This document shows, piece after piece, positions 1 through 64,000 of a stretch of DNA of 64,000 nt. Each line of letters begins with the position of its first letter. Within the stretch, counting starts at the first letter, position 1. The stretch is taken from positions 1 through 64,000 of IMG/VR virus record IMGVR_UViG_3300005573_000060. The stretch is one strand, 5' to 3'. The position numbers were made by a program, and so were the translations under genes. The DNA is from a virus. Under the pieces are notes generated by a model. It did no database searches and had not been told where the DNA came from. It saw only the letters and a list, made by a program, of their open reading frames with translations.

Positions 1-1
1 T

Positions 2-127
2 TACTATATAATTCCTTGGTTAAATTGGAAAGAAAAATTAAATGATGAAAAAATTTACAAATTTTTTAACTTTACTGAAGAAGAAATAAATTTAATTGAA
101 ACTGTTGTCGAAGAGAATAAAGAATGA
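2..127 (+). CDS. C-terminal end (partial, window edge) of Eco57I/TaqI-like methyltransferase NPPY/TRD subunit, paralog of 377..1207
   Basis: Frame from nt 2 reads IPWLNWKEKLNDEKIYKFFNFTEEEINLIET, which aligns with VPWLDFSQNWNDEKLYKYFKLTKDEISFIET at the end of 377..1207. The TGA at 125-127 overlaps the next ATG (ATGA). Confidence 0.75.
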   Translation, partial: YYIIPWLNWKEKLNDEKIYKFFNFTEEEINLIETVVEENKE

Positions 128-326
128 CAGAATTAAATAAAAAACGAAAAGCCCGTCGTAAGCAAACAACAGATGACTCCACCTCATCTGCTTTAGTTAA
201 TGAAATGCTTGATAAACTTCCATCTGAAGTTTTCCAAGACTCTATTAAAACTTTTTGCGATATGGTGTAGAACTTATGGAGGATAATATAGAAGAGATGA
301 AACAAAGACTTATCAATTGTTCTTGA
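124..326 (+). pseudogene. Degenerate copy of the SAM-binding (motif I) methyltransferase subunit
   Basis: MTELNKKRKARR..LVNEMLDKLPSEVFQDSIKTFCD (stop at 270) and, in another frame, YGVELMEDNIEEMKQRL (261-326) both match 2312..2746. The intervening NSAGNGNF segment is deleted, with a frameshift. Confidence 0.8.
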
Positions 327-376
327 TTATACAACAGATAAAACTAATAAGTTTATTTAATAATAAAATATATCAT

Positions 377-1207
377 GTGAAATTTGATGTAGTAGTGGGA
401 AATCCCCCATATATGAATGGACTTCATTTATCATTTTTAGAGAAAGCATATGAAATATCTTCAAAATATGTTGTTTTTATTGAGCCTGCTAGCTGGTTAA
501 TATCTGAAAAAAACTATAAAAACAACACAAAAGAGAAAAGACTTAAAAAACTAATAGAGAAAAATATTCAACAGATAGACATTTTAAATCCAAACCCATA
601 TTTTAAAGGTGTAAATTTAGCCACACCAGCAGCTATCATCGTTTTAAATAAAGAAAAACATGATTATTCTTTTCTTTCGCATGATTTTATGAGAGAAAAA
701 ACATATACCTATAATCATATAGATGAAATAAGCAAATGGGGGAATGACCCTGAATATTTATCTTTAAAGAAAAAAATAATCGCTTATACAAAGTTAAACG
801 GCTCATTATTAGATCATATAAATGATAAAGGGAAATTTTATCTTAATTTTGCGTTAATTAGAGGACATGTTGCGTATGATGATAAAAACATGTTTTCAAT
901 TCCAGATTTTTTTACATTTGTTCCTAAAGATTTGACTATTCAACATGAAATGAACAAGGCGTTTGGGATAGGATTTGATACAGAACAAGAGTGTGTCAAC
1001 GCCCTGGAATATGTTAAAACTAAATTTTCACGTATGTGTCTTTCTATATTAAAAAATAATTTACATATAAACATGGGAGAATTAAATTTAGTGCCATGGC
1101 TTGATTTTTCGCAAAACTGGAATGACGAAAAGTTATATAAATATTTTAAATTGACTAAAGATGAAATATCTTTTATTGAAACAAATATACCAAAATACTA
1201 TGAATAA
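377..1207 (+). CDS. Eco57I-like N6-adenine DNA methyltransferase, NPPY catalytic/TRD subunit
   Basis: KFDVVVGNPPY motif IV, then FLEKA..VVFIEPASWL. The probable start is the GTG at 377 (ORF track opens at 317). No motif I in this ORF. Confidence 0.75.
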   Translation: MKFDVVVGNPPYMNGLHLSFLEKAYEISSKYVVFIEPASWLISEKNYKNNTKEKRLKKLIEKNIQQIDILNPNPYFKGVNLATPAAIIVLNKEKHDYSFLSHDFMREKTYTYNHIDEISKWGNDPEYLSLKKKIIAYTKLNGSLLDHINDKGKFYLNFALIRGHVAYDDKNMFSIPDFFTFVPKDLTIQHEMNKAFGIGFDTEQECVNALEYVKTKFSRMCLSILKNNLHINMGELNLVPWLDFSQNWNDEKLYKYFKLTKDEISFIETNIPKYYE

Positions 1208-1219
1208 AATAGAAAAACA

Positions 1220-1237
1220 ATGACGTTAGAAGAAAAA
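1220..1237 (+). repeat. Duplicated gene start ATGACGTTAGAAGAAAAA (MTLEEK), copy of 2312-2329
   Basis: 16/18 nt identical to ATGACACTAGAAGAAAAA at 2312. The two copies flank the HTH+HNH insert. Confidence 0.6.
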
Positions 1238-1514
1238 TTTCTTATGAAGTTGAATTTAACGAATATCTTACGTAAAGATCCTTTGCTGATCAGCCACTAT
1301 CATGTATAGGTTGTTATTGATGGTGAAGATTGGTTAGTACCAAATATTTAAAAGATTTAATGATATTTAATGACTGCTCTCAAACATAAGCGCAAATTTA
1401 GAAGAAAAGAAATAATGTTCAATAGCATATATTTCTATCCTATAAAAAGTGTTAAAATTTTGTTAAATAGTTAAAAATAGGTAAATTTAGTATAAATTCT
1501 TGAATATATATTAT

Positions 1515-1697
1515 ATGGAAGAACAGTGGTATACTTACGAACAAATTATTTCTATATTTGGAATTTGTAAACAAACATTAAATAATTGGAGAAAGAATGG
1601 AGTTATTCGATATAAAAAAATAACGAAGAAAACTTTCTTGTACCAACTTCCTGAAACTAAAAATATTCAAGAAAATGAATTATCAAAAAATTTATGA
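1515..1697 (+). CDS. Small MerR/excisionase-like helix-turn-helix protein
   Basis: YTYEQIISIFGICKQTLNNWRKNGVIRY has the MerR-type wHTH pattern. It overlaps the HNH gene start. Confidence 0.65.
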   Translation: MEEQWYTYEQIISIFGICKQTLNNWRKNGVIRYKKITKKTFLYQLPETKNIQENELSKNL

Positions 1698-2340
1698 TGC
1701 TATAATCGAAAAAGCAAAATCTGAAAATCGTAAAAAACGAAATGGAGTTTATTACGAAAATCATCATATAATTCCCAAATGCTTAAATGGATCTGATGAA
1801 AAAGAAAATTTAGTTTTATTAACAGCAAAAGAACATTTTATATGTCATAAATTATTAATTGAAATTTACCCCAATAATTATCACATGCAATTGGCTTTTG
1901 TTATAATGGCATTAAACGTGAGTAAAACTCATCAACGAATAAAACTTTCATCAAGAGATTTTGAATATGCTAGAAGATTACAAGTTATTGCGAATGCAGA
2001 AGCAAAACATGGAAATAAATATCGATTAGGAATAAGTCATAAACAACCAGATTCAGCTAAAAAACGAATAAGTGATTATACTAAAGAACATACACCTAAA
2101 TTTGCATTTAAAAAAGGACAAATACCTTGGAATAAAGGAAAAATAAATGTTTATTCAGAAGAAACAAAGAAAAAAATGGGTGAAAAAAATATAGGAAAAA
2201 TTCTTACTTTAGAACATAGAGAAAAAATAAGCAAAAAGAATATAGGAAAAAAGAAGGGCCCGATGACTAATGAACATCGATTAAAATTAGGAAAATCTTT
2301 AAGACAATATCATGACACTAGAAGAAAAACGAAAAAATAG
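1675..2340 (+). CDS. HNH homing endonuclease with NUMOD3-type DNA-binding repeats
   Basis: ENHHIIPKCLNGSDEKENLVLLTAKEHFICH HNH core. The C-terminus has PWNKGK and SEETKKKM/EHREKIS/EHRLKLG repeats. Confidence 0.85.
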   Translation: MNYQKIYDAIIEKAKSENRKKRNGVYYENHHIIPKCLNGSDEKENLVLLTAKEHFICHKLLIEIYPNNYHMQLAFVIMALNVSKTHQRIKLSSRDFEYARRLQVIANAEAKHGNKYRLGISHKQPDSAKKRISDYTKEHTPKFAFKKGQIPWNKGKINVYSEETKKKMGEKNIGKILTLEHREKISKKNIGKKKGPMTNEHRLKLGKSLRQYHDTRRKTKK

Positions 2341-2746
2341 AGTAAAAATTACTGCAGAGTGTTTTACTCCTTTCGAACTCGTCAATGAGATGCTCAACAA
2401 ACTTCCATCTGAAGTTTGGACTGACCCTACTAAAACTTTCATCGACAACTCTGCTGGCAATGGTAATTTTCTTGTAGTCATTCTTGCACGCAAACTTGCT
2501 CTTGGTCATGATCCTCTTCAAGCTCTCTCAACTATTTATGGAGTTGAGCTTATGCCTGATAACGTAGAAGAGATGAAACAACGGCTTCTCGATACACTTC
2601 TAGAAGCTCACCCGAATCTTGACGATACTCAAAAACAAAAAGCAATAGATATTATTAACCATAATATTGTTTGCCACGACGCTCTTACATGGGATTATGA
2701 AAACTGGTGTCCACCTAAACATACAAAAGCAAAGCCTCTTTTTTAG
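2312..2746 (+). CDS. N6-adenine DNA methyltransferase, SAM-binding (motif I) subunit
   Basis: ECFTPFELVNEML, FIDNSAGNGNFL (motif I) and IYGVELMPDNVE are present. The ORF ends before any NPPY motif. Confidence 0.8.
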   Translation: MTLEEKRKNRVKITAECFTPFELVNEMLNKLPSEVWTDPTKTFIDNSAGNGNFLVVILARKLALGHDPLQALSTIYGVELMPDNVEEMKQRLLDTLLEAHPNLDDTQKQKAIDIINHNIVCHDALTWDYENWCPPKHTKAKPLF

Positions 2747-2793
2747 TAAAGAATTCTCGCTCAAGAGAGATTTTTCAATAATTCAAGAAATTC

Positions 2794-2868
2794 GCCCCCG
2801 AGTGTCTCGAGTCTCCTGAGAGTCCAGATATTCTAAGCTAAGCTCTAGATCCATACCTTCCGGGGGGC
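2794..2868 (-). ncRNA. Candidate structured small RNA (GC-rich island)
   Basis: GCCCCCCG..CGGGGGC closing stem with an inner GGUAU/AUAUC stem and a UCUA(G)AGC/GCUUAGA stem. TATAAT lies on the minus strand at 2879-2884, just upstream. Confidence 0.35.
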
Positions 2869-2935
2869 TTAGGTACTTATTATATGGTTACTTTCGAAAA
2901 AGTTTCACTTTGTGTGTTAAAGTTGCGTTAAAATT

Positions 2936-3334
2936 TTACCATTCAGAGAGAAGAGCTCTTTTCCATCTATTTCCTACCCATATATATAGATAATTTCCAT
3001 CCGTAACGAGATGCATCGTCGATACATCTGATAAATTTTGTGGAAGTTGATTATATAATATATTATGATTGTTGAAAGGCTCAAAAAAGACATTCGGTGT
3101 TTTTATGTATGAGGAATTCACTTTTACTTTAAGAGTTGATGGATCTATGATTAATGTATCATTGTCAATATTCTTATAATTATTATCTTTTTGTACTAAA
3201 GTCTCAAAATCTTTATAAAGATTGTCTATAGATATATGCATCGGATATCTCCAAGAAGGAGAATTTAACTCCAAAAATACATTGGATTTATCGATAAATG
3301 TTGTATCAACTTCAGATATTCTTCCGGGCGCCAT
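2936..3334 (-). CDS. Small tail/baseplate-associated structural protein
   Basis: C-terminal DGNYLYIWVGNRWKRALLSEW motif typical of tail-fibre-associated domains. Last gene of the baseplate run. Confidence 0.45.
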   Translation of the reverse strand: MAPGRISEVDTTFIDKSNVFLELNSPSWRYPMHISIDNLYKDFETLVQKDNNYKNIDNDTLIIDPSTLKVKVNSSYIKTPNVFFEPFNNHNILYNQLPQNLSDVSTMHLVTDGNYLYIWVGNRWKRALLSEW

Positions 3335-3336
3335 TT

Positions 3337-6300
3337 TTACATAACTTTAATTAAACCTTCGTACTTTTTAGTAATAGCGTTTCCAAAAATATCATATGAT
3401 ATGCACTCAACATCATATGTTCCGGGTGTATCAAATATGTAAGGAACACTATCATTATACACTTTAAATAATATAGAGTCATTAAAGTGATCAGTTACAG
3501 TCCAGATATTTTTCTGATCTGTTAAGTATGTTGATGGGTCATAAATCGATCTTAGTATTACTAGTGTGCTTGCATCAACAACTATAGGTTTAGTATAATA
3601 ATAAAATTCGCTATTTATTAAATTATCTGATACATCATACCACTGTGAATTCACTTTGTTATGATCAAATAAAATGTTGATATAAGCAAATGTATTATCT
3701 AAATAATATTCCTGGCAATTTGAATCTTTTAGATAAATCTTGAAATTATTATTTTCTTCTTTAGCATCTTCAGTTAATAGAATTATATCTGAATAAGAAG
3801 AAAATGCATGTTTAACTTTAATGCTATATTTTAAAGGATTACTCAAAAAATAATTTGGAATGGGATAGTCAAATGTATGAGTACTTCCATTAACTTGAAG
3901 GACTCTATACGAAGATCCCCAAGAATATCCATTACTAAGGTCGGTTGCAATTACACCTACAAGTTGTCCAACTTCAAATTGATAACCACTAACATCTGCA
4001 ACAAATTTATTATCTATGTTACTGTAATTAACTATTGAGCGATATGTATCATTTATAATATAAATATCAGAAGATGTATCAAAGTAAATAGAAGATGGGA
4101 TGTTATCTAAAGTTAAATTATATCCAGAAACATTAACTATATGTGAACTGGCCTCTACTATTAAATCATAATTTCTTTTATCAAATTTCACTAATTTTAT
4201 ATCGTCATTTATATAAAATTTCTGATAATCTGGATCTATTGTAATTATGTTTCCGTTTATATTTGTAACTCTTTCAGTTAAATTATAGAATTTATTTATA
4301 GAATTTTTCTCGGGAACATCTTGAAAATATGTTATAGATGGAATGGATACATAAGGTTTTCCTTGAGAATCTATATTAAAAGTTAGGCCTTGAAGTGAAA
4401 TATACCTATCATATATAGGTTTATTATTATTTGATATAATTATACTAACATCATTTATATCAATAAATGTACTTGAACATACTACATTACACTTATCGTC
4501 TATTAAAGTATAAATAGTTGGTGATTTAATCCACACTGAATACGGTTCATTAGCAATACCATAGAACATTGTATTATAGTCATCCCAAGCAAAGACCTCT
4601 ATATTATAATTTCCTATATGATTAACGCTCATTTTGTATATACTGTTGTCAATTAATATAAAGCTTGAATTATTATTTCCAGTTCTTCCAGATGGGTCTG
4701 ACCAATAATATACACTTGGATCTATTTGATACAATCTCATTCTTGGTGATGTATAAACCGGATTAACTGTTATCATTTGTTCATTTAAGCTTGTATCATA
4801 ATCAAAATTTAAATAAATTGTTAAATTATCTGAAGAGTTTGTTGGATCTATTATTCCAGCATTCATTTCTATTTTTCCATCTATAATATCTAAATAATAT
4901 AATTTATCGAATAAATAGTTAACTCCGCTAGAGTCCATAGTTTTATAGTTCTTTACGCCAAAAAGTGGAACTTTATAGTTATCATCTATTGCATATTGAA
5001 GTAATGAATTTGTATTGGGATTAAGCGAAGGATAATCATAAAATTTATATATAACTCCAGAAGAAGCTTCCATTATATATCCATTTGAACATGGATCTGA
5101 ATAAAATGAATAAGAAATAGATTTATCCCATTCATCTACACTTGCATCTCTTAAATATCCTTTCTCTATATAAATTGTTAAAGAGGTAGATGTATCAAAA
5201 AATATTGAAGATGTATCAAATGTATTATAAAATCTTATATCATTTTCCAAGACAAATAAAGGATTTGAGACTAATGTTGAACCTATGACTCCGGCAAAAT
5301 CTTTTTCTGTTGATAATCTATATAAAACATCGTTTACGTTAACAAGAGGATAAGAAAGTGGAGCTCCGACTATTAAATAATCACTTGAATTTTCTAAGAA
5401 TGAGGGGTCATTCATAGAAAAATATCTACTTGGTTCTAATGGATTCCATGCATATTTGGCAAAATCTTCAAATTTATATGGTATATCAGATATTTTAAGT
5501 TTTGTCAATTCTAATAAAGACGCTTTTATATCTGCCTTTCCTTCTATTAATTCAGAAGATTTGTCTATTGCATAAGGAGTTAATTTTTGTTCTGCATTAT
5601 AATTAAATCCAATTCCACTTATATTATAAGATAAATTTCTAAATCTTTCTATATATATGCCTTCTCCTGTTATATCAACTATTCTACAGTTTACACCTAT
5701 TATATTTTTTTCTAACCAATTTTTTAACCCTAGTAATTTGACAAAAACTTCTTTAATATTATATGAGTAACAATTTTCAGTTATAGGAGTGCCCCAGATA
5801 TCAGTTTCTTCAGTTTCTCTATTTATACAATAATTAAGAGATAATTGATTAAGCTTTTTAAGTGTTTTTCTTTGATTACTGTCAAACATTAAAATTGTCT
5901 GTAATCTGTCTTTTGCATCATATGGAACAACAAAAGATATTTTTTTATTTTCTTTAACATTTAAAAACCATTCTCTAATATAGACGTCATCATATCCAAG
6001 CCACTTAATCGCATTTATTAAACCCTTGTATGTGCCAACATACGGCATTATTTTATCGTGTTCAAGAATAATATGTTTTGATTTATAGTTTAATATTTTC
6101 CAATCTGGAAGATCTTCATTTATATCAGTTTCTTTTAAAACTTGTTTGATGTTAACTGGATCTGGCAAACCAAAATTTTCTATATGTGTTCTAAATCTTT
6201 CATCTTCTCCTATAGCTTCAGCATTTACAATTACTTCTCCGATAACATATGCAGTATCATTAACTATATGGTATATTCTCATTCTTCTTTCAAAAACTCC

Positions 6301-6957
6301 CTCTTCTTCAGATCTAAATCCTATATTAAGTTGAAGAGGTGTATTCTTAGAAAATAAACTTACATCAAAAATTGCGGCGTCTCCCCAAGAAATCTCAGAT
6401 TTCTCTTCATCTACTTGAAAAAATGCTATTTCATCCTCTTCTCCAAAAAACTCAAATATTAATATAGAATCTGATGCATCATACGGTCTTATTAAATCTC
6501 CATTATCTAATTCTTCAAAGATATAAAGATGTTCAGTTTCAACTAATCCTACAGATACAGGTTTTAAAAAGATTGCGGCAGCAAATGTTGCAGATGGATA
6601 GCCAAATGTTTTATCTATATTTCCAAGTTTTAAACTACCAATTCCATAAGTGTATGTTTGCGTTGGATTAAATACTGAAACATTTATAAGATTTATAGAT
6701 GCTTCTGCAGGAGAAAGTGTGTATATTTCATCGTCGTATAAGTATTTATATGTTAATGTTATTTGATCCGGATCATCATAGAAATATCCACTATTTGTTA
6801 TTTTTGAAGATACGATTTTTCCACTTGCATCAGTTATAAGATATCCCTTTGCGTTCTTTCCTGCGGGTGAATTAAACGTCAATTGTATAAATGGATCAGC
6901 TACCCAATTAAGTAAACTTCCAGATTTATCGAATACTTTCCAATTACTTATATTCAT
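3337..6957 (-). CDS. Large baseplate wedge protein (gp7/gpI-like N-terminal region)
   Basis: VGTYKGLINAIKWLGY resembles the wedge gp7/gpI motif. It lies downstream of gp25 and gp6 and has 22 D-x-S sites. Confidence 0.5.
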   Translation of the reverse strand: MNISNWKVFDKSGSLLNWVADPFIQLTFNSPAGKNAKGYLITDASGKIVSSKITNSGYFYDDPDQITLTYKYLYDDEIYTLSPAEASINLINVSVFNPTQTYTYGIGSLKLGNIDKTFGYPSATFAAAIFLKPVSVGLVETEHLYIFEELDNGDLIRPYDASDSILIFEFFGEEDEIAFFQVDEEKSEISWGDAAIFDVSLFSKNTPLQLNIGFRSEEEGVFERRMRIYHIVNDTAYVIGEVIVNAEAIGEDERFRTHIENFGLPDPVNIKQVLKETDINEDLPDWKILNYKSKHIILEHDKIMPYVGTYKGLINAIKWLGYDDVYIREWFLNVKENKKISFVVPYDAKDRLQTILMFDSNQRKTLKKLNQLSLNYCINRETEETDIWGTPITENCYSYNIKEVFVKLLGLKNWLEKNIIGVNCRIVDITGEGIYIERFRNLSYNISGIGFNYNAEQKLTPYAIDKSSELIEGKADIKASLLELTKLKISDIPYKFEDFAKYAWNPLEPSRYFSMNDPSFLENSSDYLIVGAPLSYPLVNVNDVLYRLSTEKDFAGVIGSTLVSNPLFVLENDIRFYNTFDTSSIFFDTSTSLTIYIEKGYLRDASVDEWDKSISYSFYSDPCSNGYIMEASSGVIYKFYDYPSLNPNTNSLLQYAIDDNYKVPLFGVKNYKTMDSSGVNYLFDKLYYLDIIDGKIEMNAGIIDPTNSSDNLTIYLNFDYDTSLNEQMITVNPVYTSPRMRLYQIDPSVYYWSDPSGRTGNNNSSFILIDNSIYKMSVNHIGNYNIEVFAWDDYNTMFYGIANEPYSVWIKSPTIYTLIDDKCNVVCSSTFIDINDVSIIISNNNKPIYDRYISLQGLTFNIDSQGKPYVSIPSITYFQDVPEKNSINKFYNLTERVTNINGNIITIDPDYQKFYINDDIKLVKFDKRNYDLIVEASSHIVNVSGYNLTLDNIPSSIYFDTSSDIYIINDTYRSIVNYSNIDNKFVADVSGYQFEVGQLVGVIATDLSNGYSWGSSYRVLQVNGSTHTFDYPIPNYFLSNPLKYSIKVKHAFSSYSDIILLTEDAKEENNNFKIYLKDSNCQEYYLDNTFAYINILFDHNKVNSQWYDVSDNLINSEFYYYTKPIVVDASTLVILRSIYDPSTYLTDQKNIWTVTDHFNDSILFKVYNDSVPYIFDTPGTYDVECISYDIFGNAITKKYEGLIKVM

Positions 6958-6958
6958 A

Positions 6959-7237
6959 TCAATTTATTAGTGTTGTATTTTTATCATGCGCAATAGAAAA
7001 CCACTTTTTTATAGTTTTTGCGTTTTCTATTAAATTATTTAACATACCTTCTATTGTTGCAAATAAAGGCTCCTGAAGTGGATTAGCCCATAATTCTGGA
7101 GATGTCCCCTTCTTTAATAACTTTCCTCTATAATCATAGCCAAGATTTTTAATAACATCATTCATATGTTTAGCTTGACTATAATATGATGATCTTACTG
7201 TATATAATTTTCTTCTATCTGGAAATTTTGTTGCCAT
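6959..7237 (-). CDS. Hypothetical protein in baseplate operon
   Basis: 92-aa ORF packed tightly between two baseplate genes. Confidence 0.6.
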   Translation of the reverse strand: MATKFPDRRKLYTVRSSYYSQAKHMNDVIKNLGYDYRGKLLKKGTSPELWANPLQEPLFATIEGMLNNLIENAKTIKKWFSIAHDKNTTLIN

Positions 7238-7241
7238 ATGC

Positions 7242-9137
7242 TTATAAATTATTTACAATTGCAATATTAGCTTCTGAATTTAAATTTTTCTGTGTGTATC
7301 CACGAACTTGTATGTTTACTGATGATAGTTTATTTTTTTCCAATGAATCTTCATAGTATACTCCAGATTCATTTTCAAATCCGCCTCTTACTAATGGATA
7401 AATATCTCTTACTGGAACATTATTTCCAAATGCATCTTTAACATAACGCTCTAATATTATATCTCCATATTCATCAATTCCATAGTGTGTTTTGTAAATA
7501 TTAATATTATCTTTTGATGCATCAAACCATACATTAACGGAATCTACTCCATCTATATCTTCTATTGTTTTAACTAAATCAGAAACAGGTATTCTATCTC
7601 TTCTAGTATTTTTTAGAAAATAATCAGATGTTTTTGATATAATTTCCTGTCTAACTGCATCATATGTAGTTCCTTCCCATAATATCAATGACATATTTAA
7701 TGTGAATCTTGGAAATTGCAGATCAAGAATAGCATTATCTACTGTTAACATTCTCTGGCCACTTTGTTCAATTAAATCTAAAATTGCTAATTTTTCACTA
7801 TCTGATAAAATAAATGCGCTTAAAGGACATGTATAATAATTTTCATTTGCTGAAATTCTTTTATTTACATCCGGAATTAAAAATAAATAGATAGTGTTAT
7901 CATCTTTTTTCTGCTGTTCTAATTTATTTTGATAATAATATAAATTTTGTTGCGCTTGATCTAATTCAGGTTTTAAAGATAATGATTGAAGAGAATCAAC
8001 TCCATAATTTGATATAGTTCTTCTATATTGTTCATTTAATTGTTCATAAATAGTTTTTGATTGATTATATTTATCAAGAATGTATTTGTCTTCAAATGTA
8101 GCAAATCCTGGAATAGCATCAATAACTGTAAAAATATTCAATTTTCTTAAAAAGTAAATATAATTATCGGTATTAGCTAAAACAAAACTTCTAGAAACTT
8201 TAGGTGCTAATAATCTAGTTAAATAAAGAGGTTCTTCTGGAGCTCCAAACATTATTTCATTTTTTATACTAACTCTTAAATATTTATTAAGATCAATAGG
8301 ATCACCGGATAATGAATATGCAGATGTTGTAAATTTCCATGTATTATTTAAGTTACTTTTCATTTTATTAAGATTTCCTAAATCTCCATCTGTAATAAGA
8401 TACTCCACTAAAATAGTAGATCCCATTCTAGGGATAGCGCCATTATATCCATTTCCAAAAAATAAATCAATTCCTCCCGTTTGGCCAGTTTTAATCATAA
8501 CAGCTTTTTGATTAAAGGCCATATCTAATATAGAATCAACTACTTGCCATCTTTCTCCATCAATATAAACATTTACATAATATTGATCTATATATGAGCT
8601 CTTTTTATTTTGAATATTAAAAGATTGAAGAGGATCTCCTGATCCAGTAAGTTGTTGATACTCTATTTTTCCTTGCACAACATTAACATCTAACGTATTA
8701 TTAATGTTATCAAAATTAAATATGGCTTCTTCACCTGGTAAAACTATTGTATATGTTAAACCATTATCGCTATTTGCCAACATTGTGTAATTTGGTATTG
8801 AAACTTTTTGTACACCTAGCGGTAATTTTTCTCCTGTATATGATAAAGTTAGTGTGCCTCTTGCAGCCATTGCTCTTGATGGATTATGACCAGTTAAAGC
8901 AGCCAAGCCTCTTATACTTTGTGTTCTCGAGGCAGTTTTTATATTTAACTCGGTAATAGAATCTTCTATATAAAATAGAATCATTCTTCCATAATGTAAT
9001 ATAACTTGAAGTAATTGCCCCATTGGAGAAGCCATTGAGAAATAGTTCTCTACGTCATCATATTGTTTTTTTATAAAGTCAATGGCATCATTATATAATT
9101 CTGCAAATCTTATTCGAGCTGTATTAAAAATTTCCAT
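7242..9137 (-). CDS. gp6: Baseplate wedge subunit (T4 gp6-like)
   Basis: N-terminal SPMGQLLQVILHY..ELNIKTASRTQSIRGLAALTGHNP, GIDLFFGNGYNGAIP..ILVEYLITDG, and 631-aa length. Confidence 0.8.
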   Translation of the reverse strand: MEIFNTARIRFAELYNDAIDFIKKQYDDVENYFSMASPMGQLLQVILHYGRMILFYIEDSITELNIKTASRTQSIRGLAALTGHNPSRAMAARGTLTLSYTGEKLPLGVQKVSIPNYTMLANSDNGLTYTIVLPGEEAIFNFDNINNTLDVNVVQGKIEYQQLTGSGDPLQSFNIQNKKSSYIDQYYVNVYIDGERWQVVDSILDMAFNQKAVMIKTGQTGGIDLFFGNGYNGAIPRMGSTILVEYLITDGDLGNLNKMKSNLNNTWKFTTSAYSLSGDPIDLNKYLRVSIKNEIMFGAPEEPLYLTRLLAPKVSRSFVLANTDNYIYFLRKLNIFTVIDAIPGFATFEDKYILDKYNQSKTIYEQLNEQYRRTISNYGVDSLQSLSLKPELDQAQQNLYYYQNKLEQQKKDDNTIYLFLIPDVNKRISANENYYTCPLSAFILSDSEKLAILDLIEQSGQRMLTVDNAILDLQFPRFTLNMSLILWEGTTYDAVRQEIISKTSDYFLKNTRRDRIPVSDLVKTIEDIDGVDSVNVWFDASKDNINIYKTHYGIDEYGDIILERYVKDAFGNNVPVRDIYPLVRGGFENESGVYYEDSLEKNKLSSVNIQVRGYTQKNLNSEANIAIVNNL

Positions 9138-9147
9138 ATTTTATTTT

Positions 9148-9510
9148 TTATTTTACTAATATGCCTATCATTTTTTCATTATTTATAAAAATATCTATAA
9201 CAGCATAATCATATCCATCGGCTCTTCCAAATGAAACGACAGGTTCTATTTTATAATCTTTAGTTTCAGAAATATATTGACTAAATTGTGTTTTAATTTT
9301 TTGTTCTAATGCAGTTTTATTTATTTTTGTTTCAAATATTAGATCTTCTAGACCTACTCCAAATGCTAAATCGCCAAATACTTGTCCAGGTGTAGTTCCA
9401 AGTATCATTTTAATTTTCGATAATATAGATTCTATCACATCTGAATGCTCTAATACTCCATATTTATAATTAGGATCTTCGGGATTTCTTATATAGATAT
9501 CTCGTATCAT
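9148..9510 (-). CDS. gp25: Baseplate protein gp25-like (sheath initiator)
   Basis: ILSKIKMILGTTPGQVFGDLAFGVGLEDLIFE matches the GPW/gp25 signature. Adjacent to gp6. Confidence 0.8.
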   Translation of the reverse strand: MIRDIYIRNPEDPNYKYGVLEHSDVIESILSKIKMILGTTPGQVFGDLAFGVGLEDLIFETKINKTALEQKIKTQFSQYISETKDYKIEPVVSFGRADGYDYAVIDIFINNEKMIGILVK

Positions 9511-9519
9511 ATTTCTTTT

Positions 9520-9530
9520 TATTTATATAT
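9520..9530 (-). promoter_or_regulatory. T4-type late promoter (ATATATAAATA)
   Basis: TATAAATA on the minus strand, about 10 nt upstream of the gp25 start. Confidence 0.55.
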
Positions 9531-9541
9531 CTTTTAAAAAC

Positions 9542-9564
9542 AAAAAGGGAGACATGTCTCCCTT
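9542..9564 (-). terminator. Intrinsic terminator
   Basis: AAGGGAGA-CATG-TCTCCCTT hairpin with a T-tract on the minus strand, downstream of 9585..10166. Confidence 0.75.
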
Positions 9565-9584
9565 ATAGCTATTGTTTTTATAAC

Positions 9585-10166
9585 TTAATCTTCCGTGCCA
9601 GTTTCTTTTTCTATTTTTCTTCTTATTCTCTCTTCTTTTTTTGATGCATCATCATGAGCTTTATTATAGGGAATGTGTCGATTTTTCATTTCTTTTCTTT
9701 CTATAAGTTCGTGAATAATAGTTGTGTATTTATCTTCATTATCCATATCTTCATCTATCCAAACTTCATCTTCGGGGATATAATTTGGATAAATATAAGC
9801 ATGTCCTCCCATCGTAAAATCTACATCAAATCCGGTTCCTTTTTCATTTCTTATGTGTGTACCATCTACAGAATAAATTTTAACTCCATCTTTAGTAGTT
9901 ACAATTAATTTTTTTGAGAAATCTTGTGATTGTTTAAAAGTTATTTTCTTTCCTCTACTATTATTATTTTTTATTTTTGTTGGAAGTGGGTTTTTATTAA
10001 AAAGTTTATCGTCATCTTTATATTGTATATGTTCAATTCCACCGGCATCCCATTTTTTAAAATCTTTAAAACTAAATTTACCTAATTTAGCATGAGATGT
10101 CTCGTTTAATTGATAATATGAATATTCTCTTTCAAGTAAAATTTCTTTAACAAATTTCGCCTTCAT
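9585..10166 (-). CDS. Hypothetical protein with HExxE..H metal-binding motif; possible internal head protein
   Basis: IIHELIER..YNKAHDDA motif. N-terminal LLE/LNE sites resemble prohead-protease cleavage sites. Confidence 0.45.
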   Translation of the reverse strand: MKAKFVKEILLEREYSYYQLNETSHAKLGKFSFKDFKKWDAGGIEHIQYKDDDKLFNKNPLPTKIKNNNSRGKKITFKQSQDFSKKLIVTTKDGVKIYSVDGTHIRNEKGTGFDVDFTMGGHAYIYPNYIPEDEVWIDEDMDNEDKYTTIIHELIERKEMKNRHIPYNKAHDDASKKEERIRRKIEKETGTED

Positions 10167-10176
10167 ATAAATTTAT

Positions 10177-10911
10177 TTAATTAATCATCATAAACCAATC
10201 TGCCGGAGAATCGCTCTTAATCTTTTCTTTTAATTCTTTTAATTCTTCTTCACCCTGTGCTCTAATATCTGTATAATTAATTTGTACTCCTCCAACAAGA
10301 GAATAATTAAATGTACCCAATATTCTAGATAACTGAATTTTTCCTTTTGCTACAACCCATTTTAGAAATATAGGATCTTCATATAAATTTTCTTCAGGAA
10401 TTTTATTTAGAGTAGATACCCATAAAGATTCTGTCGGGTCTCTTCCTGTAATAATTAATCTTTTTGTGTTTATGTTAAAATGATGTTGTATATCTCTTAA
10501 ATTAAATTGTTTAGCTAAATCCCAGAAACTCCATTGTACTGTTCTATATGTTATTTGATCAGATGAAAGAGGTGTTAAATATAGATCTGCTGCAATCAAT
10601 CTATCAAATGATAAATCTGGATCATGAATACCAAAAACTCTTTGTCCGCCTGTCAATTCATATATATACTTGATAGCCATAACACAATCCGGCATCTGAA
10701 ATGTTCTAGTGTGTTTCCACTCAGGTGTAGTATAATACTTTTTATCTAAAAGATACCATCCGTCTTGTACAGCATCACGATATTCTCGATACATCCATTC
10801 TTGCTCAATCTTTACGATACGTTCCAATTCATTTGGAGGTAAAGAAAATGGAATAGATGCAGATGCAGTAATCTCATCATTAACCAAAGATATAAATTCT
10901 TGTAAAGTCAT
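10177..10911 (-). CDS. gp13: Neck protein (T4 gp13-like)
   Basis: C-terminal IQLSRILGTFNYSLVGGVQINYTDIRAQGEEELKELKEKI matches the gp13 LPGGVT..EELEKL pattern. Confidence 0.75.
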   Translation of the reverse strand: MTLQEFISLVNDEITASASIPFSLPPNELERIVKIEQEWMYREYRDAVQDGWYLLDKKYYTTPEWKHTRTFQMPDCVMAIKYIYELTGGQRVFGIHDPDLSFDRLIAADLYLTPLSSDQITYRTVQWSFWDLAKQFNLRDIQHHFNINTKRLIITGRDPTESLWVSTLNKIPEENLYEDPIFLKWVVAKGKIQLSRILGTFNYSLVGGVQINYTDIRAQGEEELKELKEKIKSDSPADWFMMIN

Positions 10912-10916
10912 TTTTT

Positions 10917-12347
10917 TTACTTATTTTTAAACATATTTTTATTGTATAAATTAACAAATCCTTTATCTTCCGATGTTCTCATTGATTTTATCCATCTATA
11001 ATCTCTAATTTCATTTACATTAATTCCTGACATTTTATTGGGGGGCAATGTTTCTTCTTTTCTAAAAATTATTGTACTTTTTTCATCAATTTTTGCTCTT
11101 TTTCCTATAGTTGCGAATTTTATTAAGCTTTCATTAATATCACAATTAATAAGTTCTTCATTATTCTCTATTACACATTTATTAACAATATTATTTGAAG
11201 GCAAAGATACATTAATGAGATGAGATTCTGATATTTTATTTCCCATATGAACATCTGTGTTACATAATATAGATTTATTGATATTGCAATTTATTAATCT
11301 GCAGCTTTCTATTATTCCATTTAATTCGCATGAAACAAAATCTACATCATTAATATAAACATTTTTTATATTTGCATTTTTTAATTGGCATTTTCTAGTT
11401 TCAGTATCATAATTAAATAAGCCGGATTTAAGTCCTCCATTTACTATTAATTTAAATAAAACATCTCTTATTTTATCCCAATATGTTTTAATTAATTGAA
11501 TAGATTGTTTAAGATCTATAAATACTTTTATATCTTTGAACTCTTTTAAGAATATCATTGGATCATAATAAGCCATTTGAAAATTTTCAAATCCTTCTAT
11601 TATTTTTTTCAGCTCATAATTATCTCTTTTACTGTATTGTTCATCATTTAAACTTTGATATGTTTTCATGATAAAATATTCTAGTAATTCTTGTATTTCC
11701 TTTATTTTATCGCAATAATTTAAACCTCCAATATAATTATATTCTAATATTCCTTGTGTATAATTTTTAAAATTAATTCCATAATATTTTGCGTACTTAG
11801 TATCAATAAAATATTTAAGATTTCTTTCACTTAATGATTCATTTATAAAATTTGTTACAGGAAAAAATGATTTAAATGATAATGCATAAGGAGAATTTTT
11901 TTGATCTGGAAATCTAGTATAAATTTCATTCTCATCAATTTTAACAATTAAATCTATAGGGTTCATTTGAGATATAGTAGTTAGTGTTTGAAGATGAGAG
12001 TGATCAAATGATAAAGATATACTTAATCTTGTATCTAATGTTGTCTCACAATTTTTAGATATCCATTTACAAGATTCATTTATTATAGGAGGAATTGAGT
12101 GATAATTTTGCGGTGCTATTATGAATTTATATCTCGCTTTTTTATAATCATATTCTTTTAATAATAATGCTGTTGAGTAAGAAGCTCTATAAGTATTATC
12201 ATATATGACAATAATATTTTTACTAACTGCTTTACTCAATTCTTCAACTATAAATGATGTATCTTTCGTTGAATAAAATTCAAATATTAATCCTACGTCA
12301 GTGAAATTGAGAACTTCAAGTATAGAATATTTTTTAGCTCTTATCAT
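10917..12347 (-). CDS. Amidoligase-like protein (apparently degenerate) with C-terminal beta-helix
   Basis: VGLIFEFYS..WISKNCETTLDTRLSISLSFD follows the layout of the phage putative amidoligase. Cys/Asn/Ile pentapeptide-like repeats occur near the C-terminus. Confidence 0.4.
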   Translation of the reverse strand: MIRAKKYSILEVLNFTDVGLIFEFYSTKDTSFIVEELSKAVSKNIIVIYDNTYRASYSTALLLKEYDYKKARYKFIIAPQNYHSIPPIINESCKWISKNCETTLDTRLSISLSFDHSHLQTLTTISQMNPIDLIVKIDENEIYTRFPDQKNSPYALSFKSFFPVTNFINESLSERNLKYFIDTKYAKYYGINFKNYTQGILEYNYIGGLNYCDKIKEIQELLEYFIMKTYQSLNDEQYSKRDNYELKKIIEGFENFQMAYYDPMIFLKEFKDIKVFIDLKQSIQLIKTYWDKIRDVLFKLIVNGGLKSGLFNYDTETRKCQLKNANIKNVYINDVDFVSCELNGIIESCRLINCNINKSILCNTDVHMGNKISESHLINVSLPSNNIVNKCVIENNEELINCDINESLIKFATIGKRAKIDEKSTIIFRKEETLPPNKMSGINVNEIRDYRWIKSMRTSEDKGFVNLYNKNMFKNK

Positions 12348-12373
12348 TAAAGTTATTTTTATTTTATATATTC

Positions 12374-12406
12374 AAAAAAAAGAGGAACTTATAAGTTCCT
12401 CTTTTT
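12374..12406. terminator. Bidirectional-type intrinsic terminator overlapping the S1 stop codon
   Basis: A8-GAGGAAC-TTATAA-GTTCCTC-T5. Confidence 0.8.
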
Positions 12407-13642
12407 ATCTTTATTGTTTATCGTTTCTACGGGAGGTAGTTTAAAAAATAATTTATTATCTTTAAATTCATCAAATATAACATTTAACGTATCATTTATT
12501 GAAAAATTATTGATCATTATCTTATTTTTCTTAAATTCTTTTGATGGTACTAAACCACTAAATTCTTCTACATTAACAATTATGCCAAAATTCATAACTG
12601 CCGCAACTTTTGATTCTAATATTTTATCTTTATTTTCAAGAATAAATATTTCTAATTTTTTCAATTTTTGCTCTGGATTTTCTTTTGTAAGAATTATTCT
12701 ATTATCTTTAGCTATTTCAGATATATAAAATTCTATTTTATCACCGGGTTTAAAATTATTCTTTTCAAATTCTATTTTAGTTTGTTCATCCATTTTAGAC
12801 ACATGCAACAATCCTGTAAACATGTTGTCAAATTCTATAAATACACCGAACTTAGAAGTCCCTGTAACATATCCAACATATTTTTTATATAAATCTAATT
12901 CTTGAATTTTAATAGGAAGAATATGTGATAGATATTTTTTATAAGAAACTATAAAAGAATTCATATCTTTTAGATAATCTTCAATCATAACTATAATTTC
13001 CTTTCCTACATATGATTGAAAATCTATAATCTTATTTGGAGCTGCTAAAGAACCTGGCATAAATGCTTCAAGACCCTGAACTTCTACGAAGAATCCTCCT
13101 TTATTAGCTTTAACAATTTTCGCTTTATATGCTTTATCTTGATTAGTTATCTGTTGCATAAATTCATTTCTAACAGCATTAAGATGTCCTTGCCACAAAG
13201 ATATTTTTATAGATGGAACAGATTCTAAAATATATGCATATAAACCAAGTCCAATTAGTTCTTTTACATTTTCTCTATCTTTTAATGCATCTGTAAATTG
13301 TTTAGGAGTATTATATCCATAAACTTGAATAAGTTTCTTTTCTCGTGTTAAATCAATAGTAACAGTCAAACCACCAGCTATTTCAATATCTATAAAATTT
13401 TCTCTTACATTAAATATATTTGTTACTGGCACAATATCGCCAATATTTAGATCTTTCCTTATTACTCCAAGATTTTTACCTGTATACTTTTCATAAAGAT
13501 CTTGTGCATAAGGTTCTCTAGAGAAAACTTTAACATCTTTTGTTAAACCGTTAATTAAATAATTGGGAATTAATTTGGAATCACCTGTGTATCCGTCAGC
13601 ATAAACATCCCAGTTGAAAAATTCAATACCTACTTCTTCCAT
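12389..13642 (-). CDS. rpsA: Ribosomal protein bS1-like multi-OB protein
   Basis: S1 repeats KAKIVKANKGGFFVEVQGLEAFMPGS, GYVTGTSKFGVFIEF..GLLHVS and SKVAAVMNFGIIV. The N-terminal FNWDVY resembles Bacteroidota S1. Confidence 0.8.
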   Translation of the reverse strand: MEEVGIEFFNWDVYADGYTGDSKLIPNYLINGLTKDVKVFSREPYAQDLYEKYTGKNLGVIRKDLNIGDIVPVTNIFNVRENFIDIEIAGGLTVTIDLTREKKLIQVYGYNTPKQFTDALKDRENVKELIGLGLYAYILESVPSIKISLWQGHLNAVRNEFMQQITNQDKAYKAKIVKANKGGFFVEVQGLEAFMPGSLAAPNKIIDFQSYVGKEIIVMIEDYLKDMNSFIVSYKKYLSHILPIKIQELDLYKKYVGYVTGTSKFGVFIEFDNMFTGLLHVSKMDEQTKIEFEKNNFKPGDKIEFYISEIAKDNRIILTKENPEQKLKKLEIFILENKDKILESKVAAVMNFGIIVNVEEFSGLVPSKEFKKNKIMINNFSINDTLNVIFDEFKDNKLFFKLPPVETINNKDKKRNL

Positions 13643-13751
13643 TTTATTTTAGTTTTAAAGATGAATAATTAATAGATTTTATATGTTATATATTTTATGA
13701 AAAAAATGATTATTTTTTATTTAATGCAACGCTATTATATGTTTATCTGAA

Positions 13752-13770
13752 GATATATAAATATAAATAA
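13752..13770 (+). promoter_or_regulatory. Late promoter, two overlapping TATAAATA
   Basis: GATATATAAATATAAATAA upstream of the tail gene block. Confidence 0.55.
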
Positions 13771-13783
13771 AAAAATATTTACT

Positions 13784-14386
13784 ATGAATATTAAAAAATT
13801 ATACTTAAACACTTTAATACCAGAGCTTCCTTATATTATTAATTTTAATAATGATGAGATAAAAAATTATCTGGATACTTTTTACAATGAATCTGATGGA
13901 AATATAACCGCTCCGGTTAATACAACTGGAAGAATAAAAGCTTCAAATGGAGAATTTGTATCGGTTGTTGCAGACAATTTAATAGTTAAAAATCAATATA
14001 CCAACTTATATGAAAACATAACAACCGCAGATTATGATTATTATAAAATGATTATTGGTTCTGCATTTGTTCCAAGAGATCCGTGTACTGATAGTAACTA
14101 TTGGCCAATTGAAAATTTTCCAAATTATAAAGTTATTGATGTAAATAAGCCTTACTACAAAATAACAAATGCTAATAGTATTATACTAAAAAATGATAAT
14201 GTTTCTCAGGTTGTTGGTATTTATTTTGATGGTTCGCTAGTAACTTCTGATCCATTTACTATTCTATTAAACGCGAAAACAATGGAAACATACAATGTTA
14301 ATACAAGTGATGCAAGTTCATATAGAGAATTTATATGCATAAATTATGATCCATCATATGGTGCTGTTTGGACTACTTATAAATAA
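13784..14386 (+). CDS. Hypothetical tail-associated protein
   Basis: 200-aa ORF that starts the + strand structural block. Confidence 0.6.
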   Translation: MNIKKLYLNTLIPELPYIINFNNDEIKNYLDTFYNESDGNITAPVNTTGRIKASNGEFVSVVADNLIVKNQYTNLYENITTADYDYYKMIIGSAFVPRDPCTDSNYWPIENFPNYKVIDVNKPYYKITNANSIILKNDNVSQVVGIYFDGSLVTSDPFTILLNAKTMETYNVNTSDASSYREFICINYDPSYGAVWTTYK

Positions 14387-14407
14387 GTTTTATTTTTTTA
14401 AGAAAAT

Positions 14408-16462
14408 ATGAGTAAATATATCTTATCTTTAAATGGCACGCCATTATCAATTAATAAAATTCCTATTTCTTATGATTACAATAATCAAATAGATGATTAT
14501 ATATTAAGTTTTTACACTGAAGCGAGTACAAATGCGTTTAGTCCTTCTTTTACAGTTACATCTGGAGTTTTACACTGGGATTTAGGAGATGGCAGTATTT
14601 TAGATGCAAATTTATTTAGTCATACATATAATTATGCGGGGCTTAAGCGCGTAAAAGTTTATGCTGGAACTACAGGAGGAACGTCTAGTATCAATGGGAT
14701 TAATATGCAAAGCAGTTATTTATATGGTACACTAGATATATCTAATATAACAGATATATCTTCACTTAGTGTAAATAATAATCTAAATCTTACACAAATA
14801 CTTAATCCGGTTTCTTCACGACAATTTACATATTATTCAGTATATAGTTGTAATTTAACTGGAACTTTAGATGTATCTGGCTTAACAAGATTAGGAGGAT
14901 ATTTTCATGTAAATAATAACCCAAATCTTACACAAATACTTAATCCAGTCTCCTCACAACAATTTTCACAGTATAGGGCATATTATTGTAATTTAACTGG
15001 AACTTTAGATGTATCTGGTTTAACAGGATTGGGAGGACAATTTTATGTATATAATAATCGAAATCTTACACAAATACTTAATCCGGTTTCTTCACAACAA
15101 TTTACATATTATTCAGCATATAGTTGTAATTTAACAGGAACTTTAGATGTATCTGGTTTAACAGGATTGGGTGGATATTTTTATGTAAATAATAACCTAA
15201 ATCTTACACAAATACTTAATCCAGTTTCTTCAGAACAATTTTCATATTATTCAGCACATGATTGTAATTTAACTGGAACATTAGATGTATCTGGTTTAAC
15301 AAGATTAGGAGGAGGATTTAATGTATCTAATAATCCAAATCTTATACATATAATTAATCCAGTTTCTTCAGAACAATTTTCAGAGTATTCAGCATCTTTT
15401 TGTAATTTAACTGGAACTTTAGATATATCTGGTTTAACAAGATTAGGTGGAGTATTTAATATATATAATAATTCGAATCTTACACATATAATTAATCCAG
15501 TTTCTTCAGAATACTTTTCATCTTATTCAGCATCTTATTGTAATTTAACTGGAACTTTAGATATATCTGGTTTAACAAGATTGGGCGGAACATTTTATGC
15601 AAATAATAATCCAAATCTTACACAAATACTTAATCCAGTTTCTTCACAAAGATTTTCATATTATAGCGCACATGATTGTAGTTTAACAGGAACTTTAGAT
15701 GTATCTGGTTTAACAGGACTGGGCGGAGCATTTAATGTATATAATAATCCAAATCTTACACAAATACTTAACCCGGTTTCTTCACAACTATTTTCACAAT
15801 ATACGGCACATTATTGTAATTTAACTGGAACTTTAGATGTATCTGGCTTAACAAGATTGGGGGGATATTTTTATGTAAATAATAACCCAAATCTTACGCG
15901 AATAATTAATCCTGTTTCTTCGGAACAATTTTCAGCTTATTTAGCATATAATTGTAATTTAACAGGAACTTTAGATGTATCTGGTTTAACAGGACTGGGC
16001 GGAACATTTTATGTATATAATAATCCGAATCTTACACAAATACTTAACCCGGTTTCTTCACAAGCATTTTCATATTATAGAGCACATGATTGTAGTTTAA
16101 CAGGAACTTTAGATGTATCAGGGTTAACAGGTTTAGGAGCAGGAAGTAATATGCAATTTCAAGTTCAAAATAATACAAATCTTACTTCAATATTATTGCC
16201 TCCAGATTTTAGCACAACAGGATCATTTGCTTTATTTAATGCACATAATTGTTCATTAAATACTACTACAGTAGATGATATTTTTTATAAACTTTATAAA
16301 TTCTGGAATGTAAGGTTACCTAATCAAAATGCTATCATTGATTTAGCTGGAGGGAGAAATGCTTCTCCTACATCAGGATGGTCAAATACATATCTTGTAA
16401 AAATACAAAATATATTTGATGCATCTACTACATATGATGTTTCAATATACATTAATGCATAA
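14408..16462 (+). CDS. PKD-like + leucine-rich-repeat putative receptor-binding protein
   Basis: WDLGDG..SHTY PKD motif, ten 46-aa LRR units, and a C-cap (TVDDIFYKL..IDLAGGRNASP). Confidence 0.8.
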   Translation: MSKYILSLNGTPLSINKIPISYDYNNQIDDYILSFYTEASTNAFSPSFTVTSGVLHWDLGDGSILDANLFSHTYNYAGLKRVKVYAGTTGGTSSINGINMQSSYLYGTLDISNITDISSLSVNNNLNLTQILNPVSSRQFTYYSVYSCNLTGTLDVSGLTRLGGYFHVNNNPNLTQILNPVSSQQFSQYRAYYCNLTGTLDVSGLTGLGGQFYVYNNRNLTQILNPVSSQQFTYYSAYSCNLTGTLDVSGLTGLGGYFYVNNNLNLTQILNPVSSEQFSYYSAHDCNLTGTLDVSGLTRLGGGFNVSNNPNLIHIINPVSSEQFSEYSASFCNLTGTLDISGLTRLGGVFNIYNNSNLTHIINPVSSEYFSSYSASYCNLTGTLDISGLTRLGGTFYANNNPNLTQILNPVSSQRFSYYSAHDCSLTGTLDVSGLTGLGGAFNVYNNPNLTQILNPVSSQLFSQYTAHYCNLTGTLDVSGLTRLGGYFYVNNNPNLTRIINPVSSEQFSAYLAYNCNLTGTLDVSGLTGLGGTFYVYNNPNLTQILNPVSSQAFSYYRAHDCSLTGTLDVSGLTGLGAGSNMQFQVQNNTNLTSILLPPDFSTTGSFALFNAHNCSLNTTTVDDIFYKLYKFWNVRLPNQNAIIDLAGGRNASPTSGWSNTYLVKIQNIFDASTTYDVSIYINA
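14774..16165 (+). repeat. Ten 138-bp coding tandem repeats
   Basis: Unit consensus NNNPNLTQILNPVSSQQFSYYSAHDCNLTGTLDVSGLTGLGGYFYV. Starts at 14774 and 14912 are 138 nt apart. Confidence 0.95.
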
Positions 16463-16484
16463 AGGTAAGTTTTTTAATCTTAAA

Positions 16485-16500
16485 GATATATAAAATAAAA
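16485..16500 (+). promoter_or_regulatory. Late-type promoter GATATATAAAATAAAA
   Basis: Same motif as upstream of other structural genes, about 10 nt before the ATG at 16511. Confidence 0.45.
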
Positions 16501-16510
16501 TAAAATAAAT

Positions 16511-18940
16511 ATGGCATCTGTTACACCATTTGTTAAAAGAATGCGTACTCAAGGCGGCACGATGTATACTTTCTCTAGTGCGCTCGAGGATATTGGTCTT
16601 AACATTAATGAAAGAAATAATGTAGTAAAAATATCTCATTATGCGTTATTAAATATTCCAGCTATTGATGCGCCAAATATTTCTTATGTATCTACTTCTA
16701 ATCGATTCAATGTTTTAGCTATTCCCGGAGCATTTAAATCTTGGTTAGATTCTAATAGCATTAAAGACGGAAGAGTTATAGTAGCAGAAAGCTTTCAGAA
16801 TTATGCATTAAATCTTGAAACTTTTTTAACATCAAATCCAAATTATAATCCAGCTTTATCTACAACTGTATCCGAAAGAATCTTTTGGAAATGGCTTAAA
16901 GAAACCGGTGCTATTAGATGGACACCAGTTAGCACTCCAGCCGGTTTATATTGGAAAGAAGAAATGGACACGGATTCTTCGGTTGGATACAATTCTGTTG
17001 TTAAGGCTATAGGAACAATTAGTGCTGGCTCTGTAAGAACAGATACATTTGGAACATATAACGAAACTTATATTCTAGTGCCAACATCGTTTGGCCAAAC
17101 TCCGGTTTGGTTTAAACAAATAGAAGATGATAATTATTATCATGGAATGTCTATTGCATCGGGGCAAACAAACATAATGGGAAGAAATCCTTACACAAAG
17201 CCTCATCCAGACGGATTAGATATTAAAGCGTATTATGATCAAGTTGATACAAGTACAAAATTGATGTGTGCAAATGCAACTTATAATTTATATGTTTCAG
17301 ATGATAACGTAAATTATATTCCTGGGTGGTGGTGGACTTATGATAATTTATATCAAAATGGAGATTCTAATAAATATTACATAAATGATGATTCATATTT
17401 AACCAATAGTGTTTATAATCTTTATCTAAAATACTCTTTATCATCGGGATCTGGCCCTTCTGAAATAAGATTAAAAAGATCAAATGTTGAATGTCTATCT
17501 ATAGAATTTGATATAAACAAAATAAAGGATATATTAGGAGATAGTACTGTATCATTTGATGATTTAGCTCTTCCTTCTCCGGGATATTCAGAAGATGATT
17601 CATATGATTTTAATACTATCTTAATATATTATTCTGTTTATAATAAATCTTTAGATAAAATATTAGCAACTAATTTATTAGGAGTATTATTTTTAGATTC
17701 TGCATATGGAAACACACAGTATTATGGCCCAGGAGGAATGGAAATTGTTATTCCTTCTATAAAAAAATTACAAAGTGGGCCATCAGGCTTTGGCACATCA
17801 TATTCATTCAGACTCAATATTAAATCTGATTATTTATTAGATGATACACAAGCAATTGTAACAGATAGCACAAATTCAAATAATATAGAAGATTTTTCTA
17901 CATTATTTGATAACTTAGGAAAAACTTTATCAATTTTAAATCAACATACAGGAACAATAAATTATATAACAGAACAATATTTAGACATCTCATCTCAACA
18001 AACTAATATTTTAAATCAAATAGATAGTTTACAAAATCAAATAAATAACATTTCTTTAGATACTTCTGTTAATACAATAACATATCTGAAAAATTTATTA
18101 GATGTATCCTTAGGAAGTGATGCATCCTCAGGATATATTCTTGTGTTAGATCCATGTTCAAATGACCCAGATAAATGGTGGGCGATAAAGCCATTTTTCT
18201 CAGAAACAATAGATACTGATCAATTTATTCCTGAAGCATCTTTAAGTACAGATTTTATATGGCAGAGTGGATATTTAAGAGTGGATTCCAGCTTAGCTGG
18301 ATCTGGACCTCAAGGAATTCAGGGAACACAAGGAACATTAGGTATACAAGGAAGACAAGGAACACAGGGATCTGTTGGAGTAGGTTTAACTGGAGCGACT
18401 GGAGCACAAGGTACGGCGGGAACACAAGGATCACAGGGAACACAAGGAACGCAAGGAACTCAAGGATTAATTGGTTCAACTGGAATACAAGGTTTAGCCG
18501 GTAGTCCCGGTAGTACTGGTAGTCAAGGTACACAAGGCACACAAGGTACACAAGGCACACAAGGAGTACAAGGAACATTAGGGGTTCAGGGTTTACAAGG
18601 CACACAAGGATTACAGGGATTACAAGGAGTGCAGGGTTTATCCGCAAATGTTGATGTCTCTATAGCAACTACATCATCATCAATGACTTTAACATCATCA
18701 CTTCTTAACAAAATATTAGAAGCAACCGGAACTGTTACAATATATCTACCAACTAACCTTGAAATAGGTTTTCAGACAACTATAGTAAATATGGGGACGG
18801 GAATTATTACTCTTAGTGCTTCAACTGGTGCAACATTATTAACAAAAGATTCTTCTACTAAAATAAGAGATCAATACACTGGAGCCATGGTATATAAGAG
18901 AAGTTCTACTCAATGGGTTGGATTTGGTAGCTTAAGTTAA
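16511..18940 (+). CDS. Tail fibre protein with coiled coil and collagen-like segment
   Basis: Coiled coil (ILNQIDSLQNQINNI), G-X-Y (GTQ/GLQ) run and a short C-terminal tip domain. Confidence 0.7.
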   Translation: MASVTPFVKRMRTQGGTMYTFSSALEDIGLNINERNNVVKISHYALLNIPAIDAPNISYVSTSNRFNVLAIPGAFKSWLDSNSIKDGRVIVAESFQNYALNLETFLTSNPNYNPALSTTVSERIFWKWLKETGAIRWTPVSTPAGLYWKEEMDTDSSVGYNSVVKAIGTISAGSVRTDTFGTYNETYILVPTSFGQTPVWFKQIEDDNYYHGMSIASGQTNIMGRNPYTKPHPDGLDIKAYYDQVDTSTKLMCANATYNLYVSDDNVNYIPGWWWTYDNLYQNGDSNKYYINDDSYLTNSVYNLYLKYSLSSGSGPSEIRLKRSNVECLSIEFDINKIKDILGDSTVSFDDLALPSPGYSEDDSYDFNTILIYYSVYNKSLDKILATNLLGVLFLDSAYGNTQYYGPGGMEIVIPSIKKLQSGPSGFGTSYSFRLNIKSDYLLDDTQAIVTDSTNSNNIEDFSTLFDNLGKTLSILNQHTGTINYITEQYLDISSQQTNILNQIDSLQNQINNISLDTSVNTITYLKNLLDVSLGSDASSGYILVLDPCSNDPDKWWAIKPFFSETIDTDQFIPEASLSTDFIWQSGYLRVDSSLAGSGPQGIQGTQGTLGIQGRQGTQGSVGVGLTGATGAQGTAGTQGSQGTQGTQGTQGLIGSTGIQGLAGSPGSTGSQGTQGTQGTQGTQGVQGTLGVQGLQGTQGLQGLQGVQGLSANVDVSIATTSSSMTLTSSLLNKILEATGTVTIYLPTNLEIGFQTTIVNMGTGIITLSASTGATLLTKDSSTKIRDQYTGAMVYKRSSTQWVGFGSLS
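18305..18640 (+). repeat. Collagen-like Gly-X-Y repeat
   Basis: GPQGIQGTQGTLGIQGRQGTQG...GLQGVQGL. Confidence 0.9.
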
Positions 18941-18958
18941 AATATTTTTATTTAAAAT

Positions 18959-19312
18959 ATGAGCATGTTTTCTTTATATGGAATTATACAACAAGCTCCC
19001 CATAAGAGTAATGATAGTGTTTCTTTAAGCGCAACTTCATTATACTTTAATAATGATGGGACACCTAAAACTACAGATCAAATTACTGTTACATCATCTT
19101 CTTCATGGTCTCTTACATTTATAGATACTGGATATGGTACCAGTTGGATATATGGAAATCCTACATCTGAAGCCAGTGGACATAGCACAACTTTATATGT
19201 ATTTAGTAATCCAAACGCTACTATTAGAACATGTAAAGCTAGATTTACTGTTGGTACGGCAACCGCAGATTGTTTTATATCACAAGATGCTGGCGGAGGT
19301 GGAGGCCAATAA
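18959..19312 (+). CDS. Stand-alone BACON-domain protein
   Basis: LSATSLYF..ITVTSSSSWSL..SWI..NPNATIRTCKARFTV..ISQ matches the BACON pattern. Confidence 0.7.
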   Translation: MSMFSLYGIIQQAPHKSNDSVSLSATSLYFNNDGTPKTTDQITVTSSSSWSLTFIDTGYGTSWIYGNPTSEASGHSTTLYVFSNPNATIRTCKARFTVGTATADCFISQDAGGGGGQ

Positions 19313-19349
19313 AATATAAAAAATATAATAAAAATAAAATTATAAATAT

Positions 19350-21638
19350 ATGTCAAATATAAATTCTTTTACAGAAACTGTAAATCTTTTAGTAGAGCAA
19401 ATTAATATAGCGTTAAGTAATATTGTTTCTCTTAATAAAAGTTTAACAACTCAAGAAGATACAGTTTCTCTATCAGTAGAACAAATTGATCCAATAACGG
19501 GTGATGCTTCTCTTGTAACATATTCATTACCTTCATATAATAATGTTATTAATAAAGTAAACACAGTTTCGCAAACTGTTGATACGTTTGTTAAAGGTGA
19601 AGGAGTTGTTTTATTAAATGATGGAACATACAGAAAAGTATCTACAGTTCCTTTAGCAGTTTCTCCAAATACTATATCTGGAATCACTCCGCCAACAAAA
19701 TTTAAAACAAGATACAATTGGTTCTTTGAATCAATGATGTTTCCTCAATTAATCGTTTCCTTTGATCTCAAAGGAGAGATTGACGATCGTTCAGATAGAG
19801 TTTTGGTTAGAAGAGTAATATTTGATAATTATAACGATGAAGAAACAGAATGGTTCTTAGATAATATAAAGTCGACACAAAGAAATTATTATGATACAAT
19901 AAAATTTCTAGAAGAACAAGGAAAAAAATATTGGATAGATGAAGAAGTTATAGAGTTGCCTTTATATCCTAAACCATATACAGGTAAATTCATTATTATA
20001 GATAAGGCAACAATAGATTCTAAAGAATGGTTTTTCCTTAATACTATGAATTATGGAGAAACTTCTGATGAGCCATTAGTAAAAAATTATCAATTATCAA
20101 TAGGAGATACACTTAGATATAATAATTCTGTTTGGAAAATAGATGATATTAATATTAATGAGAAAAGAGTTCATCTTATTCCAACTATAGGAATGGATCA
20201 TCCAACAATCAACAATTATTTTGAAATTTATACACAGCCATTTTCATCAAAAGTGATAGATATTGCAGTAGGATATGATGAATGTAATATATTATTTTTA
20301 AAAGGAGTTAATGATGATTTTAATATCATTTCAGATGACTGGAGTGATGGAATATCCTTTTGGACAAATCAATTAATAATTGATGGCGGAAACGCAACAC
20401 TGGAAGAATATTATAAAGATTATGTTCTTGATTTCGGAAGACAATTAGAAGGACAAGCTAAAGAAAAATACGTTCCTGCATATTTTGGTGTTGAACCAAA
20501 TGCGCCGGTGATTAGCGCAGATATGTTTTCAGTTACTCAAATTAATACGCAACTGAATGCTGCGTTAGATCAAGAAACTATAAAAAATACACAAACACAA
20601 ATTGAAAGCACAAAAACTATTATTAATAGTTTGAAGAACACTATAGCTCAACAAAAAGCTCAATTAGTAGAATTAACAGATCCAGGAGAAAGAGCAGATT
20701 TATCATCAAAAATAACTACAAATATTAATGATTTATCAAAGAAAACTATTGAATATCAATCTTTAGTTAAATCATTAGCTACTGTAGCTTATGAAAACTC
20801 AGCAGTTAATGTTGATCCAAAATATAGAATAAGAGGATTCTTTCCAATTCCAGAACTAAAGGATGGGCAACAAATTATTCAGTTTGAAATAGCATATCGT
20901 TATCTTAAGTTAGATAACACAGGAATTTCTCTCAATACATATGAATACACCGATCCTTGTACTGGGCAAAAAATAAAAGGAACATTTACAGATTGGAATA
21001 TAGTAACGACTCCAATGTTAAAAAAGGAATATGACGCGCAAAGTGATACATATAAATGGGTTAGAGAAAATGAAGCAGATGGAGAAGCTAATAACATAAA
21101 TCAAGTTGATATTCCAATAACAAAGGGCGAAAAAGTACAATTTAAGATTCGTTCTATTTCTGAGGCAGGTTGGCCTTTAAATCCTCTAAAATCTGTTTGG
21201 TCAGAACCTATTATAGTAGAATTTCCATCAAATCTAGAAACTTCTAATCAAGTTGTTAACATATTAAATGATGCTACCGCAGAAGAACAAGCTATTAAAT
21301 TAGATGAAACACTATCTGCGGCAGGAGTTCCAACACACCTTTCGGATAGTATTCCAAATCCAGTATCTGGATCTGGTACTTATTTTAAACATCAAGCGGC
21401 AAATTTATCATATGATTTAAAGATAAAAAATCTTAATGGAGTAGTACAAGTAGTTAATACAACAGATTTACAAACTCAACTTGAAAATTTACCTTTATAC
21501 AGCTATGTGACATTAACTAGACCAAATAATGCAAACTCTACAGATGATCATTTAACAGGGACACTTCAACAATTATTTCAAGCAATTGTTAATATCGATC
21601 CTTCTATATATGATGAATTTAAAGCTATTATAGGCTAA
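19350..21638 (+). CDS. Hypothetical structural protein with central coiled coil
   Basis: 762 aa with coiled coil TQIESTKTIINSLKNTIAQQKAQL, inside the tail block. Confidence 0.55.
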   Translation: MSNINSFTETVNLLVEQINIALSNIVSLNKSLTTQEDTVSLSVEQIDPITGDASLVTYSLPSYNNVINKVNTVSQTVDTFVKGEGVVLLNDGTYRKVSTVPLAVSPNTISGITPPTKFKTRYNWFFESMMFPQLIVSFDLKGEIDDRSDRVLVRRVIFDNYNDEETEWFLDNIKSTQRNYYDTIKFLEEQGKKYWIDEEVIELPLYPKPYTGKFIIIDKATIDSKEWFFLNTMNYGETSDEPLVKNYQLSIGDTLRYNNSVWKIDDININEKRVHLIPTIGMDHPTINNYFEIYTQPFSSKVIDIAVGYDECNILFLKGVNDDFNIISDDWSDGISFWTNQLIIDGGNATLEEYYKDYVLDFGRQLEGQAKEKYVPAYFGVEPNAPVISADMFSVTQINTQLNAALDQETIKNTQTQIESTKTIINSLKNTIAQQKAQLVELTDPGERADLSSKITTNINDLSKKTIEYQSLVKSLATVAYENSAVNVDPKYRIRGFFPIPELKDGQQIIQFEIAYRYLKLDNTGISLNTYEYTDPCTGQKIKGTFTDWNIVTTPMLKKEYDAQSDTYKWVRENEADGEANNINQVDIPITKGEKVQFKIRSISEAGWPLNPLKSVWSEPIIVEFPSNLETSNQVVNILNDATAEEQAIKLDETLSAAGVPTHLSDSIPNPVSGSGTYFKHQAANLSYDLKIKNLNGVVQVVNTTDLQTQLENLPLYSYVTLTRPNNANSTDDHLTGTLQQLFQAIVNIDPSIYDEFKAIIG

Positions 21639-21656
21639 ACTATATAAAAAGTAATT

Positions 21657-24600
21657 ATGATAAAAAGATTTTTTAATAAAGTAGTATTAACATCAAAAAA
21701 CCCGGAAGCTTTTCTGAATCTAGTATCTGAAGGAGAAAGCATTTGGATTGTTCCAACGTGTAACATAGAAAGTAAAATGTTTTATGTTAATGGCATAGAT
21801 ATAAGTCTATATCAGCCTTCAATAGGATATTCTTTAAAATTTGATAATAACTACACTAATGCAATATTTCATATATACACTGAAAAGAATGAAAAGTTTG
21901 ATGCTAATTTACGTTTTAATATATATGATACTAGCGCGTTTTCTGCAGTTGTTGATTTCATAGATGTATCTATTTTAAATAGACCGTATATTATTCCAAA
22001 CAATATAATTGGAACTTATGAAAATGATAATCTTCTTATAGATGATGAAGCTTCATATTTATTAATTAGAACAAATCCAAAATTTACGGGAAATATAGCG
22101 ATATACGTTGATTCAAGCTACAATATTTTTCTTGATACAATAAAAGTTTCTGATATTTTATCAAATAAAAAATATAGACATCAACAGGTTTCAGGAAATA
22201 GCATATTATCTGGAGATATTAGAAATGTATTTTCTTCTTTACCATTAGGAGAACTATATCAAATAGATAAAGAAAACACTTTTGATATAAGTATTCCTAA
22301 AATGGAATATAGATACCAATACAACACAACATATAACTATGGCGCAAGATTATTAAAAGATGAATTGTACTCAGAAGATTATGGGTTAATGGCTCCATTA
22401 TGGATAAATTCTAAGTTACCAGACTATTTCGCCATATTTAGATTAGATGGCGCATATAATCCGGAAAGCTATAATGATGCTTCAATATACATATTAGCAG
22501 AAAAATATTTAAAAAATAGTAAGTTAATTAAAAGCTGGAGTTTAAAACAAAATACTCCTATAGGAAAATATTTAAATAATCATTTATCAGAAATAGAAAA
22601 AATTCAAGCTCCTGTATTTTTATCTTTAACTAGCCCAGATTTAAAAGAAACTGAATCAGATCCAAACACATGGTATGGAATATCTGTTAAAAAAGGAATT
22701 TTAACCGGGCATTCAGAAACTACATATTTCTTTAATCAAGTTGCTAATAATTTTACAGATTTAAATGCCTTTGTTTCAAAAGGATTTGAAAGAAATTCTT
22801 TATTGTGTCCAAATCTACTAAATTTACAATTTTTATTTAGCGATAATGATGTTAGTTTATATACAATGAATCGCTATTTTGGATTTTATTTGACAGAAAA
22901 TGTTTTGTATAAAATTGCATATTATTCAGATTCATCAAATGGTCCAGTGGAAATACTTTCTTTAGATGGAAAAAATAGTAGTGAATATTTTAATTCTTCA
23001 ATTTTTGATACAAGCGGAAATATAATAGAAGATTTTAAAAATCGTATATTTGTTTTAAATGACGGTGTTCAATTAAAAAGAATCACAAATGTTAATCAAA
23101 TAGATGATAGTTCTATTAATGAATATTTGAATAAGCCTTATGAAAATATATTTTCTACTAGAGTTCAACAAAAAAATATAAATCCATTTATATTATTAAC
23201 TATCAATAATACACTTTCTCAAGGAGAACATTTAAGAGTTATTAATAAGACACAAGGAAAAATTTGGGAAGCTTATAGTGTTAATTCAAGTGAATTTACA
23301 TGTGAAACTTATTGTACTATATCAAAAGATCCGAGTCATCTAACTGTATATAGAACATATTTTGATATAGATGGAGATATATCATATCAAATTAAACAAA
23401 TTGAAAGCGCGTTTACCAGATTTTCTAATTATTCAGACACTTCTTTTAGAGTAGGCATAAGTGGAGATAATTATGTATCAATAGTATTAAATGATGATGC
23501 AAATTTTTCAGATCAATGGGTATTTCAAAGAATAACTGCTTCAACGCTAAATAAATTTGATGATTTATCTTCAGGATTCTCATCCGCTTCATCTTTTGAT
23601 GATATATCATTCTTTGGAGTATTTACACCAAATTCAAGTGATTTTGAAATTATTTCTTATGATTCTTCTTATGGGCCGATAGACTTTGAGTTATACGGTC
23701 ATAGGCAAAGTATAATGATTGATTTCTTTAAACGAAATAATAATTATTTGTATTCATTTAAAAAAGAACAAAATATCATAGATAAATTTGAAAATCCAAC
23801 GTTATATCAATCAACAGATCTTTGGTACAGAAGATTATTAAATTTTGATGTATCTAATAATTCTTATCAATATATTAAAGATCCTGTTAGTTTAGAAGAT
23901 AATGTATTGATAATGACATCAAAAGAAATTAAAACTGTAAGAGAATTTTTTAACGCTTATAGTATATGGCCATTAAACATTTCATTAATGGGTATAAATC
24001 CGGTAAAAGATATAGATTATACAGTATATGACCAAAGTTTAGGATATAAGAGTCAATATACATATAAAAGAGAAAATGACTTAAGTACATATTTAATATC
24101 TATCGATTCAAGTGATTCATATATGCTTGATATTCCAGGATCCTATGTAGTTAAAACAGGAAATGGAACTTATGAACAGAGGGGAGCCGTAAAGTCTTAT
24201 ACAACTAATACATTATTTAACACATTTGATTCTAGCGCATATTTTAATGCGGATTCATACACAGAACTTACATATGCAGTTCTAGATGGTTCTTATAATT
24301 TTAAGGGATATAAAAATGGAATGTCTGGAAATGAAGAAAACATAAGTGATTACTATCAATCTAATAAATTATTAAAATATGGACTAATTGTTCCTGAGGT
24401 AGCAAAATGGGTTTCTCTTGGAAATGATTGTAGAAATAATCCTTTAAGATTAATATTAAACAGCGATGTTTTAGAAGTAAGCACAAATTTTATTCCATAT
24501 GAAAATAATTTTACACAAGAGATAGCAATTCCATCGTTTAAATATTTAACTGCTACAGAAAGATGCTGGCAAGATTATGTTTTTTATGATATAAATGATG

Positions 24601-26339
24601 TTATAAATGATAATGGAATATATAGAACATTTAAAGAAATGATGTTTCAGCATCCTTATGATGATTATTTCTCTAAATTATTATATACTAATAGTAAAGT
24701 TAATAAAGTCTTCTCAAGATCATCTATAGTCTATTATAATCAATACAAAAATAGTATAGATGTTCTATTTATGGGGTTAAATTTATCTATAAAAGTAGAA
24801 GATATAGCTAAAAATATAATTGACATTAAAACATATAATAAATATAGATTTTCATTTATTGCGACATCATCTAAAAATAGAGATAATAAAAGACCTATAG
24901 AAGTTATTATAAATGAAAACACAAAAACTATATTAATGATATGGTATCAAGGCAATGATGAACTTAATTACAATAAAAGATACTCTTCATTTTTACCAGG
25001 AAAATCAATATTAGATGCTTCAGATGCTGGATTTATTAGTGGTCTGGAAAAATATAGATATTCATTTATAAAAACTCCTTTTATTATTAGAAATGATACT
25101 GTTGTTAAAAGTATAGAATATTTATATTCTGATGATGAAAAATATAACGATTCATTTCTTACTAATTTGATTAAAAATGGATACTCTCAATTTAATAAAA
25201 ATCTTAATGGATTATATTCTTCATGGGTTTCCTGGGGAAATAATTCTATAATAAATTCAACTTTTCTAGAAGACAAAAATTATCAAACATTTGAACAATT
25301 CGTAAATTATGATTATAGACAAAACTCAATTACATATGGAAATTACGCTATAAATTATGGATACAAATATGAGAGTAATTGGAATATTTATGATAATAAT
25401 ACATGTAATCTAGATACATTAACATATTTACTTTCTCCTACATATAATTATGTAATGTATTATATAATAAGAGAAAATAATGTATATACTAATTATAGTT
25501 TTGGAAGTTTTGTCAATCCTTTCACTATTACAATCAATCCTCCGAGAAAATATAACAACATATTTACTTATAATGGGTGGTATAAACCAAAGTTTAATTC
25601 GATATTAGAGTTTACAGAAAATGAATCTTCAGATTTAGTAAATGTAACAAAAAAAGATTTTATTTTAAATAACACAAACATAAAATCTTATAATGGAATT
25701 TCTCAACTATGGTATAATAAGTTAACCGATAAAATAAGTGATACAGACATAAATAATGGAAATGCTATAGCATTTATACGCGATTTTAACGTATTTAAAT
25801 CTTTATGGGATAAAAACTATTATATAATGAGAGAGAATGAATTTATAGATGGATATAATTCACCTTATGAGTTACCTTCATTTTTTGGTTCAAAGCTTCC
25901 TAAGTTTCCAGATGAACTAAAATTAGAAAATTGGAATTCTACAATATGCAGTTACTCTGTTTTATCATCTGAAAATAAACTTAATCTTTTCTTTAATTTA
26001 ACAAGAGCTATATTATTATCATTTAAAAATAATGCAACATTTTTATCAAATTGGAGTAATTTCTCTAACACGGATAAACTTATTGATGAATATATTAAAA
26101 ATACAGTTATTACATATTATAACATAAGTCAATCAAAAATAAAAGTTAACTTTTATTACAAATCTAGAGACGCACAATTATTACATTATACATTAGATAG
26201 TAGTGATTTTGTTTATAGTGATAAACAAAATTTTGATGGGCAGCTAATATTTAGCAACAATGAATACATATATAAAATAGGAGTTCCTACTTTAGGGAAG
26301 TTCTCTTATTTTGTATCATTCACATTATTTGGTAAATAA
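21657..26339 (+). CDS. Very large tail/baseplate structural protein
   Basis: 1560-aa ORF in the tail block with 25 D-x-S sites. Confidence 0.55.
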   Translation: MIKRFFNKVVLTSKNPEAFLNLVSEGESIWIVPTCNIESKMFYVNGIDISLYQPSIGYSLKFDNNYTNAIFHIYTEKNEKFDANLRFNIYDTSAFSAVVDFIDVSILNRPYIIPNNIIGTYENDNLLIDDEASYLLIRTNPKFTGNIAIYVDSSYNIFLDTIKVSDILSNKKYRHQQVSGNSILSGDIRNVFSSLPLGELYQIDKENTFDISIPKMEYRYQYNTTYNYGARLLKDELYSEDYGLMAPLWINSKLPDYFAIFRLDGAYNPESYNDASIYILAEKYLKNSKLIKSWSLKQNTPIGKYLNNHLSEIEKIQAPVFLSLTSPDLKETESDPNTWYGISVKKGILTGHSETTYFFNQVANNFTDLNAFVSKGFERNSLLCPNLLNLQFLFSDNDVSLYTMNRYFGFYLTENVLYKIAYYSDSSNGPVEILSLDGKNSSEYFNSSIFDTSGNIIEDFKNRIFVLNDGVQLKRITNVNQIDDSSINEYLNKPYENIFSTRVQQKNINPFILLTINNTLSQGEHLRVINKTQGKIWEAYSVNSSEFTCETYCTISKDPSHLTVYRTYFDIDGDISYQIKQIESAFTRFSNYSDTSFRVGISGDNYVSIVLNDDANFSDQWVFQRITASTLNKFDDLSSGFSSASSFDDISFFGVFTPNSSDFEIISYDSSYGPIDFELYGHRQSIMIDFFKRNNNYLYSFKKEQNIIDKFENPTLYQSTDLWYRRLLNFDVSNNSYQYIKDPVSLEDNVLIMTSKEIKTVREFFNAYSIWPLNISLMGINPVKDIDYTVYDQSLGYKSQYTYKRENDLSTYLISIDSSDSYMLDIPGSYVVKTGNGTYEQRGAVKSYTTNTLFNTFDSSAYFNADSYTELTYAVLDGSYNFKGYKNGMSGNEENISDYYQSNKLLKYGLIVPEVAKWVSLGNDCRNNPLRLILNSDVLEVSTNFIPYENNFTQEIAIPSFKYLTATERCWQDYVFYDINDVINDNGIYRTFKEMMFQHPYDDYFSKLLYTNSKVNKVFSRSSIVYYNQYKNSIDVLFMGLNLSIKVEDIAKNIIDIKTYNKYRFSFIATSSKNRDNKRPIEVIINENTKTILMIWYQGNDELNYNKRYSSFLPGKSILDASDAGFISGLEKYRYSFIKTPFIIRNDTVVKSIEYLYSDDEKYNDSFLTNLIKNGYSQFNKNLNGLYSSWVSWGNNSIINSTFLEDKNYQTFEQFVNYDYRQNSITYGNYAINYGYKYESNWNIYDNNTCNLDTLTYLLSPTYNYVMYYIIRENNVYTNYSFGSFVNPFTITINPPRKYNNIFTYNGWYKPKFNSILEFTENESSDLVNVTKKDFILNNTNIKSYNGISQLWYNKLTDKISDTDINNGNAIAFIRDFNVFKSLWDKNYYIMRENEFIDGYNSPYELPSFFGSKLPKFPDELKLENWNSTICSYSVLSSENKLNLFFNLTRAILLSFKNNATFLSNWSNFSNTDKLIDEYIKNTVITYYNISQSKIKVNFYYKSRDAQLLHYTLDSSDFVYSDKQNFDGQLIFSNNEYIYKIGVPTLGKFSYFVSFTLFGK

Positions 26340-26341
26340 TT

Positions 26342-27412
26342 ATGAAATACGAATATTCACCGGGATTAAAAGGATATGGAGTTAAGGGTAATGATGGGTC
26401 AAGCGGTCTATCAGGATTATCTCTGTATTTTACTGATCTTGAACATCCAAGAGACTATCTTGATATAAAAACAAGAATAAAAAATAATTGGGCTTTATTT
26501 TTAAATTCACCTCCAGGAACAACTTTACCTAATAACAGAACATATCAAAATGGAGATTTATTTATAACTTCATATGGATATGTTTTTAAAATAACTGATG
26601 CTTCAAATGGAATATACGTACAAACAGATGGGCTTTTAACAAAAGAAAATTATTTTGAAAAAAGTAATCCTCTTATTTCTGCATTATATGGGTTTAATGA
26701 AAGATGGTTAAACAAAAATAGCATTAATAGCACTCATTACTTAATAGATAATAATTTTTCTTCAGTATCAAATTATCTATATCCTTCTAATATTTATGGT
26801 GTAGATTTAAAAAATTTTACAAGAATAGAATATACAGATTCTTCGGCATTTTCTTTATATTCTTCTGCAAAATACTCAACAATAGATGATTCAAAAGTTT
26901 TAGGAATAATTTTTAGAGATAACGCTTTTAGAATAGGAAACTTAGATGATAATGATAATGTTAGGAACACTAATTTAATATTTGATGTATCTTTATTAAA
27001 AATAGAAAGAAATACTTGTTTTGGTGTAGATGCTTCTATCGGTGAAATATTAACTAATAATGAAATAGGCCCGTTATCTTTATGTTCAGATTATTTTAAT
27101 TATTCTCCTGCTTCTAACGCATTTGGGATTTCTAAATCTGGCACTGATTGTAGCATTTATTGGAATTTAAGTGCTTTTACAAGTGATCCTGATGTAACAG
27201 CAACAATAATATTTTCAGCATCACCATTAAATTATAATAATTCTATAGTATTTGATGCATCTGTATATAAACAAATGATGTTTCATAATATAGATTCTTC
27301 AGGTAGTATAAAAATAACAAATCTTAATACAAATTATATATACATATATAAAATAGTTATTGAAAAGAACGGCTGGGAAAGATTTTCAAGTACAAAATCA
27401 ATAACAGTGTAA
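26342..27412 (+). CDS. Tail fibre-like protein, paralog of the N-terminal part of 27428..29359
   Basis: Shared blocks YFTDL, GDLFI, NFxRIEYT, IGNxDD..RN..L.FDVS and GS.KITNLN, plus a short N-terminal collagen-like stretch. Confidence 0.65.
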   Translation: MKYEYSPGLKGYGVKGNDGSSGLSGLSLYFTDLEHPRDYLDIKTRIKNNWALFLNSPPGTTLPNNRTYQNGDLFITSYGYVFKITDASNGIYVQTDGLLTKENYFEKSNPLISALYGFNERWLNKNSINSTHYLIDNNFSSVSNYLYPSNIYGVDLKNFTRIEYTDSSAFSLYSSAKYSTIDDSKVLGIIFRDNAFRIGNLDDNDNVRNTNLIFDVSLLKIERNTCFGVDASIGEILTNNEIGPLSLCSDYFNYSPASNAFGISKSGTDCSIYWNLSAFTSDPDVTATIIFSASPLNYNNSIVFDASVYKQMMFHNIDSSGSIKITNLNTNYIYIYKIVIEKNGWERFSSTKSITV

Positions 27413-27427
27413 AAAAATAATAGTTAT

Positions 27428-29359
27428 ATGAACGATAAATTTAAATATGCGCCCGGAAAACCCGGATTTGGAACAAAAGGAGATAAAGGTGAAAATGGCC
27501 AACAGGGTATATCTATGTACTTCACAGATTTAGATCCTATTTCTGATAGTATGATATTAACATCGAGAATTCAAACAAATAAAACTTTATGGAAAAATGA
27601 AGATTCTTTTCTTCCTGATGGTAGAGCATATGTTACCGGTGATTTATTTATAGATAAAGAAGGAAAAACTTATGAAATAAATGCTGAAACGCATACATAT
27701 CAATATAAATTATCAAATTTAAACACAGGTGGAATATTTATTCCTCTTGGAATATCAAGTGATAATAATTTTAAAAGATATTTTAACAATAATTCATCTC
27801 CAAAATACATAATAGATAATGTATATACAACAACCGGCGCAATTAATTATACTGCAATTCCAGATAAAATATATGGAATTCCTCCTCAAAATTTCGCAAG
27901 AATAGAATACACTAATATTAAACAAGGTACTGATGGAAGCACATACGCATTTACAGTTTATTCATTGGCTGATCCAAGCGGAAATGCTCAAGAAGAAAGT
28001 AATAAAGCATTAGCAATAACATATAGTGATAAAGATAAATATTTTCACATAGGAAATAAAGATGATAGTGGAAAAATAAGAAATGTATCTTTAGTATTTG
28101 ATGTTTCAAGTTTAAGAAGATACTCTAAAGGAGTAAAAATTAATGATCCTTCTGGCGCAATTTTAACGAATTATGAAATAAATGCAAATTCATTATTTGA
28201 TGGAAATTTTAATCCCGAGCCAGATTCATTTTATGGAGGATTTATCAATGCATCTGATGCCTTTATACATTGGAATCTTTTGGATTTTTTAAATGGAAAT
28301 TATAGTGAATCTTATTATGTATATGGAGACTTATATTTTTATGAATATATTCCTTCTTATAATGGTCAAACATATCGATTTGATGCATCTATTGTAAGAC
28401 CTATGATATTTCAAAATATAATGTCTTATTCTACCGCAGATGGCTCAGTAAAAATAACAAATTTAAATCCTACAGGAACATACGCATATTACATGAAGCT
28501 ATATAGAAATGGGTGGTCAAGAAAATCAAACACTAAGTATTTGTATAATGGAACTGTAAGTGTTACGCCACTTCAAGCGTTAAATGAACCGTCTATAGCA
28601 CATTGGGTTGGAAGTGTTCCTTCGAGTAGCACATTCTTTAATGTAGATTCTAATACAACATGGAGTGTATCATTTGTTCCATCAGTTTCATGGATATCCT
28701 CTCTTATATGCACCAGTTCAGGATATGATGGATCTATTGGGTTTTTCATATCTGCTAATACTGGAGATGCAAGAAGCACAAAGATGAGAGTAACCGCAAA
28801 AGGTGGATTGTATCAAGATGTATCAATTTCTCAGGTAGCTAATACTAGAAATGTAACTATATCCACAAATACTTCATACGGACCTTATTATACTCCTGAT
28901 ACTCATGGATGGGGTGGATATAAATTAGATGTATCTAACGGAATTTCTTTAACAAATCTTCCTTCAGATACATCTGTTAATATACAGTTTGTAAGTTATA
29001 TTCATGCAGTTAATAATAATCCTACTGATCCAATTCAATCGGCAAGTAAATTACTTATTTATAAAAATAATTCTAATGTTAATGATATTAATATTGGATC
29101 TACATTAATAGATGTGGGCACAACTTTTGATGCCAGTTCGTCTTATACATTATATAATATAAGATCATCTGATATAATAAGAGTTGATTATTACCCAATT
29201 AATACATTTGCTTATGAAATAAATGAAAACTTGGATTCATCTGAAGGAAATTGGGATGTTAGTATAGGATTTAATGTATATGTACAATATGTTAGTGGAA
29301 CTCCTATTAATATTACAAATAACGGTTATGGAAAATCTTATCATATAGACATACGATAA
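27428..29359 (+). CDS. Tail fibre-like protein with BACON domain
   Basis: Paralog of the previous gene, plus a BACON segment (FNVDSNTTWSV..SWI..ANTGDARSTKMRVTA..VSISQ). Confidence 0.65.
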   Translation: MNDKFKYAPGKPGFGTKGDKGENGQQGISMYFTDLDPISDSMILTSRIQTNKTLWKNEDSFLPDGRAYVTGDLFIDKEGKTYEINAETHTYQYKLSNLNTGGIFIPLGISSDNNFKRYFNNNSSPKYIIDNVYTTTGAINYTAIPDKIYGIPPQNFARIEYTNIKQGTDGSTYAFTVYSLADPSGNAQEESNKALAITYSDKDKYFHIGNKDDSGKIRNVSLVFDVSSLRRYSKGVKINDPSGAILTNYEINANSLFDGNFNPEPDSFYGGFINASDAFIHWNLLDFLNGNYSESYYVYGDLYFYEYIPSYNGQTYRFDASIVRPMIFQNIMSYSTADGSVKITNLNPTGTYAYYMKLYRNGWSRKSNTKYLYNGTVSVTPLQALNEPSIAHWVGSVPSSSTFFNVDSNTTWSVSFVPSVSWISSLICTSSGYDGSIGFFISANTGDARSTKMRVTAKGGLYQDVSISQVANTRNVTISTNTSYGPYYTPDTHGWGGYKLDVSNGISLTNLPSDTSVNIQFVSYIHAVNNNPTDPIQSASKLLIYKNNSNVNDINIGSTLIDVGTTFDASSSYTLYNIRSSDIIRVDYYPINTFAYEINENLDSSEGNWDVSIGFNVYVQYVSGTPINITNNGYGKSYHIDIR

Positions 29360-29378
29360 AAATTAAAAATAAAAGAAA

Positions 29379-30185
29379 ATGAAAATAGAGAATATTTATA
29401 ACTTCATTAACAGTAAATTATTTACTATAATAATTATAATAGGACTTATTATTTTTAGCGCAATGCAATGTTCTAGAATAAAAGAACTAAAAAGACAAAA
29501 GGATATAAGTGATCAAAATCAAGCTGCTCTTACAGATTCTTTAAGTTTTCAAAAATTAAGAAATAAAGAACTTCAGATATCTATTCCAACTCTTATTTCT
29601 ACTATAGATGAACTTAAAGTACTTAATAGAGAATTATATTTTAAAGTTAAAGAACAAAATCAACATATAATAGATTTAAATAATGCTATTATTGTATTAC
29701 ATCAAGATTCTGCGACTTTAGCTAAAGCACTTGATGAAAAGAATAAAATAATACAAAAATTATTAAAAGTTGATGATAATTTATATATAGCTGGGTGGAC
29801 TCTTCCATTTAAATATGATTCAACTAACTTTGAAGTGCTTACAGGAAAAACATATATAGCAGTTACTAATAAAAATCCTCTTGAATTAGCTCACGTAAAT
29901 ACAGAATTAATTAATAAAACTACACAAATTGATTTAACATTTGGGCATAAAGAAGAAAATGGATTGATAAGAGTATACATTCAATCTGCATATCCAGGAT
30001 TTACTGCAAAATCATTACAAGGTGTTTTAATTGATCCTAACGAATATTCATCAAAGGCAAAGAAAAATTCTTGGTTTAAAGGATTTGGAATAGGGCCTCA
30101 AGCAACAATGGGGTTCAACGTTGCAACGGGAAAATATGGATTAGTTTTAGGAGTTGGAGTACATTATACAATTTATGGATTTTAA
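29379..30185 (+). CDS. Membrane-anchored coiled-coil protein with C-terminal beta-hairpin (possible spanin-like)
   Basis: N-terminal hydrophobic helix ending in SAMQC, then a coiled coil, then GFGIGPQATMGF..GVGVHYTIYGF. Confidence 0.5.
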   Translation: MKIENIYNFINSKLFTIIIIIGLIIFSAMQCSRIKELKRQKDISDQNQAALTDSLSFQKLRNKELQISIPTLISTIDELKVLNRELYFKVKEQNQHIIDLNNAIIVLHQDSATLAKALDEKNKIIQKLLKVDDNLYIAGWTLPFKYDSTNFEVLTGKTYIAVTNKNPLELAHVNTELINKTTQIDLTFGHKEENGLIRVYIQSAYPGFTAKSLQGVLIDPNEYSSKAKKNSWFKGFGIGPQATMGFNVATGKYGLVLGVGVHYTIYGF

Positions 30186-30202
30186 AATAAAATAATGAAT
30201 AT

Positions 30203-31984
30203 ATGGCAAATATAACTACAACAAATATTTCAAAATACGTTTTACTAAATGATTTTCTTCTTTTAGAATATGAATTCAATAGAGATGGCCAAGAAACTGT
30301 ATTATCAGATGCATTTGTTGTTGATACATGTATAGGCTTAACAAAAGCATTTTATGAAAGTAATAACGCAATAGGATTAACAAATAATGCGCTTAAATTA
30401 AATTCTATACCTACAAATACTCAAAGAACATCCTGGTTAATAGATACTGATACTCCAGAAATAACATATCAATCATTTTGGTCAGATTCTTCCGTTCAAA
30501 TATCACAACCATATAAATGTGATACTATCAAACTTCACGTGATAGCGGGTTATAACTTTGAAGATGTTGGAGGATTTCTTTTACAAGTTAGAGCAGATTC
30601 TGAAAATGGCTTAGTTGATTTGTCGAATTTTACATATATAAAACAATTATCAGGATCTGAGATAGGAGATGTTATTAAATTTTCTCCAAATACATTATTT
30701 TTAGGAAATAGATTTTATGATAAATACATAGAATTTAAAGTTCCTTCTGTTCATGAACTTGGGTTAAATACACCTTCAACATTATTAGGAGATACATTAG
30801 GTGTAAAAAATTTATCAGATGTTTATATAACATATAGCACAATATTTGACGTAATAAAAGGAGAATTTGTACTAGATGAGATAATAAATGTACAACTTCC
30901 TGTTGAAAGTGTAGCTGATAAATTTAATTGTTTTATAGCTGAATCTACAGAAGGAGATTATATAGAATATTATGCAACATGGGAAAATGATATAATAGGA
31001 GAGTATATGGGAGAAATTGAAAGTGGAAGGATAAGACTTTATACTTCTAATAACCCAAATGATAATTATGAAAGTTTCGTAGATTCTTATGGCCCGAATG
31101 CTAGAAAATGGGTTATTATACATGAAATAGATGTACTAGAACAAATTCCTCCATCAACATCTTTATTAACTCAAAGATTTTCATTTACACAAGATAGTAA
31201 TTTCTCTGAACCAAATTATTTTAGACCAATTTTAAAAAATTCTGATATAGATGCAACTTATATGATACAATATACATGTAGATTAGTAAATAGAATGGAT
31301 GGAACACAAATAATAAGAAAAGCTTCATTTTCTTCTAATAATCCTAAAAAATATGGATTAAGATTTACAAGATTAAATGTAGATAATATAATTCCATATA
31401 AAATATTCAATAAAATAGAATCAGAAAAACCTAATATAAATATGGGAAGTTCTCCTGAAAAAGTAAAATATGTAAAAGTATTTTATGATACAGTGTCAGT
31501 TGTTATGAATGCATTTAATGAAGTTTTTCCACAAGGAACGGGACCCTTATTCTTAAAATCATATGACTCTGTGTATAAATTTAAATTTGAAAAAATAGAC
31601 ACAAATGGAAATAAAGTAAATGTTGATTTATCTGGAGCTTATAATTATGCGCTTTTATTTAAATTAGATGATAATACTAAGATAGAAATATCTCCAACAT
31701 ATTCAACAAATATGAATACTACTATAGGAGAAATTGAGTTTAAGATTACAGAAGATCAATCATCAATTCTTCAAAAGCAAAAGAAAAACACATATTCAAT
31801 AATAATTAAAAATCCAAATGGAACATCATATACTTTTTATGAAGGTGTTTATTATCCATTATCTAGACAAGATGAAGTGATTCAAAATTATAAGAGTATG
31901 TATACTGTAACAGATTTACAAAATAAAGTAACTGAATTGCAAACAGAGGTAGAAAGATTAAAAATTAACAATAATTTGATATAA
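30203..31984 (+). CDS. Hypothetical structural protein; 3' end interrupted by the TnpB element
   Basis: 593 aa. The last 7 codons and the stop come from the element's left end. Confidence 0.6.
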   Translation: MANITTTNISKYVLLNDFLLLEYEFNRDGQETVLSDAFVVDTCIGLTKAFYESNNAIGLTNNALKLNSIPTNTQRTSWLIDTDTPEITYQSFWSDSSVQISQPYKCDTIKLHVIAGYNFEDVGGFLLQVRADSENGLVDLSNFTYIKQLSGSEIGDVIKFSPNTLFLGNRFYDKYIEFKVPSVHELGLNTPSTLLGDTLGVKNLSDVYITYSTIFDVIKGEFVLDEIINVQLPVESVADKFNCFIAESTEGDYIEYYATWENDIIGEYMGEIESGRIRLYTSNNPNDNYESFVDSYGPNARKWVIIHEIDVLEQIPPSTSLLTQRFSFTQDSNFSEPNYFRPILKNSDIDATYMIQYTCRLVNRMDGTQIIRKASFSSNNPKKYGLRFTRLNVDNIIPYKIFNKIESEKPNINMGSSPEKVKYVKVFYDTVSVVMNAFNEVFPQGTGPLFLKSYDSVYKFKFEKIDTNGNKVNVDLSGAYNYALLFKLDDNTKIEISPTYSTNMNTTIGEIEFKITEDQSSILQKQKKNTYSIIIKNPNGTSYTFYEGVYYPLSRQDEVIQNYKSMYTVTDLQNKVTELQTEVERLKINNNLI

Positions 31985-32035
31985 AAATCATAAAAAAATA
32001 ATTTTCCTTAATATATATAATAAAAGGATTATTTT

Positions 32036-32177
32036 ATGTGGGTAAAATCTAAAGAATTTAAAAAAAATACTTGGTTTATCGAATCAAGCATTATATGAAA
32101 GACGTAAGAAAGGTTCATTAAAATATAAAATAGTTTGTTTATTTTTACTGGTTATAAAAAAATGTTACAAGAGCAAA
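32036..32177 (+). pseudogene. Frameshifted remnant of IS607 TnpA N-terminal MerR-like HTH
   Basis: Removing one A from the A8 run (32060-32067) gives MWVKSKEFKKILGLSNQALYERRKKGSLKYK. No serine-recombinase catalytic domain follows. Confidence 0.6.
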
Positions 32178-33476
32178 ATGAAAACGATTAAACTTCCATA
32201 CAAATCATCTGAAGATTTAACACCTATACTTAAACAATATTCATCTGTTGTTAGGTATAGTTATAATCGTTTTCTTGAAAATAAAACAGAAAAAGAAGTT
32301 AGATATTTAACTAAATCATTAAGTAACATTGATTTGTTAAACTCTTGGTTAATTCAATGCGCAATTAAAGACGCCAAAGCCATTCATATAAGATTTAAAG
32401 ACGAAAAAGTTATATTTGGAGGAAAAAAGAATTTCATTGAAAGACTTAAGAACAAGATTTCTAATGAAGAATATCAACTTAAACGATTAAGTCCTATAAA
32501 TATTCAAGGTGAAGAACTTAAACAAGGAAATCGTTCATTTAAGTTAGATATGATTGAAAACAACCAAATCATCTTTAAATTAAGTAGGAATAAACATATT
32601 GAACTAAAATTGCCAAATTTAAGAAATAACATAGAGAATGAATTATTCAAGCTTCAACAACTTAATGAAGCTAAACATCAGAAAGGATGTACTTATTCAA
32701 TTAGACTTGATTTAAAATATATCTATATAAGTTTTGAAGAATTTAAAAATGAAAAGGTCAGAAATTTAAATGAAAACAGATATTTAGGTATTGACTTAAA
32801 TCCAGATACAATTGGAATTTCAATTTTAGATAATGGAAATGTTATCTATACTCAAGAATTTAGTTTGAAGCCTATTTTTAACAAAATTTTAAATGAAAAA
32901 CTAAGTTCTAATTCAGATAGAATGAAATATTTTCAAAACAAATTAAAGTTTGAAACATTTGAGATAAGTAAATCTATTGCAAATCTAGCAAAATACTTTA
33001 ATTGTAAATCAGTTTTTATTGAAGATTTACATTTTAAACGCTCATCAACAATAAAAATATCAAATAGAAAAAACAAAAATCTTTGGAAAAGAGAATTGTT
33101 TATCAATAACTTAAATAAGAGATTAAACATAGAAGGAATTAAACTTTATTCAGTTAATCCAGCTTACTCAAGTTTCATTGGAAATTTACAACATAACTAT
33201 ACAGATGCAGTAAATGCTTCAATAGAGATTGCAAGAAGGAGCTTTGAATATAAAGTAAAGAAAAACAAGAAAGCATTCTACCCAGATCTGTTGGTAAAAC
33301 ACCAATGGAAGGAAATGGCTGCTAAATATAAAGATTGGAAAGAATTCTTTCTTGAAATAAAAAACTTGAAATTGAAATATCGAGTTTCATTAAATGAATG
33401 CTTTCATAAATTTAATGTTTTTCAGCAAAATTCAAGTCATAAAAGTATGGTTTTAAATTATGTTTTTTATGACTAA
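32178..33476 (+). CDS. tnpB: TnpB RNA-guided nuclease (zinc-finger-less type)
   Basis: RuvC I LGIDLNP, RuvC II VFIEDL and RuvC III TDAVNASIEIARR are present. VNPAYSS is not followed by a CxxC finger. Confidence 0.9.
   Translation: MKTIKLPYKSSEDLTPILKQYSSVVRYSYNRFLENKTEKEVRYLTKSLSNIDLLNSWLIQCAIKDAKAIHIRFKDEKVIFGGKKNFIERLKNKISNEEYQLKRLSPINIQGEELKQGNRSFKLDMIENNQIIFKLSRNKHIELKLPNLRNNIENELFKLQQLNEAKHQKGCTYSIRLDLKYIYISFEEFKNEKVRNLNENRYLGIDLNPDTIGISILDNGNVIYTQEFSLKPIFNKILNEKLSSNSDRMKYFQNKLKFETFEISKSIANLAKYFNCKSVFIEDLHFKRSSTIKISNRKNKNLWKRELFINNLNKRLNIEGIKLYSVNPAYSSFIGNLQHNYTDAVNASIEIARRSFEYKVKKNKKAFYPDLLVKHQWKEMAAKYKDWKEFFLEIKNLKLKYRVSLNECFHKFNVFQQNSSHKSMVLNYVFYD
33435..33474 (+). ncRNA. Hairpin likely part of TnpB omega/reRNA scaffold
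   Basis: AGTCATAAAA..TTTTATGACT stem. The substitutions in copy 2 keep the pairing. Confidence 0.5.
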
Positions 33477-33549
33477 TTATTTAATTTATTGAATTTTGTA
33501 TTTTAACAGAAGAAAACAATAAATTGAAGATAAAATAGAGATTTAAAAT

Positions 33550-34149
33550 ATGAGTATTCTCAATAGTAAAGCTAATATGTATGTCATCTGGTTTCCCAGA
33601 GACTTTTTTTATCCTGAAGTTAGAGAAAGATGGACTCCAGTTGTAAAAAGATTAAAACTTCCGTATGATTCTCTAGAAGATTTTATAAATGCAACTGTTC
33701 AAAGTGTAACATTTCCAGAATTTTCTTTCTCAAATGTTTCTCAACCACAAACAATGTTTAATATAACATATAGAGGAGGAAAAGAGCTTGAGCCATCTGT
33801 AGAAAAAACTATTTCAGTTTCATTTAAACTAACTGAAGGTTTTATCTCATATTGGATGTTTTTTGATCAAATAGAGTTATATCGAAAGTATTCAGCAACA
33901 GTTCCATTTTGGCCTTCGATGTATATTAGTTTTCTTGATCATCATGGATTTGAGTTAATGGCGTTTGAATTCAAACAAATTGTTCCTACATCATTATCAC
34001 AATTAACTGTTGGATATTCTACAGTAGTTTCAGATTTTTCAACATTTTCTTTAGGCTTAAAATACAATAGATATAAAATAATAAGAAGACTAGATAAAAA
34101 TAATTATACAGTCGGAATTTCAAATTTAACCGGAGGTATTTTTGAGTAA
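33550..34149 (+). CDS. Tail tube-fold protein (gp19/gp3-like)
   Basis: INATVQSVTFPEFSF..ITYRGG..TISVSFKLTEGFISYW pattern. Confidence 0.55.
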   Translation: MSILNSKANMYVIWFPRDFFYPEVRERWTPVVKRLKLPYDSLEDFINATVQSVTFPEFSFSNVSQPQTMFNITYRGGKELEPSVEKTISVSFKLTEGFISYWMFFDQIELYRKYSATVPFWPSMYISFLDHHGFELMAFEFKQIVPTSLSQLTVGYSTVVSDFSTFSLGLKYNRYKIIRRLDKNNYTVGISNLTGGIFE

Positions 34150-34153
34150 AAAT

Positions 34154-34783
34154 TTATTTAAAAAGCTCTTTTTTTCTAAGTGTTTCTAGTGTCCAGAATG
34201 AATCTACTAAATCATCAATATGTATTATCCATTTTTTTGATCTAATAGTTTGAAATTTTTCTCTATAATTTTTTAGATTATTTTTAAATTCATTATCTAT
34301 ATCACTATTTATAAATTTTTCTATCATATCAAATTTTGTCATTCCTCTTTTTGAGCATTCAGCTACACTTTTTATTGTGATAGGAGAATAAGTGAACATA
34401 TGATTTAGAGGAATGTATTCTTTTAACTTTAGCATAAGAATATATTTATAACCACTTAATTGTAGTACCACGTCACCTGACGATGCATAAGATAAACCTT
34501 CGAATGCGAGATAAGTATTATTATTAATAAAATTTTTAAGTGACGAGATGATTAAATTTGAGAGATACTCAGCATTTTCTATTTCATATCTCATTTTTTC
34601 AGATATATTCTTATGTTCAACTTTTACATCTGTTCTATCCACAATTTTAACACCAGAATTTTTAAAAGTTTCTACTATTTCTGGGTTTAAACCATAAGGC
34701 CAACTTATAAAATGATAAGTATTATTCGAAAAAATGCAAGCTGCAGGTTTATTTATTGAAAAATCAATTCCTATAAGATTCAT
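34154..34783 (-). CDS. RuvC-like Holliday junction resolvase
   Basis: LIGIDFSINKPA, LAFEGLSY and DDLVDSFW supply the acidic catalytic residues. Confidence 0.7.
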   Translation of the reverse strand: MNLIGIDFSINKPAACIFSNNTYHFISWPYGLNPEIVETFKNSGVKIVDRTDVKVEHKNISEKMRYEIENAEYLSNLIISSLKNFINNNTYLAFEGLSYASSGDVVLQLSGYKYILMLKLKEYIPLNHMFTYSPITIKSVAECSKRGMTKFDMIEKFINSDIDNEFKNNLKNYREKFQTIRSKKWIIHIDDLVDSFWTLETLRKKELFK

Positions 34784-34791
34784 ATTTTATT

Positions 34792-35229
34792 TTATTCTGT
34801 AGTAAGACCATTAAATTTTTCTTTATCTGTTTCAGCATCTATTTTAGTTTTATGTATTGTTTTATCTTTATGATGAGGAGGTGCATATATAGTATAAAGT
34901 TTTAAATCACTTTTACCCGTGTTAATTATATTATGTTCTGAATCAGCGGGAACTATTATTCCACTGCCATCTTCAACATCATATTCATTATCATTTATAA
35001 TAACCTTTCCTTCACCATTTTCAAATCTAAAAAATTGATCATTATCATGAGTTTCAAGACCTATATCTTCTCCAGGTTTAAGACTCATTACAACTAATTG
35101 AAGATTTTTTCCAGTATATAGAACTTTTCTGAAAAAATCATTTTCTAGAGTTTCTTCTTCTATATTACTTTCAAAACCTCTTTTATGGGAATTTTCACTT
35201 TCATATAATTTTTCTTTAACCATTCTCAT
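34792..35229 (-). CDS. Cupin-domain protein
   Basis: QLVVMSLKPGEDIGLETHDNDQFFRFENGEG..IIVPADSEHNIINTG. Confidence 0.85.
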   Translation of the reverse strand: MRMVKEKLYESENSHKRGFESNIEEETLENDFFRKVLYTGKNLQLVVMSLKPGEDIGLETHDNDQFFRFENGEGKVIINDNEYDVEDGSGIIVPADSEHNIINTGKSDLKLYTIYAPPHHKDKTIHKTKIDAETDKEKFNGLTTE

Positions 35230-35246
35230 AAAACAAAAAATTTATT

Positions 35247-35942
35247 TTAATAATTTGCTCCTTTTATTGCTACACCAGACACAGCTGGATTTGCATTACT
35301 ATTAGGTTCACCAAATTCATTTTTAGTTTGTTTATTTGAAATATCTTCTACATTTGGTTGAATTAAACTTTCATTTTCTACTTTTTTTGTAACAACTCCT
35401 GCTGATTTAACATTTGTTGCATTTTGCATAGGAGCCATAGCAGAAAATCCTGTTCTTTCAGCCCAATAATCTTTTCCATAATTTATTGTAAGTTCTTCAC
35501 CGATATTAATAATTCTTGAAGCTATAAAATACATTTGTTTATTTTTAGGATTATAGGCGAATGTTATATTTGGATTATAACTATGAGAATATAAAGATCC
35601 ATATCCTAAAACAACGCCATAAATGCCCTTTTCTTTGTCTATTTCAAATATTATATCATTTAATTTTGAAATAGTTTTCGCTTCTTCTCCAACAAAAATA
35701 ATGGGGCATATTTCTACAATTTCTCCTTTTGCAAATTGAGTTTTAGCTAAAACTGTATATGCGCCATTAGCTTTCTTAGAGTATTCAACTCTATTAATAT
35801 TAAATATTTCTTTTCTTAATTTTAAAATTCCCCCTTTATCTGCTATATGTGAAGGCTTTTTTTCAATTGGATTATTTTCCTCAAATGGATTATAAAAGTC
35901 TTCATTTAAATATTCATCTAAAGATTTAATTCTGTGTTTCAT
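35247..35942 (-). CDS. SET-domain protein (lysine methyltransferase family)
   Basis: KGEIVEICP, LGYGSLYSHSYNPN and GEELTINYG. Confidence 0.85.
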   Translation of the reverse strand: MKHRIKSLDEYLNEDFYNPFEENNPIEKKPSHIADKGGILKLRKEIFNINRVEYSKKANGAYTVLAKTQFAKGEIVEICPIIFVGEEAKTISKLNDIIFEIDKEKGIYGVVLGYGSLYSHSYNPNITFAYNPKNKQMYFIASRIINIGEELTINYGKDYWAERTGFSAMAPMQNATNVKSAGVVTKKVENESLIQPNVEDISNKQTKNEFGEPNSNANPAVSGVAIKGANY

Positions 35943-36519
35943 TGTTTTGAATATAATTTTTAAAAGATTCGAAAGTATATTTAGGCAATTTTATCACTTT
36001 TCCCCTTAAGGCTTCATATATTTTCTTAAATTCATTTAAACTCATTGTTCCAGTTGAAATTCTCTTTATCTGATTAATATATTGTTTAATATTATCTGGA
36101 TGCAATAAAACTGATGCAAATTTTGTACAATATTCATCTAAATCATTTGCGTATCTATTATAATCATATTCATCAATTTTCATTGATTCAAAATATTTTT
36201 TTACTGAATGTACAACAGACCTAAAATATTTTTTCCCTAAAAAATATTTTTCAAAATAATCTGCTGCTTCATACATAAAATCTAAATTACGTTGTATTTT
36301 TTCTATATCTTCTTGAGAATATGTTTGAGTTAAATCACTTATATCAATTTTGTTTAATTTATTAAATAAAACATTAACATCATCTAATGCTCTATTTGCG
36401 TATGTATCAACATTTTCTTCTTCAATAGATCCGCTTTCAAATTTATTAAATAGATCATCAATGCTATGATATAAAAATTTTGCCTGTTTATAGTATTCTT
36501 TAATAACTTTTATATTCAT
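35926..36519 (-). CDS. Hypothetical helical protein
   Basis: 197-aa ORF overlapping the SET gene start. Confidence 0.6.
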   Translation of the reverse strand: MNIKVIKEYYKQAKFLYHSIDDLFNKFESGSIEEENVDTYANRALDDVNVLFNKLNKIDISDLTQTYSQEDIEKIQRNLDFMYEAADYFEKYFLGKKYFRSVVHSVKKYFESMKIDEYDYNRYANDLDEYCTKFASVLLHPDNIKQYINQIKRISTGTMSLNEFKKIYEALRGKVIKLPKYTFESFKNYIQNNETQN

Positions 36520-36575
36520 TTTTTTGTATAATTATTTTTTAGCGGTTTTTAGTAGTTTTTACTCTTCTCTTTCAG

Positions 36576-37529
36576 TTACTCTTCTCTTTCAGCAGTTTTT
36601 TCAGTTTTTTCTGATTCAGTTGATTCTGATTCAGACATTTTTTGTATGTCCTCTGTCATTTCATCAATAAAGCTCTTTTTATCTTGATTTAATCTATTAA
36701 GATTCAATATATCACTTTTAGCAATAGTAGAATTCTTCCATAACTTTTGTAATAATATATTCTTTTTTAAAGCATTTTGCATATTATTAGATATACTATC
36801 TTGAAGATATTTAAGTAAATTAACTTTTAACTGTGTTTTTAATACTATCCAATAACTTTTAATGTTTATTTTATTTGTAGGAGTTAATTTACTTTTTTCA
36901 ATTTTTAGATTTACTTTTTCTGTTACATTTTCCAGATATTCATTAATTCCTTCTTTTATTGTATCATATTCTTCATTAATTGCATCTTTTACATTTTTTA
37001 TTTTTTCCTCAAAACTTTTCATTATTTGTTTTAAATCTGAATCACTAAGTTTTACATCTGTATCTGTGTTCATATTTTTGTTTGTCTTAGTATTCTGCGG
37101 GTTTGTTTGAGCATTTTGAGGATTTGTCTTAGTATTCTGCGGGTTTGTTTGAGCATTTTGAGGATTTGTCTTATCATCTTCATTTAAGCTTTCATTAGCT
37201 TTAAGCTTATTTTGTTTAAATTCTCCTATAGTTTTTGATAATTCAGCTAATACTTTATATTCATTTTGTATAATAGATGGTAAATGTTTTTCTATGATAT
37301 TTTTAATTGTATCTTCTTGCGCTTTTTTAGCTATTGAAGTAAACTTTTTTCTAAGAATGGCAAATCTTGGTCTATATATAAAACTTAATACATCTTTAGG
37401 ATTTTTAATCTTAATATCATCCGGCGATTTTTCATCATCCGCTTCATTTATAAACATAAGTTCATCAAATAAATCTTTTCCGTTAGATTCATAGATTTCA
37501 CATAATTGAAGATATTCACTGTATTTCAT
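36576..37529 (-). CDS. Hypothetical protein, possible internal head protein
   Basis: 317 aa with INE/ANE/LNE sites and an internal 14-aa repeat. Confidence 0.55.
   Translation of the reverse strand: MKYSEYLQLCEIYESNGKDLFDELMFINEADDEKSPDDIKIKNPKDVLSFIYRPRFAILRKKFTSIAKKAQEDTIKNIIEKHLPSIIQNEYKVLAELSKTIGEFKQNKLKANESLNEDDKTNPQNAQTNPQNTKTNPQNAQTNPQNTKTNKNMNTDTDVKLSDSDLKQIMKSFEEKIKNVKDAINEEYDTIKEGINEYLENVTEKVNLKIEKSKLTPTNKINIKSYWIVLKTQLKVNLLKYLQDSISNNMQNALKKNILLQKLWKNSTIAKSDILNLNRLNQDKKSFIDEMTEDIQKMSESESTESEKTEKTAEREE
37081..37173. repeat. Perfect 42-bp tandem repeat (2.2 copies)
   Basis: TTTGTCTTAGTATTCTGCGGGTTTGTTTGAGCATTTTGAGGA x2, encoding NPQNAQTNPQNTKT. Confidence 0.95.
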
Positions 37530-37540
37530 AATAAAAATAT

Positions 37541-37590
37541 TTATTTTTATATATATTTATGAGAAAAAAATAAATATATAAAATAAAAAT
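37541..37590. promoter_or_regulatory. Divergent late-type promoters
   Basis: ATATATA-AAA(A)TAAA motif on both strands between the divergent genes 37529(-) and 37598(+). Confidence 0.45.
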
Positions 37591-37597
37591 AATTATT

Positions 37598-38551
37598 ATG
37601 AGAAGATATATCGCTGAATCTTTAGATCAATATTACAAAAAAGATTTTTTGTTTGAAGATAAAAAAGAAGAAGATGAAAAGAAGAAACTTAAAGAAATTG
37701 AAAAGGACGGTCTTGAAGTAATAGAAAAAGTTAAGAAAAACTTTGAAAAATTTAAAAAAGAATCAAAGGGAAAAATTTCTGAATATAAACAATTTTGGAA
37801 TGAACAAGAAAAAATAAAAGCATCTTTTTCTAAATCTGATATTATTTATAAATTTTATGATAATGATTTTGCCGTGGGTGTTATAAATCTTCCTGTTGAA
37901 AAAAATTCAGATGAGCCTTTTTTAAGTAAGCTTGGAGCATCTGAAGATACAGATGAATTAAAAGTTCCAGATATTGAAGAAATAAAAGAAAGTTTAAAAG
38001 TAGAAAAATCAAAAATGTTAAAAGAAGATGATAATGATGATTTTAACATAAATTTAAATGATTTGAGCTTAAATGATAATAAAGAAAAAGAAACAGATGA
38101 AGAGAATCTAAAAAAAGAAGAGCCAAAAGAAGAAAATAAAGAGGGCGCAACAGAAGAACCTAAAGATGAGCATAATACAGATGAGTTAACTACAGAGCCA
38201 GAATCTGAACCTGAATCTGAACCTGAGTCTAAACTTACATCTGAGCCTGAAGATTCAAACGAACAAAAATATTTTGTTGTTTATAGTATATCTGATGATG
38301 AAAGAGAAGAAATTTTTAGATGTGGATCAAATAATGTAGTTAAAGCTTTCAAAGAATTCTATAATGATGTGTTTAAAGCTTCTATGAAAAATGCTCTTGC
38401 CAAATATAAAGAAATAAAACAAAAAGAGAAAGAAGAAGCCGAGAAAGCTGAAAAGAAGAAACTAGAGAAACAAAAAGAATCAAAATTTAAAAAGTTCTTA
38501 GAAGAATCTGTGCTATCTTATATAGAAGCTACTCATAGTTTAAATGATTAA
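37598..38551 (+). CDS. Highly acidic hypothetical protein (possible prohead core/internal protein)
   Basis: Glu/Lys-rich with an EPES repeat. N-terminal IAES/LFED sites. Confidence 0.55.
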   Translation: MRRYIAESLDQYYKKDFLFEDKKEEDEKKKLKEIEKDGLEVIEKVKKNFEKFKKESKGKISEYKQFWNEQEKIKASFSKSDIIYKFYDNDFAVGVINLPVEKNSDEPFLSKLGASEDTDELKVPDIEEIKESLKVEKSKMLKEDDNDDFNINLNDLSLNDNKEKETDEENLKKEEPKEENKEGATEEPKDEHNTDELTTEPESEPESEPESKLTSEPEDSNEQKYFVVYSISDDEREEIFRCGSNNVVKAFKEFYNDVFKASMKNALAKYKEIKQKEKEEAEKAEKKKLEKQKESKFKKFLEESVLSYIEATHSLND

Positions 38552-38570
38552 ATTTTATGTAAATAAATAG

Positions 38571-38598
38571 AAAGGAGAATCTTGAGATTCTCCTTTTT
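38571..38598 (+). terminator. Intrinsic terminator
   Basis: AAAGGAGAATC-TTGA-GATTCTCCTTT-TT. Confidence 0.8.
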
Positions 38599-38680
38599 GC
38601 GTAAAAATTTAACATAACTTTAACAAAAAAATATTTTTTTATATCACAAAAATGATTATTTTTATATAAAATTTACATTT

Positions 38681-39061
38681 ATGAATACAAAGGAAAAAAT
38701 CATTGAATTATCAAATGAACGTTACAAATTGATGGATAGTTTTTATGATAGTGACTATGATACTTATCCTCAAAATATAGAAGAGAAAATAAATGAACTT
38801 TCTAAAAAAATTCTTACACTACTTAAAGAAAATATAGATTCTCTAGATTTTGAATTTATGATGGTTCAATTAACAGAAATTGGAGATTGCCCAAGTCTAA
38901 TTTATGATGATAATGGTCACTGGGCTATATCTTATCCATATTTTTCAAATGTTTCAGGTGAGGATAAACCTATCAACACTGATATGGCCTTTTATATAAA
39001 AGAGGATAGTTGGAAAGATTCTCCTAAGGAAGCTTTAAAATTTTACTTACATAAAGATTAA
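38681..39061 (+). CDS. Hypothetical protein
   Basis: 126-aa ORF with no recognised motif. Confidence 0.6.
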   Translation: MNTKEKIIELSNERYKLMDSFYDSDYDTYPQNIEEKINELSKKILTLLKENIDSLDFEFMMVQLTEIGDCPSLIYDDNGHWAISYPYFSNVSGEDKPINTDMAFYIKEDSWKDSPKEALKFYLHKD

Positions 39062-39066
39062 AAAAT

Positions 39067-40008
39067 ATGGTTACTCTTGTAACATCTCATCAGTTTGAGA
39101 TATTTAAACTTTTTTATGAGCATAAATTTCATAAAAAACTTATTGAAAATCTTATTCTATATGTTGATAAAGAAGATGAAAAAGATATAAATGAGTATAA
39201 ATCTATTATAGATTTATCTAAAACGAGAATATTCACAAGAAAAGATATTATTCAATATTATGGAGATTACTATCTTCCAAATTGCCCTTATAATAAAAAG
39301 ATGTATTTTTTAAACATGTTGGCAGAAATGCATCTCATTGATGATGATTTTTATATGACTGATGATGATATTTTGATATATGATGAATCCTTTTATGATA
39401 TAATGAAAGAATCAAAAATAGTTTATGATAAAGATACATGGCCTAAAATAGAAAATTATAAAAATAAGTGGCCAAATGTTTATAAGTGGTATAATGATAA
39501 TAGAGAAGGAGATCCCATATTCATGAGAGCGACTAATTTTTATGTGCCAAAGATTTATGCTCAAGATGTAATGAATATGTTTGCCAAAAAGTTTTTCTCG
39601 TTTATTAGATTACTTAAAAATGAATCTGATTTTATTGATAAATTAAATAGTAGAGCTAAATCTAACAGAGGTTGTGATTTTTGTGTATTTTATCTTGAAG
39701 TTCCATTTTTTGATGATGTTTTTGCTTCTTTAGATAAAAGTTATTTTACTAGAGCTCCTATATATTGTGTGTCTATAACTGAACTTGCAAGAATTAGAGA
39801 TAAATTTAAGACAAATGACATAAAATTTATTCTAGAGAAATATTTGAAAAAATCTAAATATCCTAAAAGGCAGCCTCTATTACACTTTAATATAGGAAAT
39901 AAAAAACCGTTTATGAGTGAAACTTTTAATTTTATCAATAATAGAAATATAAATTATGATGATATAAATGAGCTTCTTAAGCATTATAGCATTCGAAATA
40001 AACATTAA
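39067..40008 (+). CDS. Putative GT-A-fold glycosyltransferase-like protein
   Basis: MTDDDILI DxD-like motif and position at the head of the glycosylation cluster. Confidence 0.35.
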   Translation: MVTLVTSHQFEIFKLFYEHKFHKKLIENLILYVDKEDEKDINEYKSIIDLSKTRIFTRKDIIQYYGDYYLPNCPYNKKMYFLNMLAEMHLIDDDFYMTDDDILIYDESFYDIMKESKIVYDKDTWPKIENYKNKWPNVYKWYNDNREGDPIFMRATNFYVPKIYAQDVMNMFAKKFFSFIRLLKNESDFIDKLNSRAKSNRGCDFCVFYLEVPFFDDVFASLDKSYFTRAPIYCVSITELARIRDKFKTNDIKFILEKYLKKSKYPKRQPLLHFNIGNKKPFMSETFNFINNRNINYDDINELLKHYSIRNKH

Positions 40009-40037
40009 TCTTTATTTAACAATAAAAGAATAAAATT

Positions 40038-41291
40038 ATGAAAATAGCAATGGTTGTTGGCCGCGGCTTCGAAGGCGCCGGAATTCAAATGTACATTAGT
40101 CAATTAACAAAGTATTTAAAGAAAAATGATATAGAGTATTCAGTTTTTGTAGTTGATGATAAAAAGTGGGGTAGAGAAAACATGCAAGAAAAACCTGAAC
40201 ATTCTTTTATTACAAAAGATAACATTGAAACTTTTGCAGATACATTAAATAAATTTGATTATGTTTTTATACACTCTGTCCCATCCATTAAACATTCAGA
40301 TTGGGCTCAAAGGGGATTTCTAGAATTAGTTAAAAAAATAGAAACTAAGAAAATTATTTTTCAAAATGACCATAAGTTACAATCTATACATAGAAACGCA
40401 AATTTTTTAGAAATTTGCAATCTTTGTGATGGAATAGTATCTCATAGTATAACATCACCATTTTATAAGAAATTAGTAGAAACATTTGGAGGCCAAATTA
40501 AATCAAAATTTATTCAATTACACGTAGGTTTTAATTTCGAACCTTTATATAAATATAGAAAAGATAACCATTGGAAAAAGATAACATATCTTGGAAGATA
40601 TGCTACATTTAAACAACCAGATAGACTTTTTGCATTTTTGCCGTATGCAGCTAAAAACAATATTCTTCTTGAAATGAAGGGAGTCGAAAGATCTCTTGGT
40701 GCTCTTCCTATTTTTTATGAATTCGAAGGTAAAAAAATGACAAAAATTCCAAGAAAAGATATCGTAGAATGTAGTTCTAAAGCTATTTTGAATGGTCTTA
40801 TTGTAGATAACGATAAAAGAGATTTAAATAAAATTTATGTTTTTGGACCATATGAACATGAAGAGGCAATGGAAACATTAAGTTCATCTTTAGTTGGTGC
40901 AGATTTTTATCATCTTAGCGCAGATTCTTATGGAGATAATTTTGAGTATGCACAATGCGAAATAGTTGGTGTTGGAACAGTTCCAATGTTTGATTATCAT
41001 TGGGCAGAAAATTGCTGGGTATATGATAAAAATGGAAATAAAACAAATAAAAGATTCATCGATTTAGATGAATATGGTTTATTTGTAAAGAAAGATTTAA
41101 GTAATGTAGAAGAGATAGTAAATAAAATAAATGAAATTTACTCTAATAAAAATTTACATAAAAAATATCTTGAACACAGTCTTCAAGTTACTAAAGATCA
41201 TTGCGATAGTAATTGGATATTTAATAAACTTATAGAAGATATTCAAAAAATAGAATATAAAAATGAAATTAAATCTAAATCTTTATTTTAA
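40038..41291 (+). CDS. agt: DNA alpha-glucosyltransferase homologue (T4 AGT, GT-B)
   Basis: GRGFEGAGI, IHSVPS, FQNDH..RN, LGRYATFK, KGVERS and FEYAQCEIVGVGTVPMF correspond in order to T4 AGT ARGLEGCGV, INSVPA, YQHDH..RN, IGRTTTWK, EGLERS and LEYTHLELGACGTIPVF. Confidence 0.8.
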   Translation: MKIAMVVGRGFEGAGIQMYISQLTKYLKKNDIEYSVFVVDDKKWGRENMQEKPEHSFITKDNIETFADTLNKFDYVFIHSVPSIKHSDWAQRGFLELVKKIETKKIIFQNDHKLQSIHRNANFLEICNLCDGIVSHSITSPFYKKLVETFGGQIKSKFIQLHVGFNFEPLYKYRKDNHWKKITYLGRYATFKQPDRLFAFLPYAAKNNILLEMKGVERSLGALPIFYEFEGKKMTKIPRKDIVECSSKAILNGLIVDNDKRDLNKIYVFGPYEHEEAMETLSSSLVGADFYHLSADSYGDNFEYAQCEIVGVGTVPMFDYHWAENCWVYDKNGNKTNKRFIDLDEYGLFVKKDLSNVEEIVNKINEIYSNKNLHKKYLEHSLQVTKDHCDSNWIFNKLIEDIQKIEYKNEIKSKSLF

Positions 41292-41314
41292 ATTTTTATC
41301 AAAATTTTTTAATT

Positions 41315-42220
41315 ATGGCAAAGAAAATTAAAAGTTCGAAGAAAATTGAAGAAGAACCTAATTTTACAGGTACAACTTTGGTTCCAATTGATCAAAATGA
41401 ATTAACAAAAGAAATAATAAGTAATTCTTTTGTAGATAAACTTGTTAATATAGTGTATACTGATGCAAAAATAGTACATATTGAAGATCGTAGGTATGGA
41501 AGCAAAGATATACATCTATCTGATTTTAAAGCATCTTTTAAAATTACAAAAAAGCAATTAGAAGAAATAAGTTCTGCTATGGGACCAATGGATGAAGATA
41601 AGATAGCTTATGATGTTCTAAAGAATGAAATGATATTAAGTGTGAATAAAATTGTAGCAGACTATATAGAAAAAATTGCTTATCAGAATTATAAAAACGA
41701 ATTTTCTTTTACAGATAATCTTAAAGAACGTTTATTTAAATTATTTAAAAAAGAATATGTTAAAATTAAACATTTTAATAAAAATAATGATATTTTATAT
41801 GAATTCTCTCATTTAGAATATAAGAATACTAATCTTCTTATCAATAAATTTGAACAATATGAAAATTCTTATTTTATTTTATGCGACACTCAAACATTTT
41901 CTTATTTAAATACTATGAGCAGTTTTATGAAAATTGATGAAAAAAGTTTACTTAATAGTATTAAAAGAGGAAAATTTGCTTACTTTGATGTTGTATCAAA
42001 CACATCTATTCCGCAAAATTATAATTATAGTAAATTTTTATTTGGTTCTAAAAATGAATGTGTTAAACTTTATGTGTGTCCTCAGGGAACTAGATTAGAA
42101 AAAATAATGAATGATAAAGAAATAACTTATTCATTAAATATGTCATTTTCTTTATACAAAATTAGTGATGATGCAGATTCATTATATAGATTAATTAATT
42201 ACAAAAATGATAACCTATGA
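41315..42220 (+). CDS. Truncated, diverged gp23/gp24 capsid-fold paralog
   Basis: ITKKQLEEISSAMGPMD..VLKNEMILSVNKIVADYI, YFILCD, RGKFAYFDVV, FLFGSK and LYVCP align in order with conserved gp23 blocks. Confidence 0.5.
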   Translation: MAKKIKSSKKIEEEPNFTGTTLVPIDQNELTKEIISNSFVDKLVNIVYTDAKIVHIEDRRYGSKDIHLSDFKASFKITKKQLEEISSAMGPMDEDKIAYDVLKNEMILSVNKIVADYIEKIAYQNYKNEFSFTDNLKERLFKLFKKEYVKIKHFNKNNDILYEFSHLEYKNTNLLINKFEQYENSYFILCDTQTFSYLNTMSSFMKIDEKSLLNSIKRGKFAYFDVVSNTSIPQNYNYSKFLFGSKNECVKLYVCPQGTRLEKIMNDKEITYSLNMSFSLYKISDDADSLYRLINYKNDNL

Positions 42221-42501
42221 ATAATTTAGATCTACGAATAAAATATAAATTTGATAGTGGATTATATCCAGTTTATCCATGTAAAAATAGAGGAAACGTA
42301 TATAAAGGTTTGTTAACAGATGAGTACGCAAAATGGATGGAAGAATATATCGACGTTAAACTAACAACTGATTTAAGGTTACAATTTTTAAGAGACACTG
42401 GTTCTTATGCAACTTATCTTAAAGATGAAGAAAAAAGAATCATTGGTTACAAAAAAGCGTATAAAGAATGGCTAGAAAATATAATATGTAAAATTAAATA
42501 A
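42217..42501 (+). CDS. Small hypothetical protein with internal duplication
   Basis: LRIKYKFDSGLYPVY..YAKWME and LRLQFLRDTGSYATY..YKEWLE. Confidence 0.55.
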   Translation: MNNLDLRIKYKFDSGLYPVYPCKNRGNVYKGLLTDEYAKWMEEYIDVKLTTDLRLQFLRDTGSYATYLKDEEKRIIGYKKAYKEWLENIICKIK

Positions 42502-42503
42502 AA

Positions 42504-43238
42504 ATGAGAAATTTAATAAATGAACGCTTTGATAAAGTTGTATGCATTTCTTTAAAAGAAAGAAATGATAAATATGTTCATTCAGTTGAGCAATTTAAAA
42601 AACATAATATTGAAGTCGAATTTTTTAGACCGGTTATACCAGGATATGCCTCGAAGTTTATAGAACTTTATGCTGATAAATATAATAGATATGATGTAAA
42701 TCATGTTTTATTTAATAAGCATTTTCCCAATGAACTTGGAGCAATGCAATCTCATTATTATGTTATTAAATCTGCATTGTTAGATGGAGCAAAAAGCATA
42801 TTTATATTTGAGGATGACTGTGTATTTCATAAAAATTTTGATGAACTTTTACCCATTTATTTTAATACTATTCCATCCGATGCGGATGGCATACTTTTAT
42901 ACTCTTATATGTCTAAACTAGAGCCTCAAAATGTCAGAGCTTCTGCGAGATGGACGAAAGGATATGCTAGCTGGAGTGTGATTGCGTATGGAATGAAAGA
43001 AGACGCAATGAAGAAATATATAGAATTACAAGATACACAGCCAATGATTTCTGATAAAGCTACATGGACAATGATGACACATCTTAATTATAATTTTTAC
43101 ATAGCAACACCTCCATTGATTATTCCATCCAAGAGTTTAACAAGCTCTATAAGAGGAGATAATAAAAATTATGAGAAGCCTATTTTTGCAGGAGGAAATA
43201 TATTCATGTTAGGAATTAATCCAAATGATTACGAATAG
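42504..43238 (+). CDS. Glycosyltransferase family 25
   Basis: VCISLKERNDK, ELGAMQSH and IFEDD. Confidence 0.8.
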   Translation: MRNLINERFDKVVCISLKERNDKYVHSVEQFKKHNIEVEFFRPVIPGYASKFIELYADKYNRYDVNHVLFNKHFPNELGAMQSHYYVIKSALLDGAKSIFIFEDDCVFHKNFDELLPIYFNTIPSDADGILLYSYMSKLEPQNVRASARWTKGYASWSVIAYGMKEDAMKKYIELQDTQPMISDKATWTMMTHLNYNFYIATPPLIIPSKSLTSSIRGDNKNYEKPIFAGGNIFMLGINPNDYE

Positions 43239-43256
43239 TTAAATTTTTATTTTAGA

Positions 43257-44108
43257 ATGGATACAATAAAAGTCTGGTTTACAGATTTCTGGCCTGAATG
43301 GAATAGTGAAGATTTTATAACACCTATTTTAAAAAGACATTTTAATGTAATTTTAGATAAAAATAAACCAGACGTTTTATTTCATTCTATTTTTAACTCA
43401 ATGAGAGATACACCGAACTATAATTGTAAAAAAATATTATATTTGGGAGAAAATCATAGAGCATCCAATTTTAAATCAGATTATACAATATCATTTGATC
43501 CTCATACTGAAAAAAATTTCAGATTACCTTTATGGCAAGTTTACATATTATTAAAACCTGAATTAAAGAATCGTTTATATAACAGATTAAATTATAAAGA
43601 GCAGGAATTTGAAAGATGGTGTGCATTTATCGTCTCCAATCCATCAAACTTTATCAGGAATAGCGCTTTTTCATATCTTAATTCTTATAAACATGTGAAT
43701 TCGTATGGAAGATTTATGACAAATGATTTTTCTTTACAAAATATTTCACGAAATAAATATTGGAGAGATGCAAAAGATGAATTTTTTCTGAAACATCCTC
43801 ATAAATTTATGATGGCATATGAAAATACTCCTTATAGATATTATTGTACAGAAAAATTAATGGATGCATTTCTTGTGGGTTCTATGCCTATTTATTGGGG
43901 TGATCCAAAAGTTAGTGAAGACTGGAACAAAGATGCATTTATAGATGTTACGAAACAAGAAATTGATATTGTTAAAAGTATTGATAAAGATTGGAAGAGA
44001 TTTGAAGAAATGTATAAACAACCTGTATTTACAGAAGAACAAAAGAAAAAACACGAAGATAACATGAAGAATTTTGAAAGTTGGTTAATTAATAAAGTTG
44101 AAAAATGA
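43257..44108 (+). CDS. Glycosyltransferase family 10 (alpha-1,3-fucosyltransferase-like)
   Basis: KFMMAYENT..YCTEKLMDAFLVGSMPIYWG is the GT10 motif. CAFIVSN is also present. Confidence 0.85.
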   Translation: MDTIKVWFTDFWPEWNSEDFITPILKRHFNVILDKNKPDVLFHSIFNSMRDTPNYNCKKILYLGENHRASNFKSDYTISFDPHTEKNFRLPLWQVYILLKPELKNRLYNRLNYKEQEFERWCAFIVSNPSNFIRNSAFSYLNSYKHVNSYGRFMTNDFSLQNISRNKYWRDAKDEFFLKHPHKFMMAYENTPYRYYCTEKLMDAFLVGSMPIYWGDPKVSEDWNKDAFIDVTKQEIDIVKSIDKDWKRFEEMYKQPVFTEEQKKKHEDNMKNFESWLINKVEK

Positions 44109-45967
44109 ATATCATAATACCATTAGGCGGAAAAGGAAAGAGATTTTCGGAATTTGGTTATACACAACCAAAACCTCTTATAAAAGTTCTCGGAAAAGAA
44201 ATTTTATTTTGGGTAATTGATTGCCTCAAACTTAGCGAAAATGATAAAATTTATATTCCTTATAATGAAGAGCTTGATTATTATAATTTTGAAAATTATA
44301 TAAGAGCTAAATATTCAAATATAGAAATAAAGGCTATCAAAGATACTAGAGGAGCTGCAGAAACAATATATGAAGCTATAAAACAGTTTAATATTAAAGG
44401 AGAAACCGCAATAATTGATGGAGATACATGGTATGAAGATGATATTATCGAAAAACTTAAATTAATTGATTCGAATGCCGTCTTATATTTTATTTCAGAG
44501 GAAACTAATCCAATATATTCCTATATTCTCACGGACAACACAAGAATAATTGATATAAAAGAAAAACAAAAAATATCTAACAAAGCTAATACGGGATGTT
44601 ATTTTTTTAAATCCACAGAAAAATTATTAGAATATTTACAGAAAATAGATTTTGAAAAATCTACTCATGAACTTTATATTTCGCATGTTATCAAAAATAT
44701 GCTTGACTCAAATGAAAGTTTTGTAGCTATTCCGATTAATAAATTTCATATTTTAGGTACTCCAAAACAAATTATTCATTTTTCTGAGACCTTTAAAATT
44801 TCTCCAAAAAGATTTTGTTTTGATTTAGATAATACAATTGTTACATATCCGAAAATTGCCGGTGATTATACAAGTGTTGAACCAATATGGAGTGTAATTA
44901 ATGTAATGAGAAAATTAAAAAATAAAGGGCACACTATCATTATATATACCTCTCGAAGAATGAAGACTCATAACGGTAATGTAGGAGCCGTCATCAAAGA
45001 TATTGGAAAAATAACGATCGATACACTTAATAAATACAACATTCCTTATGATGAATTAGTTTTCGGAAAGCCTTACGCAGATTTTTACATTGACGATTTG
45101 ATGATTAATCCTAAATTAGACCTGAATAAAGAATTGGGGTTTTATTTAGATAATGTTAAACCTCGTCATTTTAATAAAACTTTTAGTGAGGGAACCTTTT
45201 TTATCAAGGAATCAAATTCAAACGAATATTCAAACAAAATAAATGCAGAAAAGTATTATTATGAGTGGGTAAATTCTTTTTCTCCAGAAAACATTAGGAA
45301 ATATTTTCCAAAAATATATCCATCTAAAGAAAACTCAATTAAAATAGACTTAATTGATGGGCTAACTTTTTCTTCTTTATATGTTAATGGTATTTTGACA
45401 ACACATCACTTACAATTATTAATTGATGCCTTAAAGCAAATTCATCAAGTAAAGGAAAATGATACTATTTATTATGACTATTACCATTATAATGAAAAAT
45501 TATTTGAACGTTGGAATTCTTTTGATTATGTAAATTATGGATTAAATTGGAACTTATTTAATGAATTGATTAATAAACTTAAAGATGTTTGTAAAAAAGG
45601 AATCAAAAGAACTATGATTCATGGAGACCCGGTTTTTAGTAATGTGCTTTTAGACAAAAACGATAACATTAAATTCGTTGATGTGCGAGGAATTGAGGGC
45701 AATACTTTTACGATATATGGACATAATCTTTATGATTACGCAAAAATATATCAATCTTTAACCGGATATGATGAAATATTATTAGACAAAAGAATTAAAA
45801 GATCGTACAAGGAAAATTTATTATCTTATTACGAAAACCTGTTTAGCAAAGAAGAATTAGAACATATAAAATTAATAACTGCGTCATTGTATTTTTCTTT
45901 GATACCACTTCATAATGAAAAAGAAAAGTATATTAAGTACGTAAAACTGTTTAAGGAATTGTTATGA
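44105..45967 (+). CDS. Trifunctional NTP-transferase / HAD-like capsule phosphatase / APH-choline-kinase-like protein
   Basis: PLGGKGKRF..PKPL; CFDLDNTI..FGKPYADFYIDD; IHGDPVFSN..FVDVRG..DYAKIYQS. Confidence 0.8.
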   Translation: MNIIIPLGGKGKRFSEFGYTQPKPLIKVLGKEILFWVIDCLKLSENDKIYIPYNEELDYYNFENYIRAKYSNIEIKAIKDTRGAAETIYEAIKQFNIKGETAIIDGDTWYEDDIIEKLKLIDSNAVLYFISEETNPIYSYILTDNTRIIDIKEKQKISNKANTGCYFFKSTEKLLEYLQKIDFEKSTHELYISHVIKNMLDSNESFVAIPINKFHILGTPKQIIHFSETFKISPKRFCFDLDNTIVTYPKIAGDYTSVEPIWSVINVMRKLKNKGHTIIIYTSRRMKTHNGNVGAVIKDIGKITIDTLNKYNIPYDELVFGKPYADFYIDDLMINPKLDLNKELGFYLDNVKPRHFNKTFSEGTFFIKESNSNEYSNKINAEKYYYEWVNSFSPENIRKYFPKIYPSKENSIKIDLIDGLTFSSLYVNGILTTHHLQLLIDALKQIHQVKENDTIYYDYYHYNEKLFERWNSFDYVNYGLNWNLFNELINKLKDVCKKGIKRTMIHGDPVFSNVLLDKNDNIKFVDVRGIEGNTFTIYGHNLYDYAKIYQSLTGYDEILLDKRIKRSYKENLLSYYENLFSKEELEHIKLITASLYFSLIPLHNEKEKYIKYVKLFKELL

Positions 45968-46623
45968 GAACTGCTGTATTATTAACAGGGCATACTCGAT
46001 CTTGGGATAAATGTGTAGATAGTTTTAAAAAATACATTTTAAAGCCTTTTAGCCCAGATATTTTTATTCATACGTGGCAAGAACCAAATATTCCAACTAA
46101 CAATAATAAAATTAATTACTTAAAAGTATATGATTTAAAAGAACTTCTTCCTATTAGTTATGTATCAGAATCATGGGAGAATGTTAGTGATGAATTAGAA
46201 AAAAGATCAAAATTTTTTACTCGAAAAAATCATTATGATGATCCAGTAAATACATTATCTCAACATCGAAAATGGTTTTTATGTAATGAATTGAAAAAAA
46301 TATATGAAAAACAAAATAATTTCATATATGATGTAGTAATTCGAACAAGAATAGATTTAAAATATGAAAATGAACTTCCAATTAATCTAAATTATGATAT
46401 AATTACCACACCCGAAGAATATTCTTTTAATATAATATCCGATGTCATGTGTATCACATCCTCCACTAACATGAACTTGTATTGCGATATTTTTAATAAA
46501 GAAGAAGAAATTTATACAAAATATGAAATACTATATAATCCGCATACGGTTTTAAAAAATTATCTTGATCACGTCAATTTAAAATATGAAAAAACAAAAT
46601 TAAATATTAAAATAGAAAAATGA
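45964..46623 (+). CDS. Putative glycosyltransferase (xxLxGxxR family)
   Basis: AVLLTGHTR, DIFIHTW and YDVVIRTRID. Confidence 0.55.
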   Translation: MRTAVLLTGHTRSWDKCVDSFKKYILKPFSPDIFIHTWQEPNIPTNNNKINYLKVYDLKELLPISYVSESWENVSDELEKRSKFFTRKNHYDDPVNTLSQHRKWFLCNELKKIYEKQNNFIYDVVIRTRIDLKYENELPINLNYDIITTPEEYSFNIISDVMCITSSTNMNLYCDIFNKEEEIYTKYEILYNPHTVLKNYLDHVNLKYEKTKLNIKIEK

Positions 46624-47366
46624 AAATAGCGCTTTGTTTAAAGGGACAGCCTCGAAATTATGAAAAAGGATACGATCATATTAAACGAGAAATTCTTGAT
46701 AAATATGATGCTGATGTATTTGGTCATTGTTGGTGGGACAAAAATAAAATAGGCCAACCATATAGTACTGCGCCTTGGGCTTCAGGTAACTATACAATCG
46801 AAGATAATATACCTGAAAAATTATACAAACTTTATAAATTTATTGCAATTACATTCGAATCTCCAAAAACTTTTATTGCTAAAAGAGCTTATAATATTCC
46901 AAGAGATCCTGAAAAATCTTTTGATTCTTATAAGTCAAATTATTATTCTCAAAATAAAGTTCTTTCTTTAGTTAAAGACCATGAAAATGTTAATGGTGAG
47001 TATGATTGGCTAATAATAACACGATATGACATCGAAATTTCAAATTTTCCGAATCTTTTTGAATTAGACAAAGATAAAATTTATGTAGATCATTTTCACG
47101 GGAGTCGAAAATTTGTTTTTAACGACAATCTCTGGATATTTGGTAATCACAAATATGCTTTTATTGATATATACGAAAAATTCGATGAAGTGTATGATAA
47201 AATGATTAACATGCCGGAGAATTTTAAAAATATTATTAAAGGCACAGAATTAGAAACAGTTAAATATCTGGCGTCAGAAAATCACATATCTTTGCATTTA
47301 TTATTTAAAAATTTGTTAGAAAAAGTCATTACATTAGATAATTTTTCTTATAATATAATACGATGA
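46620..47366 (+). CDS. Putative glycosyltransferase, paralog of previous gene
   Basis: ALCLKGQPR, DVFGHCW and YDWLIITRYD. Confidence 0.55.
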   Translation: MKIALCLKGQPRNYEKGYDHIKREILDKYDADVFGHCWWDKNKIGQPYSTAPWASGNYTIEDNIPEKLYKLYKFIAITFESPKTFIAKRAYNIPRDPEKSFDSYKSNYYSQNKVLSLVKDHENVNGEYDWLIITRYDIEISNFPNLFELDKDKIYVDHFHGSRKFVFNDNLWIFGNHKYAFIDIYEKFDEVYDKMINMPENFKNIIKGTELETVKYLASENHISLHLLFKNLLEKVITLDNFSYNIIR

Positions 47367-48304
47367 AAATAGCATTCCATACAAATCATTTAGGAATTGC
47401 AGGAACTGAGGTTGCTGTATTTGATTATGCCTTTTTCAATCAACAACTTTTAAACAATGAATCGATAATAGTTTCCAGATTAAATCCTGCGCAAGATGAT
47501 CCCGAAGTTATTGAAAAGTTTAAAAACCATTTTAAAGTTATTCAGTATAACGATTTTTCAGAAGTTGAAAAAATATTAGATGAAAATAAAGTCGATGTAT
47601 TTTATGCGTTAAAATCTGGTGAAAACGATGGCATAGTATCGAAAGGAAGAAAAAGCGTAATTCACTGTGTATTTGGAGAAACATATGAGCCCCACGGAAA
47701 TGTTTATGCATATATATCTGAATGGCTTTCAAAACGTATGAATTTTGGTATTCATCCCTGGGTACCTCACATGATTAATTTACCAGAAGAAGACGGAGAT
47801 TATCGGGAATTTTTAAAAATTCCTAAAGACGCAATCGTATTTGGAAGATATGGCAGTTATAAAACATTTGATATTACATTTGTTCATGAAGCGATTAAAG
47901 ATGTTATCGAAAAAAGAAAAAACGCATATTTCTTATTTGCAAATACTCAGCCATTTTTTATTCATCCAAGAATAATTTATCTTAAATCATTGATTGATTT
48001 ACGACAAAAGGTTAGATTCATAAATACATGTGATGCAATGTTGCATGCCCGAAAAAGAGGAGAAACTTTTGGCTTAGCATGCGGAGAGTTCTCAATAAAG
48101 AACAAACCAATTATAACTTATGGATTTTCTCCGGAAAGAAATCATCTCGATATTTTAAAAGATAAAGCTATTATATACTATAACAATGTAGATTTAATTA
48201 AAATCTTAAACACATTTGAGCCATCTCAGAAAAATTGGGATGCTTATTCTAAAGAATATACGCCCGAAAAAGTTATGCAAAAATTTAAAACAGTGTTTTT
48301 ATGA
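47363..48304 (+). CDS. GT-B fold glycosyltransferase (GT4-like)
   Basis: GTEVAVFDYA and CDAMLHARKRGETFGLACGEF (E-x7-E motif). Confidence 0.75.
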   Translation: MKIAFHTNHLGIAGTEVAVFDYAFFNQQLLNNESIIVSRLNPAQDDPEVIEKFKNHFKVIQYNDFSEVEKILDENKVDVFYALKSGENDGIVSKGRKSVIHCVFGETYEPHGNVYAYISEWLSKRMNFGIHPWVPHMINLPEEDGDYREFLKIPKDAIVFGRYGSYKTFDITFVHEAIKDVIEKRKNAYFLFANTQPFFIHPRIIYLKSLIDLRQKVRFINTCDAMLHARKRGETFGLACGEFSIKNKPIITYGFSPERNHLDILKDKAIIYYNNVDLIKILNTFEPSQKNWDAYSKEYTPEKVMQKFKTVFL

Positions 48305-48951
48305 TATTCGATTATTTGACAAAATTAAGAGATCATGGCTTTACACCGTTAAATTTAATTGATATTGGCGCAAATAAAGGGGAATTTTCTCTACGTTGTA
48401 AACAAATTTGGCCCTTTTTAACGACATTTTATTTAGTTGAAGCTGATGAAGATAATCAATTTTATTTATCAACTACAGGTTTTCATATTTATAACGAGTT
48501 ATTAGGTGATGAAGATGGAAAAATCGTTACGTTTTACAAAACTAAAGATTCAGTGGGGTGTACAGGAAATTCTTATTATCGTGAAAAGACTGTTCATTAT
48601 ACAGATGATCATGTAATTCGAGTAAACAAAAAAATGATTACATTGGATACATTATTCAAAGATAAAGGCATTAAATTTGATTTTGCGAAATTAGATACGC
48701 AAGGATCTGAACTTGATATATTAAAAGGTGGCACACAAACTTTATCATCATGTAAATACATTTTAATTGAAGTATCTCTTAAATATTATAATGAAGGAGT
48801 TCCGTTAAAACATGACATCATAAACTTTATGAAGAATTTTTCATATAATAATTATGAAATACTTGAACAACATGTTTGGGAACATCCTGAGCCTGCGGGA
48901 GATATTAAAATTGGAGATGTATTTCAAGAGGATATAATATTTTTCAAATGA
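48301..48951 (+). CDS. FkbM-family methyltransferase
   Basis: IDIGANKG and KLDTQGSELDILKG. Confidence 0.85.
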   Translation: MIFDYLTKLRDHGFTPLNLIDIGANKGEFSLRCKQIWPFLTTFYLVEADEDNQFYLSTTGFHIYNELLGDEDGKIVTFYKTKDSVGCTGNSYYREKTVHYTDDHVIRVNKKMITLDTLFKDKGIKFDFAKLDTQGSELDILKGGTQTLSSCKYILIEVSLKYYNEGVPLKHDIINFMKNFSYNNYEILEQHVWEHPEPAGDIKIGDVFQEDIIFFK

Positions 48952-49631
48952 GTTATATAATTGTTATATCATTAAAACGCGCCTTAGAGCGTAGAGAAAA
49001 AATTGTTAATCAGCTAAAATCTTTGAATATTGAGGCTATTATAATGGATGCTGTTGATGGTCAAGAATTATCTAAAGATCAATTAGATAGAAAAATATGT
49101 TTGCCTGGTGGATGGAGATTTGGCGAAAAATTTATGCCAGGAGAAATAGGATGTATAATGAGTCATATTAACGCTCTTAAAATGGCGAAAATAAGAGATT
49201 GGCCATACGTAATCGTTTTAGAAGATGATATAACGATTGCGCAAGATTTTGAAAAAAGAATTAAATTGTTATTTAAACTTTTACCAACAGATTGGGAACA
49301 CGTGTATTTATCAGGTAAACCTAATATTATACCTCCTTCCACGTTGTTATTATTTCCTAATGTAATTAAAACTAATGGAGTTCAACAGACGCATTCTATG
49401 ATTATTAATAAAAACGCATATGATAAAGTTATTGAAAAATTAGAAAAATTTGAAACAGCTGCAGATGATGCATATATGGATATGATAGCTAAAAATGATC
49501 TTATTTCATATACGTATTATCCATTTGTAACTTATGCAAATTCTGATTATTCATATATTTGGAATAAAGCAGTAGGGCACAATGTTAAAAATGAATCTCG
49601 ATATTATTTTAAAGATAAAATATTTGAATGA
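48948..49631 (+). CDS. Glycosyltransferase family 25
   Basis: ISLKRALERR, DAVDG, GEIGCIMSH and VLEDD. Confidence 0.85.
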   Translation: MSYIIVISLKRALERREKIVNQLKSLNIEAIIMDAVDGQELSKDQLDRKICLPGGWRFGEKFMPGEIGCIMSHINALKMAKIRDWPYVIVLEDDITIAQDFEKRIKLLFKLLPTDWEHVYLSGKPNIIPPSTLLLFPNVIKTNGVQQTHSMIINKNAYDKVIEKLEKFETAADDAYMDMIAKNDLISYTYYPFVTYANSDYSYIWNKAVGHNVKNESRYYFKDKIFE

Positions 49632-49643
49632 AAGAGCTTTTAT

Positions 49644-50366
49644 ATGAAAAAAGTTTTAATTACATTTGGAGATAGAAAGTATTATAAAAGTATGGAATTA
49701 CTTGCTTCATCTGCGTTATCAGTAGGAAAGGTTGATGAAGTTATAACATACAAAAAAGAAGAACTAGAGTTGACTGATTTTTGGAGGAAAAATTCTTACA
49801 TACTTTCTAAACCTCGTGGCGCAGGTTATTGGATCTGGAAACCTCATATAATACTATTAACAATGGATAAATTAAAAGATGGAGATATTGTTATGTATAG
49901 TGACGCGGGTGTAGAAATTATTAGTGATTTAACACCTGTTTTTGATATTGCTGATAAAAAGGACAGAGTCGTATTTCAAATTGCCGGAAAACACAAAAAC
50001 AAAACATGGACAAAATTAGATTGTTTTGTGTTAATGAATTGCAATGAATCAAAATATTGGGAATCAATTATGACGACCGCATCTTACCATTTATGGAAAA
50101 AAACAGAAAAAAATATTGAATTTTTAAAAGAATATCAAAAATATTTAAGAGATCCGAGAATCGTAACAGATGACCCGAATATGTTTGGACCTAATATATT
50201 AGGGTTTAAAGACCATCGACATGATCAAAGCGTTTTATCTTTAATGACAATTCGAGATGGATTTGAAAGATTTAGAGACCCTTGCCAATATGGTAATGAA
50301 GAAATCAATGATTTTACAAATTCTCCTTATCCGCAATTAGTTAATCATCATAGAAAACAGTTATAA
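49644..50366 (+). CDS. Putative glycosyltransferase (YWIWKP / HRHDQS family)
   Basis: RGAGYWIWKP, YSDAG and HRHDQSVLS. Confidence 0.65.
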   Translation: MKKVLITFGDRKYYKSMELLASSALSVGKVDEVITYKKEELELTDFWRKNSYILSKPRGAGYWIWKPHIILLTMDKLKDGDIVMYSDAGVEIISDLTPVFDIADKKDRVVFQIAGKHKNKTWTKLDCFVLMNCNESKYWESIMTTASYHLWKKTEKNIEFLKEYQKYLRDPRIVTDDPNMFGPNILGFKDHRHDQSVLSLMTIRDGFERFRDPCQYGNEEINDFTNSPYPQLVNHHRKQL

Positions 50367-50367
50367 A

Positions 50368-51024
50368 ATGGATGCATTAATGAATATTTATAAAATGAAT
50401 AGAAAATATAGTCAAAGCGGTCAAGATGCTTTTGTACTATCATATTTTCAAAATAAAAGAAACGGCATTTTTGTCGATATAGGAGCAAATGATGGTGTTA
50501 AACTTTCAAATACTTACTATCTTGAAAAAGAACTGGGATGGACTGGTATTTGTTTTGAGCCTATACCCGCTATTTTTGAAAAATTAGATAAAAATAGAAA
50601 CTGTATAAAAATAATGGCTGGTGTTGCAGAAAAAGAATCAGTAGAAAAATTTATATATGTTGATGGGCCTTCTCATATGCTTAGTGGAATGTTAAAAGAA
50701 TATGATCCAAGACACCTTCAAAGAATACATAATGAAATTAATAGCTTAGGAGGAAAATTAGTTGAATTAGAATTAAAATGTGTTGTGTTAAATGATATTT
50801 TAGAACAATACAAATTTTATAACATTGATTACCTTTCTTTAGACACCGAAGGAAATGAGTTTAAAATACTTAAAACAATTGATTTTGATAAATTTAATAT
50901 TAAGGTTATGACTATAGAAAACAATTATAATGATAACGCGCAAACTGCTTTTGTTCAATCAAAGGGTTATTATTTAATGGGAAGACTGGAAGCTGATGAA
51001 GTTTTCATAAAAATAAAAAAATAA
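50368..51024 (+). CDS. FkbM-family methyltransferase
   Basis: YSQSGQD, FVDIGANDG and LSLDTEGNE. Confidence 0.85.
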   Translation: MDALMNIYKMNRKYSQSGQDAFVLSYFQNKRNGIFVDIGANDGVKLSNTYYLEKELGWTGICFEPIPAIFEKLDKNRNCIKIMAGVAEKESVEKFIYVDGPSHMLSGMLKEYDPRHLQRIHNEINSLGGKLVELELKCVVLNDILEQYKFYNIDYLSLDTEGNEFKILKTIDFDKFNIKVMTIENNYNDNAQTAFVQSKGYYLMGRLEADEVFIKIKK

Positions 51025-51644
51025 TGGGTGTAACAAGGCAAAGTTTAGATTTTTTACAACAGTGGATTAAACCAGAATATAAATCTATCTGTGAGCTGGG
51101 AGATCAACAATTTATGAGTTGTTTTCCCTTTGAGGAATTTTCATATACTCGAAATTATTGGATTCGAAATGGATGGAGATATGTTTCTATTGATATTAAT
51201 GGGCGCGGTGGATCTTTGATGTTAGATATGAATGAAGATTTAGATATAGGTGAACAATTTGATGTTGTAACTGATTTTGGAACTTCTGAACATATAGCAG
51301 ATTTTTATATGGCATTTAAAAATGTTTCAAAGTTATGTAAAATAGGTGGAAGAATGATTCATATACTCCCTGCGAATAATCATTGGCCTAATCACGGTTC
51401 TTGGAGAGCACCAATATCCTTTTTTATTAAGTTAGGAAGAGCTCAAGAATATCTTATTCATACTATTCATGAAAATCCTACTAAAATAGGAGGAAAAGAT
51501 TCTGATCAAATATACGTCGTATACGAAAAAGAAAAAGAAAAAGAATTCGTATCTCGAGAAGAATTCAATTCATTTGGGCCAATTCTTAAATATCCAATTG
51601 AAATATACGAAAAGGGGAAACTGGGTGGTGGCAGAACATCATAA
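51024..51644 (+). CDS. Class I SAM-dependent methyltransferase
   Basis: ICELGDQ, VSIDING and FDVVTDFGTSEH..GGRMIH. Confidence 0.7.
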   Translation: MGVTRQSLDFLQQWIKPEYKSICELGDQQFMSCFPFEEFSYTRNYWIRNGWRYVSIDINGRGGSLMLDMNEDLDIGEQFDVVTDFGTSEHIADFYMAFKNVSKLCKIGGRMIHILPANNHWPNHGSWRAPISFFIKLGRAQEYLIHTIHENPTKIGGKDSDQIYVVYEKEKEKEFVSREEFNSFGPILKYPIEIYEKGKLGGGRTS

Positions 51645-51678
51645 AAAAAAGAGGAACTGAAGTTCCTCTTTTTGTTTT
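51643..51678. terminator. Bidirectional terminator between the glycosylation operon and the capsid gene
   Basis: A8-GAGGAAC-TGAA-GTTCCTC-TTTTTGTTTT between convergent genes. Confidence 0.85.
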
Positions 51679-51697
51679 ATCTGTATGTTACAATCTA

Positions 51698-53434
51698 TTA
51701 AAGAACGGCACCAGAACCAGTCTTAATATAAAGTGTAACGTACTGAGTTTCAGGATGGAATCCGGCGTCAACTAAAGCATATCTCGATTTCACGATCACT
51801 TTAGGAGCAGCTGTTCCTTCTGTAATGAATTTAACGCTTTCAGCCATTAAGTATGGGCAGAATACAACACCCGGTTCATCAGTAGCACCTTTACGTCCTA
51901 CTAGTACTCTAGTGTCGGTGTAACTCATATTCGGGTCAACGTATAGAGTCATTCCGGCAATTGTTCCAAGAGGATATAAAGAACCATTAGACTGATTGAG
52001 AGTGTTGGTTATCGGTGAGAAAGTGTAACCTGAATTACTTTGTAAAGCAGTAGCGATCTTAAGGTTAGTAACAATAAAGTTAGCAGGACCTCTACGACCT
52101 CTTTGCATTACAACATTACCGGCAGCGAGAATGTTTGTCATAATTCTCTTAATGATAGTATCCTGGTTTTCGAATGCTATTGTAGCACCACCGGCCAAAG
52201 TAATTCCTGGGCATGTCATGGCAGCGTTTGTAACTGAACCATTTTCAGAATATGCAAATGCAGGAGTTGTGTCTGCAGTAGAAGAATTAACATTAAGATT
52301 AAGATTAATACCTTCTACAGTATAAGCTTTAATGTGGTTCTTCCATCCAAGAGCAAACAATCTAGAGAGAATGTGTTTGTTGATTGATTGGCTGAGTTCA
52401 TTAATACCAGCATTTTCAACCATAGCAATTACATCAATTCCCCACTGTTTGTTAAGGTCTTGAACCTGTTCAAGAGTAACGTTAATAGCTACCTGATATG
52501 TTCCAGCTTCAACGAATTTGGTAAACACCTGAAGACCTAAGGCCTTAGGATACTCTTGTTCACCAACACCTCTACTCATTGGTTCATACAGTGTTGTTCC
52601 TGATACAAATGTTCCTTCCCAGTTATCAGTGTTATTAACACCTGCGCCAACAAAGCCTTGAATTTGATCTTCAAGTGTTGAGATAACTGATGGATAAGTT
52701 GTAACTGAGCCCCACACTGAACTACGACTAGTGTTAATACCTACTGCAGCGCCATCAAATACACCGGCTAAATTAGTTACACCTGTATATGAGCCAACTT
52801 TAAACATTGGGTAACCATCAATTCTCGATTTTCCAATGTATACAGTAGATACATAATTGCTATCAGCACTAGTATCTTTATGGAATACAACTGTATCACC
52901 GTTGACTAAGCTATTCAATAAAGCAGATGCATCACTAGATGTAAGCTGAATTTTGAAAGCTGCCGGTGATTCATAATTTGTATATCCTGATGCAGGATTT
53001 GCGGTTGATGGACTAGATGCAGGAGGCGCACCAAATGGCTGTTTTCCACCAGCGTATACATAATCCATATAGGAAATTATACCGGTTGCTCCTGGCATAG
53101 GAACCACATTAACAAGGTCGAAAGCAATTGTTCTTGCAGCTACCTGAAGAGCCATTGGAAGAATTGACATCCATTTGTCACCAGATCCTTTTGCTAGAGG
53201 AGAGGTTTGCTGTGTACCTGATACAGCTGCTAAACTAGCAGGAACTGCATCACCAACACCCGGAACGTTTAAAATAGTTGAATAAGGTGCAGATACACCG
53301 CCCAATGATTCATTTAATGCGTGATAATGGGCGTATTTGGAAATCCAAGCAAGTTTTTCTTTGTCCTTAATTCCTGTTACGGACTCAATCATTGGACTCC
53401 ACTTTTTTACGATTTGTTGTTCATTTAAGTTCAT
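51698..53434 (-). CDS. gp23: Major capsid protein (T4 gp23-like)
   Basis: KKWSP, VPMPGATG, TLEQVQDL..GID..NELSQSINK, GNVVMQRGRRGPANF, FCPY and KSRYA. Confidence 0.95.
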   Translation of the reverse strand: MNLNEQQIVKKWSPMIESVTGIKDKEKLAWISKYAHYHALNESLGGVSAPYSTILNVPGVGDAVPASLAAVSGTQQTSPLAKGSGDKWMSILPMALQVAARTIAFDLVNVVPMPGATGIISYMDYVYAGGKQPFGAPPASSPSTANPASGYTNYESPAAFKIQLTSSDASALLNSLVNGDTVVFHKDTSADSNYVSTVYIGKSRIDGYPMFKVGSYTGVTNLAGVFDGAAVGINTSRSSVWGSVTTYPSVISTLEDQIQGFVGAGVNNTDNWEGTFVSGTTLYEPMSRGVGEQEYPKALGLQVFTKFVEAGTYQVAINVTLEQVQDLNKQWGIDVIAMVENAGINELSQSINKHILSRLFALGWKNHIKAYTVEGINLNLNVNSSTADTTPAFAYSENGSVTNAAMTCPGITLAGGATIAFENQDTIIKRIMTNILAAGNVVMQRGRRGPANFIVTNLKIATALQSNSGYTFSPITNTLNQSNGSLYPLGTIAGMTLYVDPNMSYTDTRVLVGRKGATDEPGVVFCPYLMAESVKFITEGTAAPKVIVKSRYALVDAGFHPETQYVTLYIKTGSGAVL

Positions 53435-53460
53435 ATTTCTTTTATTATTTTTTTTTTTGT

Positions 53461-53468
53461 TATTTATA
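53461..53468 (-). promoter_or_regulatory. T4-type late promoter TATAAATA
   Basis: Exact TATAAATA about 27 nt upstream of the capsid ATG. Confidence 0.65.
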
Positions 53469-53503
53469 CTTTAAATACTTTTTCATTTTTGTAACTTAGT
53501 GCA

Positions 53504-55879
53504 TTAGTGTGACCATCTTTTCATCTGTTCACCTACATATGCAACTAAGCTGTCTAATTTTTGTTCACTTTCCTTTGGTGATTTAGCAGTAACAACCTCA
53601 TTAAGTGTAATAACAGGTCTTGAGATTAAACCACTAGTTTCCCAAAAGTTGTCAATTTGATATTGTGTATTTAAAGTAAAAAATTCTGCTTTAGCTTTAA
53701 TACTCTCCTGAAGAGACTGAGGTGCTTTATTAAAAGCTTCTTTATAAGCTTTAGGAGCAAGCTTTAACCACAGAGGTTCTTCAGTTTTGTTTGGTGCTAA
53801 AGCATTTTCCCACAACTTCAAAATAACCTTTGGATCTGTTGTAGGAACTTTAGATACTTCATCTGCTACCTTTTGTTTATCGGTTATATCAAGAGCTGCA
53901 AACTTTTTTCTATCGCTTTCACTCAATAGTTGAGTAAAAGGATATTGAGACTTGACCTGCTCATCTACTTTCTTTTCGTTTTCTAGATTTTGAATGATTC
54001 GTTCAAGTTTCTCATCAAGTTTAAAGCGTCTTTCTCTAATACTTTCTTTTAATTCTGGTTTAGTATCTAGTTTAAGATTTTGATTCTTTTCTTGTGAACC
54101 CTTTACATTACCAACATTATCCGTATTGCCAGTTTTAATTGAGTTATGTTTTTGAAGGTCATTTTCAAGTCCTTTTGGTAAATTACCATAAATTTGATCT
54201 TTAGGAAGTTTACCACCCTCTTTTTCAGGGTTCATTTGAAGATCATCTTTTCCAAGAGGATTTTTTTCTTTCTTTACACTAATATTTCTCAGTTTAGAAA
54301 CAATTGTTTTAGTTTTTTCGTCAAACTCTACACTATTATTTTTTGTATCATATTCTTCATCCTTTAAGCCTTTAATCTTATTAACAGTATCAATAACCAT
54401 TATTCCCTTTAATTGCGATTCATTAAGAGGCTTATGAGTAATAGAGTGTGTTCTTAACATTTCATCAATTTTCTTCTTTAATTCAGGATTAGATTTTGAT
54501 TCATTAACTAATTCAACATATTTTATGAGTTTCATGGCTTCTTCTTTAGATATTGCTCTTCCAAACATTTCTTCGGCCCAATTAATAGTATTATTAACAT
54601 TTTTAGCAATTGAAGATGTCCATTCATGCATTGCATTGGTTGTTTTTGCTATTGAACTCACCCAATCATGCATATCATTTATTGCTTTAGCCTTTTCTTC
54701 TCCCCACTCATTGAGTTTATTAACTCCTCTTGCGATTTCACCTGTCCACTCATTTAATTCATTAAGCATTTCTGCATTATGATCTACAGTTTCACCTATT
54801 GCATTAGTTACATTTGCAATTTCTTCAGTCCAATCTTGTGTATGATTTAGAACTTTTGCGTTATAATCAACTGTTTCAGCTATTTTCTTTGTTAAATTAT
54901 AATGAATGTTACTCTTCTTTGCTAATCTATCAGCATAATCAGCAACTTCATTAACAGATTTTGCTATATCAGATTGCCAGTTTAATGAATCTTCTTGAAT
55001 CTTACGTATCTTTTCAATATATTTCTTAATAGCAGTTATTTCTCTTTGAGATACATCAGATTTAGATTGTTCCATTTCATCCAATCTTTTATTTATAGCA
55101 TTGAGTTCTCTCTTAAACAATTCTGTCCATTGTTGAAGAACTGCTTCGTCAATATGAGATGATTTTACTTCTGACATTTTATTTTCATTATTTTTATTAG
55201 ATAACATTTTTGCTTCTTCACGTAATTTTAATTGAGGATATTTATCCGTTAAATCAATTATTGAAACGTTCTCGTTTACAATTCCAAATTCAGAATTAAG
55301 ACTATGTCGATTACGAGATGCAGCTGATTCATTAAGTACTCTTAGTATCTTATTAATTTCATCTGATCTTGCATTGCCGCTTTCGTTTACAGAATATAAC
55401 GTCGCAGATTCAAATCCAGGTTTTGCAACTAAATCAAATGTATAAATCTGTTCAATTTTAACTCTTTTATCTTCATTAACACTACCAGCTGCTCTTGAAG
55501 AAATAGATAAAGGAACACCAGCTTCAAGTAAGGCTTTAGCAATCTGTCCTTTAGGAGTTCCCTCCAAAATTTCAACGCGTCCTAATACTTGTCTCTTTTG
55601 AGGATCATACCACAAATCTGTAATTCTATGAGAAACGTTATTTAATGCAACTTCAAATCTTTCAGGGTGATCTAGTTCACCAAGAAGATTTCCATTAGCA
55701 ATATCTTTTTTGAGATATTCAAGATGAGGAAGATACTCCTTTTCCTCATAAATACGTCCATTACGATTTTCAACACCAAATTCAGCAAAAACTCCTTCAA
55801 GTACTGTCTTCCCATTTCTAGATATCTTTTGAAGATTTTGAGAAGATCTTTCTAGAATCAATAGATTTTTTTCTGCCAT
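53504..55879 (-). CDS. gp21: Prohead protease (gp21-like) fused to long scaffold/core domain
   Basis: NRNGRIY, LGELDHP, VSH, TPKGQI and ISSRAAG in the N-terminal part, followed by about 600 aa of coiled-coil/charged extension. Confidence 0.9.
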   Translation of the reverse strand: MAEKNLLILERSSQNLQKISRNGKTVLEGVFAEFGVENRNGRIYEEKEYLPHLEYLKKDIANGNLLGELDHPERFEVALNNVSHRITDLWYDPQKRQVLGRVEILEGTPKGQIAKALLEAGVPLSISSRAAGSVNEDKRVKIEQIYTFDLVAKPGFESATLYSVNESGNARSDEINKILRVLNESAASRNRHSLNSEFGIVNENVSIIDLTDKYPQLKLREEAKMLSNKNNENKMSEVKSSHIDEAVLQQWTELFKRELNAINKRLDEMEQSKSDVSQREITAIKKYIEKIRKIQEDSLNWQSDIAKSVNEVADYADRLAKKSNIHYNLTKKIAETVDYNAKVLNHTQDWTEEIANVTNAIGETVDHNAEMLNELNEWTGEIARGVNKLNEWGEEKAKAINDMHDWVSSIAKTTNAMHEWTSSIAKNVNNTINWAEEMFGRAISKEEAMKLIKYVELVNESKSNPELKKKIDEMLRTHSITHKPLNESQLKGIMVIDTVNKIKGLKDEEYDTKNNSVEFDEKTKTIVSKLRNISVKKEKNPLGKDDLQMNPEKEGGKLPKDQIYGNLPKGLENDLQKHNSIKTGNTDNVGNVKGSQEKNQNLKLDTKPELKESIRERRFKLDEKLERIIQNLENEKKVDEQVKSQYPFTQLLSESDRKKFAALDITDKQKVADEVSKVPTTDPKVILKLWENALAPNKTEEPLWLKLAPKAYKEAFNKAPQSLQESIKAKAEFFTLNTQYQIDNFWETSGLISRPVITLNEVVTAKSPKESEQKLDSLVAYVGEQMKRWSH

Positions 55880-55891
55880 ATTGAATTAATT

Positions 55892-55907
55892 TTTTTATAT
55901 ATATATA
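55892..55907 (-). promoter_or_regulatory. Late-type promoter ATATATATATAAAAAA
   Basis: Same ATATATAAA motif upstream of the protease gene. Confidence 0.4.
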
Positions 55908-56036
55908 AGTGCATATTTACTATAATATATAGTAAATGCTTAAGATTTTTATACACATTTTTTTACATACGAAAAACAAGAATACACTTGATGAACATAA
56001 AAAGTATAAGATATATACAAATATATATAAAACGAC

Positions 56037-56061
56037 AAAGGGAACTCTTAGAGTTCCCTTT
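56037..56061 (-). terminator. Intrinsic terminator
   Basis: AAAGGGAACTC-TTA-GAGTTCCCTTT downstream of 56086..56370. Confidence 0.75.
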
Positions 56062-56085
56062 AACTACAATAAAAGATTGAAATGA

Positions 56086-56370
56086 CTAGTTCGTTAGTTT
56101 ATAATATTCAATATTAGAAATAGATTTAATTTTATTAATCTCTTTTGAAATTTTTTCATTTTCTTCTTTTATAAGAAAGAATTCTTCTTCTATATCAATT
56201 TCATTCATTTTATTATAATTATAGCCATAATCTATGATATCAAGATATCTTTTAAGTTTTTTTGCATTTTTTTCAAATCTTTTAGTGAGTTTTTTTACTC
56301 TATCTTTTAACAATTTTTCCTTTTTTAAAAAGGAGATGGCAGATAAATTATTAATTTTTAATGATTTCAT
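56086..56370 (-). CDS. Hypothetical coiled-coil protein
   Basis: 94-aa ORF overlapping the def stop. Confidence 0.55.
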   Translation of the reverse strand: MKSLKINNLSAISFLKKEKLLKDRVKKLTKRFEKNAKKLKRYLDIIDYGYNYNKMNEIDIEEEFFLIKEENEKISKEINKIKSISNIEYYKLTN

Positions 56371-56900
56371 TTTATAGGATATTTAGTTTCAACTTTCTTA
56401 TCTTTGATTTTTTCTAGTTTCATAAAATTTAAAAGTTTATCTGTAAACTCAAATTTATCTATCATTAAAATTCCATTCAGATGGTCAATTTCATGCTGCA
56501 ATATTCTAGATAGAATTCCGCTAAAATATTGTCTATAAAATTTCCCGCTTTTACCATACCATTCTAATTCTATAGCATCTCTTCTTTTTACGTTACCATG
56601 AATATCCGGTAAACTTAAACAGCCTTCTTCAACAGTAACATATTGTCCAAATTCTTTAAGAATTTTCGGATTTATAAAAACATACTTTTTAACTCCATAA
56701 CTTGCAATTGGTAACTGAATGGTAATAATCTGTTTGCTTATTCCTATTTGAGGAGCGGCTAAACCTATTCCATCTGAAATATTCATTGTTTCAAACATAT
56801 CATCTATAAGAACATGAAGATTCGAATCATTAAAATCCTTTATTTCTTCTGCTTTCTTTCTTAAAATATCTTCGCCATAAAGATAAATAGGATATATCAT
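56367..56900 (-). CDS. def: Peptide deformylase
   Basis: GIGLAAPQIG, EGCLS and QHEIDHLNG are all intact. Confidence 0.95.
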   Translation of the reverse strand: MIYPIYLYGEDILRKKAEEIKDFNDSNLHVLIDDMFETMNISDGIGLAAPQIGISKQIITIQLPIASYGVKKYVFINPKILKEFGQYVTVEEGCLSLPDIHGNVKRRDAIELEWYGKSGKFYRQYFSGILSRILQHEIDHLNGILMIDKFEFTDKLLNFMKLEKIKDKKVETKYPIK

Positions 56901-56908
56901 AAAACATT

Positions 56909-57427
56909 TTATATAAAATTAACAAAACATAAAGCTACTAAAGCAGTTCCATATCTTTTATCTATAGTTAAAGATTCTGTAATTACATTAGGCTCTCCGA
57001 GATAATATTGTGAAAATGTACGTTTATGCAAATCATTTAATACTTTATATAATCTTTCTTCAAGATTTTCTGTATCAAAATAACCAGATAATTCGCATAC
57101 CAGACCTCCAACTTTCTTTTCAAATGATTCATCTTCATACATCCAAGAATAAATTATCCCCGCAGAAATATGCTCTCCGTAATATCCATGAGCACAAGCC
57201 ATTATAGTTCTTAATTCTGATCCAAATGGTGGCATATCAATTTCATCAACTGAAACTAATTTAGAAGTGGCGGGAATGACAGAAGAATAATTCATTATAT
57301 TATATGGAGCTATACCTGCGTCATGTAACGCCATATGATATGAGCCGGGATGAATAGCATATTCACTGCATCCGGAACCCTTTGTTATGAAAAAGTCTCC
57401 AGGAATTTGATTAGGTGTACGCATCAT
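56909..57427 (-). CDS. pdaD: Pyruvoyl-dependent arginine decarboxylase
   Basis: ALHDAGIAPYNIMNYSSVIPA (Ser-Ser autocleavage site), then ISAGI and ALVALCF. Confidence 0.8.
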   Translation of the reverse strand: MMRTPNQIPGDFFITKGSGCSEYAIHPGSYHMALHDAGIAPYNIMNYSSVIPATSKLVSVDEIDMPPFGSELRTIMACAHGYYGEHISAGIIYSWMYEDESFEKKVGGLVCELSGYFDTENLEERLYKVLNDLHKRTFSQYYLGEPNVITESLTIDKRYGTALVALCFVNFI

Positions 57428-57451
57428 TTTATTTTTATTTTATCTTATTTA

Positions 57452-58000
57452 TCAAAATTTAGAAAACAAATTAACGCTTAATAGTGTTTCAAAGGTGTAA
57501 AATTTTTTGTACTTACACCATTCATAGCCAACTCCAATTTTTAAGTTTGCATATTTATCTTGATTTCTTATTCTAGATTTTGAAATTTTTATAGGTACGT
57601 TAATTCCAGTTTTTACAATATTCATTGGGCCAGTTATCTCATAAATTATGTCTCCGGATAAACTATCTTTATCTTGACGCGCATATGCATCACTTATCAT
57701 TCCTAATGAAATATATGATCCAAATTTATTTGGTTTGCATGAATATGCTGTTAATTCTACACAATCGGATATAATCTTATTTTTATTGATTGGCATATGA
57801 GATAACATCCATCCACTGCTCATTCCAAAATATCCATAATGAAAATCTATACCAATAGTACTATTAAAAAATAGATGACCAATATAAACATTAGCGCTAA
57901 AAGGTATATCTTTTTTTCCAGCTTTAAGGCGCTCATACTGAGAATAGATAGATCTACTCATTAACACAAATAAAATAATAAATAAGATTAACTTTTTCAC
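57452..58000 (-). CDS. Exported protein, possible small outer-membrane beta-barrel
   Basis: Signal peptide MKKLILFIILFVLMSRSIYS-Q, alternating beta strands and a terminal Phe. Confidence 0.5.
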   Translation of the reverse strand: MKKLILFIILFVLMSRSIYSQYERLKAGKKDIPFSANVYIGHLFFNSTIGIDFHYGYFGMSSGWMLSHMPINKNKIISDCVELTAYSCKPNKFGSYISLGMISDAYARQDKDSLSGDIIYEITGPMNIVKTGINVPIKISKSRIRNQDKYANLKIGVGYEWCKYKKFYTFETLLSVNLFSKF

Positions 58001-58001
58001 A

Positions 58002-58208
58002 TTAGCTTATTTTACTTTTTTGTTTTTTTACTCTTTTATTTATTTTAACAGAAGTCTTATTTTCTTGATTTTTTTCATTTTCTTTAATTTCATTCATTTT
58101 AATTATGTTAAAGACTACTTCTCCGCAACTTTTACAAACTTTTGAATCTTCGTTATTTAAAAATGATACTACTTCTGAACACTTAGGGCAATGTCTCACA
58201 TAAATCAT
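58002..58208 (-). CDS. Zinc-ribbon protein
   Basis: CPKC..CKSC. Confidence 0.55.
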   Translation of the reverse strand: MIYVRHCPKCSEVVSFLNNEDSKVCKSCGEVVFNIIKMNEIKENEKNQENKTSVKINKRVKKQKSKIS

Positions 58209-58257
58209 ATGTTATAGTTTATTTTAGTTTTTTATATGAAGAAACTTCTTCACAGTT

Positions 58258-58749
58258 TTATTTTCTTCTCATAAGCTCTGTGTTAATTTCTAAATCATAA
58301 TTTTTAAAGTCTTTAAATTTTAAGCTATCAATATATGATCTTTCTTCTATCTTTTCATCAGACCAACCACGTTCTTTCATTCTTTTTACACGAGTTCTAA
58401 ATGGAGTATTTATGAAAATAACCAAGCAACTTTTTCTATCATCAGGTTTAATATGAGTTATTCCATCTGTTTCCATTATAAAAATATCACACGTGTTCCA
58501 TTCTTCTAATCCAGTTCCATAATAATAATCTCCGTATTTAACCCACTCATAAAAATATTTTTCAAATATTCTTTTCTCAAATTCATTTTTAGAAATGAAA
58601 TGATAATCTACACCATCAACTTCTCCGGGCCTAATTGGTCTAGATGTATATGATATATCAGGTTTAAAACCTGCATTAGAAAATTTATCTCTAATGTAAG
58701 TTTTTCCGGATGCTGTAGGACCGCATAAAATTATTCGTTTATGATTCAT
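58258..58749 (-). CDS. gmk: Guanylate kinase-like protein
   Basis: GPTASGKT P-loop, SYTSRPIRPGEVDGVDYHFIS and YYGT. Confidence 0.85.
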   Translation of the reverse strand: MNHKRIILCGPTASGKTYIRDKFSNAGFKPDISYTSRPIRPGEVDGVDYHFISKNEFEKRIFEKYFYEWVKYGDYYYGTGLEEWNTCDIFIMETDGITHIKPDDRKSCLVIFINTPFRTRVKRMKERGWSDEKIEERSYIDSLKFKDFKNYDLEINTELMRRK

Positions 58750-58964
58750 ACTTCTTTATATCTTAAAATAGAAAAGATTCCATTTGCAAAATGAATTCTA
58801 TCTCTCAAATGTTCATGATAAAATTCTTTTAACAAATTCTTTTTAGATTCATCAAGATATACTCTTGTTCTAAATTTTTTATTTCCATCATCATTTACTT
58901 CTTCTGTATCAATGAAAACGTCAATCGGATAACCATTTTCTTTTAAAAACTTTACCATATTCAT
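58746..58964 (-). CDS. Hypothetical protein
   Basis: 72-aa ORF overlapping the gmk start. Confidence 0.5.
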   Translation of the reverse strand: MNMVKFLKENGYPIDVFIDTEEVNDDGNKKFRTRVYLDESKKNLLKEFYHEHLRDRIHFANGIFSILRYKEV

Positions 58965-58969
58965 TTGTT

Positions 58970-59182
58970 TTAAATTTTTTCAATTTTTGTTACTTGTACA
59001 GGCTTAAGGCCATTAAACTTAATGTGATATTTAAACCACCTTGGATACTTTGCTTTAACCTCATCTGTAACTTCTTCAGGTTTATAAGCATTTTTCCAGA
59101 TTTCACTTTTCTGAAGATTTGCATTAATTTTCTCATCTTCTACAGGACTTAGAACAATTTCAATGTTTTTACTTTCTCTCAT
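58970..59182 (-). CDS. Hypothetical protein
   Basis: Probable start is MRESK at 59182, just downstream of a TAnnTTTG promoter. Confidence 0.55.
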   Translation of the reverse strand: MRESKNIEIVLSPVEDEKINANLQKSEIWKNAYKPEEVTDEVKAKYPRWFKYHIKFNGLKPVQVTKIEKI

Positions 59183-59204
59183 AATGGTTAAATATTTAAT
59201 GATA

Positions 59205-59214
59205 TGCAAATATA
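59205..59214 (-). promoter_or_regulatory. Bacteroidota-type -7 promoter element (TATATTTGCA)
   Basis: Matches TAnnTTTG. An identical 10-mer lies upstream of infA. Confidence 0.6.
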
Positions 59215-59262
59215 ACAATTATGTTTGACAAGATATCATACATATTGTTAAATTTTTGTTAA

Positions 59263-60699
59263 AAATTAACAATAATTTATGATAAAAAACATAAAAAATA
59301 TAATTTTCTTTAATATATATTTTATATTATATAATTATTTGAAGTTTCATATAGTTAAAGTAATAACGAAGTGAAAACGATTAAGCTTCCATATAAATCA
59401 TCTGAAGATTTAATACCTATACTTAAACAATATTCATCTGTTGTTAGGTATAGTTATAATCGTTTTCTTGATAATAAAACAGAAAAAGAAATTAGACATT
59501 TAACTAAATCATTAAGTAACATTAATTTATTAAATTCTTGGTTGGTTCAATGCGCAATTAAAGATGGTAAAGCAATTCATGCACGTTCTGGAAATAAAAA
59601 AGTTATATTTGGAGAAAAGAAAAATTTCATCTTAAGATGTCGAGGTAAAATATCAAAGGAAGAATATGAACTTAAAAGACTAATTCCTATAAATATTCAA
59701 GGTGAAGCACTTAATCAAGGAAATCGTTCATTTAAGTTAGATATGATTGAAAACAACCAAATCATCTTTAAATTAAATAGGAACAAACATATTGAATTAA
59801 AATTGCCTAAATTAAGAAACAATATAAAGAATGAATTATTCAAGCTTCAACAACTTAATGAAGTTAAATACCAAAAAGGATATACTTATTCAATTAGGCT
59901 TGATTTAGAATATATCTATATAACTTTTGAAGAATTTAAAAATGAAAAGGTTAGAAATTTAAATGAAAACAGATACTTGGGCATTGATTTAAATCCAGAT
60001 ACAATTGGAATTTCAGTTTTAGATAGTGGAAATGTTATTCATACTCAAGAATTTAGTTTGAAACAAATATTTAACAAAATTTTAAATGAAAAACTAAGTT
60101 CAAACTCAAGTAGAATGAAATATTTTCAAAACAAATTAAAGTTTGAAACATTTGAGATAAGTAAATCAATATCTAAATTAGCAAAACAATTTAATTGTAA
60201 ATCAGTTTTTGTTGAAGATTTACATTTTAAAGGTTCTTCAACAATAAAAATATCAAATAGAAAAAACAAAAATCTTTGGAAGAGAGGTTTATTTATCAAC
60301 AGCTTAACTAAAAGATTAAACGTAGAAGGAATTAAACTCTATTCAGTTAATCCAGCTTACTCAAGTTTCATTGGAAATTTACAGTATGATTATACAGATG
60401 CAGTAAATGCTTCAATTGAAATTGCAAGGCGCGGATTTGAATATAGAGTAAAGAAAAACAAGAAAGCATTCTATCCAGATCTATTGGTAAAACACCAATG
60501 GAAGGAAATGGCTGCCAAGTTCAATGATTGGAAAGAATTCTTTCTTGAAATAAAAAACTTGAAATTGAAATATCGGGTTTCATTAAATGAATGCTTTCAT
60601 AAATTTAATGTTTTTCAGCAAAATTCAAGTCATAAGAGCATGATTCTAAATTATGTTTTTTATGATTAATTATTTAATTTATTGAATTTTGTATTTTAA
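59263..60699 (+). mobile_element. Non-autonomous tnpB element, copy 2
   Basis: Ends shared with copy 1, TTAA at both junctions, no tnpA remnant. Confidence 0.8.
59371..60669 (+). CDS. tnpB: TnpB RNA-guided nuclease, paralog of 32178..33476
   Basis: Same length (432 aa), intact RuvC D/E/D residues, GTG start. Confidence 0.9.
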   Translation: MKTIKLPYKSSEDLIPILKQYSSVVRYSYNRFLDNKTEKEIRHLTKSLSNINLLNSWLVQCAIKDGKAIHARSGNKKVIFGEKKNFILRCRGKISKEEYELKRLIPINIQGEALNQGNRSFKLDMIENNQIIFKLNRNKHIELKLPKLRNNIKNELFKLQQLNEVKYQKGYTYSIRLDLEYIYITFEEFKNEKVRNLNENRYLGIDLNPDTIGISVLDSGNVIHTQEFSLKQIFNKILNEKLSSNSSRMKYFQNKLKFETFEISKSISKLAKQFNCKSVFVEDLHFKGSSTIKISNRKNKNLWKRGLFINSLTKRLNVEGIKLYSVNPAYSSFIGNLQYDYTDAVNASIEIARRGFEYRVKKNKKAFYPDLLVKHQWKEMAAKFNDWKEFFLEIKNLKLKYRVSLNECFHKFNVFQQNSSHKSMILNYVFYD

Positions 60700-60776
60700 C
60701 TTATTTGGTGGATATAAGTTGCATGCATATATAAATTCTTGTTGAGAAATTTCCATAAGCTTTTATTTTATTTATT

Positions 60777-61673
60777 TCAATAGAGTTTTCTTTTTCTTAT
60801 AAATAAAATTGCAATTATACTAATTAAGAATGATAACAAAACAATAAAGGGAAATGCATTTTCATAAGATTCTAAATAATTATGAATATTCATTCCAAAA
60901 TAACTAGCTATTAAGGTAGGTATCATTAAAATAATTGACATTAAAGTTAATTGTTTCATTATAACATTCAAATTATTTGATATAACAGAAGCAAATGCAT
61001 CCATCATTCCGCTTAATATATTAGAATATATTTCTGCCATTTCCTGAGCTTGTTTGCTTTCAATCATAGCCTCTTCCATTAAATCTTCATCATATTTTTT
61101 TGTATTCTTTAATCTTAATAAAACTATTTCATTAGATTTGATTGATGTTATGAAGTAAACTAAGCATTTTTCCATTTTAAGTAATTCGCTCAGTTCCTTA
61201 TTTTTAATAGATTTCTCTATATCACGTTCTATTTCTGTAGTTTTTATGTTTATTTGCTTTAAATATTTCAAATACATAAAACTTGAACGAATGAACAAAG
61301 ATAAGATAAAATCATAACTGTTTGTAGGATATATTTTCCGTTTAAATGAAAATATGTCTATACGCTTACTACATATTGTTATGGTGTATTCATCTTTTAT
61401 AAATATTCCAAGAGGAATAGTAATATATGGCACTCCATTTTCGAGTGTTTCTAGAGGCACCCTAATAATTACTAATGTATAATCTTCATCTATTTCTATA
61501 CGAGGCATCTCATCTGTATCCAATATATCTTGTATGCTATCGTATGGAAGATTAAATTTATTAACTAATTTTTGTATCTCTAATTGATTTGGGTCAATAA
61601 CGTTTATCCAACATTTGTCTTGTATGTTAGCTATTTCATCTGAAAGTTTAAATGATTTATATATTTTTATCAT
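60777..61673 (-). CDS. corA: CorA-family magnesium transporter
   Basis: CWINVIDP..DILDTDEMPRIE and two C-terminal TM helices with YFGMN. Confidence 0.9.
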   Translation of the reverse strand: MIKIYKSFKLSDEIANIQDKCWINVIDPNQLEIQKLVNKFNLPYDSIQDILDTDEMPRIEIDEDYTLVIIRVPLETLENGVPYITIPLGIFIKDEYTITICSKRIDIFSFKRKIYPTNSYDFILSLFIRSSFMYLKYLKQINIKTTEIERDIEKSIKNKELSELLKMEKCLVYFITSIKSNEIVLLRLKNTKKYDEDLMEEAMIESKQAQEMAEIYSNILSGMMDAFASVISNNLNVIMKQLTLMSIILMIPTLIASYFGMNIHNYLESYENAFPFIVLLSFLISIIAILFIRKRKLY

Positions 61674-61716
61674 TATGTCATAGTAACGTTATTTTATATA
61701 TTTAATTGAGATTATG

Positions 61717-61800
61717 AGCCGACAGAGGGATTCGAACCCCCGATGCGTTTTATCATCCAGTTTACAAAACTGGCCCAGTCGACCGCTGTGGCATGTCGGC
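61717..61800 (-). tRNA. trnT: tRNA-Thr(UGU) with class II-like long variable region
   Basis: Acceptor GCCGACA/TGTCGGC, anticodon arm CCAGT-TTTGTAA-ACTGG, 15-nt variable region, T-arm GGGGG-TTCGAAT-CCCTC. Confidence 0.8.
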
Positions 61801-61857
61801 ATTCTATAGTAAATATATTCTTGATTGTCTTTTTCTCTAATATACTTTAAAAAAAGC

Positions 61858-62112
61858 TTAAAGAAGTTTCACTTTATCGACATCTGAAGAAATACTTCTC
61901 CACTCATTTTTATCTAAATCGAAATACTTCAGATTTTTATAATTACTAGAATTATCTTTTGGAAGCATCTCTGGAGGAATATATTCTTCGCATAGTGTTC
62001 CATGAGCATCTCTAAGAGAACCATCTTTCTTTTTATATTGAAAATGAAGTTTTTCTTTCGAAAGTCTTTCTCTCAATTTTTCAATTGTGATGTTTTTTGT
62101 TTTCATACGCAA
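61858..62112 (-). CDS. SH3-fold (WYL_2-like) small protein
   Basis: FQYKKKDGSLRDAHGTL..YFDLDKNEWRS. Confidence 0.7.
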   Translation of the reverse strand: MRMKTKNITIEKLRERLSKEKLHFQYKKKDGSLRDAHGTLCEEYIPPEMLPKDNSSNYKNLKYFDLDKNEWRSISSDVDKVKLL

Positions 62113-62116
62113 AAAT

Positions 62117-62365
62117 TTAGTCTATTTTATCATTTTCAATATTATTGATATTGAATCTTTTCATTATTCTAGCTTTTGTAAGATCATACGGGCTCATTTC
62201 CAATTGAACAATATCACCTGGAATAATTTGTATAGAGTTCATACGGATTTTTCCTGAAAGATGAGCAATTACAACATGCCCATTATCGAGTCTTGCTCTA
62301 AATAGAGAGTTACCAAGAGCTTCTATTATTTCTCCTTTAACTTTAAGATTTAATTGTTTAGACAT
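62117..62365 (-). CDS. infA: Translation initiation factor IF-1
   Basis: GEIIEALGNSLFRARLDNGH..AHLSGKIR..IIPGD.V.LEMSPYDLTKARI. Probable start is the ATG at 62365. Confidence 0.9.
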   Translation of the reverse strand: MSKQLNLKVKGEIIEALGNSLFRARLDNGHVVIAHLSGKIRMNSIQIIPGDIVQLEMSPYDLTKARIMKRFNINNIENDKID

Positions 62366-62381
62366 TAGAATAAATTTTATA

Positions 62382-62391
62382 TGCAAATATA
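62382..62391 (-). promoter_or_regulatory. Bacteroidota-type -7 promoter element (TATATTTGCA)
   Basis: TAnnTTTG match about 17 nt upstream of the infA start. Confidence 0.6.
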
Positions 62392-62418
62392 ATAAAATTT
62401 CTTAAATAAAAAAAATTT

Positions 62419-63012
62419 TTAGTAACTTTTTTCAATATATTTTATAAGTTTTTCTATATTATCATCCGCTCCTTTACCAAATATGTTTTTTCTTGTTTTT
62501 AAGAACTCAATTCTTTTTTTCTTATATTCTTCGGGAGAAACAAATAAGTATTCTTTACGTATTAATGATTCATATTCAACAAGATTTTCAAAACTTTTGT
62601 TAAAGATGTTATTGTCTGCATTCCAGAATATTCTTTGCAATTTATCTGATGGGGGCTTATTATATTTTATGCAATTGATCAATTCTTTAACTGTATTCAA
62701 CATTTTAGGATCATGTTTTTTAAATGATTTCTCAAAAAATTTTATAGATTTATCTTCATTGTCATCTCTTCTTGGGTCATATACAACATCGTGAAAAAAT
62801 GATGCTAATAGTAATGCATGTTTTTCATACACGTTCAATAGAGTGAACTCGGGATTGTTTTCCATATATCTTATAACATCAATTAAATGATTGATCGTAT
62901 GATAAAATCGATGTCTTTGGAGCCATGCTGATGATATAATATCAAAAGTATTTTCATGAATATAATAATCTAATATACTCTTGAAACTCATGAATGGATT
63001 TACCATATACAA
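62419..63012 (-). CDS. HD-superfamily phosphohydrolase
   Basis: RFYHTINHL and FFHDVVYDP..NEDKS. Confidence 0.75.
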   Translation of the reverse strand: MYMVNPFMSFKSILDYYIHENTFDIISSAWLQRHRFYHTINHLIDVIRYMENNPEFTLLNVYEKHALLLASFFHDVVYDPRRDDNEDKSIKFFEKSFKKHDPKMLNTVKELINCIKYNKPPSDKLQRIFWNADNNIFNKSFENLVEYESLIRKEYLFVSPEEYKKKRIEFLKTRKNIFGKGADDNIEKLIKYIEKSY

Positions 63013-63017
63013 AGATT

Positions 63018-63275
63018 TTACTCTTTTTCGAGATCTTTGAGTTCTTTCAGTTCTTCTTCAAGATATATATTCATCATCATTAGAATCATCTGAAAATTTT
63101 CATCTTGACATTCTTGGCATATACCACTTATTTCATATTCTTTTCGAGATCTCTCATCTCTAAATTCGTTCTTATCAATTTTTTTACCACAAATTGGGCA
63201 TTTTTCATTTTCAACAGCTTCTACTTCTTTTTTGAATCCAAGATCAATCAGATTCTTTTTTGTTGAATCTTTCAT
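63018..63275 (-). CDS. Small zinc-finger protein
   Basis: CPICGK..EYEISGICQECQD. Confidence 0.55.
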   Translation of the reverse strand: MKDSTKKNLIDLGFKKEVEAVENEKCPICGKKIDKNEFRDERSRKEYEISGICQECQDENFQMILMMMNIYLEEELKELKDLEKE

Positions 63276-63339
63276 AAGATTTATATTTATTTTTATATTT
63301 ATTTACTTGTAAATAGTTTTACAAATTTATCTCTTTACG

Positions 63340-63412
63340 TGACCCGAGTGAGATTCGAACTCACAGCTTATAGTTTAGAAGACTATTACTCTATCCATTG
63401 AGTTATCGGGCC
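63340..63412 (-). tRNA. trnR: tRNA-Arg(UCU)
   Basis: Cloverleaf with anticodon loop CT-TCT-AA. Confidence 0.9.
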
Positions 63413-63419
63413 ATTAAAG

Positions 63420-63492
63420 TTGCGGGAAAAGGATTCGAACCTTTGTCTTTGGCTTATGAGACCAAGCTGGTACCACTCCAGTCTATCCCGCA
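63420..63492 (-). tRNA. trnM: tRNA-Met(CAU), initiator-like acceptor stem
   Basis: TGCGGGA/TCCCGCA-A acceptor and loop CT-CAT-AA. The anticodon stem lacks the full GGG/CCC run. Confidence 0.75.
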
Positions 63493-63527
63493 ATGTTTAA
63501 AAATTGAGTTTTTATTAAAAATTTTTG

Positions 63528-63598
63528 CGTTCCCTCCGAGACTTGAACTCAGAACAAAGGCTTAACAGGCCATTGTGATACCATTTCACCAAGGGAAC
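63528..63598 (-). tRNA. trnN: tRNA-Asn(GUU)
   Basis: Loop CT-GTT-AA and discriminator G73. Confidence 0.85.
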
Positions 63599-63603
63599 AT
63601 TAG

Positions 63604-63676
63604 CGGGCGCTGAGGAATTCGAATCCTATCCTTGGGTGTGACAAACCCATATGCTAACCATTACACCACAACGCCC
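63604..63676 (-). tRNA. trnD: tRNA-Asp(GUC)
   Basis: TGGGT-TTGTCAC-ACCCA anticodon arm and G73. Confidence 0.85.
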
Positions 63677-63685
63677 AAATATTTG

Positions 63686-63760
63686 TTCCTCTGATGGGAC
63701 TTGAACCCATAACCGCCTCTTTATAAGAGAGGTGCGCTAACCAACTTGCGCCACAGAGGA
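63686..63760 (-). tRNA. trnI: tRNA-Ile(UAU)
   Basis: CCTCT-CTTATAA-AGAGG anticodon arm and A73. Confidence 0.85.
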
Positions 63761-63771
63761 TGTCTTATTCG

Positions 63772-63843
63772 TTCTTCCGATGGGACTTGAACCCATAACC
63801 GCCTCCTTATCAGAGAGGAGCGCTACCATTGCGCTACGGAAGA
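63772..63843 (-). tRNA. trnI: tRNA-Ile(GAU)
   Basis: CCTCT-CTGATAA-GGAGG anticodon arm and A73. Confidence 0.9.
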
Positions 63844-63859
63844 GTACTCTAAGTTTATG

Positions 63860-63932
63860 TGGAGCCGAGGGTAATCGAAACCCTACCTGAACAGTGCAAA
63901 TGTTCCGTGCTAGCCATTATCACTACGACCCC
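63860..63932 (-). tRNA. trnA: tRNA-Ala(UGC)
   Basis: Loop TT-TGC-AC and the G3:U70 identity pair. Confidence 0.9.
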
Positions 63933-63939
63933 AACTTTG

Positions 63940-64000
63940 CAGGCTGTATCCGAATCGAACAGATATCTTATGATTTGGAGTCATAAATTTTACCATTAAA
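63940..64000 (-). tRNA. trnW: tRNA-Trp(CCA), 5' end cut by window edge
   Basis: TATGA-CTCCAAA-TCATA anticodon arm, with T-arm and 3' acceptor strand present. Confidence 0.8.

What the first reader, a model, noticed from the sequence alone, without database searches (positions are those of the whole stretch)
2936..29359. D-x-S tripeptide strongly over-represented in peripheral tail/baseplate proteins: candidate sequon for phage-encoded virion glycosylation
Seen (hand counts): 14 of 43 Asp in 27428..29359 and 9 of 24 Asp in 26342..27412 have Ser at +2. There are 22 sites in 3337..6957, 25 in 21657..26339 and 12 in 16511..18940 (mostly DAS/DVS/DSS/DTS/DPS), against 1 in the 417-aa AGT and 1 in the 631-aa core wedge gp6. 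Ser is roughly a tenth of residues, so this is about 2-3 fold above chance. In the two paralogous fibres the sites sit at aligned positions while x changes (VDAS/NDPS, IDSS/ADGS, TDSS/TDGS, FDAS/FDAS). Ser uses both TCN and AGY codons (e.g. gat gga agc 27932, gat cca agc 27971, gat gcc agt 29129, gat gtt agt 29255), so the constraint acts on the protein, not the DNA. Known: the Bacteroidota periplasmic O-glycosylation sequon is D-(S/T)-x, which is different, and virions assemble in the cytoplasm. Inference: D-x-S is an acceptor motif for the phage's own glycosyltransferase operon at 39-51.6 kb, coating exposed tail parts with glycan.
Basis: partly seen in the sequence, partly recalled or inferred. 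Interest (0 to 1): 0.85.

Follow-up and report, generated by a model that had tools for sequence, protein, structure and literature searches.

The report
Asp-x-Ser motif on megaphage tail proteins
The outer baseplate and fibre proteins of this uncultured Lak-related megaphage and its whole clade carry the tripeptide Asp-x-Ser about three times too often at conserved strand-end loops; this may be an attachment tag for sugars made by the phage's own large glycosyltransferase island, but a purely structural role is nearly as likely and no chemistry shows either.

Summary
In the window's peripheral tail proteins D-x-S occurs 94 times against 38.9 expected (z 8.8). That is the top outlier of all 400 i/i+2 residue pairs. 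D-x-T is halved, and N-x-S, E-x-S, D-S and D-x-x-S are flat. Capsid, gp6 and non-structural proteins show no excess.

The excess is a derived trait of one clade (gp6 at least 60% identical). Sixty-nine orthologues of the 1206-aa gp7-position protein average 3.2-fold. About 55 outgroup loci, Lak-A1 and T4 sit near 1.0.

D and S are conserved at fixed positions while x varies. Outgroup orthologues lack the motif at aligned positions, so the fold does not need it. In an AlphaFold model the sites lie where beta-strands end and loops begin.

The link to the glycosyltransferase island is only partly supported:
- The clade-specific island (at least six GTs, sugar-activating enzymes, three methyltransferases) co-occurs with the motif, but that is one evolutionary event.
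- One GT is a full-length homologue of T4 DNA alpha-glucosyltransferase.
- A complete outgroup genome has GT25 and GT10 genes without any excess.

Earlier notes of this scan report the same motif on a related genome, and other Ser motifs in other phages.

The parts
2936..3334 (-). 132-aa tail protein downstream of the gp7-position gene; D-x-S 3 against 0.8 expected
3337..6957 (-). 1206-aa peripheral baseplate protein in the gp7 position: a conserved, poorly modelled, partly helical core (about residues 240-450) and tandem beta-sandwich domains. It has 22 D-x-S against 8.9 expected, at strand-end loops and none in the core.
   Evidence: 69 orthologues pooled 1501 against 466
7242..9137 (-). gp6-like baseplate wedge protein (internal control): 1 D-x-S against 3.1 expected; orthologues pooled 0.37-fold
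9148..9510 (-). gp25-like baseplate wedge protein; no D-x-S
13784..14386 (+). 200-aa tail protein; 3 D-x-S against 0.9; orthologue group pooled 3.6-fold
14408..16462 (+). 684-aa LRR-type repeat protein with a 46-aa period (CNLTGTLDVSGLTxLGG); 18 of 27 Asp are in D-x-S, inside the repeat consensus
16511..18940 (+). 809-aa collagen-like tail fibre; 12 D-x-S against 5.6
19350..21638 (+). 762-aa tail protein (phrog_29329); weak excess, 6 against 3.8
21657..26339 (+). 1560-aa fibre or baseplate protein; 25 D-x-S against 10.9, and D-x-T 1 against 6.1
26342..27412 (+). 356-aa fibre protein, paralogue of the next gene (36% identity); 9 D-x-S against 3.0
27428..29359 (+). 643-aa fibre protein; 14 D-x-S against 4.9, and D-x-T 0 against 3.4
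40038..41291 (+). 417-aa GT-B enzyme, full-length homologue of T4 DNA alpha-glucosyltransferase (PDB 1xv5, E 4e-15)
42504..43238 (+). GT25 glycosyltransferase, first member of the clade-conserved GT25-GT10-GT25 trio
43257..44108 (+). GT10 alpha-1,3-fucosyltransferase-like enzyme (FucT_N plus Glyco_transf_10)
44105..45967 (+). 620-aa sugar-1-phosphate nucleotidyltransferase fused to a HAD-type capsule-biosynthesis phosphatase
45964..47366 (+). two DUF7796 proteins (45964-46623 and 46620-47366)
47363..48304 (+). 313-aa protein with a predicted GT-B (GT1/GT4-like) fold; look-alikes in phages and giant viruses
48301..48951 (+). FkbM-family methyltransferase
48948..49631 (+). GT25 glycosyltransferase, third member of the trio
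49644..50366 (+). 240-aa protein with a predicted GT-A fold; clade-specific
50368..51644 (+). FkbM methyltransferase (50368-51024) and a further methyltransferase (51024-51644)
51698..53434 (-). gp23-like major capsid protein (control): 2 D-x-S against 1.8

Best explanation
D-x-S, more fully hydrophobic-Asp-[Ala/Val/Pro]-Ser-[Ile/Leu/Gly], is a lineage-specific recognition motif read by a trans-acting factor of this megaphage clade. The most likely reader is a soluble phage glycosyltransferase that O-glycosylates the Ser in the cytoplasm, before or during tail assembly. Other enzymes of the clade-specific GT, nucleotide-sugar and methyltransferase island would then extend and methylate the glycan, coating the exposed loops of the peripheral baseplate and fibres. 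Shown here: the excess, its residue specificity, its restriction to outer tail proteins, its positional conservation, its gain in one clade, its loop location, and the presence of the GT island. Inferred: that the Ser is modified, that the modification is a glycan, and which enzyme writes it.
For: (1) D-x-S is the top outlier of all i/i+2 pairs (94 against 38.9, z 8.8). It is Asp- and Ser-specific, with D-x-T at 0.5 and N-x-S at 0.98. (2) The same tripeptide is enriched in proteins of unrelated architecture: tandem beta-sandwich domains, LRR repeats, 14-residue heptad-type repeats beside collagen tracts, and fibre paralogues. It is not enriched in MCP, prohead protease, gp6 or non-structural proteins. 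(3) It is a derived trait of the clade: 59 orthologues of at least 500 aa of the 1206-aa protein are all at 2.2-4.25-fold even at 41-50% identity, while about 55 outgroup loci are at 0.63-1.73, Lak-A1 at 1.1-2.2, G003, G006 and G013 at about 0.7-1.7, and T4 at 1.02. (4) Outgroup orthologues align through the sites but mostly lack D-x-S there (5 of about 24 in G003, 5 of about 31 in Lak), so the fold does not need the motif. (5) D and S are conserved (0.79 and 0.78, against 0.56 and 0.44 for other Asp and Ser) while x is free (0.44). (6) Both Ser codon families are used. (7) Sites sit at strand-end loops and avoid the conserved core domain. (8) The clade shares a GT island between the tail and capsid genes with at least six GTs, a sugar-activating fusion enzyme and three methyltransferases. 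A GT25-GT10-GT25 trio recurs in G000, G001, G002, G005, G007 and G010. About 11 of 59 clade-specific genes lie in this island. (9) Precedent: phage-encoded GTs glycosylate mycobacteriophage virions (Freeman 2023, cited in PMC12619734).
Against: No chemistry exists. The motif and the island co-occur as one clade-level event, which could be shared ancestry alone. The 417-aa GT is a full-length T4 DNA alpha-glucosyltransferase homologue. Relatives carry a second, divergent thymidylate-synthase-family gene, next to the single GT25 in G003, and phage GT clusters are known to put glycans of up to three sugars on DNA, so the island may serve DNA. GT25 and GT10 family genes occur without any D-x-S excess in complete G013, and GT25 genes alone do so in G011, Lak-A1 and G003. 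A strand-end Asp-x-Ser is also the geometry of an Asx-turn cap. The excess sits at about 30 conserved positions, with no turnover above the chance background. The exposed MCP is not enriched.
Confidence: 0.4

Rival explanations
1. The motif is structural and unmodified. Asp ends a beta-strand and forms an Asx-turn to the backbone NH, and possibly the hydroxyl, of Ser at +2. This clade fixed the device in many outer-tail loops for stability or folding. The GT island serves DNA hypermodification or another target.
For: 10 of 18 confidently modelled sites have Asp in the last two strand residues or the first three loop residues, against 15 of 52 other Asp. There is a hydrophobic residue at -1, small residues or Pro at x, and Gly enriched at +3 and +4. 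Asp to Asn is the commonest substitution at the sites. In the LRR protein D-x-S is part of the repeat consensus. The excess lies at conserved positions without extra turnover. There is an AGT homologue plus a candidate hydroxymethylase. Ser is favoured over beta-branched Thr in turns (general knowledge).
Against: Orthologues with the same alignable fold in about 55 outgroup loci, Lak and T4 do without the motif. N-x-S, N-x-T and D-x-T, which form the same turn, are not enriched or are depleted. More than 150 sites in over ten proteins of different folds were gained together in one lineage, which points to a shared trans-acting cause. The core proteins of the same virion are at or below expectation.
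Confidence: 0.33
2. The motif is read by a different trans-acting factor: another serine modification (phosphorylation, acylation), a clade-specific fibre chaperone or assembly factor, or a ligand such as a metal ion or a host surface component.
For: The same comparative logic applies as for the best explanation. 59 clade-specific genes exist, and most have no annotation.
Against: No kinase, acyltransferase or similar enzyme was recognised among the annotated clade-specific genes. The GT island is the only recognisable enzyme set that tracks the clade.
Confidence: 0.15
3. The excess is not independent selection. It is inherited through tandem repeats, domain duplication and module exchange among fibre genes, or it is a composition artefact.
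For: 18 sites in the LRR protein and 44 in the 2181-aa protein outside the window come from tandem repeats. Two fibres are paralogues, and 21657-26339 shares a weak domain with 3337-6957.
Against: After masking all paralogous segments the excess remains: 74 against 27.3, or 56 against 24.1 without the LRR protein. Expectations were computed per protein from its own composition. Outgroup orthologues with the same domains lack the sites.
Confidence: 0.05

Closest known systems
Virion glycosylation of mycobacteriophages by phage-encoded glycosyltransferases (Freeman et al. 2023, Cell Host Microbe; known here through PMC12619734)
   Same: Phage-encoded soluble GTs next to structural genes; the proposed cytoplasmic O-glycosylation of virion proteins.
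   Different: In mycobacteriophages the glycans sit on C-terminal extensions of the capsid and tail-tube subunits, and no short sequon is defined. Here the capsid shows no excess and a dispersed tripeptide marks only the outer baseplate and fibres. The host phylum and phage family differ, and nothing has been shown chemically here.
Chlorovirus PBCV-1 major capsid protein glycosylation and Mimivirus fibril glycosylation by virus-encoded GT and methyltransferase sets (own knowledge, not tested)
   Same: Large virus-encoded islands of GT-A and GT-B enzymes, sugar-nucleotide enzymes and sugar methyltransferases acting in the cytoplasm at non-canonical acceptor motifs. Atlas look-alikes of two island proteins include giant-virus clusters.
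   Different: Those are eukaryotic viruses, with N-linked attachment in PBCV-1 and different acceptor motifs. Homology to those enzymes was not established here.
Staphylococcal SdgB/SdgA O-GlcNAcylation of Ser-Asp repeat adhesins (PMC3794999, PMC8561734)
   Same: A GT-B enzyme that modifies Ser in an Asp-flanked context, Ser-specifically.
   Different: The acceptor there is a long disordered SD dipeptide repeat (D-S-D register). Here the sites are single D-x-S at the ends of beta-strands. No Sdg homologue was identified.
Bacteroidota general O-glycosylation sequon D-(S/T)-(A/I/L/V/M/T)
   Same: An Asp-anchored Ser sequon in the presumed host phylum.
   Different: The register differs, and D-S is not enriched (1.03). 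Thr is accepted there but avoided here. That system is periplasmic, while virions assemble in the cytoplasm.
Asx-turn, the conformation adopted by N-x-S/T sequons and by D-x-T/S hairpin loops (general structural knowledge)
   Same: Asp at i with Ser at i+2, at the exit of a beta-strand.
   Different: A generic Asx-turn accepts Asn and Thr and is found in all proteins. Here only Asp and Ser are enriched, only in one clade, and only in outer tail proteins.
Phage DNA glycan hypermodification (T4 alpha-glucosyltransferase; Pyle et al., bioRxiv 10.1101/2023.12.21.572611)
   Same: 40038-41291 is a full-length AGT homologue. GT clusters can build glycans of up to three sugars on 5-hydroxymethylcytosine.
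   Different: It explains the island but not the protein motif. The island has at least six GTs, a fucosyltransferase-like enzyme and three methyltransferases, which is more than described for DNA glycans.

Membership tests
Phage virion glycosylation system (mycobacteriophage type) | Phage-encoded soluble glycosyltransferases encoded beside the structural genes | tested here: met
   There are at least six GT-family or GT-fold genes at 40038-50366, between the tail genes and the MCP.
Phage virion glycosylation system (mycobacteriophage type) | Glycan demonstrated on virion proteins | not testable with these tools
   The phage is uncultured and no proteomic data were examined.
Phage virion glycosylation system (mycobacteriophage type) | Acceptor sites on capsid and tail-tube C-termini | tested here: not met
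   The MCP has 2 D-x-S against 1.8 expected. The excess is confined to peripheral baseplate and fibre proteins. The tail tube was not identified or examined.
Bacteroidota general O-glycosylation sequon D-(S/T)-(A/I/L/V/M/T) | Ser or Thr directly after Asp | tested here: not met
   D-S is 40 against 38.9 and D-T is 30 against 28.1 in the tail proteins. The excess is only at i+2 and only for Ser.
Generic Asx-turn / strand-capping motif | Asp at the strand exit with the i+2 residue in the turn | tested here: inconclusive
   Secondary structure of the AlphaFold model places 10 of 18 sites there. No coordinates were available to check the hydrogen bond or burial.
Generic Asx-turn / strand-capping motif | Interchangeable with Asn at i and Thr at i+2, and present in orthologues of the same fold | tested here: not met
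   N-x-S is 0.98, N-x-T 1.12 and D-x-T 0.50. Outgroup orthologues lack the motif at aligned positions.
T4-type DNA alpha-glucosyltransferase (AGT, PF11440) for 40038-41291 | Full-length sequence homology to T4 AGT | tested here: met
   PDB 1xv5, 1y6f and 1y8z, E 4e-15, residues 1-401 against 2-398; Pfam AGT at 32.3 bits, above the cut-off.
T4-type DNA alpha-glucosyltransferase (AGT, PF11440) for 40038-41291 | A hydroxymethyl-pyrimidine pathway in the same genome | tested here: inconclusive
   Divergent thymidylate-synthase-family genes occur in relatives G001, G002 and G003. None lies in the 129.7-kb fragment that holds the window, and the activity is unknown.
Leucine-rich repeat protein (14408-16462) | Tandem LxxLxLxxN-type repeats | tested here: inconclusive
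   The repeat has a 46-aa period with ...LTGTLDVSGLTxLGG.... Pfam LRR_5 scores 26.1 bits, just under the 27.7 cut-off.

The most novel reading that the evidence does not exclude
A clade of environmental megaphages related to the Lak phages uses a previously undescribed O-glycosylation code. A soluble phage glycosyltransferase recognises hydrophobic-Asp-x-Ser at the exits of beta-strands and seeds a methylated, fucose-containing glycan on well over a hundred sites of the outer baseplate and fibres. If the other lineage-specific Ser motifs noted by this scan are real, sequon-directed sugar coating of tail tips would be a general, lineage-variable feature of large phages.
Probability: 0.35. Interest if true: 0.85.

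Novelty: new variant of a known kind. Interest (0 to 1): 0.62.

Why it matters
If the Ser is glycosylated, this would be the first defined acceptor motif for phage virion glycosylation, and the first case in megaphages or phages of presumed Bacteroidota hosts. Glycosylated virion surfaces could then be predicted from sequence alone. It would bear on receptor binding, on protection of fibres from proteases, and on evasion of host or animal recognition. It would also assign a function to large GT islands that are usually annotated as DNA- or LPS-modifying. If the motif is structural, it is still an unusual case: one lineage rewrote more than a hundred loops of its adsorption apparatus with a single tripeptide, which is useful for fibre engineering and structure prediction. 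Either way the statistical signal is strong, clade-wide and cheap to test by co-expression and mass spectrometry.

Tried and rejected
- Alternative genetic code. Lak phages recode TAG, but the standard code gives coding density of about 0.9 in G000-G003, G005, G006 and G013, with no gain from TAG=Q or TGA=W. TAG=Q was used only for Lak-A1.
- Sequence searches of the PDB with 3337-6957, 27428-29359, 47363-48304 and 49644-50366 found no hits.
- tblastn of the 643-aa fibre against GenBank phages found no match.
- Foldseek of the 1200-residue model against the PDB gave only generic tandem Ig/FN3-like arrays with TM below 0.1, so there is no informative homologue.
- The single-sequence AlphaFold run of the 299-aa heptad-repeat protein failed (pLDDT 36). 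It cannot show whether the 14-residue D-x-S repeats are coiled coil.
- Using the GT10 protein to find independent phage lineages with the island returned only five close relatives, so no independent replicate was obtained.
- A glycan-shield-like turnover of sites was looked for and not found. Rare-position sites (7.6 per sequence) equal the chance background.
- A literature search for an Asp-X-Ser O-glycosylation sequon returned only papers on N-linked (Asn-X-Ser/Thr-type) glycosylation.
- Explanations by composition or by repeats were tested and rejected.
- Complex prediction, sequencing-run tools and the large protein searches were not used. None could show a modification.

Full report
WHAT THE WINDOW IS. 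The window is the first 64 kb of a 129.7-kb virus contig with 29% G+C. CheckV rates it 32% complete. Its gp6-like baseplate wedge protein (7242-9137) is 43% identical to that of the Prevotella Lak megaphages. Its gp23-like capsid protein (51698-53434) is 64-70% identical to proteins on IMG/VR contigs of up to 405 kb, one of them complete with terminal repeats (G001). The standard genetic code fits. The window holds three blocks:
- a baseplate module on the minus strand (gp25-like, gp6-like, and a 1206-aa protein in the gp7 position);
- a run of large tail and fibre genes on the plus strand (13.8-32 kb);
- a glycosyltransferase island (40-51.6 kb), followed by the capsid and prohead-protease genes.

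Expectations were taken from each protein's own composition.
- D-x-S is 2.1-3.6-fold in 2936-3334, 3337-6957, 13784-14386, 16511-18940, 21657-26339, 26342-27412 and 27428-29359.
There the sites belong to a 46-residue LRR-type tandem repeat, so they are not independent.
- Pooled without that protein, D-x-S is 94 against 38.9 (z 8.8). That is the largest deviation among all 400 i/i+2 pairs, ahead of the collagen signals.
- D-x-T is halved (14 against 28). N-x-S, N-x-T, E-x-S, D-S and D-x-x-S are at expectation. The other 47 ORFs of the window give 0.67.
- Masking every paralogous segment leaves 74 against 27.3, or 56 against 24.1 without the LRR protein.
- Ser at the sites uses TCN and AGY codons in near-background proportion.
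- The extended motif has a hydrophobic residue at -1 (F, W, L, I), then Asp, then A/V/P, then Ser, then I/L/G.
- Outside the window, a second fibre cluster at 86.5-104.7 kb is also enriched. One 2181-aa protein there has 44 sites among 82 Asp, in strict 14-residue repeats beside collagen-like tracts.

THE EXCESS BELONGS TO ONE CLADE.
- Whole relatives G001, G002 and G005 show the same pattern. Only giant fibre and peripheral baseplate proteins are enriched (2-4.3-fold, with D-x-T depleted), and all other ORFs pool to 1.03-1.06.
- In 80 gp6-anchored IMG/VR loci, 69 orthologues of the 1206-aa protein pool to 1501 against 466. The adjacent gp6 orthologues pool to 78 against 212.
- Every orthologue of at least 500 aa from loci whose gp6 is 60-76% identical lies at 2.2-4.25-fold, whatever its own divergence (41-63% identity).
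- A second search seeded with outgroup gp6 proteins gave about 55 further loci with gp6 at most 44% identical. Their gp7-position proteins lie at 0.63-1.73, median about 1.1.
- Lak-A1 tail proteins are at 1.1-2.2. G003, G006 and G013 are at about 0.7-1.7.
- T4 peripheral baseplate and fibre proteins pool to 32 against 31.3.
- The excess is therefore neither a general property of phage fibres nor of this protein family. It was gained on the stem of one clade.

SITE BEHAVIOUR.
- In 31 full-length orthologues (47-64% identical), Asp and Ser of the sites are conserved at 0.79 and 0.78. Other Asp and Ser are at 0.56 and 0.44, and the middle residue at 0.44. Ser to Thr is rare, and Asp to Asn is the commonest change.
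- Sequences carry 27 sites on average. Eleven positions are at least 80% occupied, 19 are 30-80% occupied, and the 7.6 rare-position sites per sequence match the chance expectation. So the excess resides in about 30 selected positions, with no extra turnover.
- In G003 and Lak-A1 orthologues, aligned positions are D-x-S in only 5 of about 24 and 5 of about 31 cases. Sites that are nearly invariant in the clade are among those lost. The shared fold does not require the motif.

STRUCTURE.
- An AlphaFold2 model of residues 7-1206 with a 29-sequence alignment has mean pLDDT 71, and mostly 80-94 beyond residue 450.
- It shows N- and C-terminal beta-sandwich arrays flanking a poorly modelled, partly helical, highly conserved core. 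Foldseek finds only generic Ig/FN3-like arrays.
- Ten of 18 confidently modelled sites have the Asp in the last two residues of a strand or the first three of the following loop, against 15 of 52 other Asp. No site lies in the conserved core.
- This is the geometry of an Asx-turn cap, and equally that of an exposed acceptor loop.
- The fold of the heptad-repeat protein failed.

THE GLYCOSYLTRANSFERASE ISLAND. The island holds:
- an AGT-like GT-B enzyme;
- two GT25 enzymes;
- a GT10 fucosyltransferase-like enzyme;
- a sugar-1-phosphate nucleotidyltransferase fused to a HAD phosphatase;
- two DUF7796 proteins;
- a GT-B-fold and a GT-A-fold protein without Pfam matches;
- two FkbM methyltransferases and a third methyltransferase.

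A GT25-GT10-GT25 trio recurs in all clade members with enough sequence. The rest of the island varies between close relatives. About 11 of 59 clade-specific genes lie in it.

Three facts weaken the proposed link to the motif:
- The AGT-like protein aligns end to end with T4 DNA alpha-glucosyltransferase. Relatives have a second, divergent thymidylate-synthase-family gene, which in G003 lies beside its only GT25. Phage GT clusters are known to build glycans of one to three sugars on DNA.
- GT25 genes occur in G003, G008, G011, G012 and Lak-A1. GT25 plus a fused GT10-GT25 occur in complete G013, which has no D-x-S excess anywhere (378 against 429). Those enzymes are only about 26% identical to the window's, so they may have other specificities.
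- The co-occurrence of island and motif is one event on one branch.

WEIGHING THE EXPLANATIONS. Well over a hundred sites of one Asp- and Ser-specific tripeptide were gained together. They lie in more than ten outer-tail proteins of different architecture. The core virion proteins and all outgroup orthologues lack the excess. This is most simply explained by a shared trans-acting reader, which is the logic of a sequon.
- The only recognisable enzyme set that tracks the clade is the GT island, and phage virion glycosylation has precedent. I give O-glycosylation of the Ser 0.40.
- A purely structural strand-capping motif, with the island serving DNA, gets 0.33. It fits the geometry and the positional fixity. 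It does not explain the lineage restriction, the exclusion of Asn and Thr, or the dispensability in orthologues.
- Another reader or modification gets 0.15.
- Inheritance through repeats or a composition artefact gets 0.05.

RELATION TO EARLIER NOTES. The scan's unchecked notes include a first-reader note of D-x-S excess in a 1227-aa baseplate protein of another genome (e1-5904989). That matches the 1227-aa orthologues I scored in G002 and L116 (28 and 27 sites). Many follow-up notes describe other lineage-specific Ser motifs on the outer tail proteins of GT-bearing phages. I used them only as leads, for the SdgB and autotransporter-heptosyltransferase comparisons. They are not independent evidence.

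VERDICT. If the motif is a sequon, it would be a new variant of a known kind.

Noticed in passing
genome G000 86581-104720 (outside the window; locus L170): A second cluster of D-x-S-rich fibre genes. A 2181-aa protein (95146-101691) has 44 sites in 14-residue (two-heptad) repeats of the type DASYNVLWNWHVSE-DSSIVNLRTKDSNI-DTSINxLY, following collagen-like GxQ tracts. A 299-aa protein (94177-95076) carries the same repeats.
   Followed up: partly
window 40038-41291; relatives G001 259734-260234, G002 252373-252918, G003 44746-45315: A full-length homologue of T4 DNA alpha-glucosyltransferase, together with a divergent second thymidylate-synthase-family gene in relatives. This suggests hydroxymethyl-pyrimidine DNA that is glycosylated.
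   Followed up: partly
window 32178-33476 and 59371-60669; genome 117413-118726: Three paralogous genes of 432-437 aa with no Pfam match. Copies occur in relatives (78-81% in L002, 47% in G001, 35-38% in G006 and Lak-A1). This is probably a mobile element gene such as a transposase.
   Followed up: no
window 1675-2340: A 221-aa protein with a NUMOD3 motif (homing-endonuclease type). Its family has about 15 copies in the complete relative G001 and is clade-specific.
   Followed up: partly
window 7242-9137 and its 81 orthologues: The gp6-like wedge protein is depleted in D-x-S (78 against 212 pooled, 0.37-fold), the opposite of its neighbour. The counts are not independent, because the sequences are related.
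   Followed up: partly
window 12389-13642: A 417-aa protein with three S1 RNA-binding domains is encoded inside the baseplate module and is conserved in all relatives, including the outgroups.
   Followed up: no
G013 (loci L236-L254), proteins of 800 aa or more: This complete outgroup megaphage (374 kb, 50% G+C) has no D-x-S excess, but its large proteins have a Ser-Gly dipeptide excess (161 against 103, z 5.7). It also has a fused GT10-GT25 ORF at 237742-239397.
   Followed up: no
G008 (loci L156-L160): Coding density rises from 0.78 to 0.87 when TAG is read as a sense codon. This relative may use amber recoding like the Lak phages, unlike the window's clade.
   Followed up: no
window 317-1207: A 296-aa ORF with a short match (residues 19-34) to the Eco57I-type restriction-modification methylase family.
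   Followed up: no
loci L001-L016 downstream of the capsid gene: The GT island next to the capsid gene differs in gene content even between relatives with 64-70% identical capsid proteins. Only the GT25-GT10-GT25 trio and the GT-A-fold gene recur.
   Followed up: partly
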